Assembly: GCA_051294905.1 (NCBI GenBank)
Contig: CM119372.1
Span: 36,086,001-36,150,000 of the forward strand
DNA length: 64,000 nt
Reading direction: 5' to 3'
From: Botryllus schlosseri
Lineage: Eukaryota
Below the pieces are notes generated by a model that saw only the letters and a list, made by a program, of their open reading frames with translations, was not told the DNA's origin and did no database searches. Below, one piece after another: positions 1 through 64,000 of the stretch. Positions within the stretch are counted from its first letter, which is position 1, and every line of letters begins with the position of its first letter. The translations under genes were made by a program, and so were the position numbers.

Positions 1-1333
1 ATGCCTATAGGTAGCTCAAAAAGGATCCTAAAGTGTGACATTCTCCAACATGGCAAAGTCTTGAGTGCAGTAACAATTGCACGCTCATTTAGTCTTCGTG
101 AATAGTACAGAAACATTGAGAACAATACAGAAACATAGAATTATTGTTGCAATATCACGAGCACGATTGGATCGTATTTTTCAGCTTTGAAATATTGTGT
201 TTTCTTTGTTTTTCAGACAATAAGGATGCACAGCACATGCTACCCTGATACACATGTGCCACTGCCATATGTTGATGTTGGACAGCAGACATTTAAAAAA
301 AAACTAAAGTATCTTAATTATTTCCCTGAAAACCTTGACATAATCAGAGATGGCCAAGGAGAAAATGTCTCCCAACATCAGAATATGATGGGGATAAGAT
401 ACCAGAGTAGATTGGAGCTTACATATGTTAGCTGACTATTGCTCGAGTATCAAACTAGACAACCTACAGAATTATGGGTTATTCGCGTGAATTTGGACCC
501 TGGAACTCGCACTTTATTTGTCCTGTACAAGCAATATCAGTTTAATACAATGAACACAAAATATTAAAAATAGTGTTATTATTTGGATTTTGAGGCAATG
601 TGGGGTAGGGCTGTTCAAAAATAACTTTTTTTCCCGGATTCCAGCCATTCACTGATTAAATTGTCAGGTTAGCCTAAAAAACGCTGCACACCAAATTTGG
701 TTCAATTCTAACAAGTATAGGACTCCGCAGATCCAATTAAAATTTTTAATTTATTATAGAAAATTTAAAAAAAAAAAATTCAAATTTTTCTGCCAACCCC
801 ATGAAATTGTTGAGCTGTCTTCAAAGACGTTGCAAAACAAATTTGAGTCAATTCCGACCAGTAGAAGCGGAGTTATGTGAGTTTTTCATTGAAAAATCGC
901 GGATTATCCACCGATCAAGGATAATCAGAGGATTTTCTTCGAAAAACTCACATAACTCCGCTTCTACTGGTCGGAATTGACTCAAATTTGTTCTGCAACG
1001 TCTTTGAAGACAGCTCAACAATTTCATGGGGTGTGCAGAAAAATTTGAAATTTTTTTCTTTTAATTTTCCATAATAAATTAAAAATTTCAATTGGATCTG
1101 CGGAGTCCTATACTTGTTAGAATTGAACCAAATTTGGTGTGCAGCGTTTTTTAGGCTAACCTGACAATTTAGTCAGTAAATGGCAGGAATCCGCGAAAAA
1201 AAGTTATTTTTGAACAGCCCTAATGTGGGGGTGCCCAACCCAAAAATTTGACGTGATAGAGAAGAACGGAAGTCATTTTTAAATTCAGCGCCCAGAAGTT
1301 AGTCAAAGTTAACAAAAACTGTGTTGACCAGTG
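1..1333 (+). mobile_element. Degenerate Chapaev3-like (CMC superfamily) DNA transposon, 3' part, interrupted by a MITE
   Basis: Broken translations resemble Chapaev3-type transposase: near 10-175 (SSKRxLKxxxLxxG...LLQYHEHDWIV) and YLNYFPENL..DGQGE..HQ..RYQ near 310-410. Ends in TGTTGACCAGTG (1333) followed by TAA, the same terminus as the element at 31402-32789. Family assignment is from recalled motifs. Confidence 0.65.
606..1222. mobile_element. Near-perfect palindromic hAT-type MITE
   Basis: TAGGGCTGTTCAAAAATAAC...GTTATTTTTGAACAGCCCTA; the two arms are reverse complements almost to the centre (~914); perfect 8-bp TSD ATGTGGGG at 598-605 and 1223-1230. Confidence 0.92.
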
Positions 1334-2149
1334 TAATTCGTCACTGAAAATTGTGATTTGACCTTGGGCGCGACGACCTCTTGTAGACTTACCCGAACTC
1401 TTGGCTGAATGAGTAATACAATAAAAATGACTCGAGTTGAGTCGGGTCGAACGTTAAAATCAGAGCAGGACTTGTGACTCAGAACGCCGTGAGTTGGAAC
1501 TACCACTGACGCAACGAACTACACTGGTCTACAAATTTCAAGACAAAAAAAAGCTAGCGAAAAAAATCCTAATTATTAATATAGGCTAATTTTAGGTTGC
1601 TGAATCCGAGTCTGTGCTCAGAATTTCTCTATCAGGTCAGAATTTTTGGGTATGTATTTTTCTCATTTTCATAAAATAATCAAATTTCGGCTTTCGTTAG
1701 TGACATTACGGTCAACGTACAACAGCATTAGATCAAATTTTGTTATTGAAAACATCTATAATGATGGGACCTGGGTTGTTATTGAACAGAATAAGTCTCT
1801 TTTCGGTAAACTTGAATCCAGTGGTTCTCTTTTTCTTTCAATCAGGACCTCTTTTCGGTTCATGAAATCATATGTGGACGCAACCATTTTCAGTCGGTAG
1901 CAGTTATAACTTTTTGTACCACTCTGGCTACATAAGTTACGCGTGCTGAAGGCGGTCAAAAATGTTTCCATCGTTTACGACGTCATAATGACGCATTTGA
2001 CGTATGCGGGGCGTATTAGAAATACTATTAAACTAGGCGTTACCAGCCGGAGTTAATGGATGCATGGAATTGTTTTTCACCACCAGTCACAAGAAGAACA
2101 ACATAATAATAATAATGAAATAACAGCAAACAACAAACGTCGATTGTAT

Positions 2150-2831
2150 TAATGCGATGGCTGCATTTGCTTGTTTTCCACTAGCTCGGCGGTTCTCAAA
2201 CTTTTTTTTAGACCCGCCCTCGTGTATGACAGTAAAAATTTCGCGCCCCCCTCTTATCGTCATAACACAAAATGCAACAAGAATGCTAGCAATCCCAACG
2301 AATAATTTGATGACATGGAAGGTCACGACGGCTGATAAGAGAGAATAATTAAATATGCAATTTGGACTACACACAGAGCAAAAACAACGAATTGGAGGCG
2401 TAAATTTTTTTCAGTTGGCCGCAGCTTCGCGCCGGCCCCCTTCAGATGCTTTCACGCCCCTAGTTTGAGAACCACTGCACTAGCTGGTCGTTGCGTGGCA
2501 TACGTTTGCTCACAGCGCATCGAAAGTCATGCACGGGCGCAACAAGTCGGTTTCGTTTCTTCGACTTGATAGTCATTAGAGATGAAAATCCTTGCTCGCA
2601 CTCCCACATAGAAGGGAAAATTAGCATTTGCGGAATAGCGTGAGAAGCCAGAGTCGAGTACGAGGTGGCCACGCTAAGCCTGAAGTTCATTGTCGAACAA
2701 TCTCTGTGTTCAACACCACCTTAACTAATGATTTCCTTCGGTCGAAGAAAAAAACGGAATCTACTCATGTACCACCTGGAAGACCTTCGCGTACCACTAG
2801 AGGTACGCGTACCACAGGTTGGGAACCACTG
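2150..2831 (-). mobile_element. hAT (Charlie/Buster-type) transposase C-terminal remnant with element end
   Basis: Minus-strand FPSMWECEQGFSSLMTIKSKKRNRL...DFRCAVSK..PRNDQLV continues as ENKQMQPSH* once the inserted MITE is removed; TIR-like GGTTGGGAACCACTG ends at 2831. Confidence 0.8.
2187..2477. mobile_element. hAT MITE nested in the Charlie transposase remnant
   Basis: TIRs CGGCGGTTCTCAAACT / AGTTTGAGAACCACTG; perfect 8-bp TSD CACTAGCT (2179-2186, 2478-2485); second copy at 30155-30472. Confidence 0.88.
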
Positions 2832-3721
2832 ATATAGCTGCTTCGTCAATCTCAGTCAGAAAAAAACAGTCATCGCAAGTTGGTATTATGTTGAAAATTC
2901 CCCTGGCGGTTTTTGAACTGCATTTTTCTGGACGTCTCCTTACTTTCAAGTTGATCTACTCTGTCACACGGCGTTAGTGAAGTTCGTTAGTATTTTAATG
3001 TATGCATTTCTTCACAGGCTTGTGGCGGCCTAAATGACAACTGGAAAACTGCTGAAACCATTTACGAGTTCACTGCCGAAGACATAGATGGCAATTCCGT
3101 TTCTCTGGATAAGTACAGGTGATTGTTCGAATGATGTTTTGCATTTCCGCACCTTTCAGTTAGGAGTCCACTCCTTGCTGGTGTGAGATCGATCTCGTTA
3201 AGATTTGCTATAAATACAGTGAGGCTCCGATATATACTATACAGTAAATGGTGTTTTCCTTGGTAACAAAGTCCTGATTTTACCAGTCGTAACTTCAAAT
3301 TTTTCAGGACAGAAGGGTTCTTGACCAATTTATTTCAAGTAAAAGGTACTGCAGTCCATACCTATTATCCCATTATGTCTTGTTCGATCGAGACAATGAA
3401 GATGGCCTAGAATCGCATCATTTTACAAATACGTGTTTTCGAACAAATTTTGATCATTTTGTCAGCTCGAATAGGCTCTCGTATGCACCCTTATTTCATT
3501 ACAGGTAATTATCCTCCATCAGAGGTACTCAACTGGCGGACCGCGGTACAAATGTGAAACTTTCAAGTGTTGATCAGGATATTCATCTTTCCCAGTATTC
3601 ACTCGAGATTATTACCTACACAAAATCAATTAGTGTATCGGGCTCTCGCAGAGACGCCGACCTCTTATTTGCGAGGTTCAACGCGATTCGAATGCGACAT
3701 GTTTTACAATTGGGTCCAGAC

Positions 3722-5177
3722 TCGGGATGGTGTGAACCTCTGAAAGGTTTAGGTTCGTGTGAACGCGAACCTTTCTGAAAGGTTCTGTGTGAACCAGAGA
3801 TGAGCGGATTTGGAATTTCTATGTCCTAATCCAATCCAAATCCGAACCTTCAAACTCAAATCCAAATCCTAATCCATAACTTTTTCATATTCAAGTCCAT
3901 GTCCAACCCTAATCCGATTCCAACTATGGAAATTCAGAAAAAATGCTAATAAATGCAACGGAGGGATTATAAATTTTTCTTTCACAACCAACGATACCCT
4001 TGATTCAAGATAACTTAGTAACCATAAGTACATTATTAACTGAATAATCTGAATAAAGTTTGTCGCCATTCGCCACACGACATATCAATCTCCAAGAAAA
4101 TCGGTGAATCCAATCCAAATCCTAATCCGTTCAGAAAAAAATATCTAATCCTAATCCAATCCAAATCCGACAAAATTTCACAAATCCTGTTTTTTCAAAT
4201 CCCAATCCTAATCCATGCTCATCTCTGGTGTGAACGCGAACGTGAACCTCGTGACGTCACGTGACGTCATATTGCTAATTCCAACCCTACATTTCGGTGA
4301 AATGATAGCCTATATTATTGTAGGGACGGCTCAGGCCGCATTATACCACAATACTGAGGTACATATTGACGATTTAAACTTCGCCAAATGTATCAACTGG
4401 GGCAATGAAATGATATAATAATCCCATAAAATCAATATCTTTCGTCGATTTGCCAACAATTTCGACGAGGACTTGCAAGGGAATATAAGCTTACGCCTTA
4501 AAGGTCTAGACCAGACCGGACAAATGTATTCGGCGTCTGAGTATTTCTACGTTGATATTGAGCAGAGTTTAAAACAGGGTAGTGTACTTGCTACCGATGA
4601 TACCCCATTAATAAGTTATACACAGCAGTAGTCAACACCCCAATCGCACAGATTTAGCTTTTATGATACAATAAGCATATGAAGTCAAGATTAAGCCCAT
4701 ACGCCTGCTAGATTTTTTACATCAGACAACGATATCAAATTCATTGATAGGTTGAATAAGCATCATTCGATGACTACAGTGTTTTTCGCTCTTGATGTTG
4801 TGTGATTGCCGGTCAGGTTCACAGAGAGTCACTAAATATTCACAGATGGAAAACTGGATATTTCAAGAAAACTTTTGTAACAAAGCAAGTAAAAGTTTGA
4901 GATTGTCAAGGTGCATGCTTGCTTAGTGTTGAATTTTATGCTGCCAGCGCCATGCATAGAGTTGGAATGCAGTTGGAATGCAGTTGGAATGCAGTTGAAA
5001 TGCAGTTGAAATGCAATAAATTTCAACCTAAGATGTTATAATGAAGTGAAAATATTATTATGTGAAAAAGGTTCACAGTGCAGAACCTACCAGGGTTCGT
5101 TTGTAAAGGTGAACCTCTGAATTTCTGAGGTTCACACACAGAACGAGAAAGTGAACCTCGCGTTCACACCATCTCTA
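3722..5177. mobile_element. Non-autonomous hAT-type element with GTGAAC subterminal repeats (in GPx intron)
   Basis: T(C)GGGATGGTGTGAAC...GTTCACACCATCTCTA; TSD GTCCAGAC/ATCCAGAC; colinear with the copy at 9413-10371. Confidence 0.85.
3795..4227. mobile_element. hAT MITE with AATCC repeats nested in the previous element
   Basis: TIRs CAGAGATGAGC / GCTCATCTCTG; perfect TSD GTGTGAAC (3787-3794, 4228-4235); absent from the 9413-10371 copy (empty site). Confidence 0.9.
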
Positions 5178-7296
5178 ATCCAGACCTGTCTGTCTAACGT
5201 TTTATTCAGTTTTCTAGTTGAACTAAATCCGTTATCGTTTATCCCCATTATCGTTGATCAAACTCTCGCAGATATGCCAACATTTCGTTCAGTAACCAGA
5301 CTCTGGAATTGAGGCACGCCCATAACATATGACAGATCCGCAAAGGATACAGAATTTCGGATCAATAGTTTTAAGTTGAACCAAGATGGCGGAAGAGCGC
5401 TACCAGATAACATTGCATTACTAGAACATATTTCACAAGAGTTGTATTACGCACCCAATCAAATTTCCAACTTCTGCATCCTGACCTTTGCTAAACGTAA
5501 TTGATAATCTCGGTCGTATATGACTTATGTCTACTATTCCCCGTGGTATAGAGATATACCAGCAATGCTTTGATCACATGTATGATCTCGACATAGACTT
5601 TTTCTTTTCAAATTCCATTTCTTGAAGTACAGGGCACAGGTCTGTATGGTAGTGAAAGTCGCGTCCCAATGACTCATGACGAAATGCAACTATCAACAGA
5701 TGGAACAACTTTTTGAAAAGTACTCATCGAAAGGACTCAGCATTTTAGCTTTGCCGTGTAACCAGTTCGGTGGTCAGGTGGGCGTTAAGCTGCAGTTACG
5801 GCTTGTTTACCAGTTTTAGAATACCACTTTTGCTCTCTGTAACTCCACACTTGCAGTTGACGAGGTCTATCTTCTTATTACAATTGTACGAGGTTTTCGC
5901 ACGGTCAGATTATTCGAAGTTATGTAAAAAGACGCGTGCATTGAAATTCTCAAAATAAATCTTCTAATAGTCGGTAGTTTATTTTACTTGCGGTATCGGT
6001 ATCCTTCAATCATTAACGGTCATAGGGTGGTTTGTCCGTGGTACTACGACATTGATGATAATAGGGTTTTATAAACCGAAATAATTCCATATCATTTGCC
6101 AGAGTATGAAACTATGAGTAAGCAAGTATTTAATAGGTGGCTTACTGGCCCGGGCGGACAGACCATGCGGACTATTCACGCGTTCTACACTGTGCAAGTA
6201 ATGCAGGTAGTTATAGTTTGGCAACGAAAGATATAATCAATTTATTTCGTCACACCGATTGTGTGATGGCTGTTTTTGACCCGAGAATCTAACGTTACCC
6301 GGAGGACCGAGGCGTGTCGTGTAATGGAATCTCGTCATTTGTCATGAGAGTAGATATGAATGCCACCCGATTGCTTTGCAAGCAGTAGGAAGTCATTAGA
6401 ATATCGTGTGTTCAACAGGAACCAGAAACTAATGAAATTATAAAAGAATTCGCGCAGATAACCTACAACGCCAAGTACGCCGTTCTCTCCAAAATTGAAG
6501 TCAACGGCGACTATGCTCTTCCGTTGTTCAATGAATGAAGAGTCAGAAAAACGGTAAAGGGACTCTAACGAAGTAAGTTGCAATTCTGCTGTTACGTGCT
6601 TTCGCGTAGTCACAGAATCGACGTAGCTGCACAACTCCGTGAACGTGTTTTGCAAGATACGTCAAGGACTCGGCGTTGAGATGCTGGCAATTGTGGGCCC
6701 GTTCAAAACCTTGGGATTATCCATCAATCTCATAGTTTTGAATAATTGCAGCGTGCGCGTGGCGCTTGGGCTAGGCTGTAACCAGTACTATGCCGTTCTG
6801 ATTCCGGAATTCTTCATTTGTGAAAATACCCTATTCCGTGCAAGATCGTACTGAACAAGGGCAACGAGCAGAACGTTTCGAATCTCCATTATTTTGACGT
6901 ATTTATCGGCTTCATTCGATTGCAAAAAATGCTGACATGCTCATTAAAGCGTGATTTGCGAACGGGTCCTGGTTGTTGTAGCGTAAAATAACTGAAGTGA
7001 TTGGGCTATTCAACGAGTAGTCGACTCCCTGGTTATTCTATGCCAGCTAGCGCAGTAGGAGCAGCTCAAGACCAAGTTTGACTGCAGTTATGTAAGCAAT
7101 TTCTGTACTACTTTCGCCAAATACTTCTTCTACCTCGACCTTCCACGCTTCTAGTTACGTATAGGTATCATGTTATCGGTATGTTTCGCGTTTCAGTTCT
7201 AAGTGGAACTTCTCTAAATTTTTGATCAATCGTAAAGGAGAAGTTGCGTCCCGATATGCGCCTACCGTCGGTCCTATGGTGAGTGCTTTTCTACAA

Positions 7297-8247
7297 CCCT
7301 TACGAGGTGGGTGTATCAGATATGATATGGCATGTCTCCGACACCGATTTCTCCATGTTGACACGCCGTAGACATCGGGTACTACGTTTTTTGAAAAGCT
7401 GATATTTTTCTGATGCATTTGGTACCTTACTCAAAAATTTTGGTTCGCAAAAATGAAACAAAATAATAAAAAATATGAAAAAATGTTTATCACCTGAAAT
7501 TTCCAGATATTTTCCGAGTGGGAAATATTGTTGGAAAATCTGCCAGAACATCAGAAGTCGACATGTACGGTATTCTCTGTAAGTTTACACCGTTTCAAAC
7601 ATCAAAACGTGTCCTAGAGAGTTTTCTGAGGGGGATTTGTTAATTTTAGTCACGCTTCAGTGATTTTCAAGATCTAGGTCAAGTTTAAGTGCAAATTCAG
7701 GCAGCATATGAGTCATAAACTGGTTTACTATGCCTGCAAATTGTTAGATATGACAAAAGGAAGCATGTTGCGTTGTTTTATGCCATAAACAGTACGGCAG
7801 GGGTCCGATTGAGTCTTGATTATGAACTTGACCTTGATGACCACTCACTAACCACGCCCATTTGTAAATTTTATATGTATTTTTCATTTTTCGATATCTG
7901 GCGATCCGCGCGGTTTACAACCATGGTTGACGGCTTGTTTGAAACCAGTAGCTACGCAGACAGTAGCTACGCACTGAAGCATCATTTTTCACTCTCTGAC
8001 GCCATCCCGAAGGTCGGCCTTGAAAATTGAGAAAGAGAGTGATTTTATTAGAGAAAAGTTTGTTTATTTAAACTTATGAAAAACCCTAGACATGTCATGG
8101 GGTGTCGATCAAGGGTGGAATCGGTAGAGAGCTATACTACGCCCACTTTTAAACCGGAACGGTTCAGATTCAAGTCTTGGTGGGGTCACGGTGAGAATTT
8201 GAAAAGTGAAGGTCAATTCTGCAAAATATGGCCCCACCTCGTAAGGG
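7297..8247. mobile_element. piggyBac-like non-autonomous element (GPx intron)
   Basis: Perfect 15-bp TIRs CCCTTACGAGGTGGG / CCCACCTCGTAAGGG; TTAA on the right flank, degenerate ACAA on the left. Confidence 0.72.
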
Positions 8248-9052
8248 TTAACATAAATTAGCATTATTCGCATTATTCGCTATTTCGAACTATTTGGTTT
8301 TACAACCGTAAAACCGACAAACTGTCCACCATGTAAAAATAATTGGTTAGTGCAAATGTATCGGACGCGCGTCACCGTGATAAAGAAGGCCTGCACCACA
8401 TAACGTGACATTGTAGGAATCGGTTCAATTGCATTGTCAAGTATTGCATGTTGGAAGCTTATGGTAACCATGCTATTCTACAGGAAACTCCGGCAATATC
8501 AATTTGCCTAAGATATCGCTTGTCTTGAATAGTCTTTCGTCCATGTGATGGCGTACAATTCATCCATTGTCAACATTTCCGCAATAACCCGAAGAATCTT
8601 AGCTGTCCTGTACGTCGCGATGCAGCAGATTAGCGACATCAAACTGAGAAAACGCAGTTCTTTCAAACGAAACCGAACAATGTAAATGAAATATAGTAGT
8701 TTCCTCACCTTGGCAAAACTTCAATAGGCGCACCACGGACGAATAATAGCATGGAAGCAGCAGTATATTTATTGCCAAATTGGGATTTTGCTATATTCGA
8801 TTTGGAGATGATTCCATTCGTCGTCATTGCATTCAAAGTTAAATTTGTTTGAAGGTTCACCAGTCAGCAAAATTTTATGAATTATTGTTTCGCAAGATAA
8901 AAGGCACCACTTTCAACTAAATTAGCTCGTGCCCGATTAATTGTTCCACGCGTCTGTCTGGTTTTTAGAGCAGATATATCACTAGTACAGTTTTCTCTGA
9001 CCAAATTATGGAACCTGTGACCACACTAAACGTGTCCGGGCATCAAACGTAC

Positions 9053-9120
9053 CTCACGAATTTATGATAGTCTGCTTTTAAAGCTTCATGTTGGAGCAGG
9101 CTGGACGCGATGTTTCTGAG
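9053..9120 (+). promoter_or_regulatory. SECIS element in the 3' UTR of the GPx4-like gene
   Basis: ATGAT (9064-9068), 10-bp helix AGTCTGCTTT/GGAGCAGGCT, apical AAA (9080-9082), closing GGAC (9103-9106), lower helix CTCA.GAA/TTT.TGAG; AATAAA at 9271-9276 downstream. Confidence 0.82.
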
Positions 9121-9412
9121 GCATCTCCAGCAGATTGGTTTCCGAGTACGTTACCGTCTGACGGGGTAGTCTGCGTGCATTTCGCGTGGAGTTCGAATTG
9201 ATGTCTCGTCACGTTTCTTTCGGAGCCAATCTTGTGGCAAATATAGTATTTGCTATATTTTCTTTTCGCCAATAAACTGGATTATCCTGTAAGCTTGTCG
9301 TACTTGGTGGTTAGTGTGGATAGGTACAGTTCTCAGCCGGATGGCTTTCCCCAGTTCCGGCAATTTCATAATTTTTATGGGATATATGGCTCAAGGGTTA
9401 TAAATATAAATC

Positions 9413-10371
9413 TAGGGATGGTGTGAACCTCTGAAAGGTTCAGGTTCGTGTGAACGTGAACCTTTTTGAAAGGTTCTGTGTGAACACGAACGTGAACCTC
9501 ATGACGTCACGTGACGTCATATTGCTAATTTCAACCCCATATTTCAATTAAGTGATTGCCTATATTAATCTACTGTACATGATACCGAGCGACGACTCGG
9601 GGCCACATAATAGCTCAGTACTTGAGTACATATTGACGTTTTAAACGTCGCCAAATGTATCAACTGAGGCAATCAAATGATATAATAATCCCATAAAATC
9701 AGTATCTTGCGTCGCTTTCCCAACAATTTCGACCTGATCGGACAATGTATTCGGCGTCTGGGTATTGCCACATGGATATTGAGAAGAGTGTAAAATGGGT
9801 TTCTATACTTGCTACCGATATTACCCCATTAACAAGTTATACAGCAGTATAGCCAATACCCCAGTCGCACGGATTTGGTTTTTATGATACAGTATACGTA
9901 TGTAGTCAAGATTGACCCCGTACGCCTGCTAGATTTTTACATCAGAAGACGATATCAATCTCATTGATTGGTTGAATAAGGATCATTCGCTGACAAAATA
10001 CAGTGTATTTCGCTCTTAATGTCATGTGATTGCGGGTCAAGCTCACAGCACAGAGACACTAAATATGCACAAACGGAAAGCTGGATATTTCGAGCAAACT
10101 TTTGTAACAATACAAGTAAATTTTTTGAGATTGTCAAGGGCATGCTCGTTTAGTGTTGAATGTTTATGCTGCTAGCTCCATGCATAGAGTGGCCCGCAGT
10201 TGAAAGTCAATAAATTTGAACCAAAGATGTTATAACGAAGTGAAAATTGCAATATATGAAAAAGGTTCACAGTGCAGAACCTACCAAGGTTCTGTTGTGA
10301 ACCCGAACCTCAAATTTTCCGAGGTTCACACACAGAACGCGAACGTGAACCTCGCGTTCACACCATCCCTA
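9413..10371. mobile_element. Second copy of the GTGAAC-repeat hAT-type element
   Basis: TIRs TAGGGATGGTGTGAAC / GTTCACACCATCCCTA; colinear with 3722-5177 minus the nested insert. Confidence 0.88.
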
Positions 10372-13300
10372 ATAAATACATCTTGATTCTACAGTTCTCC
10401 ACATCGTTGTGACGGAAATGTAAAGCAAGATACTAGCTAGTTTATATGTGTAGCCCACTCAGCTGATATTCTTTTAGCTGGAACTTATGCTTTCCTTATC
10501 TTACATGTTGGAAACTCCTTCGTGATTTATTTTGAAACCACATGAGATGTTTTAATAGTAAGACTATAGCGAGACGGGTTCGCAAGAGCCACAATAGCCT
10601 CCCGACCAAATGTTCGTAGTCGCAAATCATGCCGAATTCATCATGAGGCCGCATGTGATCAAGCGCTTACCTTATTTCGAATTGAACAGAAGAGCAATCG
10701 TGATAACTAATTGCTAAATTCATCGCTTCAGCTCAACATTGACCACAAATAAAACCTGATAAATTTTCAGTCAGGAATAAAAAATACGGAATTTAGAGCA
10801 ATGTTGCCACAACGGAACATGCCCACCTATTTTGATTTATTCATGTCCTGAACTAGTAGCCTAAACCTAATAGTGCTGAATATGGAAGTTAAAGTGTTAT
10901 ATGTTCGACTGTCGTTTTTCATTATGTCCGATGCTTCATTAATCTAAAGCGATGGTTCCGGAAGGGGGCGCTCGCGAGTGCGAAGGGGGAGCTGGCCGTG
11001 AAATGGGCGATTGGGGGGGGGGCGCTGGCTATAAAATCGGTCGGTATGGAGGGTTCTGAGATCATATATGCGCGGTGTAGGTTTAAAAGGCAACTGCTGC
11101 GTAATGTTGAAACGATTCAGTCAGGGCAATTGCGGGTCGTACGTCAATTTACTCAACTGTTATGGAAAATTCCTTTGTTACCTGACAAAATGATCCTGCC
11201 GATCAATGGACTAATAACGGTTGGCAGAATTTCTAGAAAGCATGGTTCATTGTCTGCCGTTAGAATTATACGAAGTATTTGAGCATTTATTGCCCAAACG
11301 ATAGTGTTTCAAACGATCGTGCATAGTCTACAGCAGTGATTCCCAAGCGCGGCCCCCAGATAGCGTTCTTGCTGCCCCAAAAATATATTAAGAAATCGAT
11401 TTATGACAAAAAATAAAATTTATATTTATAAAATACTCCAGTTTGGCTTGGCCTCTGTAGTTATTAATTATAGAATTGCAGGAAAGTTGTGAATATAGAC
11501 TGCTAACGTTACGTAACTGCTGTTTCAATGCAATGTGCCCCAACTTTCCAGTTGAACGAGCACTAACTATAGATATAATAGATATAGGTATTGATAACTT
11601 TTAAAACCGGAGGAAAATCATGAAAAATGGTAAATTTTTCCCACTTCGTGGTCGCTTGACTAAAAAAGAAAAAGAGGCTCAACTCCCGGAAAATACAGTT
11701 TTTCTTTCACATTTACAGGTGGTTGACTGAAAAAAAAGGTCAACTTTCCGGCCCAGCTCCCGAAATAGCCGCTGTAGCGTTCCTACAGTGCTGACTTAAT
11801 GTATAATCAGTCGGATTTGGCCGTCTATGTAACCAAAATCCTCACAAAAGAAGACATTTGGGCGTCCTCTGAGGACACTCCAAAAAAATCAAAAAAGAGG
11901 ACAAATCATCTTAAAAGAGGACGTATGGTAACGCTATGATAACTAGATGTGCAACACGTGACTCACGGTTGAATACGCCGATATGCATATTACTTAGCCG
12001 GCTAAAAGCAGCATAATTGGTAGTCCTATAGTCAGGGCCGTAACTGCCGCACCCCAAACCCCTCAATTGAGGGGGGCCGAGCTCGAAGGGGGCCCAAAAT
12101 TATATCGTGAATTAGCATAAATTAAAAAGCATTTTAAGAAAATTTATGCAACTTTTTGAAAAATTTTTCGCGCCGTGCGCGATTTCAATTCGCCACATAT
12201 CTTGATTATTGCGTACTCTTGCACAAGAAAAAATACGCAAGAAACCACAAAGCACCAAGACATATAAAGTTTTAGGCCATGTAACATGTGACTCCAAGAA
12301 GTGTGTCAGAACGATTGGCAGCGAGAAAGCCTTGGCCGTAAAGGACTGATTTTATGCTGATTAAAAACTTCGAAGTACCAAAAACTTCGCTATATATACA
12401 AAATACAGATAGATTTAATTGTCCATGTAGACGCATAGATGATTGGCGCCGAATGTTCTTGTCTTGCCAATCTGAACCTCACAAGACAAATACCATCCCG
12501 CAGGAAAGAAAATTATATGCCAGTGAAGAAATACCAATCTGAAATCGTGTGATCTTTCAGTTTAGTAGGTTTAGCCAATTCTACATTTTTTGATATAGCA
12601 GACAGGAGGTCACGAAATAACATCATGTAAAAGAGTCATACCTAGAGGTCCGCCGCCCGAAGATGTTTACTTTTACGGGGTCTGCAGTTTCAAAGACACC
12701 TCTCACTTAGCTCTACCGATAAATCTGATTACCTGGGCAAAGAGGACATAACCATGCAATTCCCGATCTTATTCAGCGATTTTATCATGAATTATCGAAA
12801 TATTCGCGCGTCGCGCTGTCTCACTAAACAGTACAGCTTCAATTTCGTGGCAAAAGCGAACAACGTGATGCGGGTTCAGTTTATCACCCTATGGTAGCCC
12901 GGGGTCCTGACGAAGTGCTGTTACGTTCCTGTCAACAGGTATACCCCCGGGTATGTTTAATTATTATTGAGGGGGCCTATACCTTTTCAAACACACCTCA
13001 CTCAACTCTAACCGGTAAATCGGATTACGTGAACATAGACAGGATGAAAATTGATAGCAATACATGCAATTGCCGATCATATTGACCAATTCAGTCATGA
13101 AACTAAAGAAATTTCTCGCGCTTCGCGCGTTTAGGAACTGATGATTACATTGTAGTCCAGAACAATTTTCAGTTCAACCCAAAGTTCAATATCTCCAATC
13201 AATTGTTTTGGATACACAATAAATCAATTACAAATACAAATACTCTCACACTCATGATTAGAGCGATTTTTTGACATGTCAAAATACTCAAAATTTTGTC

Positions 13301-13372
13301 AAAATTGAAGCGTTGGGTCAAAAAATTCTCAAAGTTGTTTACAAAGTTTCTGACCCCTGCATTTCTTTTGTA

Positions 13373-14080
13373 TCGTAGATCTTGCACTGTCGGTGAACTT
13401 ATCATTGGATATTTTACAACCTGTAGCCAACTTCATAGGCATACCGTTGTAGACGGTCGATTGTCTGCTCATGGTGAATCGTAAACGGTCAGACGAAACA
13501 CAAATGTTGACATGGTGTTATGGTCAACGTACCGCAATATCCTAACTGAAGCAAGACTGCTTGGGTATTGCATGGTTCTTATATCAAGAAGCGTACGATG
13601 AAAATTGTGATGTAGACAACATTGTCAGAATGAAGGAACACGGTGTGTCACAAGCAGTGTACGCACACCTTTAGTGTTGTCAGCCAACACCTGCCTCTGT
13701 TTACCGTTATTTGTCCATTCTTGGCAAGCTACTGAGTAAGGACCGACACTTTCTACCCGAGAATATAGAAAAGTATGTTTCGTTGCACTACAACAAATTT
13801 TAATTATTTCTACCATATAATACGTGGAATTCTTCATAGGGCCAGATTCCGTTAAAATAAAGATTTTTCATGTAAAATTTGTCCGTTTTCAAGTCAATAA
13901 CGTTTTTTCGCACCAAACTACTTTGTATTGACAAACAGTTCCAACCAGAAATGACGATAAGTAGTACAATTTTATCATTATGTGCGAAAACACCTAATTT
14001 GGGCAAGATTATAGCTTTTTAGGCCAAAAAATGTCAAAATTTTAATTTTGTTAGGTCAAAATCCTTCGTTTTTAGGTCAA
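13373..14080. repeat. Unclassified dispersed repeat; second copy split at about 51930-52028 and 53080-53620
   Basis: Shared strings such as TTGCACT.TCGGTGAACTT, AACTGAAGCAAGACTGC, TAGACAACATTGTCAGAATGAAG and TACCCGAGAATATAG occur in both places. Boundaries approximate. Confidence 0.7.
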
Positions 14081-15850
14081 AGAAAAATCGTCCTACTCAT
14101 GATATAAATTAGGGCCTTTCCATTTTTCCTCTCTGGAATGTGTATCAACCGAAACATTTTAAAATGAGTGGACATGACCTTAGGCCTGATTATTGAACCA
14201 GCAATAAAATTTACAAATCCTGCAGTAAGACAAAAACTTGTCATTATCAGTTTATACATCTCTGTAGTAGCAGTTCCAATTGATTTTCACAATACTGGAA
14301 AATAAACGACAACTGAATACCAACACGCACACTGCTTGAAATCACAAATGACAATATCGACGATCGCACTTTTGGACATATTCAAGTGTGCTTCTGAACG
14401 CCACAACACACACCCAACTGGAACTGGAATGGTTTTATATGCAATTATAGGTAAATATACGTTTTGCGTAGTGACATAATACTTTGTTCCTGATAAGCAA
14501 TCTGATTCCATGTGTTGTCGTTCGTGTTCAAATGAATAATTTATTACCGCCAAAGTTCACACGGACTCGAACCTTCACTGTAGGTTAATTTCAAATATTC
14601 AAATGAGTATATCTAAGGCGAAAAAAATTATCTTACAAGAGCATAATGATCATTTCAGTTTTTTAAGCTGTTACTATTAAGTATGATATATTCATGTAGC
14701 ATGTTCCTAGAATACGTCTGACTCCTTTTAGATATCGGCAACACTTCCCAATGACGACACAGAACTGGATGACGATTTTGACCTCTTGTTGTATGTCACC
14801 TTCAGATGATAGCAACATATTATCGAAATAAAGATCCCCCTCCTGTAAATGAACAGAACGCCTCCACTTTCCCGTAACATTTTATGTAGGAAGCCACAGA
14901 GCCAATACCCGATGACGGTATTACAAACAATAAGACGTATATATAAAATTGAAATAATAGCAGTAACGAGGCAGATTTGAGAAGAAGGCGTAGCGGTATC
15001 AAAAACACGAATATGCAGCATTCAACATGAATTGTATAGCTAACACAATATATGTTGTCACAAAGGATTGCCCAGTCGGTCGGTAACATATATATATCGG
15101 CTGAACTGATTAAGTTGTTTATCAGTGATATTGGGGTTCTTGGCCACTATAGCGTAAACTGTAGCTGTAAAAGTATACGATATGAACTCCTCGTGGGAGC
15201 CACCGGTTTAAGGACAACAGGTTGCCGACTACGTTAATGTATAAATTTTGAACAATGAACGCATGTTCATGTGATGGAAAGAGTCATCAGTATACCTATT
15301 TGCAATGCTTCGCATCAGCATTCTAACTATTTATTGAACATGGTAAACGGTGTCGTATACGACTATTTTTCTATTAATAGCAGGTGAAATATATCAAGCT
15401 ACAATAAACATGCATCTAGCATCCGCGGGAATATACGGGGTCGAGTTTAGGCGACCTGATTTTTGCAGTAGGCCTAACGTACATATAAATATCACAATAT
15501 AGAAATTTAAATTCGCAAAGCCCGTAAGTCCAGAATACGAGTCGTCAGATATTATACACAGCGAATCCTCGATCTCATACCATCATTCAGAATCGGTTTG
15601 CACATGTCTGGATAATAACAGTTTAATATAAGATGATGGGTGGATCCACCCAACTGTGAAAATAGGCGTTGAAGTTTTAAAAGGTTAGTAACGTTAAACA
15701 GCTATGTTCCTAAATTCCAACAGCTGATCAGTGTGAACTATGAATTGCTTGCAAAGGGAGAATTACAGATATTGCATTATAAGCTGCCATTCTCTGGAGT
15801 TGAAGTCTCAATACAGTATGAAATCGTCACTTCAGAATAGTCATGCACAA

Positions 15851-16930
15851 TCAAGTGATCGGTAATGCAATGGTACATACACCGTTTCTATCCGGCACCA
15901 GATCATGCTCGTTAAAAATCGCTTGTGGGGTTTGTGACCCAGGGTTCGTTCCTCGTTGACCATTCACACTTTCCGCGCTTCCCGTTTGCTGTCTCTCTTT
16001 CCGCACACGATTACAGGGACGAGCCCAAGGAACAAGTCTCGATTTCCAGTCGTTAGGTATTAAATTGACGCAAGTCAGATTGATGATGAGGTTCAAATGA
16101 TTGACAGAGTACCGGAAATTAGTGGAGATGTGGAAATTCATATACAACAACGCGGTAACAGTGTCTGACACCAAACACAATGCGGTTACAATAGTCACTC
16201 GTTTAATGAGTCGAACATATTTGTGATCGGTGGGGATGTTACAAGTGCGATTATAATATATGGCCTTAGTCAAAGGATACACGAATAGAATCAACATTGG
16301 AAACTGGATTGACCAGGTAGCTAACATTAACGCAAATGTCAATGGGGTTGACTCCCAATTCTGAAAACCTAATGCTATGTAAATCATTGCAAAAATAGCA
16401 ACGGCTGCAACGTACACAAGGAAGAATTTACTGATAAATCTTGTCGTCCCAGTCGACAGATGATTCAACAGAGTACTTTTGTAGATAGCTCTTTGTCTTC
16501 TCCATATGTAAAAATATAGGAGGAGGAGTGCGATGGCACATAGGGACACGATGCAATAATTGGCTGGCAGCAAAAAATCAGGGGCGGGTATCCATGTATA
16601 ATTAGCTCCCGGGTAAGAAGAGTCGAAATTTCGAGAATAATTTGCTCCCAATTTTAACAGTTGTGGTGAAGATTGAACCTCTATGATGTATTCCTTCTCG
16701 TGCGTTGAAATAATGATATCCGACAAGGTGGAGACAATCACTAACGTGGAGCTAAACGCCAGGAGGATGCTCCCGAGACCATTTCTTGAGTCACTGCACC
16801 GACAGCACACATTTTTACGAAGTAAATAAATCCATTGCACAGCAGAAAGGTAGGCTGAGATTACACACCAAATGCATTCAAATCGAATGACGTTGTCCAA
16901 ATCTCCTAACGGAATGAATAGTATGGACAT
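15851..16930 (-). CDS. Orphan 7TM receptor-like protein, paralog 1 (359 aa from the likely ATG at 16930; the open frame extends to 17011)
   Basis: Uninterrupted ORF, seven hydrophobic segments, motifs VQWIY, WRRQRAIY, HLSTGTTRFISK, QFPMLILFVYPL, NLTCVNLIPNDWKSRLVPW. Start chosen by alignment with the paralogs and an upstream splice acceptor at 16988-16989. Confidence 0.88.
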   Translation of the reverse strand: MSILFIPLGDLDNVIRFECIWCVISAYLSAVQWIYLLRKNVCCRCSDSRNGLGSILLAFSSTLVIVSTLSDIIISTHEKEYIIEVQSSPQLLKLGANYSRNFDSSYPGANYTWIPAPDFLLPANYCIVSLCAIALLLLYFYIWRRQRAIYKSTLLNHLSTGTTRFISKFFLVYVAAVAIFAMIYIALGFQNWESTPLTFALMLATWSIQFPMLILFVYPLTKAIYYNRTCNIPTDHKYVRLIKRVTIVTALCLVSDTVTALLYMNFHISTNFRYSVNHLNLIINLTCVNLIPNDWKSRLVPWARPCNRVRKERQQTGSAESVNGQRGTNPGSQTPQAIFNEHDLVPDRNGVCTIALPIT

Positions 16931-19702
16931 GCGGTGTGGGGTCGAAAGAGATAATGAATATATTACGTATATTGCTCTGAAATTGGGCTGGAATACGAAC
17001 ACATACATCATAGATTGTATGCAGTCCGATTACAAACTGCGCCGAACAGTCACCGCGTTATTAATTCTTTGCGGCGCATAACCTAATATATTCCTGAATT
17101 TTAAACACTGACAAAAGCAGACAGCGAGAACATGTTTCCATTATCTGTTACCCTTCGTTGACGATACTTATTGGTGATGGCGCGAATCCTTAAAGGTTCT
17201 TATTCGCCGTCAACACGGACATATGACATCATAAGTTAATCTCAACGCGACTTACGTATTGCATTACCTGTCTATTTGTAAAGGATGATGCCGGTGTAGC
17301 AGTCATTAAGTACGCTGGGCCCAATATGATTAGAAATATGTCACGCACTAAGTGTGACTATATGATGATATAACAACATCTATTTGGTAAAATCTATAGA
17401 GATCTGGGGTGAGGCATAGCATCTCCCTGACCTTACTCACAGTTACTATTGTTGGGTGCTCTGATAACATTTTGAGCCCGCGAACAATTTCGCACCGCGG
17501 TACCCTAATATCATTCGTATTCGCCACTACGCGGGTGTAAATGCTCATGTACTCATTCTAGCCCGTTGTCAGGCCAAGCGCTTAGCGGGAATAGAGGCGT
17601 GGAATTGTATTACTCAATTATACTATCCGCAACAATGTCAAGCAATATTAAAGAGAATCACGAATTTATCGACCGTCCTAGGTTTATTTTTAGACGAAAT
17701 GATAGACGGTAGGACTTCTGTAAATTGCTGCTATTTAAAGACTATTTTACATCGTACAATCGTCCAGGACACGAAACTCTGAAATATCGAGGTTCGCACA
17801 ACCGTGAACAGAACGTTATCACCTGCGAAACTGCACATCAATATTGAAATCATCGGAAAGCGGTAATGAGAACATGTCCGTAAATGATCGATTTGCAAAA
17901 TCTATTACATATATTCTTTTATTGGACACTAACCTGACGTAATCCTAGCCGCTATTACAAATGTACGCTAATATGCCTGACTTTATTGAATAATCAATGA
18001 TCTAATGAACAAACATTGCCTGGCGCGATGTGTTCATTATCCTTTGATTCATGCAAACTCAAACCAAAACTCACATTAGGCCTTTTAACTATATGCCATC
18101 TAAATTCATTACTAGGTTGTAACCCAATTATGCTATTCTTCGTTTGCCCTTGGGATATTATCCGACTTACAATAACCTCATACACTGGAAAGTGCTTTCT
18201 CCACTAACGTTCCGCTATTAATATGACATCGAACACCGTGTGAGCGCCATCCAACATGTTGGTGTGAAATATAGTCTATTGCTATAGTGGGCGCTGCTTC
18301 CACAGCTCCTTCTTTCGTTTACAAATTAGTGCAGGGAGAGATGTCAAAGTATCGTTATGGTAGTTGCGGAAAATTAAATGCTGTCATTATGAGACAAACT
18401 CGCTAGTACTTTATGAAGCAGTGTGGACAATCGCCGAGTTTTGTCAGTTTTACCGTGTAAACACACAAACTCATAATTATTGGGAAAAACTTTTCGAAAT
18501 TTGATCACAAACCACGCTAGTTATTGTTTTCCTATTTGACGGTTTGCATATCGGTTCTCGGAATAGTCAGCCAAGGCGGTGAAACACTGTCTGAGGTGAA
18601 ATCAATCCCGGTGGGTGCAAATTCAGCTACTGACGTGGAAGTAGGTCGCTGGACTTCGGGGGGAGTTCGTTCACTCTCCGAGACACGTTCGTTTAGAAAT
18701 ATTAAGCGTGACGTGGAGACCAAACATGACAGGGCATGATATACATTCTATTACGGACTTCATCCGTTTGAGAATTTCTATTTATTGCGCAAGTCAAACT
18801 AGCATAGAGAAATCAACATTTCTCATCTAAGACAAGGGGTTCTATACCATTTCACCGTGCTCGCAGGTAAATGTTTAACAAATTAGCGTTCCGGTGAATC
18901 TATGAAATTCAAAATCAACCCTCCTATAGGTTATTTCAAGTAAACGTCTTGTTAAAACAATCAACTGGATTTTGAAGCTTGGTATGTTTAGATTGAATTG
19001 CGACTTCTCTGAAAATAGCGAAAGCATTCACTGAATTGGTTGTTTTCTATTGACATTTCATGAATGACTAATTTCGAACATTTTGCTCCACGAATATTAC
19101 GCAATTTGCAAATTTGTCGCGCACAAAGAGAAGTAAAGTGAAGTGATCTATAAAATATCTGAGCCTCGCCTGTGATAACAACCCGAGTCCATAATATATG
19201 TCAATAACTATCAACCAAGTGCTATTTTCGTGTATAGATTTCCCACATTAAAAATAAATAATGCAAGGCCAATACAACCACTTCCAAGTTACCGAGCCTA
19301 ATGATGTGAAAATCGGTTTTGTTACGCACATTGACAGCGTAGTGAAGCACAGACGATGTGATATGAATTCTGAAATCGCGACGGTCAATGTGTAATTCGG
19401 AGCATATACCATCGCATACAGACGTAGATGTTATGTATTTCCCATGTATAGCTTAGTTGTTGATACTTACCACCACCGTGCGTACCCGGCGTGTAAAGAG
19501 TTCTAATGTACTAAAAATACACATCGTCAACTGAATCAGATGAACTTTCATGCGTTACATATTTTATTTATTATTACTTATTTTGCTTCACAAACCATGG
19601 TCCTCGTCGTACGTCACTGGCGGGATTCATACCGTTTCGGAAGCCCAGAGCAAAATCAATTAACAGAAGATTCACGATTAAAACATAAATCATGTTGGTA
19701 AC

Positions 19703-20254
19703 AAGGGTTGAATTTAAAACAAACGGTGTTTTAAAACGCTTTTTTCAAAACATGTTTTAATTTAAACAAATGCCTTTATAAAAATCAAGCATGTCTAATT
19801 ATGCCATAATTGTGTAAATGCTTTCGTAAAAAACATGTGTTATGATCCTATACGAACGATTTGCACCCAATATCGTCGACGAATACGATGTGGTGTGGCT
19901 GGAACTCTCGAAATCGTCGTCGTTTCAACAGTTATAGCACGTAGATATATATCATTGGTACGGAAAGGGTGTTCTGATGATGAAGACGGCCGTTCGTAAA
20001 AATGCTGCATAACGATGTAGTCATATGGTTAAAGATATTTATGGTCTGAGTATGGCGGTGTTCGGAAGGCCTTTTCGCCGAAAGAGCCATATTTAACATA
20101 TATTTTCAATTGTCAATGTCAATCCACTGTGACGTCACCATTTAATATTCGTGACGTCATGGCTAAAACACCAACAATAAAAAACATGTTTTAAACAAGG
20201 GCTACGTTTTAAACATGTTTGTTTTAAATTGATATTTGTTTTAAATGCAATCCT
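19703..20254. mobile_element. Degenerate hAT-type MITE with AAACATGTTTT repeats
   Basis: AGGGTTG...CAATCCTA ends, repeated AAACATGTTTT near both ends, similar flanks (GTAACA). Confidence 0.5.
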
Positions 20255-20579
20255 ATGTGTAACACATCGCTACGACGATTTACATATTCATAATGAGTAT
20301 AACGCATAGCGAATATTCATGTGATGTTATTGCTGATCGAAATCCAGAACGTTGCGTTGCGTAATTCCCTGCGTATATCTTTCTTTCGACAGACCGGACT
20401 ATTACACGACTCTCTGTCCTGCATGTATACACAGACAACGCATCAACGACGACGGTTTTTTGTTACCGCCCGAACGGTATAATCCACCATAAATTCGAAT
20501 GTATATCAATATATATAAGAACGTCTAGTCATTTCTGAACAACGCACATTTATTGATGCGAATTTTACAGTAGAGTATC

Positions 20580-21500
20580 ACAGCGTGGCACTCTTATCAT
20601 TATTTTACATGCGATGCATGAAAGTCCTCTATCTGGCGTTTCTTGGGAATTGGTTATATGCCAAGACAATGCGTTTACAATCCTTCCATCGGATACTTTG
20701 CTTCGCTGAATAACATAATGGCGTAATGAATATATATTCCGCTATACGGAGCATGAATTATATTATCAAATCCATTTACCAAGAGAACTATCATATCAAG
20801 CCTGTGCCAGAAAAGAAGCTCGTGTATACCAACTAAAAATAGTTCATGAAGCTTAAGCTCTCTCTTCGCCCCGGTTAGTCGAAATTTCATGTCAATGACG
20901 TCATATTTTGTGATACGATTGTTGATATACAATGTTACTTCTAATTGTCTGTTAGTTGCTAACGAGAGAGAGAGAAAGATTATTTAGTTTCATCCAACCA
21001 AAATACATAACAAATAGACGGTGATGATGGTGGTACAGAAAATATACATGCACAATACTCGGTATCATATAGGAATGATCGAAACGACCGTGAAGGTCAA
21101 CTAGTTAAACAGGTACACTCGCCTCTATACAGTCTGGCTGTAAAAATGCTAGTTAAAATAGGAAAATAACAAAGAAATAATGAACGATGGTAGCTAAAGA
21201 TCAAATGATCAGTGAAGCAATGTCAGGTCGAGGTAGATCAAAAGTGTTAATATAACGACAAGAGGTGATTAAGTAAGTCTTTTTTAAATCGATCGCTAGG
21301 CAATTCAAGGATATGTTGTGGAAATGTATTCCAGATGATAGGTCCTGAGTAGTCGATAGATCTCTTAGTTAGGTTGCTATTGGGTGTGGGTACGTAGATA
21401 TTTCCCTTTGACGAAGATTTCATGTAATGGGAGACGATTACTCCTAACGAGAGTCAGCCAAAAATATTAGGGTTCAATTCAATATGAAGATATAGTTCTA
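20580..21500 (+). mobile_element. Decayed Penelope-like element 3' end, interrupted by a LINE fragment
   Basis: 20900-20963 plus 21434-21495 align with 52913-53035 (ATTTTGTGATACGATTGTTGATATACAATGTT...ACGATTAC..CT.ACGAG.GTCAGCC.AAAATATT.GGGTTCA). Left boundary approximate. Confidence 0.7.
20964..21432 (-). mobile_element. 3' fragment of a CR1/L2-group LINE
   Basis: Minus-strand translation GNIYVPTPNSNLTKRSIDYSGPIIWNTFPQHILELPSDRFKKRL, typical of a CR1/L2-group ORF2 C-terminus, followed by a UTR ending in (TC)n. Confidence 0.7.
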
Positions 21501-21704
21501 TTGAAACCATCAAAATATAATTTTCACAATAATTAAAACATTATAATGAATATTTCTTGCAGATCAGTGTGACTTCTGCTGTTTCCTCTTTTAGATACTA
21601 GTTCAGAAATGAGAGACTTCACCTTGGAAAGTGTCATCGTGATACCAATTGACATGTTTGGATTGTTACAGTGTGCTATTGGTTAGTTACTGGCAGTCAT
21701 TTGG

Positions 21705-22871
21705 TTATGAACGAAGCGAAATCTGTCTGACCGCAATGTGATCCGGTTTCTTTGCAACATGAATTGCTCTTCGGTGCACATTAGCAGGACCTGGAGAATA
21801 TCTTTGACGTCTTCCTTGACCGGCTGTCTGGCATATGACGATCCAAGGTACAAGACTTAATTTCCAGTCGGTTCGAATTCGATTAACGCAAATCAGATTG
21901 ATGATTAGGTTCAGATAAATGACTGAGTCGATGAAGTCTTTGAGGACGTTGATTTCTCGAATTAATATCGCCGCAACGGTATCCGTCGTTAAACATATTG
22001 CGGTCAAAGTAGTGACTCTCCGTAGCAGTCGGATGTATTTCTTCTCAGTCCTAATTTTGGATATGCGATTAAAATGTATGGCCTTGAACAGTGGATAAAT
22101 GAATAACGCAAGCATAGGGAGCTGCACTGTCCAAGGATACAGCAATATTACCCACGTAAGTCGGCCGGATGGTACGTACAATGGATCGCTGTGTGACTCC
22201 GACAAGATATACACCGCTGCAAATATGGTGACCGCGGCGACGTAGAGAATGAATAACTTGCTGATGAATCTCGTAACCTTGTTTGAGAGATGAGTCAACA
22301 CCTTTTTACTGTAAATGTCTCTTTGCCTTTGCCAAATCACGCCGTACATTGTCAGAAGCAAACTTTGAATGGAAGTCACCTCGAGAAACATTGTCGCATA
22401 ACGAAAATTAATTAGCTGCGGGCATCCGTCAGGAAGAACACTCCGGTTCAAAGTTGAGGCATCGGAGATAATTCTTTCCACAGAATAGAACTGGAGTAAA
22501 TTGGGTGACTTGCGTCCATATTCAAACGTCCTATTTCCCGATTTCTTTAAATTAGGGTGGGAGATATTCATCGCCGCACTTAAGATCATCCGCACCATCA
22601 ATTGTAAATCGCTCTTCTCGGAAAAGCATTCGCCTTGCATCAACTTCATGGCTAACGCACCCATACCCGATGAAATAGCGACCATGGTGCAGGTAACTGC
22701 CAGAAAAATGCATTGTACTATCATCCTCGTGATCTTACAACAGCGTCGAACATGCGTTCGAAACATATACACCCATTGAACGGTACACATGTAAACAGCT
22801 AGTCCCGAAGCCGCTGATTTGCACGCGATGGAAATGCCGAAATTGGTAAATTGATCATTTATCCAGGACAT
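21705..22871 (-). CDS. Orphan 7TM receptor-like protein, paralog 2 (388 aa)
   Basis: Intact ORF; VQWVY, YGVIWQRQRDIY, HLSNKVTRFISK, PWTVQLPMLALFIYPL, NLICVNRIRTDWKLSLVPW; longest TM2-TM3 loop of the four. Confidence 0.9.
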   Translation of the reverse strand: MSWINDQFTNFGISIACKSAASGLAVYMCTVQWVYMFRTHVRRCCKITRMIVQCIFLAVTCTMVAISSGMGALAMKLMQGECFSEKSDLQLMVRMILSAAMNISHPNLKKSGNRTFEYGRKSPNLLQFYSVERIISDASTLNRSVLPDGCPQLINFRYATMFLEVTSIQSLLLTMYGVIWQRQRDIYSKKVLTHLSNKVTRFISKLFILYVAAVTIFAAVYILSESHSDPLYVPSGRLTWVILLYPWTVQLPMLALFIYPLFKAIHFNRISKIRTEKKYIRLLRRVTTLTAICLTTDTVAAILIREINVLKDFIDSVIYLNLIINLICVNRIRTDWKLSLVPWIVICQTAGQGRRQRYSPGPANVHRRAIHVAKKPDHIAVRQISLRS

Positions 22872-22966
22872 GACTTCAATATCTACTGTAAACGAAATAT
22901 ATGATCACTACTTGTAACATAGCAAAACAAAAAACCTAGTCATACTGATTCTACTACAGCCTAGAT

Positions 22967-23288
22967 CAGTGCTTCCCATCCTTTTTAGACTCATCGCCCC
23001 CTTTTCAAGCTACACACCGATCGTCGCCCCCAAATACTGGGAACCGAAAAATGGGCATACAAACTGTAATCACCGGCGAGTGGACTAAAAAAGGTCAACT
23101 TTTCGGCTCGACCTCAAAATTACACTTCTACAGCTAAATTTTTGTGAGTTGAGTAAAAAAAGGTCATTTCTCCGACTTGACTCAAATATACAGCCGCTTA
23201 AACGCGCCATCGCCCCCTTCGTTATTTTCGCCCCGATAGACCGCCAAATCGCCCTCTGGGGGATAATATCGCCCACGTTGGGAACCAC
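22967..23288. mobile_element. hAT MITE about 95 bp upstream of paralog 2
   Basis: CAGTGCTTCCCA...GTTGGGAACCA; flanking CCTAGAT on both sides; internal TCGCCC repeats. Confidence 0.7.
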
Positions 23289-24804
23289 CTAGATCCTATA
23301 ACGTAAATCCCCCTATCCCGTGAGGGAAAATAGACCAAATTAATACATATATGAATAGATGTATATCCCAAAGGTGCACTCGGTTCCGATTTTGTGTCAA
23401 CCCCGGGAAATCTAAAAAGAGATAGTATCTGAAAACTGAGGACATTACGCCCCGTAACATATATTTATACGAATTAATGTATTTGACTCGTTTTGACCAA
23501 TTGCAATACAGGTGAAAGCAAAATTTGGTAGATACATCTACTCGACCCCGTGTATTTACATACATCTGCATACTGCATCTCCAGTAAATATGGTCCCGCG
23601 CGGTATGGCTCCAACATTGTTTTGCGGGAATACTGTGATTTGAATTTTCGGAAAAAGCAGTGCCATTACGATGTTTTCAGTGGGCCACAGAGCTGGCATG
23701 ACATAAAGTCAGAGCTGCCGTGCAGCCCCTTTCTATAAGATTTGTCTTTGCTTAGAAGCGCAATAATCTCTTGAAAATTACTCTCGAACTGGTACGTAAT
23801 GGGATGTCATGGTGGCGCTCGAGCTAGATCAGACCAGTCATCAACTTCCCAATTTTTGCGGTTTGGCTTTGATTGAACGTTATTGGCCCGACGTCAGGTT
23901 TTAATTGATTTGATGGACCATTAGAAAAAAGGTTGAAACCCCTGAATGTATCATTTTTAAAGTGCTAAAATAATTCGCAAAGCGATTCCGTGTCGCGTGC
24001 ACCTCCGTCTATACATAAACGCTACATTTAACTACACGATGAGACACTGCTCATATGGCGTGCACCGTGTGATGACTAATTACTAATCCGACAATCACAT
24101 GTATGACTCAAATGAAATTTGTACGTGTTGTGCGTGCTTACGATCAGCGTTACATTGAGTCGAGCCGCTCAAAATGCGACAGTGCTCAAAATCCGACAGT
24201 GCCATTGAACGATTTGCAGTATCATCGCGTATAAACAAGTTGTATAACGTTGCGATAATCAAGTTGTAAAACGTCTTTACCTGAGATGCTTTGTTTGTAT
24301 CTAATATTATCTCTAGGTTCTGGGGTAGAGAACACATTACTAATAAAATCGATTATTAGGATGCTGACGGAATTGACTACAAAGAGAATGTTTCATTTCA
24401 CGCTAACACGCGATGTGCACGCTTTCCTTCGATTGAATCAAAATGTCTCGGTGCAACTCTTTCGAATTCTCCGATTCGCATTCGTATAATGACTGTGCAC
24501 TGTGCAGCTGTGTGCGTGCATTGTCCAGTGTTCATTTTACGGCATTGGCAGAAGTCCGAAGAGTCCCTGCTCCTATTCTGACTGACTAGCGCACAAATAC
24601 CCAACGGTACAAAATCTATACCAGTCAATCAGGCAGCATGACACATTCAGTTTTTCTTTTGATCTCTAGCATTTGGAATAAGGAATACGCTGCTTTGAAA
24701 CCTCTTGAGTATAGCGACTGATCTATTATACCTATACTGGTTTAATTGGAAGCAGATAGCATGATGTAAATGTAAAAGATAAAATATACTTATATATTCT
24801 GGCG

Positions 24805-25663
24805 CAGTGGTTCTCAAACTGCATTGGGGCGTGGAAGCGTCTGAAGAGGGCGCGAAGTCGCCTGAGTGAAATGAGGTTTATTGAACTCAGAATGAGTTTA
24901 ATTAGTGCTGACACTTTCAAGTTTCAAGCACGTCAATAATTCTAATTATATACGATTTGAAAAGCCAGAGTGGCCTAGTTGCCACACGCCGATGCTAGAT
25001 TGTGACTGACACGGGACCTTGCACTGTGTCACATGCCATGCATAATATGTCTTTTGAAACTAAGAAACAAGGCTTTATATCGAAGTGATTTATAGCGTCC
25101 AAATAGTCGTTCCGAGTATACTCAATTAGGACACATACTGTAAAGTGCCACTCAAGAAGGTCAATTTATCGCAGCCAAAAAGTAATCAAATAAATTATTC
25201 TCTCGCCGAACGAACACCAGCTACCGGTTGAGAAAAATGTTAGTCCCGTGACGATGTGCCAAGTTTGAATGGCGTGTGGAACGCGCAATTGGTTTATTTT
25301 GATTTAGCAAATGGTCGGATAGGTTTGAGCCAAGCCCAAGCCAGGAAATAGAAGGGATAGACAGCAAAATCGCTTGAATATTTATGTTCTATACGTGCTA
25401 CCATCGCACATGATTATAGTTTTGACAAAATATTCAACTGCACGCGATTTACCTCCTGCTCATGATTATTGCTCCATGTATAGTCTGAAAATCACATTCG
25501 GGAGGTCTCTCAACAGCCATAACCTTCTATGCCATCACCCCATGAGTTCAGATTGCAAATAGTCTTGTTTCCCTTTTAAAGATTTTTTGATATGACGATA
25601 AGCGGGCGTCAAATCTTTCATCGTCATCAAGGGGGGCGTGTCCAAAAATGTTTGGGAACCGCG
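24805..25663. mobile_element. hAT MITE
   Basis: CAGTGGTTCTCAAAC...GTTTGGGAACCGCGG; near-TSD TTCTGGCG/TTCTGGAG. Confidence 0.6.
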
Positions 25664-28600
25664 GTTCTGGAGATAGTGAAAGTAGGATCAATGTTGCGAT
25701 GCTATTCAGTAACGACCTCACTATATATACTTTATAGTTTTATACGAATTACGTATCGGTACATATGTACATGGTACAGGAGACTGAATATTTAACAGGC
25801 ACAAATATTTTTGTTAAATAAACAGCAGCTTCAATTATGGACATAACAAATCTGATAAGCAATATCATCGAATTTACTGATAAAGTCATTGTAGAAATGA
25901 TGCGGTCCACTAGCCCTAGGTCGCTTTCTGCACGCCAGTTATCGCATCGTACCTGTCTGTCTAATCGTAGTGCTTACCTCATATATATACAATCCTATAT
26001 GGCACGCGCAGAAGATTATATGCCATAATTAGATCTCTACCATTATTTTGAGAATGGACACAATAGTTAAAAGTAAATATTTCTAGGACTAGAGGGAAAA
26101 TGCCTGACTCGTAAGAGGCTGCAACAGTTATTTTTAAAATACCCAGAATTATATTTATGTTAGTAAACTGGTTAATCTACTTTTTTACGTTTATTCAATA
26201 TGTATATATATATAGAATAAGACCTGACACATCGAGCATAATGTCTGATAGTATTTGATTAAGGGGGTGGTGGTGGCAACGACGTGATGAGAAAATAATC
26301 GGATCCCGTTCGTCTTGAGTTTCGCTGTTATCTTTGCACATATGTTAAATAATAGCACTACCAGAACATCATTCACGATCCCCATTATTATCATGTTTTT
26401 TTCAGAGCTGTTGTATTCTGATAATATACATAGGTATGGATCACGTATACATGAGTCTCAAACATGATGCGCGTGCTGACTATCAGGATACATAGCCCAA
26501 GTGTTGTTGATTTTTCATTCCTCATAAGAACAAGACAGGGTGTCCTAATTAGGAGATTGAGGATTCTGTGGTCCTTCTAGATTCGATATGGAAACATGTG
26601 AATAGAACAATTCGGGCACTTAATCTTCGCGATATATGGGTGTTGTCGAGATTAGACAATCGCAGACTATTACTATACCAGCTATATTGGTCTTCACGGC
26701 GTCGAGGAGACGACGAAGTAAGTCATTAGCAATCTGTTTTTGGACACCCAACGACCTTTTCTAACGTTCGTGTCAATTCACTATTTAGTTAGTACATTAT
26801 ATGGCGTCATCGGTAGGACCCGAATCCAATCTTACAAGAATGTAAGGGAAATGGCGCGCCAAGTATCGTAAAGAATAATGACGCTAGAAGAACACCAACG
26901 GTAAAGGAGAAACTCCTTGAACGCTAGTTTTCCGGACCAATACCTGACATGTCCATCTCGCCTTCCGACACATGACGCATGCCGTCCTTTTATATTATCT
27001 TCTTTTACTTTTCATTCAGTGTGCATGCCTACTTTTCTACATCGGCTAGGCCTGGTGGGTATCTGATTTCGAAGATTACTCCAAGTCGTTTCGACACCTT
27101 CCTATCTTTCATGCATCGAAATCTTGTGGTGTATTGAAACGAGTTACTTTTGCAGAAGCGCAATAATCAAAAGGAAAATCAAGTGACGTTGTTGGGGATA
27201 AACACAGAGATGTATTTGAGCGTACATTGATTGATCACAAGACTTTATTGCGTCTCTTCTGGAGCAACTTTAGCCGAGAACTTGGGCATGCTGTGAAACC
27301 GCACAGTTGGTATACTCGAACAATCCATCCAGCAGGCGCTAGGCGGTCATTGTAAAAAGACTGTCGGGGTGGGAATGTACATCCTCAGATTCTGCAGCGA
27401 TGATAAGACTGTCGTGTTACCGAACAGCTAACAAGTAGTATCCTACCTTCAAGCATTTATCCACGACACTAAGCCGAAGAGTTGTAAGACATTTTGCAAC
27501 AGATGAGCTACGGCAGAGATAGGAGAAATCAGAGCGAAGAAGTCAGAGAAATCAGAGCTGAGTTCAAAGAAAGCAAACAAGGAGCAGGTGTAAACTTGAC
27601 TTATTTCATGAGGATCTGACGAAGATGAATATAACTCCGAACGTGTAGTGTGGGGGGGGGATGGCAATCGCTTGCGAAAACTGACCTGACAAGTGTATGT
27701 TATTCAAAGTCGTCATGCCGTAAACATGACATAACGCTGAGCTGTAAAAATGTCATCTTTTCCAAAATTTAACTCTAATTTGTCTGGAGAATCGTATCAA
27801 AAGACTTAACAGTCGCCGATCCCGAAAATACGAATGTTGTTACAAAATTTTCAGTTCCATCGCAAAAGACATAATTTGGAGGGTTGAGAAATTTAGCAAC
27901 TTCTACACTTAAAAACGTACTACAGCAGAACCTGTATGAGTATACTCCAACAAAATTTACATCTTTCATCACAACATCCGTTGTAATGAAATATGTATTG
28001 AACTCGGAGACTTTCCGGGTGCCTTTTTTTTCATTTTAGCAATAATTACTATAAAACAATCGCTCGCGATTGTCATTTCCCTCATCTGACACAACATCAC
28101 GATACGGTCAAATGATACTGGTGGGATCAAATCGCATGCAGACCGCATGATTCGTGTCCAACTGTCCGTCAACTTCTACAAATCTTCGACAGTATCTTCT
28201 GTTTCCAGAGAGGCAATCCTTGTACCTACTTATTAAGTTTTTCTGTATATGTCTGTGTTGAGTAAATGGCCTTGCAGTTGACAGCTAGAAGTAAGATTCG
28301 GATTTTAGAATATTGGCCGGGTTCTAATAAGAATATGTATTATTATGAGCCCATGTATTGAAGTCATTGACATAATTTCATCACAGTAAAGTCCATGAGA
28401 ATATGATAGTTTCACTTATGAGAGTGATTCAAACCTCCTGGGATATGTATTTTCATTGACAAATAAAAGAGTGAAAGCAAAGTAACCGAGAAAGTATATC
28501 ATACAATAACCTTCTGAAGCAGTACGCTAGCGTCAATAAATGAAATTGAATATTGCGAGGCAATTTAAATGACCGTAGCAAAGGCTTGTTGCCACCTTGA

Positions 28601-29515
28601 TCTGGAGTCTGAACGAACATTATAGTCCGCTTTTCCCACTGTTACAGTGTATTAGCGGTGTCGTGTTGTAGGTCTTTTCTCCTGACTCGACGAGCAGAGT
28701 GTATTCAGCTGAGCGACAGGTATTCTTAGAAGCAGGGGAGACGTTATGTGAGAAGTCCGCATCCGCCATTCTCTTGTTTCAACTATATCGTGACATTAGT
28801 GACATAGCGCCAGCGTTTGTGTATAACCGGGAATTAGCGAACGGCCGTGACTATTTCACGTATCGATGTATATGCCGCGAACGATGGGGAAAACAAAGTC
28901 ATTTTATTGTTATACTTTCCTGGCAGTGATAGTAGATTATATTACGTGTGTCGTTTCTGGAAGCAGCACGGGAATGGGAGCCGATAACATGGCCATAGAA
29001 CAGCTTCTGCGCTTGACATATTTTGGCTGTATCCTGAACGACTCAACACATGATAACAAACCAATGAGCTTTTCATGATGAATTTACATATCAGCTAGGC
29101 AGACCCATACTCATTGGTACGCGGAATATGACAAATAGTTACAAGAACAATGACTGTAACAAAGAAATCATTAACCGAAAACGCCAGAAATTTGTTTTGC
29201 CGTCAGCACTAGTTGGTATGATATCTAACGCGTGCCGCACTCTTGCTCATTTCCTCTACACTCTCGTTTTTCTTCGTCCCGACTGTCTTTCGTAGCATGC
29301 GTTTGAGAAGAAACACAAAAAGAGAAATAGTCGAGTGAATTGTCTGTGCTTATAGATATAACTCTGCAGCAGTTGTTGTATCATGGGCTTTTCCCACACC
29401 CCAGCTAGTTGCGTCAGCATAACAATCACCAACTTGACACATAGCAGCAACCTAACCACTATATCGTCCTATGTCAGTAGTTTTTAACCTTTAGTAACCC
29501 GCGGAACACTTACGC

Positions 29516-30627
29516 CAGGGGTGGGCAAACTTTTGAGCTCGCGGGCCGCATTCAACATCTGAATCATTTCGCGGGCCGCACTATATAAAATTGGAATCAT
29601 AAACCAAAACGCAATACTGGTATTTAATTATAGTGAGTATACACGGAGATAATATATATGCTTATTTTAAGCAAAGCAGCAAACATTCCTTTGATGAGGA
29701 TGCGTACACGCACCAGAAACAGTGACGAGATTTCATAGGCTGTTCGACCTCAATAACCAATTTGCCAAAACTATAGAGATGAAAGCCGGTTGTCCCGATT
29801 CTTAGAACAGGAATGAAATTTAAATCTGTGAGCAGCGATCTGGTCATAGATTTACTAATTCCAATTTGGGTTCAGTTCAGCAGCTCCAGGACACACAATG
29901 CTGACGCATACTCATACAGAGAACGAATATACCTAAGCCACGCGCGAATCGTTTTTTATAAGCTCTTCACTGAAATAATCAAAACTGGAGTGGCCAATCT
30001 GAAATCACATTTGTGATCCGAATTATGTCTATCTCGTTTAGGATTTTTGTGATGTATAGCAATTGAATCCCCTTTAACTGTGTTTGCCTTGAGATCGAGC
30101 TGTCGCGCCAGAAATTAAGCATAAAATATAATATCGGAAGTATTTTCCTTAGAACAGTGGCTCTCAAACTTTTCAAGATACGCCCCCCCTCCCGTATGAT
30201 GGTATAAGATTTCGCGCGCCCCTTATCGTCATATCATAAAACGCAACCAGGATGCTAGCAATAAACCTAACGGATAGTTTGATGGCAAGGAAAGTTACGA
30301 CTGTGGATGAGAGATATGTAAATAGGAAATTCATACCAATACAGAGCAATAATTATGAACGCGATGCATATCGCGCGGAGCGCGAAAAAGATTTCAGTTG
30401 GTCTCAGCTTCGCACTCCTGTCAGATGCTTTCCCGCCCCCGAGGGGGGCGTCCTCCAGTTTGTGAACCATTGCCTTAGAATTTTCATGGCAAAATATGCC
30501 AAGAAAAAATTTCATCAAGTCTCTGCATTAATTCGATTTTAGTACGCATTTTATGAATATTTTTAAAAGTTTCTTTGGACTCTTGCGGGCCGCATGCGGC
30601 CCGCGGGCCGTAGTTTGCCCACCCCTG
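29516..30627. mobile_element. hAT non-autonomous element
   Basis: TIRs CAGGGGTGGGCAAAC / GTTTGCCCACCCCTG; perfect TSD ACTTACGC; minus-strand transposase tail remnant (RSLLTDLN..VLRIGTT). Confidence 0.9.
30155..30472. mobile_element. hAT MITE (same family as 2187-2477), nested
   Basis: CAGTGGCTCTCAAACT / AGTTTGTGAACCATTG; perfect TSD CCTTAGAA. Confidence 0.88.
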
Positions 30628-31401
30628 ACTTACGCTATTCTGCGAGTCTTCGCGGAACGCCAAATTCGATGAATAAGAGATATAAAAATCTACTAATATA
30701 CGCAGCTAACCAGACATCTAATAGAGTACTGGTGCACAAAAGGAACTATGCATCAATGGAGTGTTAAAAGAACGAAACCATTAAAATATAATTATCAAAC
30801 AAAACGAAACATGTTAATGAATATTTCTTACAAATTAGTGTGACTTCTGCTGCAGTTTCCTCTCAGATACCAGTTCAGAAATAAGAGGACCTTGCAAAGT
30901 GTCATCGTATTGTTCGGTAGAAACGCAACAGCATGATATCAATTGCTTAACTACAAATGAACTTATTTATATTGGACATAGATTTGGCATTTCAGGTTGC
31001 CGGTTTTAGATTTTGGACCAAAACCTTTCCGGCGTACGCCACTGCACACGACGTACCACCGAAACAGTCACCAATTTGAATAGTGTTAGTGCCTAATTGC
31101 CTGCAAAAAAATGATGGCCAAGACGAGCGTATCGACATAAATCATATGTACGAGTTGCTTGTGTGTGTTAACCCCACGGAACCCTTAACACTGTGATCCG
31201 TGAAACACCAGTTACAAACCATTGGTCTATGTGCATAAACGCTGGTCATAAATCATCATTCCAGGTGAACTGACCAAGTCAGTGAAATATTTCTGGAGTT
31301 GAAGGTAGCACATAAGCCTACGCATATATTTGATGCGGAAATATTCGTCGTGTACTGAGTGTTTCCACTTTTAAGCCTCACAACCAGAACCCGACCGATT
31401 A

Positions 31402-32789
31402 CACTGGTCAACACATATTTTTAGGCAGACAATATAGGAGTGGTTTTGGGGGTTCTGAAGGGCACTGATTCCGAATATGACATTGGTTTTTTCAAATTGG
31501 CTCTTGTTGTGGATATAACCCATGGGGCTATTTTGACCAAAATCTCCCATTTTCGTGGTAATGAGTAGACATAAAATCGGCTCAGCCGTTCCATAAAGTT
31601 TATAAATTCAATCTACTTGGTATTTTTACACACAGAAGACTCTTTTAAATCAAAATAAAGCAACAGCACTATATTTAGGGGTAACAGATTTATCATAGCT
31701 ACAGAATTTCACGGATATCATGTACATGAATAAACTCTAGTCATGTATATAAGTATTTACCTAGATACTCAAATAACGTGGCATTAATTCAATCAATTTT
31801 ACGTCAACCTCCCATTGTAAATTTGAAATAATCTGTTGGAACATAACATTATTAATTTATTTTTGAGCACAATTTTTTTGTACGATATTCGCCTGTAAGC
31901 TATTTAGTGCAGTTTCTCGAAAGGTTCCGGCAATGGTCTGCCATATTATGTTCAATTGTTCATCTCATCTGCCCTGATATCTTTTTTGTTGTTGTTCTGA
32001 TGTCTTGGTAGAACCTCTTCCTTTGCTAATCAACAGCAGGATCAGGACAGGAAATATATCAAGATGACTGAACAGGAAGTGAACTTTTATGCTAAAGTTT
32101 GTGCTCAAGTTTTCGATATGCAGATAAGAATTTTCGGACCAATTGTTTGTAGTTGGGTGCTTTGTAATCATCTAGGAAGTTTAATTTACTACATCTCAGG
32201 AGAAATTACATGCAGTGAACTCATTCCTAATGTGAAATTGGAATCTTTCATCGGTATTCGAATATACCAGATACCAGATTTAAGCTTCTCGTTTGATAGG
32301 GTTACTAGGTATACGCACTTTGTTGACTCAGCGGAAAATTATCCATTTACCAGCCAAAAGAATGAGCCGCATACGGGTATTGTAGTTAAGCTTTTCTAGG
32401 CAAATTTAATCTTGGTAGAAGGACGAATTGGTACAGGAGAATATGTATTTCTGTTGTGCAAAAGTACAATTTTTAGGCTTGACAAACTGCTTTTTTGACA
32501 AACAAATATTTTGCATCATGTCATGTTAATATTGATACAATCACTGAGAATGACATGAGGGTTCTTCATAGTCAATTATCTATTCATGCACAGTATCAAA
32601 TTAACTGAAATATTGAAGGGTAAATACTGTAATTTTGGGCTTTTTTAGGGGTCTAAATATCTTCTGACAAAGAGACAATCCGACCACACTAATGTGATAT
32701 TCGTAATCAGCAACCTCAAAAACACCAGAATCAGATCTTAGATGTTCTACCTAAAAATTGTTTTCATTTTGTTGTTTTGTTGACCAGTG
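31402..32789 (-). mobile_element. Chapaev3-like internally deleted DNA transposon
   Basis: TIRs CACTGGTCAACA / TGTTGACCAGTG, 3-bp TSD TTA; minus-strand remnant SIKVHFLFSHLDIFP...KRYQGR. Confidence 0.8.
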
Positions 32790-33269
32790 TTATTATCGGC
32801 TCACCGATGATATCGAGTGGATATTGCAATTTGAAAGAATTATCGACCAGAGAAAAAATATGACATAAACATGATGGTAGTAAGTCAGAACACTATAATC
32901 CTGGACTGCTAGCCTGGGAATATTGCGACATTTCATATAGCTTACACTTTCAATAAGTCCAGATGCAGCATTTCTAGTTTATTTCATGTTCAATTATGAC
33001 GATGGCTGTAAAGCGGTTCAAATAAATTCTCCGAAGTTTTGAAAATGTTCCTTTTGAGGCAGATTCCACCTTATTTGAATATCGGCTGAATGTATCGGTG
33101 TTATCGATGAATGTGTTAGATATCGGTTTTATCGGTATCGGCCCAAAAATCCAATATAGGTCGGGCTCTACCTGAGGACTGTTAATCCGGAGCTGCCGTT
33201 GGCTTGTGAGCTGTGATGAGAGAAGCACATCTTCTTAGCTTACTTTTTTGACGTATTCTATAGTTCTGT

Positions 33270-34025
33270 CATGGTAATCAAGTTGAATTTTCGACTTAAG
33301 AGGCCTGATTCAAAATCATTGGACTTTGCTAGTTGTTTCAAATACATATTCAGTCCCCATTTATTTTGAATCAAGGATCGAATGTGGATTTGAATATAAA
33401 GCCAACACGCAAAATGCGTTGTATTGCCCGCGCATACGTAGAACTGCTAAACTACGCCAGTAACTGTGTAGCCCAGTCTATAATTATCTGCGAAAATGCA
33501 GGATAGAATACGGAACCTCAAAAAGTTTAAAGAAATTGATATGCTGCAATACTATACCCTAGCCACCTACACATCAATATTATAGAATTTAAACCTACTC
33601 TAATTGTTTACGAGTGATATCAACGTATAATAAACGAACGATATTCGATTTAAATCATATAAGAGGGTTGGTTATATGAGCAGTGGGCACTATGAACAGA
33701 GATACATTGTTATAATATTACTTCACTACTAGGTTACGACAGCGTGAGCTGTAAGCGCCGATCACTGCGTTTGTGGTCAATTTATTTGTGGTATGACAAT
33801 GGCAGCTCGGTAAAACGCACAATCATTGAGTGATCAGTTGCTTTCACGTGACACGCCAGTGTATCGTGAACAATCCAAAGTTACACAAGACACTCTGATT
33901 CGTCGACACCAATTACTAGATGATTTGAAATTGACTCAAACATTTTGCTTCGAGTTACGAGTCAATCCACATTTCTGAAACGTCGAGTCAAGTCAGGTCA
34001 CTTTTGCGAAGCGATTCGAGTCAGT
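33270..34025 (-). mobile_element. Partial inverted copy of the GACTT-repeat hAT family (see 43073-44040 and 50800-51724)
   Basis: Reverse complement matches the other copies (GAAATTGACTC...GAGTCAATCCACATTTCTGA..CG.CGAGTCAAGTCA). Boundaries approximate. Confidence 0.7.
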
Positions 34026-34034
34026 AAAGCCGTA

Positions 34035-34973
34035 TTATGGTTGCTGTACAATACCACATTCCGCATCCAACTTTTGTTTCCTTGTCGCGCGAAAGGGTCC
34101 ACATGACGAGACCCACGGCACCAGCCTCAATTTCCAGTCCGTCGGAATCAGACTGACGCAAATCAGATTGAAGGTGACGCTTAAATGAAGTAAGGCGAAT
34201 CTGAGTTGCAGTAAGACAATCTCGTTTAAATATGAAAGCGCCATAGCTGTATGGGTCAGCATGCATGCCGCTGTCAGGGCGATGACTCGTTTCATTACAC
34301 GAGCATATTTACGGTCGGTTTTGATATTCGAGGAGCGATTTCGCTGTAACAGTCTGGCCAGCGGATAGACGAACAAGAGTAATAACGGAAACTGGACGCC
34401 CCAAGGGCACAGCATCAGCAACACGAATATATACAGGGAACTCGACTCCTTATAAGTCGACTGCAAACCGTACACGCAACATACTGCGGATATGATGGCC
34501 GCTGCAACGTATATATATAGATATTTACTGAGGAATCGTGTTACGTTATTCGACAAATGAGCCATGGCCTTTTTACGGTACATAGCTCTCTGTCTTATCC
34601 AGATGACACCGTGCGACACAAGAAGTGTGGCTACACAAAATATAGCCGTAACATGACCAAGTTGATCTTCCAAAACTCTGAATGAGTCGCATCTACTGGT
34701 TGTATTGTTGTTCGGCAGTCCCGAACTATTCCCCATATTAGCCATGGCGTGGCAATTCTTGATGTATACGATAGTTACAATCTCCAACGCCTCCGAAATA
34801 ATGACAAAGGTGCAGCCGGCCGCCAGAAGTGTGCTCTGAATAAAATCGATCGTAATCTTCCAGTTGTAGCGGAGATGTCGGCGAATAAAATAGATCCATT
34901 GCACGGTGCAGAGGTAAAGGGATATTGCGCACAATGCATATTCGAAACGAAGTGCTGTGTCTGGATAGTTCAT
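34035..34973 (-). CDS. Orphan 7TM receptor-like protein, paralog 3 (312 aa)
   Basis: Intact ORF; VQWIYF, HGVIWIRQRAMY, HLSNNVTRFLSK, PWGVQFPLLLLFVYPL, NLICVSLIPTDWKLRLVPW. Confidence 0.9.
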   Translation of the reverse strand: MNYPDTALRFEYALCAISLYLCTVQWIYFIRRHLRYNWKITIDFIQSTLLAAGCTFVIISEALEIVTIVYIKNCHAMANMGNSSGLPNNNTTSRCDSFRVLEDQLGHVTAIFCVATLLVSHGVIWIRQRAMYRKKAMAHLSNNVTRFLSKYLYIYVAAAIISAVCCVYGLQSTYKESSSLYIFVLLMLCPWGVQFPLLLLFVYPLARLLQRNRSSNIKTDRKYARVMKRVIALTAACMLTHTAMALSYLNEIVLLQLRFALLHLSVTFNLICVSLIPTDWKLRLVPWVSSCGPFRATRKQKLDAECGIVQQP

Positions 34974-35810
34974 CGATATTTGTATGTGCGCTATGGTCTG
35001 TGAATAGGACTATATCAAAAGAGACACACTGTGAAATCTACCCTAAAAATACCCGCGGTGGGGCAGGTAACTAGCCCGAGTGCCTGTCCCTATCGTAAAA
35101 TAAACCATTCTAGTACGTCAAGCACAAGTAATTCAAAACGAGGCCTCTGCAAACCTCCCTTCTTCATGATCATCGTCGACACATTTGCCATTTCGTATTC
35201 GCTTTTTAAGATAATACAACCAAGGATAGAGTTACATTCAAGAGTCATACGCGAACTCTGGAACTATGCAAAATATGTACAATACAGTGTATAAGAATGT
35301 CGCTGAGGTATTAACAATGCACAATATCCAAGTCCAAATCAAAAGCCAAAAGCCATAATATTGTCAAATGCGTTAATCCAAGTACAATTTCGATTATAAT
35401 GGCTTACGTTGCTCATGAAGACTCATGAAAAATGCAAAGAACTGTAAATTTGATATCCAAGTCAAAATCCAAATTCACCTTCCAAATAATGGCAAGTCCG
35501 GCCGAAGTCAGTAAATTCGTTTTTTGTCAAATCCAAATCCGAGGCCGTGCAAATTTTCGGAAATCACTGCTGCAGACGGACGATAACAAATTTACCAACG
35601 CAATTTACGATCGCGTCACGTTGCGGCAATAAAACAGTTCTTATTGCTCGTTAACAATGCGTCTGAAGTTTACCAGCTGCCTTAAAAATGTCATTTCAAG
35701 GTGGGTTGTGTTCATGAATCGACCATCTCCGTACATCTCATGGAGACGTCTTTTAGTGCTGCCGTTGTTAGACAAGAATTGCTAATCTCGGCATTCATGA
35801 CAATTGGGAC

Positions 35811-36331
35811 TAGGACTGGGCAAAATCGAGCACCTTGAGTAATTCGATTTTGAATCATGTATTACGCTTTGAGTCGAGTCGAGTATTCGAGTATCACTCA
35901 TTATGACGACACATCAGAATATACCATGTCAAAGATCAAACATGTACCTTTTATGCTACCACAAAGAACATAATGCATGTTATCATGAGTCACATTATAG
36001 ATACATTGGTATTTTTTATCGACCTTACCGATTTCATTGCAGTTCTTGACAATGTTGTGGGATTATCATGACTTCGGAAATGTGTTATTTCCAGCAACGT
36101 TCGTATCTTTGTACTATGTCTCGTATGCTGAGACACGTCCAATCAAGGTTCCAAGGCCTCCTCAGTGGAAAATAGTATCAAAGCTATCATTCTCGTTAGT
36201 AAATTAACTTTCAGTTTCGAGGAGCGTAAAATTTCAGTACTCGAAAAAATCGTATTTTACTACTCGACTCGAATCATTAAAATTTATGCTCGATACAGAT
36301 TCGACTACTCGAATCATTGTGCCCAACCCTA
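35811..36331. mobile_element. hAT-type MITE with TCGA repeats
   Basis: TAGGACTGGGCA / TGCCCAACCCTA imperfect TIRs; repeated ACTCGA/TCGAGT near both ends. Confidence 0.55.
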
Positions 36332-37589
36332 GTCAGGACCATATACTATCATGTTCCGTTATATATATTGAGGTGGTCAATAGCGAAGGACTCCTACTAT
36401 TTCGTTGTACGCTAGTAAATTTCGCATCGCCTACCTGCACTACTTACTTCTGTTTTTTGTTTTTTGATTTTAGAATTTTGATACTTATACCTAGCACTTT
36501 TATTTTTTGAGCAAAGCTGGACATATTATAGTTACGTTAAAATCGCCCTTATACTTTGACATGACGAGTACCAACGATGACTACCCGGACCGTGCGTGTA
36601 TGCATGTGAATCCACATTTGACATATTCGCCTTACCGCCTTCATTTTTGTTCGGCATGGTTAGTGCGGTTTAAAATATCAGCAGAAAAGTCACACGAGCT
36701 ATCATCGCCGCAGTCACCATTGCAACACACCAAACTCTTTGCATCCGATGGTGGCGGATCCGCGTCATGACCTCCTCCGAGCCCAGGAATTCAATCGAAA
36801 TCAGGTTACAAACCACTGTATGGCTAGATTTGAAGCCTAATATTTGATTAGGAATCAAATCTTCAAGGTACTTCATTCCTCCAATGCCCTAATCATAGGC
36901 GGTATACTCGATGTAATCGCTTGCAATTCTCACAACTGTATAATAGGTTATTAGAAATATATGCCTCACAAAACATCTCTACCTATGGAAATAACTTCAT
37001 GATCAACTTCAAGTCTCGGTGCATGAAGAACTTTGAATATACTCTTGTTGCTGTGTTTTCTTCACCCTGTGGCGTCGGTCAACAATTTACCAAACGATGG
37101 CTTCCCGGGAATTCATACAACGCCACGCATTGTATTAGGAAGTTTGGAACATGCAATCAAACGGAACCAAATTAATGGATTGTGTTCTCTATCACGATGA
37201 AGTGTAATCTTCCAACGGTGATAAAACGGTTATAAAATAATTGTACTTGTTACAATGTTTACGATTATGAAAAAGTTGCATTCTAGACCAGTGGTTCTCA
37301 ACCGCGGGTCCGCAACGACGTTTCTGCCGGTCCACCGAAGATACTAAAATTTTATACCTTAATTTCAAGATACAAGACGTTGAATGCTTTTCCATTGATA
37401 AAATACGTAACACATCATATTTTAATCTGATTCAGATCTTTGTGGGGCAACATTTGGCCTAGCAATATGTCTGATTTAAATAGAGCCGTCTCTGGTGACG
37501 ACATGCGAGCGACAAGTAGGAGCTGACTCGAAAAGCCACGCAGTTTGCACAATCATTCGTTTTCGATTCATTCATTTTATTACTGGCAA

Positions 37590-39418
37590 GGTGTCGATGT
37601 TGCCAGGTACGGCGCATACTCGCCGAGTGGGACAATATCAACAGAAAGACTGGGATCTGCAGGGCGGCGCTGGAGACCCGAAGCCTCAACCAAGATCCCC
37701 GAGGATTAGCCTAAATGCAAAAGGTAAACTTGGAACTCTGAACAAGAGAACTTTGAACTCTGTATGGCGCCAGGAAGAAGCTGCCGCACTTGTGACTGAC
37801 CTCAAACTTGATGCGTTGGCAATCCAAGAACATCGCCAGCACTTCACTGAACCATTCCGCGAAAAAGACGTAGGCGCAGGCATCATCTTGATCGAATCAC
37901 CTGCCAGCCAAGGCGGAGTTGGAGGCGTCGGTCAAATCTTGTCCCAGCGTTTCCACGCTGAGGCGAAGATTTACGTTATAAACAGCCGGATTATCACAGC
38001 CAGCATTCAACTCCGTCGCCGCAAACTGCACCTCGTGTGTGCGTATGGACCAACATTTCCGAACACCACTGCCTACCCAGCTGATACGCTCGCCTTCTAC
38101 GACCAACTAGAAGGCATTCTATCAACCTACCCGCAGCGCAACATAACCATGCTGCTTGGGGACATGAATGCCACGTTGGCCGAGCGCTCGCAGCGAGTTC
38201 GCTTCCCAGTTGGCCACAAGAACAGCAACTCGGAGCATTTTACCAATCTACTCGACCGCTGCGACCTGATTCCTCTCAATGCCAACTTCTCTATGAAGCC
38301 GAAGCGTGGGACGACATTTGACGGTATGCGCCAACGCAACATACGGCTGTATCATATCTGCTGCAATGCTCCCGCATGGCGCCATTTCACGAACTGCCGA
38401 ACGGTGCGCAGCATGCTAACGATCAGGAGTGACCATCGCATGGTGTTGGCCACGCTTCGTGAACGCCTCCAGTTCGTCCCGAAGCGCACACCGAAAGATC
38501 CCCTATCAAATTGGTTCGATCTTAAGGACGCAAATAAGATGAATGTATTTACCATGCACACACTCCACGCCCTCGAGATCCAAAATACTATACCGACCGC
38601 CTTCGCGCCACTTGTAGCAGCAGTCAAGGATGCAGCCCGTGAAACGCTCGGTGAGACCCGTAGCAAGCCACGGCCAAAATTAACCTGGAATCCGACCCGA
38701 CAGTGCTCAGTGCGCGCCGTAACCTCAAGACTCTCAGACGTGGTGCGTACACCTCTGGAACACTGGACGCACATAGCGATGCTAACGAGGCAGCTCTGTA
38801 CCTAACAAACGTTTACGACGAAGCTCGCAAGAAACGAGTCGGAGCTATTGCCCTTTCCGTGGAAAATGAGTTGGAAGCAGGCCGATCAAGAGCAGCCTGG
38901 AAAGCCATCGGTGAACTACTTGTTTTCAAGAGGACCCGTGTGAAGGCCTGTACGGAAGACCTCACAGCACACTTCGAGACCCTGTTATCTACACCTGCAC
39001 CGGACATCGATGTGCTCGTTGCACCGCCTTCACTAGCAGCAAATCCTTTAGCGATCAATACAACCCGGATCACGCAAGGTGAGGTCACGACAGCCATGCG
39101 TGGAGTACCACAATTCAAGGCCACCCGCACGGACGGCATCCCAAGGGCTGCTTACACCTCGGGCGTTGCACCTGTGCTCCTCGACGTCATGAATGGCGTC
39201 CTCGAAGGCGTCCCGGTGCCGTCCGAGTGGCTCGAGAGCGAAATCGTCCCTATCTACAAGAAAGGAGCTGCGAGGGACCCAGCGAACTACAGAGGCATCT
39301 CCCTGATGCAGACCGCTGCCAAGCTGTTCGACCGAGTACTGCTCCGTCGCATACGTGAGTACTGAGTAACTCTCTACCAAATATCCTGACTGCTCAGAAT
39401 GAATTTCGACCATCTCGC
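37590..39418 (+). mobile_element. RTE-like non-LTR retrotransposon: AP endonuclease, linker and start of RT; frameshifted and 3'-truncated
   Basis: APE motifs LGTLNKRTL, DALAIQEHR, GVGGVG, CAYGPT, LLGDMNA, SDHRMV; 1-nt frameshift near 38687; RT start KATRTDGIP, IVPIYKKG..DPANYRGISL, then QNEFRPSR just before homology ends. Markedly GC-richer than its flanks. Confidence 0.88.
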
Positions 39419-39715
39419 GTCGGGGATACCTAAATGCGACCGCGTGCGGCCCTCGAAGTCATATCTTGCGGTCATTGCGACCTGATTTGAGATTTCGGAA
39501 GAACGCTTTGTAAAGCATTTGGAATACTGAAATTGGTTTCAGTTTAAAAATATTATTGGTGTTGTTGTTCAAAATAACCTATTCCGCTTTTGCCAACCTA
39601 CTATTCCTCACTTGCTGACACGCGTTCGGCTATGGTAATAGCATTCCATGGAGTAAGAATTAGCTGATATTAATGGTCAATTGGGCATACTGCGTTGACA
39701 CGCAATGGTCCATAC

Positions 39716-41624
39716 CAGGGCTGTGGAGTCGGAGTCGGAGTCGGTGGAGTCGGAGTCGGGGTAATTTTCGCTTGATGGAGTCGGAGTCGGAGTCGGAGTC
39801 GTGAAAACTATAATAGCTGGAGTCGGAGTCGGAGTCGGAGTCGGTGGAAAAATACTGACTGGAGTCGGAGTCGGAGTTTGTGAGAATGACTATGACTTCG
39901 ACTCCGACTCCGACTCCAACTTCTCTATCATGAAAACATTTGCTTTCAAAGAATTTTCAATAGAATTTTTATGTACCACCAATCACTGTTATTATTAACC
40001 ATACAGATCAGGTGCGGCAGGCCCGTGGCACGCAGGCCAAATTTGGCACACGAGAAGGTTAGGTGTGGCCTGCGAGGTAATTCTCGAAATTATTTACGAC
40101 ATCAGGTACAATTGCAAGACCAACCAAAATTTGATTAGCATGACTGCGATATTTGATGATGACTGAAACAACAGTTCTGACGCATTGACGTATCCAGGGG
40201 CCAGCCACATTTATCCCAGATCTTCGTGTATGACCATAAAGTTGAATATTTCATAGCAGATTTATTTGACTTGATAGAGGCATGTTCAGTTGTTCACTGA
40301 TACCGTCGATTTTGCTATGTCTAAACGTCGAATAATCCTGTCCTTGCCAAATGAGCCCAGTGGTATACAGATGCGACCCCCAATGTATGTTAGCGACATA
40401 TTTATTGATATAGCTATAGCCTAATTCAGTCGTTATCTTGCAAAAAAATTTCGCGCTTCGCGCGACCAGGCCTGATTGCGCACTGCACAGTTGCATGACA
40501 TATTGTTAATATTTTTAGAGCGTATTAATATAAGTCTTGTTTCCAATGTTACCTAATTCGGTTCGCTCCTATCGAAGACTAAAAAAAGGTTATCAACATT
40601 CCAGTTGCCCGCGCAATGGTTCGTAAATCTCAGGTGTCCCTTTCGCCGAAAAAGTTGCCCACCCCAGATATAGATAAAATTGGACATTACTTGCAAATTA
40701 CAACTCAGTTGCAGAGGGGAAGAAAATCGCAGGATGCGTTTTCGCGGTGCAGTCAAAATTGATGCAATTTTTAGAATTATAACATGATACTGTGACAGAG
40801 AAAATGCGTCGGCTGGTTTTGTAAAATTGTAAAAATGATGTAAATATGACCAGACGATGCTACCCACTTGACAAAATTAAAAAAATTTGTAGTGTAGCTT
40901 AGCTGTTTGGGTCGAACAAATGATTGAGAAAGACTGCAAGTCCCAATCCTTGAATACTTGATTAAGTACATGTAGACTAGACATAGGCTATGGTCTTTGA
41001 CTAATTAACTAAATTCCATTTATGACTAATGTCTATTGTTAGTAGTAAGAGTGTTTGTGCTTGTAATCAGGATAGTGTGCAATGACAAAATTAGTAAGTT
41101 CAATTTCTTTATTAGTTGCTGAGTCATACACAAGAGCTACACTTGGATTTTTTATCTACATTTTTATTATACAGGATTGGATATCTGCCATATTTGAATG
41201 ATTCATACATTTCAGGATATTAGAGAGTCCATGTTATAAAAACTTGAATAAGGAAGGATAATTAGCAAATCTTTATTTCATGTTAATTGCATAGTGGATA
41301 ATTCGAGCTGTGCCACAATGAAACAATTTATCATGCCACAGTTAATCATATGTTTGCATAATGTTTAATGGTTGTATGATAGTCATTCAACCGACAATGT
41401 GGCATATAATTTTCGAAGTAAATTGGTGATAATGCTGGAGTCGGAGTCGGGAGTCGGAGTCGGAGTCGGTACGTTTAAAGACCCAGGAGTCGGAGTCGGA
41501 GTCGGAGTCGGTACATTTAAAGACTCAGGAGTCGGAGTCGGAGTCGGAGTCGGTATATTGAAAATGTGTGGAGTCGGAGTCGGAGCCGGAGTCGGTTGTA
41601 AAATTTACCGACTCCGCAGCCCTG
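39716..41624. mobile_element. Non-autonomous hAT element with (GGAGTC)n subterminal arrays
   Basis: TIRs CAGGGCTGTGGAGTCGG / CCGACTCCGCAGCCCTG; perfect TSD GTCCATAC (39708-39715, 41625-41632). Confidence 0.92.
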
Positions 41625-43072
41625 GTCCATACACTGCCATGACCAAGTTGATTAGAAAATGACTTGGAGCTGCCCCACAAGATCAGTATACGAGGAGGTA
41701 GTTTTCCAGCAAGTACCGTGTCGCTAACCCCAATATCGATTTTTACCAGCTGTAAAGTGTTGTCAGCAACCGTGTGCAGCTCATAGTTCAAAATATAACG
41801 GAAGTGATGACCATGATATTTTCGTTGTATTTGTATTTCTTCAATAAAATATTTCTTTTGTGGTAATTATGCCCATCGCCAATGTTAGAGAGCACAGCGT
41901 TGTACTGCTCTCGTATCACACTTGCAAAAAAAGGTTGCATATTATATGACATTTCGGATTAATTTGAGTTTTTTAAGATCCGCCAAATATTTTTTTAAAT
42001 ATCACCGGTCTGCGAGGTGAAAAAGGTTGCGAACCACGGTTTTGACTCTTTCAGTTAGCAGGTTGTATGTTATATGGCATTCTAGTAGGAATACTCTTCA
42101 CACGCAGGTAACGATTGTACGCTGCGATTGTGCGGATAATCAGTAGGGCAAGTTTTTTGTTGCATTCAAATCAGTGGAAAGTTGAATTTATTACTCACAA
42201 AAGTTGCAGTAAAGGGTTGTATTCATTTTTCACAAAAGTTGCACTAAAGAGTTACATTTATGGACAAATACTTGAACTTATTAGGGTATGAGATGCTCGA
42301 ATCGATTCGTATGCAATGCACTGCAGCAAAACTCAGTGTTGGCGACTTCAACGAAATCTATAGCCTGAAAAATCGACCCAGCGAAAATATAATTTTCGGC
42401 GGTCTAGCCTGAATGTACGTCAAATCAGAAAGGACCTGAAATTTAAACGACAGTGAAACAATCAATCGATATACGTACATATAGTGCCAAATAGTTCCAT
42501 TAAAAAGTTAGTTGCATGGCAAATCGAAAACACTTGCAAAAAGTTGCATGAAAATATGATGAAAAGTTGCAATAAGATGCAATATAACATGCACCAAAAC
42601 AGCTGAAAACACTATTCTACATAACTTCTGAGTATTCAGGAAGCTGCCAGAAGCTGTAAAAAAAGTTGCAAAATTTGCAAAAGCCATAATAATCAGTATA
42701 GAGGGTAAACTTGTCCCTCCCCTACATTGTTTCATAGCTCTACCGTAGCACGTAACCGAGTCGACTTTCATGTAACATGTCGTTATGGGAGGGGTTATAA
42801 TATGATTACATTTGGATTATCGGAGTCAGTGCGACAATAGCATATTAGAATTGAGACACGTCCAACTCATGCTGCTCAATATAGAACTGATGTTCTTAAA
42901 GAATGGGTCGCGACCCATGCATGGATAGCGAAGGCCATATTTTTGGGTCGCGACGACATCCGAGAGATCTTTTAATATTTGTTGGATTTATTGCAACGAA
43001 AACATTCTTAACGCGATTTCCTGTGGATAGTTGGTACCTATCCGAGTACACTATGTTGGGTACTATACTTAG

Positions 43073-44040
43073 CAGTGTTGGGATGACGAGTCAGTCTCGA
43101 GTTAACTTTTTTGCGTGACTTGACTTCATTCAAGCCACTTTGCAAAAAAATGACTCGACTTGACTTGACTTGGCGCTTCAGAAATGCGGATTGACTCGTG
43201 ACTCGGAGCAAAATTTACGAGTCAATTTCAAGTCATCAAGTAAACGGTGTCGATTAAATAACTGTATCGTGTGTATGTTTGGATTGTTCGCGATACGTCG
43301 CTGTCACTTGTGAGAGCAACCAGTCATTAACTGGTTGTACGTTTCACTGATCCTCTATTTTGCCATCACAAATAAATTGAACCCAAACGAAATGATCACA
43401 GCTTCCATCGTCGTGGTAATAGTAGAACGATCTCATAGCAACGTATCTCTGTTTCTTAGACGGCTTAGTGCTTAGATTGCGCACTGATCAACTTTACCAA
43501 CCGTCTTGTAAGAATTAAATCAAACGAATATTGTTTATGCGTTTATATTCACACGGATGTGTAGAGATGGTTTGTGTAGTGTACCACATCAATTTGTTTC
43601 AACCTTTCGAGGCTTCGTATTCGATCCTCTTGGCTCATAAAAACATACTATAGCATGTAGCTAGTAGCTATAATTACTCACGTATTTTATTAGCAGTTCT
43701 ACGTGTGTGTGTGAGCGATACACCGCCTTTTTGCATGTACGTTTAACTTTATATTCGTTATATGATTCAAGATGAAAGGCCAATTAATGTCTTTCACATA
43801 GCTATCAAAATGTAATTAATGACTTTGAATCATAACTGATACTTGGAAAAGTCAATATGACTTGACTTGTGACTTGACCCCTGACTTGACTTGACTTGAT
43901 GCGAGTCACCTCCAAAACGAGTGACTTGACTTGACTCGAGTCAAATTCGAAAATCGATTGACTTGACTTGTCTCGAGTCAAAATGTGCATTAACTCGAGA
44001 TGTCTCGTGACTGAAAGATAGTGATTTGATCCCAACACTG
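43073..44040. mobile_element. Non-autonomous hAT-type element with GACTT/GACTC repeats
   Basis: TIRs CAGTGTTGGGAT / ATCCCAACACTG; colinear with 50800-51724; TSD not evident. Confidence 0.85.
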
Positions 44041-44894
44041 AATCCCAATAAGCAAGCCATGTAGAAAAATCGTTACTGCAACATGGCTTGATCTTTGAAA
44101 TGTGCCGACTATTGTATTAGACAAATTGGTTTGAATTCGCGACCAGATTTGTACGATTTTGGTTTTTATGGTCGGAACCAAATATTCTGATTAGACACCA
44201 GTACCATTGCGACCCGGATGGTGAAATATGCTCCTCAATTAATCATTTTATGCGTCAGACATGTTTTGTAGAGCTGCGTTGCGTAGAACAGCTGTTTGTG
44301 CGTTCTATACATCATATACATGCCCGGAATATGCATCATAGTAATATTAGAAATGCATATGTTTTGAAATGCGAGGCTTGGGTCGCCACTATATTGGTCG
44401 AAAAGTTTTCAAAATCACCAGTTTTCTTTCCTGGTGCGGGAGCGTTCAGAATTTTTAAAAGTGTCCTTTTTTCCGGATCTCGAAATATGGTAATCCTAGT
44501 TTTAGGTACCATGACGATGACAGGTCCTGGCCTCCTATGACTCTCTTGACTTGAAATCATGTTTGTATGCTTTGATAATCGTCATATACAATGGAATGGG
44601 GCATGAAGGGCGATGCAAATCTGAATATATATACTATTTCCAAGACCACTCCACTATAACGAAATAAATCGAAATTTCAACTGCAAGATCAGACGGCAAC
44701 TTGATTGAGCTTCCAAAATGACAGTCAGAACATATACAGAAAAAAAGAAGTGAAGCGTCAACTGCGCTTAATTAAATTATCATTTCATTATATGCGGCTG
44801 GTTCTGAAGACGGACCTGCGCAGTCTCTTGGATATTAAGTATGACATGCGGCTTGCTCTTACTCATTGAAACATACTAACTGAACATATATAAC

Positions 44895-46155
44895 CAGAGG
44901 TGGTCAGTAACGAAGTACTTTTTTGAAGTGCTCAAGTAGTTTTATGCTACTTGAGTACTGACTCAAGTGGATCTAATTTCCCGATAATTCTACTTCTACT
45001 TCGTAATATTTTGTGATCTACTTACTTAATTTTCGCTACTTTCAGTTTGTCAGGTAGAGGTGGTTTACTCCTCCAATAAGATAGATAGCCCGAGGAATTT
45101 AGGGTATATGTTTTCACGGAATATCAAAATTTAAATTTTCATAAAAGTTGGGTAAAGAGCAGTATTTTCATCGCGCAGAGCAGACTAATACGATTTCACG
45201 AATACGGATCGGTGAATATAATTTAGGTAGCGGGTTGCGTGGTTCCGTTCACACCGCATTGCCGCCCATATGAAATATGTCATCACAGTAGATATGGCCT
45301 ATCATAGCGTTTGTAACTACCGTTTTACAATCTAGCACTTATCTATCATATCGTAATCTAGCAACCAATGGCGTTTCCTAATCTGGAAAAGTGGACTCTG
45401 ATTCTTAGCTTTACACCTGTTTTAGCAGACCACTGTTGAAACTTTCTGGACGAAAGACATGAAATCTATTTTCCGCTTTTTAGAAGTAGTATATATATTC
45501 ATCTTTCAATTCCCAGTGTCACACTTTAAGTTCTAATTAGTTTCAGTTCTTTTGTCTGGAGAACTTACATGTTGAAGGATAAAAGCAAGTGTGGTAATGC
45601 CTCCAATTTCCGAAAATAAACCTACACTATATGGTATTTTTACGATCAGCAATATTTTTTACTAACGTTTACTAATAGCGCAAAGTATTAAAACCGTATC
45701 CGACACCACTTCTCCGAGTTGCTCTTTGACCAAACTACGGACCTTATAATATGAGGGAGGACACCATACCATGATATTTATAATTCGGGTTGTTCCAGTG
45801 AACAGAGGATTAGTGTCACATTCCCATATCATGCTATCATTTCCATCCCATGATGCGGACGAATGCTTTTGCTGTCGAACATTGGATACCTTCTGAGATG
45901 CATCAATATAAATGAAGCTCTGCACCTTTCGCATAGGTCAATTTGCAGCTTTTGACAGCCTGCGCGAACGAATTACGATCGTTTTCACAACTACTTACTT
46001 TCTTGGGTAGATTTGCAGTCATTCAATTCTACTTCTACGTCAAGTAGTTTTATGCTGCTTTAAAATGACTACTTCTACTCCTACCTGAGTAGATTTTTTC
46101 TTCGATACTTCCACTTCTACTTAAGTAGCTTTCTTGACAACTTTGACCACCTCTG
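44895..46155. mobile_element. Non-autonomous hAT element with CTACTT repeats
   Basis: TIRs CAGAGGTGGTCA / TGACCACCTCTG; perfect TSD TATATAAC. Confidence 0.9.
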
Positions 46156-46421
46156 TATATAACAATTGCCTTCTAAATCTACACCGCCACCATGCATTTG
46201 CTCTCAGCACCCCCTACCGCATACCTTTATAGCCAGCACCCCCAATCGCCCGTTTCATGGCCAGTGCCCCCTTCAGGATCGCGAACGCCGCCTGGGGCGC
46301 TGGCGCCCACTATGGGAACCAATGTTCAACCCCTGTTGACTGCGCGGCACCATATGATCGGACATATAGTTCACGGAATACTGTAGCACTTCGAGTATCC
46401 TGACGGGCGAGTAGCGTAGTG

Positions 46422-47355
46422 GTAGGGGAGATGTGGTACCGATGAGATACTGGGACCGAAAATACTTGAAAAATCCTATGAGATAATCACATGAGTACAG
46501 TACGCGACTTCGTCTACAATGGCATGCTGGCAGAATCTTTCCTCACATGCAAAAAGCTTCGACCTGCGTGGGTTATGGGGTCTGTGACAAATGATTTACG
46601 TTTTAGGGGTTGCAAAGTAAATTTGGATCGACATATACATTTTGCTATATCACCTTCCAGACTAACGAACCCACAATAATTTTTGATGTGAATTATAGGG
46701 TTTGTATTAGGGTATATAATGGCACATATTTTGTAAATCAATACCATCCTCGAGTTGACTATTTTTACTTCAATTACCATATTTATAGGGTGGGGGACAT
46801 ATGGTACCATAGTCAAATCAAGCAAAATAGTTGGATTAACTAATCACTTAACAACAGAAACACGCCTACATATATGGAGGCTCTGAATCGTAGCTACCTG
46901 CGGTGTTTTATTGCTACTACAAGGTCTTTGAAATTTTGTAAGTTTCGGCGGAATCAAAACGTGATTTAATCCCAACATTTGAGTTGATATAATCTAATTT
47001 ATTATTGTAGGTGGCGACGAAACATTCTTCATTGGCATGCTGTGGCTTGGATTATAGTACACAACAAAACGAGTTGAAAAACTTGAATTTTGAGCGTATG
47101 TCTCATAGGTCCCATGGTCGTGTGCCATTGGACCCACCGGATGGGGACCCATGACACGTTCGTTCAAAGAAAAAATTAAACGTTTATAAATATTTTTGGA
47201 AAAGGAGGCTATCCAATATCCATGTAAATGCCTGCGATAGTTAGAGCTTGTATCAAAGTGTTGAGACAGCAAAAGATCTGCTATTCTCGGCTGAAGATGT
47301 GAGGGCCAGAGATAATTTTGCAATTTTTGATCCATCGGTACTACATCTCCCCTAC
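46422..47355. mobile_element. TIR element, possibly pogo/Tc1-mariner derived
   Basis: 23-bp TIRs with one mismatch, GTAGGGGAGATGTGGTACCGATG / CATCGGTACTACATCTCCCCTAC; superfamily is a guess. Confidence 0.6.
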
Positions 47356-47516
47356 ATCACACCACGACAACACAGACGGTCGACTCCGGATTCTCTGCCT
47401 AAGTGTTGGCGGTTTATCTAAAGTCCTAGTCGCAACCAAATCTGGGTAAGATGGGTTCTACGAAAACTGCTGAACGAAAGTAGACGGTGATGTAAATTAA
47501 TTAACTACTGTGGTAT

Positions 47517-49855
47517 TGTGGCGACACCATGCGGCACCACCACTGCGGTTATCGAAGCGTACAGTGCTTTCTCTTATTTTCATGTCGCTTTGTATATAAA
47601 GCCATTGATTGTGTGTTTTCGTCAGTTCGCTCAAGTGCTGCTTACAATAAACTTGTTACCCGCTTAACTGGTGACCCCGACGTGTCCAGAGATCATCCAG
47701 CCCTTGGTCCTCACCTTTACACATGGTTCCGAAGTCATCCGGGGGCTGGAGACCCTGCGGGGACTATCGGCGTCTAAACGCTGCAACAACACCGGACCGT
47801 TACTCAATTCCGCATATCCACGACTTCACCGCTCGCTTAGCAGGGTGTCGCATTTTTTCGAAAGTGGACCTCGTCAGAGGATACCACCAAGTCCCGGTAG
47901 CACCCGCTGACATCCCCAAAACCGCGGTTATCACAGCTTTTGGACTATTCGAGTTCCTTCGCATGCCATTTGGTCTAAAGAACGCCGCCCAGACGTTTCA
48001 ACGACTAATGGACACCGTCTGTCAAGATTTACCATTCGTGTACGTTTATCTCGATGACATCTTGGTAGGTAGCCCAAACTTCGAGACGCATCTCGAGCAT
48101 CTTCGCACCCTCTTTACGAGACTGTGCGATCACGGCTTAATTATCAACAAAGAAAAATGTCAATTTGGGAAGGACAAGCTTGAGTTCTTGGGTCACATCG
48201 TGGACCACCGAGGAATCGAACCCTTGCCGACCAAAGTCGACGCAATCACGCAATTTCCGCCTCCCAAAACCCTCAAAGCTCTGCAAGAATTCAATGGGAT
48301 GATCAACTTCTATCACAGATTCATCCCTGCAATTGCAGACATCATGAGGCCGCTTTATCGTGCGCTGGCCGGCAAGCCACGAAAATTAGTCTGGGACCCC
48401 GAGGTAGAAAAAACTTTGAATGCAGCAAAGGAAGCGTTAGCCAACGCAACAATGTTGCACCATCCAAGATGCGCTGCTAAAACCGCCCTCACTGTCGACG
48501 CTTCACGAACGGCAGTTGGGGGAGTCCTCGAACAACTGGTCGACGGGGAATGGTGTCCTCTGGCCTTTTTCAGTCGGCAGCTTCGTAAGCCTGAGACAAA
48601 ATATAGTGCTTTCGACCGAGAACTCTTGGCGCTACATTTGTGCATCAGGCATTTCCGATATTTCCTAGAGGGACGCCCTTTCACAGCTTTTACCGACCAC
48701 AAGCCGCTCACCTACGCGTTCACGAAACCTTGGTAGCCTTGGTCAGCACGGCAACAGCGGCACCTTTGCGCGATTTCCGAATATACCACGGATGTCCAAC
48801 ACATCAAAGGGAAAAGCAACACGGTCGCGGACGCACTTTCGAGGCCAACGATCGCTACTACCGGCCAACAGCCGACGCTTTTGAACCTAAACCTCGAAAA
48901 CTTAGCTAAAGCACAAGAAACCGACGAGGTACGGGCTTATCGCACTGCGATTACAAACCTACAACTCAGGGACATTCCTATCGGCAACTCGGCAGTCACG
49001 CTGCTATGCGATATCTCCTGCGGACAACCTCGTCCTGTGGTCCCCAAACCTTGGAGAAAAAAAGTTTTCGAAACAATCCACGGGTTGTCACACCCCTCCA
49101 TCCACAAGCAAATGGTTTGGTGGAACGGTTTCACCGACATTTGAAAAGCGCGTTAATGGCCCGTTTGACCGATGCAAACTGGGTGGACCACCTTCCGTGG
49201 GTTTATCTCGGGATCCGGACCGCTCCCAAGGAAGATCTGAAGACCACATCAGCCGAACTGGTTTACGGGACTACACTCAACGTACCTGGTCAGTTTATCT
49301 CTCCGGAAGCCACACAAGAAGCAGAAAAGTTTATGCCGTCGCTGCGAGAAACGCTTCGCAAGTTACTGCCTACGTCAATGTCCGGGCATGGCAATACACG
49401 AGTATTAATTCCAAATTGTTTGACAGATTGCAGTTACGTGTTCGTGCGGCGAGATACACACCGACCTCCACTGACGAAACCGTACGACGGTCCCTTCAAA
49501 GTCCTCGAAAGGACCACAAAGACATTCAAGCTTCAAGTTGGTGGAAGGGAAGAGACGATTTCTATCGACCGTTTGAAACCGGCGCACGTGGACCTCTCCA
49601 TGCCAGTTCCAGTCGCTCAACCGAAGCCACGAGGAAGACCACGACGTCACACTCGGCCTCCGCAACGTTACCAGGCCTGAACTGCCCGCTTCTGGAGGGG
49701 GCTATGTGGCGACCCCATGCGGCACCACCACTGCGGTTATCGAAGCGTACAGTGCTTTCTCTTATTTTCATGTCGCTTTGTATAGAAAGCCATTGATTGT
49801 GTGTTTTCGTCAGTTCGCTAAAGTGCTGCTTACAATAAACTTGTTACCCGCTTAA
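47517..49855 (+). mobile_element. Gypsy/Ty3 LTR retrotransposon (CsRN1-like), internally deleted
   Basis: 151-bp LTRs at 47517-47667 and 49705-49855, 4-bp TSD GTAT, PBS TGGTGACCCCGACGTG (47669-47684), PPT GGAGGGGGCTA; RT (YLDD), RNase H ([17 protein letters not shown]) and partial integrase with GPY/F motif; no gag or protease. Confidence 0.96.
47688..49680 (+). pseudogene. pol: Disrupted pol (RT-RNase H-integrase) of the Gypsy element
   Basis: [14 protein letters not shown]...[15 protein letters not shown]...YVYLDDILV; in-frame TAG at 48734-48736; jump from HGLSHPS to HPQANGLVERFHRHLK near 49098 removes most of the integrase zinc finger and core. Confidence 0.9.
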
Positions 49856-50799
49856 GTATCATAATAAGCGATATCGGTCTGGGGTAAATACTGTAAAATC
49901 AACATAGAGGTAAAGGTTCCACGAACTCTAGAAAACAACGTGCACGCTGAGTGCAAGATTTGGCAAGATGACGACCAAACAAAGAATAGGAGAAACTATC
50001 GGACTTCATGTCGCTGTTGAGTCCGAGGTTCTGGAACGGTATCTAGAAAAAAGGTCAGCACCTTCGACCAGACCCTTACATAACTGCCCAATTGCACCGG
50101 TGGTGACTTTGTTGTTTTGTTATTAACTCCCAACATGCTACTATATGTGGGTGAATTGGCGTCAATTGCTCTGTTTCATTCTAGGCAGTAGCACGTTCCG
50201 ATGCGTCGGATAATTACCTGAGCTTGTCATCCCCGTCGCTGTGCTTACAACATCCTAACAAAAAAAGCCTATAAAAAATCAAGATCTTGGACGAATTCAA
50301 GGAAGAAAAGGAAAAGTGCGAGGATTCCCAAAATATGAATGATCGAAAACCATTAACTGAGGTGGGTGCTGGATTGATAGGCCGCATACTTGGTTGTTTC
50401 GGCATTCTCCTATCTGTTCACTATATCGCATTGTACCTTGTGTGACTTGAGGTGATAAAAATAATAGGACCGCCGATTGTATCATACTCATAATTTGGAT
50501 TCCATAATTTTTGGTATACGATGACCTTGTTAAGCACATTTTTAGCCAAACCCCTCAGCATTCTAATTTTTACACTGGTCTGTGGCGGCATACCGGTTGA
50601 CAACCACTGGCATAACGGTTCATAGCAACGGAGCGCGAGATTCTGCATTTTCGGATAGTAACAATTTTCGATGCTCAGAGCTATTGATATGAAATCACAA
50701 TGAACAATAAAAGCGGTAGATGAAGGATGATGATTTGATGTTGAAGTGGGCTGTCCAGACAGAAGAGGCGTTGTGTTGGGAAAAGCGATTAGTGTGATG

Positions 50800-51724
50800 C
50801 AGTGTTGGGATGACTCGAGTCATGACTTGACTCGAGTCAGACTCGAGTCACCTTTTTCGTATGATTTGACTTGACTCGAGTCACTTTGCTAAAATGACGT
50901 GACTTGACTTGACTCGGCGTATCAGAAATGTGGACTGACTCGTGACTCGGAGCAAAATTCACGAGTCAATTTCAAGTCATCAAGAAATCGGTGTCAATAA
51001 AAATGACTGTATCTTGCATATGTTCGGATCGTTCGCGTAACGCCGGTGTAACCCGTGAGAGCGACCAATCATATGATCCTGCGTTTTACAGAGCCTTCAT
51101 TGTTCTCTCACAAACAAATTGACCACAAACAAAATGATCGAAGCTTACCGTTGTCGTAAACTAGTAAAGTAATTTATGTTCTCTTTTTTTACCTTAACCA
51201 AACCTCTTGTTTTATTGAAATTGAATTCGAATATAGTTTGTATAGTCCTCAACCATTGGCGCAGGCTCGAATTGTATCATATCGATTTGTAAATGGGTAA
51301 TGTATTGCACCCTATCAATTCGTATCTATTCTCTATTCTGGCTGGTAACTATCCACTGAGGTTTAGCAGTTCGACGAATATGTGAACGATACAGCCCCTT
51401 CTTGCAAGTATATTGAACTCTATATTCGTTCATTGGTTCAAAATCCATGACCACTCAATCTGTACTTCAGACGGCTAGCAGAACGCAATGACGTTATCAT
51501 GCCTCATACTCCGAAAAGGCAACTTGACTTGAATTGTGACTTGACTCGTGACTTGACTTGACTTGACTTGACTCGACTTGACTCGAGTCACCTTTGAAAA
51601 TCGAGTGACTTGACTTGACTCGAGTCACCTTTGAAAATCGATTGACTTGACTTGACTCGAGTCAAAATGTGCCAAGACTCGAAATGACTCGTGACTCGAA
51701 GGTAGTGACTTGATCCCAACACTG
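50800..51724. mobile_element. Non-autonomous hAT element with GACTT/GACTC repeats
   Basis: TIRs CAGTGTTGGGAT / ATCCCAACACTG; perfect TSD GTGTGATG. Confidence 0.92.
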
Positions 51725-52030
51725 GTGTGATGAAACTATGTGTTAAGTCTGTATGGTCTGAAATGAATTAAAGTAGAAAGCAAGTAGGCTATAATTTTCA
51801 ATATAATATATTAAATGCTGCATTTGTAAAAAAAAAAAGGAAACGTACGACTTAGCCTAGATACAATTCACTTCATACGCGACGTTAAATCTGTAGAACA
51901 GATGATTTTGCAACCTGCATTTCGTTTCTATCGCAGATGTTTGCACTATCGGTGAACTTTTCATTTGACGCTGACATGGTGTCATGTTCAACAAACCGCA
52001 ATATTCTAACTGAAGCAAGACTGCCTGGAA

Positions 52031-52488
52031 TAGCGGAGCGGATCGAAAATTCTCTGGTCCTACTCCGATCCTGTTTTTAAAGCTCTGGTCCGACTCCGGC
52101 CCAACCCCTAGACCGGATTGTAGATATGACCGTAATCCGGTCCGAACAACTGCGATAGTTATTATGTTCTCGCAGGATCGTATTGAAGATTGATTGAAAT
52201 AATGCAAACAAGACATTAAAAACTCCAAGATTGAACCCTTATCTGAAGTAATGATGCCAATTTGGACTTAGCATGTGTTTTTTTTTCGACGAACGTCCCA
52301 CTTTAACTATTGATTCGAGGGTGGAAAAGGGCAAGGCTGTCATATTCTTAGTAAAAAGTACTGATCCGGATCCGATCTGATTCCGGCCGTATCAAATAAA
52401 GTACTGACCCGGCTCCGAACCGGCTCCGGCCAAAAGTGAGAAAATCCGGCCGGATATCTAATGCGGCTCCGGTCAATGCTCCACCCTA
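52031..52488. mobile_element. Degenerate MITE with TCCGG/TCCGA repeats
   Basis: Repeated CTCCGG/GATCCG motifs at both ends; ends GCTCCACCCCTA; left TIR degenerate. Confidence 0.55.
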
Positions 52489-52514
52489 CTGCGTGAACAT
52501 TGGTTCTTATAACA

Positions 52515-53045
52515 AGAAGTAAGTGCCACTGTGATTGTGGCTACGTGGAACGAACGTCAAAACGTCTGCAGGAACGGATAAACCAGCATGTCCCCAGATT
52601 TATCAGAACACGTGCATCACGCTCAGTGAAAAGCTCACCCTTAACTCATCCGCTTAAGATTGATGCTGATCGATCAAAGGCCATTAATTCTGCCATCGGC
52701 AAACATCTGTTAGATAATCCGATTTGTGCGAATAATTATCAAGACGACCGATTTCGAATCGTTGGGCGGGGCCGTTCACAATTTCATTTGCGTGCCTTGG
52801 AGTCGACTTTTATCAAAATTCACCAAGCAAAACTATGTCAACAAAAGAGTTCCTGTACCACCTAAAATGAGTACATTGAACGCTTTCTCATTCGATATTT
52901 CATGCTGGTGACATCACATTTTGTGATACGATTGTTGATATACAATGTTCTTTCCAATTCTCTACTAGTTGCTGACGATTACCCCTGACGAGTGTCAGCC
53001 GAAAATATTCGGGTTCATTTCAATATGAATATACTATTCAATTGT
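52515..53045 (+). mobile_element. Penelope-like element 3' end (GIY-YIG endonuclease and 3' region)
   Basis: KCHCDCGYVERTSKRLQERINQHVP...SAIGKHLLDNPICANNY..DRFRIV...LRALESTFIK...LCQQK is a Penelope-type GIY-YIG; followed by a hammerhead motif. Confidence 0.85.
52981..53014 (+). ncRNA. Minimal type I hammerhead ribozyme (Penelope-associated)
   Basis: ACCC-CUGACGA-G(UGUCAGC)C-GAAA-AUAU-UC^GGGU: both core boxes intact, stem I ACCC/GGGU, palindromic AAUAUU stem III. Confidence 0.72.
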
Positions 53046-55114
53046 ATATTGAAGTTCTGTACCTCCAAGAAGCTCTTCAAATAACAAGAAGCGCACAATG
53101 AAACATTATGATTTAGACAACATTGTCAGAATGAAGCAACACGTTGTGATACCAGCAGTGTATGGACATTGGACACTTCAATATTGTCATACAATATCTG
53201 CTGCTGTTTAACGTTCTTTCTACATTCTTGGCAAGCGACTTGGTAATTACAGACACATTTTACCCGAGAATATAGGAAAGTATCTTTCGTTGTACTACAA
53301 CAAATCCTAATTTTTTCCACCATCATGCGTAATGCAACTACCGGAATTCTTCATAGATCCTGGTTTCGTTAAAATAAAGTTTTTTCACGTAAAAATTTGT
53401 CAGTTTTCAAGTTTTAAGTTTTTTCACGCGAAACTATACTTCGTAATGGCAGAAATTTCCCACCAGAAATGAAGATAAATAGTACAATTCTGACATTATG
53501 TGCGAAGACAACTAATTTTCATAAATGCGGTCAAAATTCTGTCGAAACCAAGTTAGTTAGAAAAATGTCAAAATTACCATTTATTCGATCAGAATCTTCC
53601 GTTTTTAGATAAAAAAAAAAATCTTTCCGCATCCATCGAAATCGCCACTTGGGGCACTCGCGCCAATGCTAAGAACCGCTTATTCATGTCTCGAAGAAAG
53701 GAATCAGTTATACATAGCAGAATGACGTCACATGACATCATAGACACTTATCTAAATTCGTGTTAGCAGGAAATACTTGATAAAAGTTCGTTTTTGCGTG
53801 AACCTGGACCGTTCAGGGTTTTCCAACATCCGTAGTTAGTTACAGGAATTATAGCATGGCATTTCTAATCAAATTCCTGGAATTGGGTTTTCTGATTCAT
53901 GGGATTACTATTCTATTTAGTAAAGCTCGGTTTACCGAGTCACTTCCTCTCGTGATCTGACGACAGATCAGGCTGCATCGCTGCATGTTCTTGAGCGGGC
54001 GTGATGGACTGAATGATGTATATATTGACAATTTCAGCAATTTGCGACGCCAACCGTCCGCGTTAATCGCGCAGACATCTGTGATATACCAGCAAAACTG
54101 AATCACGCTACAAGTAATTTTTTTTCGCAACGTCAAAGGTTTGAACTAATGTAAGTACGTCAAACACCTTCATTTCGTTGCGCTGAGCAATTTCAATTCT
54201 CACCCTAACGCGTGATCACTGGTCACTGATCAGGCATCATACCGTCAGTCGCATGAAATAATTATGGATGGAATAGAAAATTTAACGGATACACAAAACG
54301 TAATAAATACCAAAGCATGTTGTAGAATTTCACAAAAGAACTCAGTAAATAGACATGGATATGAATTCGAGACTGACGTATGTACTTCTTAGGGTCTATA
54401 CCAGGACTTCAACGGTCTTACCAGGGGTCGTGACCCCAATTGGGTAGTTTGGCTGTTCTACGAGGGTCACGGTGACGAAAATTAAATATCATTGACCATT
54501 ACAATAATGCCAATTATCGGGATGAAATTGCCAACTCATTTCTGAAAATGTTAGTTCATTTTTCAAAATGGAAAGCAAACTACCTTTGAAGAATACGAGC
54601 CCAAGAAACAAGGTGTCAATTCAATCAGAGGGTCATTTCAAATCGCCCTTACTATGACGTCAAACCAGTACTATAAACATAAAAGTGTCGGGTGCATAAA
54701 AATCAACAGAAAGAGAATTTTTCCTTCGACGAAAACTACAAGTGACCGGTATTGCTATGTGTTTACAGAATACATACATACACACCCATTCGTGGCGGCC
54801 AGATAACTTATAGCTCGTCAACTGTAGGCTACTTCACGGGGGGCTGAATATAACGTAGCATTACCTGACAATACTTTGATTGGATATGGATAGAAATCGT
54901 CCTAAAAGAACTATAGACGCTGCCATAGTCTCGATAGACGGAGGTTACCGAGTTCATAATTGCATAACATATCGTAAAACATCGACTGAGAGTTTGGTTG
55001 AAGGCGCTGACCATTTTTCAAGTAATCAGAACGCCAGATTGACAGTGGGGTCGTGGAACATTTTCAAATCGAAATTTGGGCCCTGGTCTATGCAATGCCG
55101 GCTACTGTATTATC

Positions 55115-55449
55115 TAGGGTTACCACACGTCCTCTTTTAATTGGATTTGTCTTCTTTTTATACTTCTTTGTAAGTGTCCTCTGAGGACGCCCAAATGTCC
55201 TCTTTTTTTAGAATTCGCCCTCTTTTTTAAAAATTTTGAATAAATGTATGTGAAAATTGGACTGAGATATAGCAAATCAGCACTCAAGCAACGACCGGTG
55301 GGTCTCTAGGAAAGATGACCTTCTATTCAGTCAACCAACTACACACTCGGAGTAAATTCGCCAATTTTACGGGATTTCTCCCGGTATTGTAAGTCTGAAA
55401 ATTTAGAAAAAGTGTTCTCTTTTTAGATTCTCAAAATATGGTAACCCTA
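55115..55449. mobile_element. hAT-type MITE with GTCCTC repeats; related inverted fragment at about 11850-11936
   Basis: TIRs TAGGGTTACCA / TGGTAACCCTA; flanking TATTATC duplicated. Confidence 0.8.
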
Positions 55450-55704
55450 TATTATCGGGATAGTTATAACGTTGTTTCCACTTATATGGTTATGTCGCAA
55501 ACAGGCTAGAGCTTATTTGCGTCCTACACGCCAATCATCACCATTCAAAACTAAGTTTGCGCTGACCAACTCCATTTTACAGCCTTCCGATTGACCGGCT
55601 ATCGCAGAAACTATTTGTTGGAAAATACATTGTCAGACAGCTGACTACTGTGGTATTCTAGTAAAATAGAGATAACACACCGATATTGATATAATATACT
55701 TAGA

Positions 55705-56682
55705 CTAATTGTGAAAGGCGTACATTTTCGTCACGTCCTGCATGAAGTCCGCAATTGTTTTCGGCGGTTCTATCACATGGGTCGCTGTTGGCAGCGGAAT
55801 GGCGCGTTGCATGGGCGGCGCTTCTCTGCCGCATTGATTGCGTCGACATAAACGAATCCACGGAACGAGCCTTGACTTCCAATCGTTCGGGATTAAATTG
55901 GCGCATGTCAAATTGACAATCAAGTCCAAGTGAAACAGCGTAAATCTAACAGCACTAGAGGAGTCCACAAATGATGCCGCCATCACCATATCGGAAGCTA
56001 CGCATATCGCCGAATAGATCGCGACTCTCTTGAATAGTTGCACGTATTTACGGTTTGTCTGGATCTTCGATGTGCGATTGAAATGGATGACTTTTATCAA
56101 GGGATAGATGGATAGAATCAGCAACGGTAACTGAATAGTCAATGGAAATAACATCAAGATGAGAGCCAACGGGATATTATTCCAGTCGCCAAACCCGAAT
56201 ACCCAACCTAACATTAGAGACGCCATCATCACCTCATATATGATAAAATATTTACTGATGAATCTAGTGATATTCGTTGTTAGGTGAACCAAGTAGGGTA
56301 TCCGATAGATCGTTCTCTGCCGTATCCATATAACTCCGTATACCATGAAGATCACTATTACACATACAAGTAGATTCCCATCCGCTAATGAACGTTCAAT
56401 GTTCGGGGAAAAGCAGCTTTCATTTCGTGGAATCGTAGATGTATTAGATGTGCCCGAGACGCATTTCTTGGTGTACGCCAAAAACACCATCTCCATCACT
56501 ACCGAAACAAAAAGTAACGTGCAGCTGGCCGCCAATAGAATGTTTTGAATCAAGCTTCTATTAATCGTACAGTTGCGGCTGACATGCTTCCGAATGAAGT
56601 AAATCCATTGTGTACAGAAAAGGTAGACGGTAAATGCTACAAGTACCGATTCCAAACCAATCGCCACGTCGATATCTGCCAT
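55705..56682 (-). CDS. Orphan 7TM receptor-like protein, paralog 4 (325 aa)
   Basis: Intact ORF; TQWIYF, YGVIWIRQRTIY, HLTTNITRFISK, PLTIQLPLLILSIYPL, NLTCANLIPNDWKSRLVPW. Confidence 0.9.
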   Translation of the reverse strand: MADIDVAIGLESVLVAFTVYLFCTQWIYFIRKHVSRNCTINRSLIQNILLAASCTLLFVSVVMEMVFLAYTKKCVSGTSNTSTIPRNESCFSPNIERSLADGNLLVCVIVIFMVYGVIWIRQRTIYRIPYLVHLTTNITRFISKYFIIYEVMMASLMLGWVFGFGDWNNIPLALILMLFPLTIQLPLLILSIYPLIKVIHFNRTSKIQTNRKYVQLFKRVAIYSAICVASDMVMAASFVDSSSAVRFTLFHLDLIVNLTCANLIPNDWKSRLVPWIRLCRRNQCGREAPPMQRAIPLPTATHVIEPPKTIADFMQDVTKMYAFHN

Positions 56683-57335
56683 TCGAGCTTAATTCGTTAA
56701 AGTCTACGGCTGCTATCAGGGAATCTGTATCAAATGAGACACAATAAATTGATAACGTTCGTCCACCTATGTAGTGTCAATACCAATGTTGAAAGCGGTT
56801 AAACATTTAGTCAAACAATCCCTTTACAGATGCTTCAACATATTATTGGGCTGGCCGTAGTGATTTACTTATGTATGTCGTTTTTGCACTTGGGCCTCAG
56901 TCTTCTATTTCCTGTACAATCAGATAAGCGTTTTGAATAAACGAATCCTAATTTAGTGCTACACACTTTGGTTACCTTTATATAATGAAGCATGTATTTC
57001 TTTTTCGAGAAATTCAATGTAATTTTGCAACAAAGCCAGTTCTCTGAACGATTTGCCTTGTCTTCGTTGTCCATATATAAATATTCTGAATAGTTCTGTT
57101 CTCTGATGTAGAAATTTGGATAAGACATCCTTTCTTTGTCACTCTCTCTATCTATCTTTCTCTCTCGCAGTAAATTCTGATTGAAATTTAGAAAATATAT
57201 ATCATATATATTTAAAGACAAAAATTAGACCGTCACATAACCAAGCATCATATATGAAATTACAAAATCGCATAATAAACATGCTGTCTATTCAACAGCT
57301 AATAACCGCTACATGTAAGATGTATCGATTTAGGG

Positions 57336-58434
57336 CAGGGGTGTCAAACATACGGCCCGCGGGCTGCATCCGGCCCGCCAGACGATTTCATCCGGCCCGC
57401 GAAGTAATTTTGAGTAAATTGAGAAAATGCCTGTATTATCCAGCAGTAGTAATTGTCTAGAGGTTTAGTAAGAAATACATCCATTGAATAATCCTTCAAG
57501 ACAGCAAAGGTCGATTATGTTCATAGGCCGTATCATAACCATCCGACAGCAGTGTTCAAATGTAATTCTGTTCGCCATTAGGAACAAGTCGCTGACATTG
57601 ACACTCAATTGCAGGAAAGCCCAAAAGTGCACACTGAGTTCAGATTTTTATGGAAAAATTGATCAAAAAGTAGTTATTCACAGAAGCGAAAACGCCAATG
57701 CGAAACCGTTGCATATGCATCATGCAGGTTACATGGGGATGTAATAGTTACACAAAATATATCTTTGAAATATCTATGGTTGCACTGATGTATCACTTCT
57801 GACTTCTGACAAAGATTCTTGACCGCCAGAGAAACCTGAATCCCAATAAATAATACAGAAGCAATTCCTACGTCCGCAATTACAGTGAATTATCTTGCAT
57901 TCATCTCAAAGCATTATTATTATTATTATTATTAATGAGGAGTTTTAAGTGGCGCGTGTCGCCGTTTCCGGCCTTGTGCACCACGGACAAAATATGTAAT
58001 CAAGGATCGAGTTTTCGTGCTCTGGGACATAGGGTTAAATTTCAAACTATATAAACTTTCAAACTCAAAGCATACGCAGGGATACCGCCAGAGTACGACT
58101 AAAACAAAGGAAGCATAGAAATATGCCAGCTTATATGGTCGTTAGAGCCACTTTTTAATCGTTAATTACCGTATTCACACCCTATAAAATACCGCATTAA
58201 ATTTTTACCAATTCCATTGTTTGCGCATAAAGGTGTTGCTAGAATAGAATCTCTGTGATCCGCAATATCATGAAATATACAACTGTATATATAGGCTTGA
58301 TAAAATAGGCTACTGGTAAAAAACAGGAGCGTGAATTTTGAAACATTATTTTGGAATCATTTGACTGGTCTAGCCCGCGAGCGATCTGAAGGTTTGAATC
58401 CGGCCCGCGAGGTCAGTTGAGTTTGACACCCCTG
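57336..58434. mobile_element. hAT non-autonomous element
   Basis: TIRs CAGGGGTGTCAAAC / GTTTGACACCCCTG; perfect TSD ATTTAGGG; CGGCCCGC subterminal repeats. Confidence 0.92.
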
Positions 58435-58977
58435 ATTTAGGGCTTTGGGATGAATAAATGCAATCGAGTCACAGTTACTGGAGGTACCGCAGTGAGCCAA
58501 TTCGACCATATCATTGCGTAAAATATGCTAAATCGCTTTTAGGACAGTTTAATTCGGGTGACTGTCACATAAATAGGTGCATTGCAGAAATCAGAGATTT
58601 TGCCAGGATATACAACGCATATGGCTATTGCAGAGTCACGGAGTCGGAAAACGTATGTAAACAAAGAGCTGTTTAAGTGCATTTTATATCAAATCAAACT
58701 TCGTTGTTTCAATTTTGAAATTTTTCCCGTTTTCACCGGCCTATGTATATTAAGTTCTTTCTACAGCAGTTTCCATATCTAAATATAATAGAGGCAGTCC
58801 CATGAAATGCTCCGATACCAATGGTTACTTCACTTTGCTATGAACGAAGTCACAGTGTCGTTTACGCCTACTGAGTTAGTTGACTGATAAATAATCTTGA
58901 CCCCTGTCGAGATGTTTGGGTACGGCACCCCCTACCCTTCGGTATACTCTCATCGTTGATATATGCAATATCTCCGC

Positions 58978-59957
58978 CAGTGGTTCTCAACATTGTGGTC
59001 TTCGCGGTCCACCTTTGGAACGTCACGGACCTCCTTTCAAAATGTAGTTCAAAATTATATCCAAATTATCCTGCAGCTGTCATATTTTTTGCAACTATTA
59101 ACTTTGAGCTAGTGACAAACAACAACAAAACGGATTAAAAAAAAATAACATCATACTATTTATATATAAATTTGAAAGGCTTTAATTATTTCAAAGCGAG
59201 TTCTGTATAGCTGCATTTCTTAAAATGCATGGTCGCGTCTTGAAAATCCGCGCCGTCGATTTGATATGAACGAATACGGAAAATACATTTCCGCATAGAT
59301 ATGTGGTGGCGAATGTAATAATTACGATTGGCGCTTCCTCCGACACCCTTGGGTATGATCGCAACAGCTATAGCACCAATATAGAGTAACATTTTAATGA
59401 ACATATACCGTCCAAACTCTAGTCAGTTCTATCGAGCAGCTCAACTTGGAGGTAAACATCTCTAAACAGTAATATGTTTGTATCAGTGGGCTATTGGCAG
59501 CTAGGTAATTAAAACGAGTTTGCACAGTGGAATACTTCATTTCAGACGGCCATTCTCTTTGTGTGAGTCCTAAAGAGATATGATATTCTTTCTCGCCTGC
59601 ACCATCGAGATGCTTTGGTGACGGAGTTGCGATACGGCCCCATGAGGTCATCTAGTCTGCGCCCCCGTTTTTTTCTCCTCCATGCTATCCGTGATTGCTG
59701 AGCGCCTAGCAGGATAGCTGCGGATACCATTTTTCGAGTCTTTGGTATGACCCGGCCGGGGATCGAACCCACGACCTACCGCTCGAGGAGGAGGCCGGAC
59801 GCATAACGTATAAAGTTTTAGCAGGTATGAAGCAAAACTTCCTCACAAATTCTCTAATTTAAAAAAACAAACCAACTAAGTTATCAACCGTTGTGCAAAT
59901 TTGGAGGTTTCGCGCACCCCTGAAAAGGCTTCGCGGACCCCCGGTTGGGAACCACTG
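58978..59957. mobile_element. hAT MITE hosting a SINE
   Basis: TIRs CAGTGGTTCTCAAC / GTTGGGAACCACTG; TSD ATCTCCGC/ATCTACGC. Confidence 0.85.
59537..59802 (-). mobile_element. tRNA-derived SINE (MetaSINE-like central domain), 5' degenerate
   Basis: Minus strand: B box GGTTCGATCCC then GGGTCATACCAAAGACTCGAAAAATGGTATCCGCAGCTATCCTGCTAGGCGCTCAGCA, resembling the recalled Meta domain. 3' boundary approximate. Confidence 0.7.
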
Positions 59958-61210
59958 ATCTACGCCAATGTTTTAATGGGTGAAGCGTGACAGTTTATCT
60001 GAGATGAAGTATCCATTAGCCCGAATAGAATCAGTGAGCATATCAAAAAATTAGTGTCACGACCCCAGGAAGTATGACTCCATCGCGTGTAACCCACTGT
60101 AATCTGAGAGGTCACATCCATTCCTATACATATCTTATAAGTAGGAAATTCACATAATCGCTCTTTTGGCGATCGATTAGGGCATGTGACCGCCGGAGCG
60201 AGTCGTTCTGATCGTGCTAGTAAAGTAACTCAGCTACAGTCGATTTGAAACATCTCAACGGATGCACTAGACCTACTATATGAGCTCATCACAAACAGAA
60301 TTCCTTAAAAGGTACGCACTTTTGTAAAAATAAAAGCTTCTCTGCGAACACGAGCGAGTATATATACGATTTCATAATGATAATTCAAACCTTAATCACT
60401 TTTGCCTTGCTGTCTAAGCCCTTGTCGATACAAAATATTTTCTTAGTTATAGGTCTGGTAGACTTTGCTTCAGCCTACAGATGTCTCTCCTGGTGACTGG
60501 AACAAATTGTCCTATCATGATCTTATAACAACGTAGTGGTTACATTCTGATAAATTTGCATCCTTTCTATTGTTTGCCTGTTTAGTGCTCAGTCCACCCT
60601 TGTTGTCTGGGATCAATTTTGCACTACTGCACTAAAACATCATTTAGGATTGAATCAGATATAGCTCGCCGTGCTACCTCACGGGGAGATAGGATCATTA
60701 TCTCGTTCAAACCGTTTCCGGGTCAGTCAGTTAGCAGGGACGGTAATTACTCAATTTACTACCGGCATCGGAAGAAATTTCAGTGAGAATTCTCGGAAAT
60801 CGCAAGAATGTTTGGTTACCAAAGTTTATTTCCATTTGATGACTTGAGTTATGACTCGACTAAGTCCGACTCGAGTCGCGATTTGTTAGTGATTTTCCTA
60901 AATATGGAAAATGACTCGACTCGAATTAAGTCAATTTGCGTATCGACTCGACTCGAACTCGAATCATTTCGCATGACTCTAGACTCAGATAACCAAGTCA
61001 GGTATTTCATTGTGACTTCAAACAATGATAAAATAAACACATTTTTTTTATTTCGTCTATCAGTATACCAGTATATGCGGAATACGGCCGGAAACTCTCA
61101 AATGTGAGAGAAATTACTCTATATTATCAATGAGAGCTATTCTATAACATCCAAGCGGAGTTATAAAAAACTGTGTTGACTTGACATGACTTGAACTCGA
61201 TACTGACCAG

Positions 61211-62272
61211 CAAGGGTGGCAATTACTTCCAAGGCAGGCCAAATATGAAGCAAAATAGGTTGGCGGGCCCATCCGAAAGTTCAAACTATATTTCGTGGCG
61301 TATTATATTTGTAAATGAACAACAGAGAATCACATAGATAACGCAAGCTGCTAAGTGGGTGAGTTAAAATTAGGCTATGAGAAGGTAAGGGTTAATTTAC
61401 AAAAATATACTATTTAGTCATTACGAGTAATTATTCAAACCAATGCGAAACATGCAACATTCTCAACTCATTTAACTTCCATTAACCCCATGTCCTTTTT
61501 CCTATGTAGACGGACTAATGTACCAGGGATATTACAAAGCTAGTCTTGCACCCGATCGCTTGTTATTTAGCGTTGTTGTTTTGAGAGCTTCGCTGACAGA
61601 GGCCCTGACATCCCCGAACTCCCGACCTCAGCCAGAAGAGTGTCTGTATTTCACTGCGTTTGTTCTCATAATGCTAATTCGAAATATATCTCTAAACACG
61701 GCGACTTGCTCACCACAAACTAAAATGACGGGTTTTCCTCGGACTCAAGAAAAAAATATTTATTGCTCCAAAGCTTCAATAATGTCGGCCTTAAGCCCCC
61801 AACACTATTGTAACAGGCCTGTTCAGTGTTCATCGTTTTTGGGTGCCTCACGGGGAACTCACGCGCACAGGACTTGTTTTACGGATTATCAATTGAAGAC
61901 GTATGTCCTGACAATTTAAAGCACACACTGTGCAATTTGCAATGTACCAATGGCAACAAACAAGTTTTGAACTATCTGAAAACCATTACTTTTGACTTTA
62001 ATTGTTAAGTCATACTTTGCTATATTGGCATTATTTTGGATCCAAGTAATACATTATATACAACCTATAAGTGGGCTGCGTAATCACTGTTATTGTACAG
62101 ATATGAACAAGCAGGCTTAAACTACAGGCTTAACGCATTTCCGGTTCAGTTTAGAAATCCCATGGTTATAGTTTACACTTAATATTCAAAAGTAGGTTCT
62201 CTGTTCTAAATTCCAGGCTACTTTTCGCAGGCCAGTCAGAATCGCGTTGCGAACAGCACTTTGACAAGTCTG
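61211..62272 (-). mobile_element. Decayed hAT (SPIN/GTF2IRD2-like) element nested in a GACTC-repeat element (about 60830-62420)
   Basis: Minus-strand IFFSxVRGKPVILVCGEQVAVF resembles the N-terminal zinc finger of Charlie/SPIN transposases; near-TSD CTGACCAG/CTGAACAG. Confidence 0.65.
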
Positions 62273-64000
62273 CTGAACAGCAAACTCAATTACTTGGAAT
62301 CGGACTCTAGACTCATCACTGTGACTCGTACTCGAGCCGCTGCTCCCCGACTTGGGCTCGGACTTGATTTGGTGGCGAATTCAAAATTACTCGACATGAC
62401 TCGCCAGTCAAAACTGCCAAAGTAAGGTTACCTTATATGACTCATAATCGTGTTACTTGGTTATAGGCCTGTAACCCTCGTTCACAGTGTGAACGCAAAC
62501 CTAGGATTTATCAAGGGTTTAAGCAATGCTCCTACTCGCCATCTCATCCGTGTAAGGGTAAGTGGTGTCTTATAAAGAGCGTAGAACTGGCCGTGCAATA
62601 CAAGTCGGCAGCTGCGGCTGAAGAAAACCGGCTGGAAATAAAGGACCATAGTAGTCGACAAACACCATGAATACCACGAACAAACAATGGATTCGTGTAT
62701 AGGTAACGGAATGATCGACCGTTCATTCGTTTTAGCTGGTGTTCAACTGTAGCTTGTTGTGGTTGAGCTGGTTGTTTACGACGGCAATCATCGCTATTTC
62801 GTTGGGCTGAGCAACTTCAATTCCGATTCTGACCGGCTACCAAACAATTCACTTAGTACATTTAGACTACTGAAACTTGCGGCTTGGGACGGCTTCGAAA
62901 TTGTATCTGCTTCGAGAAAAAGGCAATCGACTTCAGGTCGTCTTGAGGTTCAACCCGCTAAATACTCCTGCTTTGAGACGGTTGGAGAAGTACATGCACT
63001 TGGAAAGGAATCCCTACTACTATTTCGGCCAATTTTGACACGTATTTCAACCTAGGCTAACAGAGGCTCTCATGCGTGCATTTCCTGTCAACAATATCCA
63101 AGTGATCTCTAGTTTTGGTAATTAGCGACCACGAATTATGAAGCGAATATATGCAATGAAATGACTTGTTCAATTCCCGGGCCGGGATTAATGCGCAAGG
63201 TGTGTTCGCCTTTTCGGAATGGCGTAAATGTATTTCAAGTTTTCACAGCTCTATCGTGAACTGCGTTATCTCCCGACCTATCACACAAATATGACCATAT
63301 GCAATATGTATGTAACGCATATTCGACCCTTTCGCAAGCCGTCTCGTAACGTAACTTCGAGAAGACTCATTGACGAGACGATTTCATCGTGTAAACAGGC
63401 CTTCAGGCTGGAAATTGTAATATTGACGGAACATAAATCAGATCGCATACATAGAAAGTAATAATCAATACGCGTGGCAGCAGTACGAGACGTAGTCAGG
63501 ATATAGTGAAATACCAAGAAGATCGAGTCGTCGCTTAGGGCTAATGTTTTTATGTATATATTTGTAACGCTCAGGAGTCTAGGGCTTCATAATACATTTG
63601 AATAACTTATAGTCAGCTCTAATGTGAACATTCAAAACTTATTTTAACAACAATCGGTATTTCTAAATATAACATGACACATTGTGAAATAAAATATAAA
63701 AGACAAAAGTGCTTTACCACAGATGCGAATAGAACAAGCTCTATTGTGCGATTTTTAAATGACACATGCCATGGCCTGGTTGCACGCTAAAATCAGCAGA
63801 ATATTCTGCTATATATGCGCAAATGACATGGTTAAATCCTGCACGAAGCAACTGGAGCGAACAGCCGAACTATAACTTGAACGAGACACAAGGACGTTTT
63901 TCGCTGTTCGCTCTTCGGGTTCTTGGTTATCATAGCAAGTGCCTAAACATGTTCTGTCAACCGCAGTAGACGCTACGTTTACCCAACGGATTTTCGGGCT

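What the first reader, a model, noticed from the sequence alone, without database searches (positions are those of the whole stretch)
15851..56682. Cluster of four intact single-exon orphan 7TM genes: candidate new chemoreceptor family
Seen: four co-oriented ORFs of 312-388 aa, each with seven hydrophobic segments, a very short N-terminus, and basic loops after TM1, TM3, TM5 and TM7. They share motifs I cannot assign to a named family: QWxY closing TM1; WxRQRxxY closing TM3 where rhodopsin-class receptors have DRY; HLxxxxTRFxSK; QxPxLxLxxYPL; KYxxxxxRV; NLxCxxxIxxDWKxxLVPW in place of NPxxY. All four frames are free of stops and TE insertions although the surrounding DNA is full of TEs. Established: the positive-inside rule gives N-out/C-in, the GPCR topology and opposite to insect OR/GR channels; clustered, divergent, intronless 7TM paralogs are the hallmark of animal chemoreceptor repertoires (OR, V1R, T2R). 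Inference: a lineage-specific receptor expansion under selection, possibly chemosensory.
Basis: partly seen in the sequence, partly recalled or inferred. Interest (0 to 1): 0.85.

Follow-up and report, generated by a model that had tools for sequence, protein, structure and literature searches.

The report
Large orphan seven-helix receptor gene family
Four neighbouring genes belong to a family of at least 139 sea-squirt-type genes for seven-helix membrane receptors that match no catalogued family by sequence but are predicted to fold most like vertebrate bitter-taste receptors, which makes them candidates for these animals' unidentified chemical sensors, although no expression or ligand has been seen.

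Summary

- **Family size:** they are part of a family of at least 139 loci in this 495 Mb genome. 8 loci have stops in every match.
- **Sequence orphan:** there is no Pfam, PDB-sequence or profile-profile link to class A, TAS2R or any other family.
- **Topology:** N-out/C-in is supported.
- **Canonical GPCR trait:** deep branches keep a TM3 Cys exactly 25 residues before the conserved Arg, plus an ECL2 Cys, in 81 of 147 sequences.
- **Selection:** it is purifying overall, with the extracellular loops evolving fastest. One-to-one orthologue-like partners exist elsewhere.
- **Not shown:** expression was not detected in three bulk RNA samples, and G-protein coupling and chemosensory function are untested.

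Verdict: these are real genes of an uncatalogued GPCR-fold receptor family. The chemoreceptor reading is plausible but open.

The parts
15851..17011 (-). Family gene 1. The maximal ORF is 386 aa. The probable coding sequence is 15851-16930 (359 aa, starting at Met28).
   Evidence: ORF. The N-terminal 27 residues are unaligned to the paralogues. Met28 and the 359-aa length were verified.
16977..16984 (-). Splice-acceptor-like AATTTCAG, 46 nt upstream of Met28 of gene 1. The same motif lies about 42-47 nt upstream of the ATG in the sister clade.
   Evidence: Inference only; no RNA evidence.
21705..22871 (-). Family gene 2 (388 aa), with a long TM2-TM3 extracellular insert. It is sister to the seven-gene cluster on contig C1.
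22886..22892 (-). Splice-acceptor-like TTTACAG, 14 nt upstream of the ATG of gene 2.
34035..34973 (-). Family gene 3 (312 aa). This is the protein modelled first. It has a one-to-one partner, P0003 (68% identical), in another assembly.
55705..56682 (-). Family gene 4 (325 aa). It has a one-to-one partner, P0002 (72% identical). dN/dS is 0.35 against the next gene of the array, which lies just beyond the window end.

Best explanation
The four ORFs are functional genes of a large, lineage-restricted family of seven-helix cell-surface receptors with the GPCR fold. By sequence the family belongs to no catalogued class.

The short N-terminus and the three extracellular loops face outward. Chief among them is a long, glycosylated, Cys-containing TM2-TM3 loop that the model builds as a helical hairpin. 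These parts diversify between paralogues and most likely form the ligand-recognition surface.

The conserved cytoplasmic face is the signalling side and most likely engages heterotrimeric G proteins. It comprises W-x-R-Q-R-x-x-Y at the end of TM3, the H-L-x4-T-R-F-x-S-K loop, a basic TM5-TM6 loop, and D-W-K-x-R-L-x-P-W followed by a Cys after TM7.

The array grew by old tandem duplications, and each gene has been kept since. Detection of external or internal small chemical cues is the most likely biological role.

What is shown: the genes are real, under selection, have this topology and are predicted with confidence to adopt this fold. What is inferred: receptor function, G-protein coupling and chemoreception.
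For: - **Intact ORFs and shared motifs**.
- **Family size:** at least 139 loci, of which only 8 have stops in every match. 28 of 30 close loci and 20 of 20 distant loci carry intact ORFs.
- **Purifying selection:** dN/dS is 0.14-0.4 for pairs with dS above 0.7, and 0.35 for window gene 4 against its neighbour.
- **Regional pattern:** the extracellular loops evolve fastest (ECL2 1.60, ECL3 0.79, ECL1 0.71). ICL2, ICL3 and TM5-7 are at 0.25-0.40.
- **Age of the array:** window genes 3 and 4 pair one-to-one with database proteins (SH-aLRT 100 and 98). The four genes fall in four sublineages, so the array predates that split.
- **Topology:** K+R per sequence is 21.1 on the predicted inside against 8.6 outside, and sequons are in ECL1.
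- **Canonical GPCR geometry:** 136 of 147 sequences have W-x-R-Q-R. 81 of 147 have a Cys exactly 25 residues before its first Arg, and all 81 also have a Cys in the ECL2 window. This matches C3.25/R3.50 and the TM3-ECL2 disulfide (the numbering is recalled).
- **mRNA processing signal:** acceptor-like sites lie within 90 nt upstream of the ATG in 26 of 48 genes, against 7-14 of 48 in five control windows.
- **Circumstantial:** the genome has at least 11 full-length single-exon G-alpha genes with divergent receptor-contacting C-termini.
Against: - **No expression seen:** two of the three genes examined had zero RNA reads in three bulk RNA-seq samples (6-13% of each run read). The third had depth 0.1-2 only near its 3' end, in one run where 98% of laid reads were partial, repeat-like matches.
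- **No sequence homology to any GPCR class:** nothing in Pfam, nothing in PDB sequences, and profile-profile scores at the level of reversed controls.
- **Motifs missing:** the class A microswitch motifs (acidic residue of DRY, NPxxY, CWxP) are absent.
- **Window clade differs:** the window's own clade lacks the TM3 and ECL2 cysteines.
- **Relaxed young paralogues:** those on contig C1 have dN/dS of 0.5-1.0, compatible with relaxed constraint as well as diversification.
- **Competing candidates:** the genome has many canonical single-exon class A GPCRs in clusters, which could be the chemoreceptors instead.
Confidence: 0.6

Rival explanations
1. Same receptor architecture, but not chemosensory. 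The family would sense endogenous ligands or microbial or self/non-self cues, for example in blood cells, gut or tunic, as an immune-type or physiological receptor repertoire.
For: Rapid change of the extracellular loops and young, fast-evolving tandem clusters also typify immune receptor families. Earlier notes on this genome report many expanded immune-type receptor families (unchecked). No sensory expression is shown.
Against: There is no expression in the three bulk RNA samples examined, although immune or gut cells are usually well represented in bulk tissue (tissues unknown). One-to-one orthologue retention is more typical of chemoreceptor or physiological receptors than of fast-turnover immune genes. 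Nothing tested here separates the two readings decisively.
Confidence: 0.2
2. A seven-helix membrane protein family that does not signal through G proteins. Candidates are a transporter, a channel, a lipid hydrolase of the PAQR type, a trafficking protein of the TMEM87/GOST type, or a retinal-binding rhodopsin.
Against: For the better model, no microbial rhodopsin is in the top 50, and GPCRs of classes T, A, C and D fill the list. The consensus has no conserved Lys within TM7 for retinal. N-out topology is opposite to PAQR (recalled). No Pfam hit to the rhodopsin, HlyIII or Lung_7-TM_R families at E <= 1 in 150 members. At least 139 tandemly expanded paralogues with diversifying outer loops are atypical for enzymes or carriers.
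Confidence: 0.12
3. True evolutionary kin of the vertebrate T2R/V1R (class T and ORA) receptors. The family would be the tunicate branch of that lineage, not merely a look-alike.
For: TAS2R14 is first and second for two independently modelled members that are about 27% identical. 14 of the top 15 realigned chains are class T. The two groups share a gene build: single coding exon, about 300 aa, very short N-terminus, tandem arrays, no DRY/NPxxY. The AlphaFold2 weights predate any solved T2R (recalled), so the likeness is not memorised.
Against: The TAS2R and V1R HMMs do not match any member. The margin over class A is only 1-3 Z, and TAS2R4 scores 17.0, below the best class A receptor. Compact receptors with short loops align more fully, which inflates Z. 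The deep branches carry a TM3-ECL2 cysteine pair, which T2Rs lack (recalled). No V1R/ORA structure or predicted-structure library was available for comparison.
Confidence: 0.1
4. Chance ORFs or decaying retrocopies without function.
For: No transcripts were seen. Some young pairs have dN/dS near 1.
Against: The chance of one 312-codon open frame is about 1.5e-9. 48 of 50 examined loci are intact. dN/dS is well below 1 for older pairs. Motifs are conserved across 147 sequences. Orthologue-like partners exist elsewhere.
Confidence: 0.02

Closest known systems
Vertebrate bitter taste receptors, TAS2R (class T GPCRs; TAS2R14 8xql/8rql, TAS2R46 7xp4/7xp6)
   Different: There is no sequence similarity: the TAS2R HMM finds none of the loci. 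The signature motifs differ (W-x-R-Q-R, D-W-K-x-R-L-x-P-W). The largest outer loop is TM2-TM3, not ECL2. The deep branches have a TM3-ECL2 Cys pair. T2Rs are reported only from jawed vertebrates (PMC10691231, passages read).
Class A (rhodopsin-like) GPCRs, Pfam 7tm_1
   Same: Seven-helix fold with N-out topology. A conserved Arg at the cytoplasmic end of TM3 lies 25 residues after a TM3 Cys that co-occurs with an ECL2 Cys in 81 of 147 members. The TM5-TM6 loop is basic, and a Cys follows the helix-8-like segment.
   Different: 0 of 142 relatives and 0 of 150 members reach the 7tm_1 cut-off. Reciprocal HMM searches between this family and 20 class A genes of the same genome give no hit at E <= 10. 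hhalign probability is 0.4-2.1%, at control level. There is no acidic residue before the Arg, no NPxxY and no CWxP.
Nematode chemoreceptor families (Str, Sra, Srg and others) with their expanded G-alpha set
   Same: They are large, lineage-restricted, tandemly clustered 7TM families, mostly without a clear sequence link to rhodopsin GPCRs (PMC3963977, abstract seen). They are accompanied by a lineage-specific G-alpha expansion (recalled for nematodes; seen here). An automatic label 'Serpentine receptor class gamma' sits on the nearest atlas cluster.
   Different: There is no significant match to any nematode family HMM: one sub-threshold Srd and one sub-threshold Sre hit among 142 relatives. 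Nematode genes are intron-rich (recalled). This is an analogy, not kinship.
V1R/ORA vomeronasal-type receptors
   Same: Single coding exon, about 300-350 aa, short N-terminus, and sister group of T2Rs (PMC10691231).
   Different: No V1R HMM hit was obtained (scan all of Pfam). No solved V1R structure appeared in the searches, so the fold could not be compared.

Membership tests
Class A rhodopsin-like GPCR (Pfam PF00001 7tm_1) | Sequence match to the 7tm_1 profile above the curated cut-off | tested here: not met
   No hit for the four window proteins at E <= 10. 0 of 142 relatives are over the cut-off, with 2 sub-threshold hits. 1 of 150 members hits at E <= 1. None of the 150 listed genome-wide 7tm_1 matches (of 157) lies at a family locus.
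Class A rhodopsin-like GPCR (Pfam PF00001 7tm_1) | Profile-profile homology to class A genes | tested here: not met
   hhalign of 48 or 81 family sequences against 20 class A genes of the same genome gives probability 0.4% and 2.1%, with scores of 18 and 24 against reversed controls of 19-27. Reciprocal hmmsearch gives no hits at E <= 10.
Class A rhodopsin-like GPCR (Pfam PF00001 7tm_1) | E/DRY at the TM3 end, NPxxY in TM7, CWxP in TM6 | tested here: not met
   TM3 ends in W-x-R-Q-R: the Arg is kept and the acidic residue is absent. TM7 reads N-L-x-x-N-x-x-C-V. TM6 has no CWxP.
Class A rhodopsin-like GPCR (Pfam PF00001 7tm_1) | Cys at the top of TM3 paired with a Cys in ECL2 | tested here: inconclusive
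   Both cysteines are present, with the TM3 Cys exactly 25 residues before the Arg, in 81 of 147 family sequences. The window's own clade lacks them. The disulfide itself was not modelled.
GPCR superfamily (fold level) | Seven-helix bundle with GPCR helix order, N-terminus outside | tested here: met
GPCR superfamily (fold level) | Coupling to heterotrimeric G proteins | not testable with these tools
This needs cell-based signalling assays.
Class T GPCR / TAS2R (Pfam PF05296) | Sequence match to the TAS2R profile | tested here: not met
   No hit. The genome-wide TAS2R search gave 6 weak matches (E 0.012-2), none at a family locus.
Class T GPCR / TAS2R (Pfam PF05296) | Closest structural neighbour among solved receptors | tested here: met
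Class T GPCR / TAS2R (Pfam PF05296) | Phylogenetic placement within or beside the T2R+V1R clade | not testable with these tools
   No alignable sequence similarity exists, and no library of predicted T2R/V1R structures was at hand.
Nematode serpentine chemoreceptors (Srg, Srd, Sre and others) | Match to any of the Pfam nematode chemoreceptor profiles | tested here: not met
   Only sub-threshold hits: Srd E 0.003 and Sre E 0.0007, one protein each among 142. Srd hits 1 of 150 members.
Microbial (type I) rhodopsins | Conserved retinal-binding Lys in TM7 and a match to the family profile | tested here: not met
Animal chemoreceptor repertoire (functional category) | Sparse expression in sensory cells and response to external chemicals | tested here: inconclusive
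   Three bulk RNA samples show no reads on two genes and only traces on one.

The most novel reading that the evidence does not exclude
This family is the tunicate branch of the lineage that gave vertebrates their T2R bitter-taste and V1R/ORA pheromone receptors. If so, class T-type receptors arose before the tunicate-vertebrate split and diversified into more than a hundred genes in sea squirts. The family would then be the long-sought tunicate chemoreceptor repertoire, possibly read out through the lineage's own expanded set of single-exon G-alpha proteins.
Probability: 0.12. Interest if true: 0.85.

Novelty: new variant of a known kind. Interest (0 to 1): 0.66.

Why it matters
Tunicates are the closest living relatives of vertebrates. 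A review reports that searches found no orthologues of vertebrate OR, V1R or V2R genes or of insect or nematode chemoreceptors, that TAAR orthologues are disputed, and that alternative receptors must exist (PMC7776563, passages read).

A family of at least 139 intact genes with a GPCR fold, invisible to every profile-based GPCR census, is a concrete and testable candidate for that gap.

Its structural likeness to bitter-taste receptors also bears on where class T receptors came from. These are currently traced only to jawed vertebrates (PMC10691231).

Even if the role is not chemosensory, this would be a new sequence class within the GPCR fold, with its own signature motifs. It is accompanied by an unusual expansion of G-alpha genes.

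Tried and rejected
- **Complex prediction.** The window receptor was paired with a single-exon Gq-like G-alpha. The verdict was 'no answer': score 0.48 against 0.32 for one control. This is no evidence either way.
- **Sequencing runs.** No RNA holder was listed. Run X1, guessed to be RNA, covers genes and intergenic DNA alike at low depth, so it behaves like DNA.
- **Word-indexed protein searches.** They reached only 1 and 3 proteins.
- **Cluster look-up.** All 10 relatives looked up were unnamed, so the taxonomic range of the 328 relatives is unknown apart from an atlas label 'Chordata'.
- **Atlas search restricted to named clusters.** It gave only DUF7703 at 0.85, below the useful range.
- **PDB sequence searches.** They gave nothing or spurious hits (MFSD2A, CD20).
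- **Foldseek.** No match had E <= 0.001 for either model, although all listed rows are GPCRs.
- **Earlier-findings look-ups by sequence and by words** found nothing.
- **Flanking signals.** Poly(A) signals were not enriched (14 of 48 downstream against 15 of 48 upstream). TATA-like boxes were not enriched either (31 upstream against 27 downstream).
- **Possible bridge to class A.** Weak census hits next to class A clusters were suspected. The three loci I could fetch are plain family members, with no class A signal.
- **Tree.** The careful tree search did not finish, so the quick tree is reported.
- **Literature.** Searches found no description of the family. Subscription journals and supplements were not searched.


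Full report
**Observation.** One search lists four ATG-initiated ORFs on the minus strand at 15851-17011 (386 aa), 21705-22871 (388 aa), 34035-34973 (312 aa) and 55705-56682 (325 aa). Each has only its terminal stop. Their alignment shows 37-38% identity to the first sequence and 59 invariant columns. A 312-codon open frame has a chance probability of roughly 1.5e-9 at this composition (my estimate).

The intergenic DNA is repeat-rich. An ORF at 47723-48736 encodes reverse transcriptase plus RNase H. Intergenic bins reach a k-mer depth of 190-5144 in a DNA-like run, against 1-5 over the genes.

**Is it a known family by sequence? No.**
- Pfam gives nothing near a cut-off for the four proteins at E <= 10.
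- A profile of the four found 328 proteins (E <= 0.001) among 1.84 billion representatives. I scanned 142 of the best 150 against Pfam. None reached a gathering score, and the only GPCR-related sub-threshold hits were 7tm_1 (two proteins), Sre (one) and Srd (one).
- Over 150 family members at E <= 1, no Pfam family was hit by more than 3 members, and 7tm_1 by one.
- Profile searches against all PDB chain sequences gave no hit or only spurious ones (MFSD2A, CD20).
- In the window's own genome, the TAS2R HMM gave six weak matches. None of them, and none of the 150 listed 7tm_1 matches (of 157), lies at a locus of this family.
- Profile-profile comparison with 20 single-exon class A genes from the same genome gave probability 0.4% (48 family sequences) and 2.1% (81 deep-branch sequences). 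The scores of 18 and 24 compare with reversed-sequence controls of 19-27.
- Reciprocal HMM searches between the two sets gave no hit at E <= 10.
- Three family loci that lie beside class A clusters turned out to be ordinary family members.

**How big is the family, and is it alive?** The genome is 495.5 Mb in 219 contigs, and the window is C2:36086001-36150000. I merged three six-frame searches with divergent members. The merge gives 139 distinct loci on 15 contigs. 8 have stops in every match and 15 have a stop in at least one match. This is a lower bound, because each search scored only 127-137 of 140-224 candidates.

The largest cluster, 13 loci at C2:36.10-36.31 Mb, contains the window. 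28 of 30 close loci and 20 of 20 distant loci hold intact ORFs of the family.

Earlier notes of this scan call the genome sea-squirt-like. I checked this only indirectly. The atlas labels the nearest clusters Chordata. Two GH6 matches lie over the curated cut-off, and GH6 is, as I recall, confined among animals to tunicates.

**Selection.** Nei-Gojobori dN/dS for the 45 closest pairs ranges from 0.14 to 1.02.
- Pairs with dS above 0.7 lie at 0.14-0.43.
- Window gene 4 against the next gene of the array gives 0.35.
- The young seven-gene cluster on contig C1 gives 0.39-1.02.

Pooled over 13 pairs, the predicted extracellular loops change fastest (ECL2 1.60, ECL3 0.79, ECL1 0.71). ICL2, ICL3, TM5, TM6 and TM7 plus the following helix are at 0.25-0.40. 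The pairs are not independent and the loop segments are short.

A quick maximum-likelihood tree puts the four window genes in four sublineages of one clade of 32 rows (SH-aLRT 100). The careful search did not finish. Gene 3 pairs with database protein P0003 (support 100; 68% identical, against 41% for the nearest paralogue). Gene 4 pairs with P0002 (support 98; 72% identical). The array is therefore old, and its members were retained one-to-one in another assembly. I take that assembly to be a related species, though its source is unnamed.

**Topology and fold.** Mapped onto the family alignment, K+R density is 0.20-0.29 in the loops after TM1, TM3, TM5 and TM7, and 0.06-0.10 in the others. 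That is 21.1 K+R per sequence inside against 8.6 outside. N-glycosylation sequons concentrate in the TM2-TM3 loop at 1.89 per sequence. This supports N-out/C-in. A crude hydropathy scan found 7 segments in only 13 of 28 members, and 5-6 in the window genes.

AlphaFold2 gives seven long helices plus a short helix after TM7:
- The 312-aa window protein, with 29 sequences: pLDDT 84.2, pTM 0.80.
- A 284-aa distant member, about 27% identical, with 147 sequences: pLDDT 91.4, pTM 0.88.

Foldseek found no match at E <= 0.001, but all 50 listed rows for each model are GPCRs.

The Foldseek-independent search over 48,161 representative chains gave the following.
- **Model 2:** TAS2R14 scores 20.1 (rmsd 3.5, 256 of 285 aligned) and 19.3. 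TAS2R46 scores 18.2, a designed GPCR-like fold 18.2, and the best class A receptor 17.2. No microbial rhodopsin is in the top 50.

So the fold is a GPCR fold and the nearest solved structures are bitter-taste receptors. The margin is small, however, and compact receptors align more fully. The tool also warns that helical bundles have a high Z background.

**Traces of canonical GPCR architecture.** 136 of 147 family sequences carry W-x-R-Q-R at the cytoplasmic end of TM3. 81 have a Cys exactly 25 residues before its first Arg, and no other offset occurs more than twice. All 81 also have a Cys in the ECL2 window. This is the spacing of C3.25 and R3.50 and the TM3-ECL2 disulfide pair of canonical GPCRs (numbering recalled).

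The window's clade has lost both cysteines. Instead it carries two Cys in the long TM2-TM3 loop. The best, non-significant hhalign alignment places both cysteines on their class A counterparts. All four window proteins have a Cys a few residues after D-W-K-x-x-L-V-P-W. Many GPCRs are palmitoylated at that position (recalled; inference).

**Gene structure.** Splice-acceptor-like motifs (TTTYAG, TTTACAG and similar) lie within 90 nt upstream of the ATG in 26 of 48 genes. The figure is 7-14 of 48 in five equal windows further upstream. 27 strict motifs fall in the last 50 nt, against 0-8 in the other 50-nt bins. Many of these genes are paralogues, so the counts are not independent.

Gene 2 has TTTACAG 14 nt before its ATG (22886-22892). 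Gene 1 has AATTTCAG (16977-16984) inside its unaligned N-terminal extension, 46 nt before Met28, which is therefore the likely start. Spliced-leader trans-splicing is common in tunicates (recalled). So 'single coding exon' is safer than 'intronless'.

**Expression.** No run is on record as an RNA holder. I laid one contig run and three raw bulk RNA runs on window 15400-35399, which covers three genes. 12.9, 6.9 and 10.0 million records were read, which is 6-13% of each run.
- Genes 2 and 3 had essentially no RNA depth: at most 0.07 in any bin, and zero in most bins.
- Gene 1 had depth 0.1-2.2 only, in one run.
- 95-100% of all laid RNA reads were partial matches on repeats.

This neither shows nor excludes sparse expression.

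**G proteins.** I confirmed at least 11 full-length single-exon G-alpha ORFs: six on C1, two on C9, two on C15 and one on C7. Their extreme C-termini diverge strongly. This parallels nematodes, where chemoreceptor and G-alpha families both expanded (recalled), but it is circumstantial. The complex-prediction job gave no verdict and is not used as evidence.

**Literature.**
- A 2020 review states that searches found no tunicate orthologues of OR, V1R or V2R genes or of insect or nematode chemoreceptors, that TAAR orthologues are disputed, and that alternatives are probably used. The candidates it cites are two ordinary class A receptors (PMC7776563, passages).
- The Ciona GPCR census lists no olfactory or TAS2 genes (PMC2396169, passages).
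- T2Rs are traced to the jawed-vertebrate ancestor, as sister of V1R/ORA, with none found in lamprey or hagfish (PMC10691231, passages).
- The passages I searched in two styelid genome papers did not discuss this family.
- Six searches found no description of it.

**Conclusion.** The genes are real, selected and numerous. They encode N-out seven-helix proteins predicted with high confidence to adopt a GPCR fold closest to class T receptors, yet they have no detectable sequence kinship to any class.

The most likely mechanism is a surface receptor with a diversifying outer face and a conserved G-protein-facing inner face. I give 0.6 to this reading as a whole, and about one in three to a specifically chemosensory role.

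I rate it a new variant of a known kind: an uncatalogued sequence class within the GPCR fold. Its interest comes from the open question of tunicate chemoreception and from the possible bearing on the origin of T2R/V1R-type receptors.

Noticed in passing
L071-L081 (G000 C1:14.63-14.69 Mb and 20.18 Mb; C9:16.14-16.15 Mb; C15:18.97 Mb; C7:2.02 Mb): At least 11 full-length single-exon G-alpha ORFs (355-375 aa) exist besides the multi-exon G-alpha genes. Their receptor-contacting extreme C-termini differ widely (for example ...EYNLGNA, ...DEYHL, ...RDFHL, ...DDIPV, ...EQCQI, ...NVFGSG).
   Followed up: partly
G000 C2:37.1-39.3 Mb, C4:9.0-9.3 and 22.2-22.4 Mb, C8:6.40-6.53 Mb, C12:17.67-17.98 Mb and others: A separate, large repertoire of canonical class A GPCR genes with single coding exons sits in tandem clusters (157 matches; only 147 of 681 candidates were scored). 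Most of the 20 I extracted have NPxxY but lack a standard DRY. They are rival chemoreceptor candidates.
   Followed up: partly
window 47723-49680 (+): These are LTR-retroelement pol remnants. One ORF carries RVT_1 and RNase H domains (47723-48736). An adjacent 224-aa ORF (49006-49680) has no Pfam hit at E <= 0.001. The GC content of this segment is 0.50.
   Followed up: partly
window 37597-38805 (+): A 402-aa ORF lies in the most GC-rich part of the window (GC 0.518 at 38-40 kb) and has no Pfam hit at E <= 0.001. Its nature was not resolved.
   Followed up: no
window 19400-21400, 22740-23400, 26740-27400, 29400-34075: These are high-copy interspersed repeats (k-mer depth 190-5144 in run X1). 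They attract partial RNA-seq reads on both strands in all three RNA runs, with sharp loose-end boundaries near 20896-20937 and 27077-27109.
   Followed up: no
G000 C2:36.10-36.31 Mb: Within the 13-gene array, the six genes at lower coordinates are on the minus strand and the seven at higher coordinates on the plus strand. The two halves are therefore transcribed away from a point between 36.163 and 36.173 Mb.
   Followed up: no
G000 C7:26014823-26015695 (+) and 26053070-26053942 (-); C15:15148923-15153690 and 15172841-15177608: Pairs of family loci have identical scores (inverted on C7, direct on C15). These are either very recent segmental duplications or assembly duplicates.
   Followed up: no
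G000 C9:15025585-15025875 and 15068570-15068854 (-): Two glycoside hydrolase family 6 matches over the curated cut-off lie in open frames of 545 and 531 aa, about 43 kb apart. This fits a duplicated tunicate cellulose-synthase-type gene.
   Followed up: no
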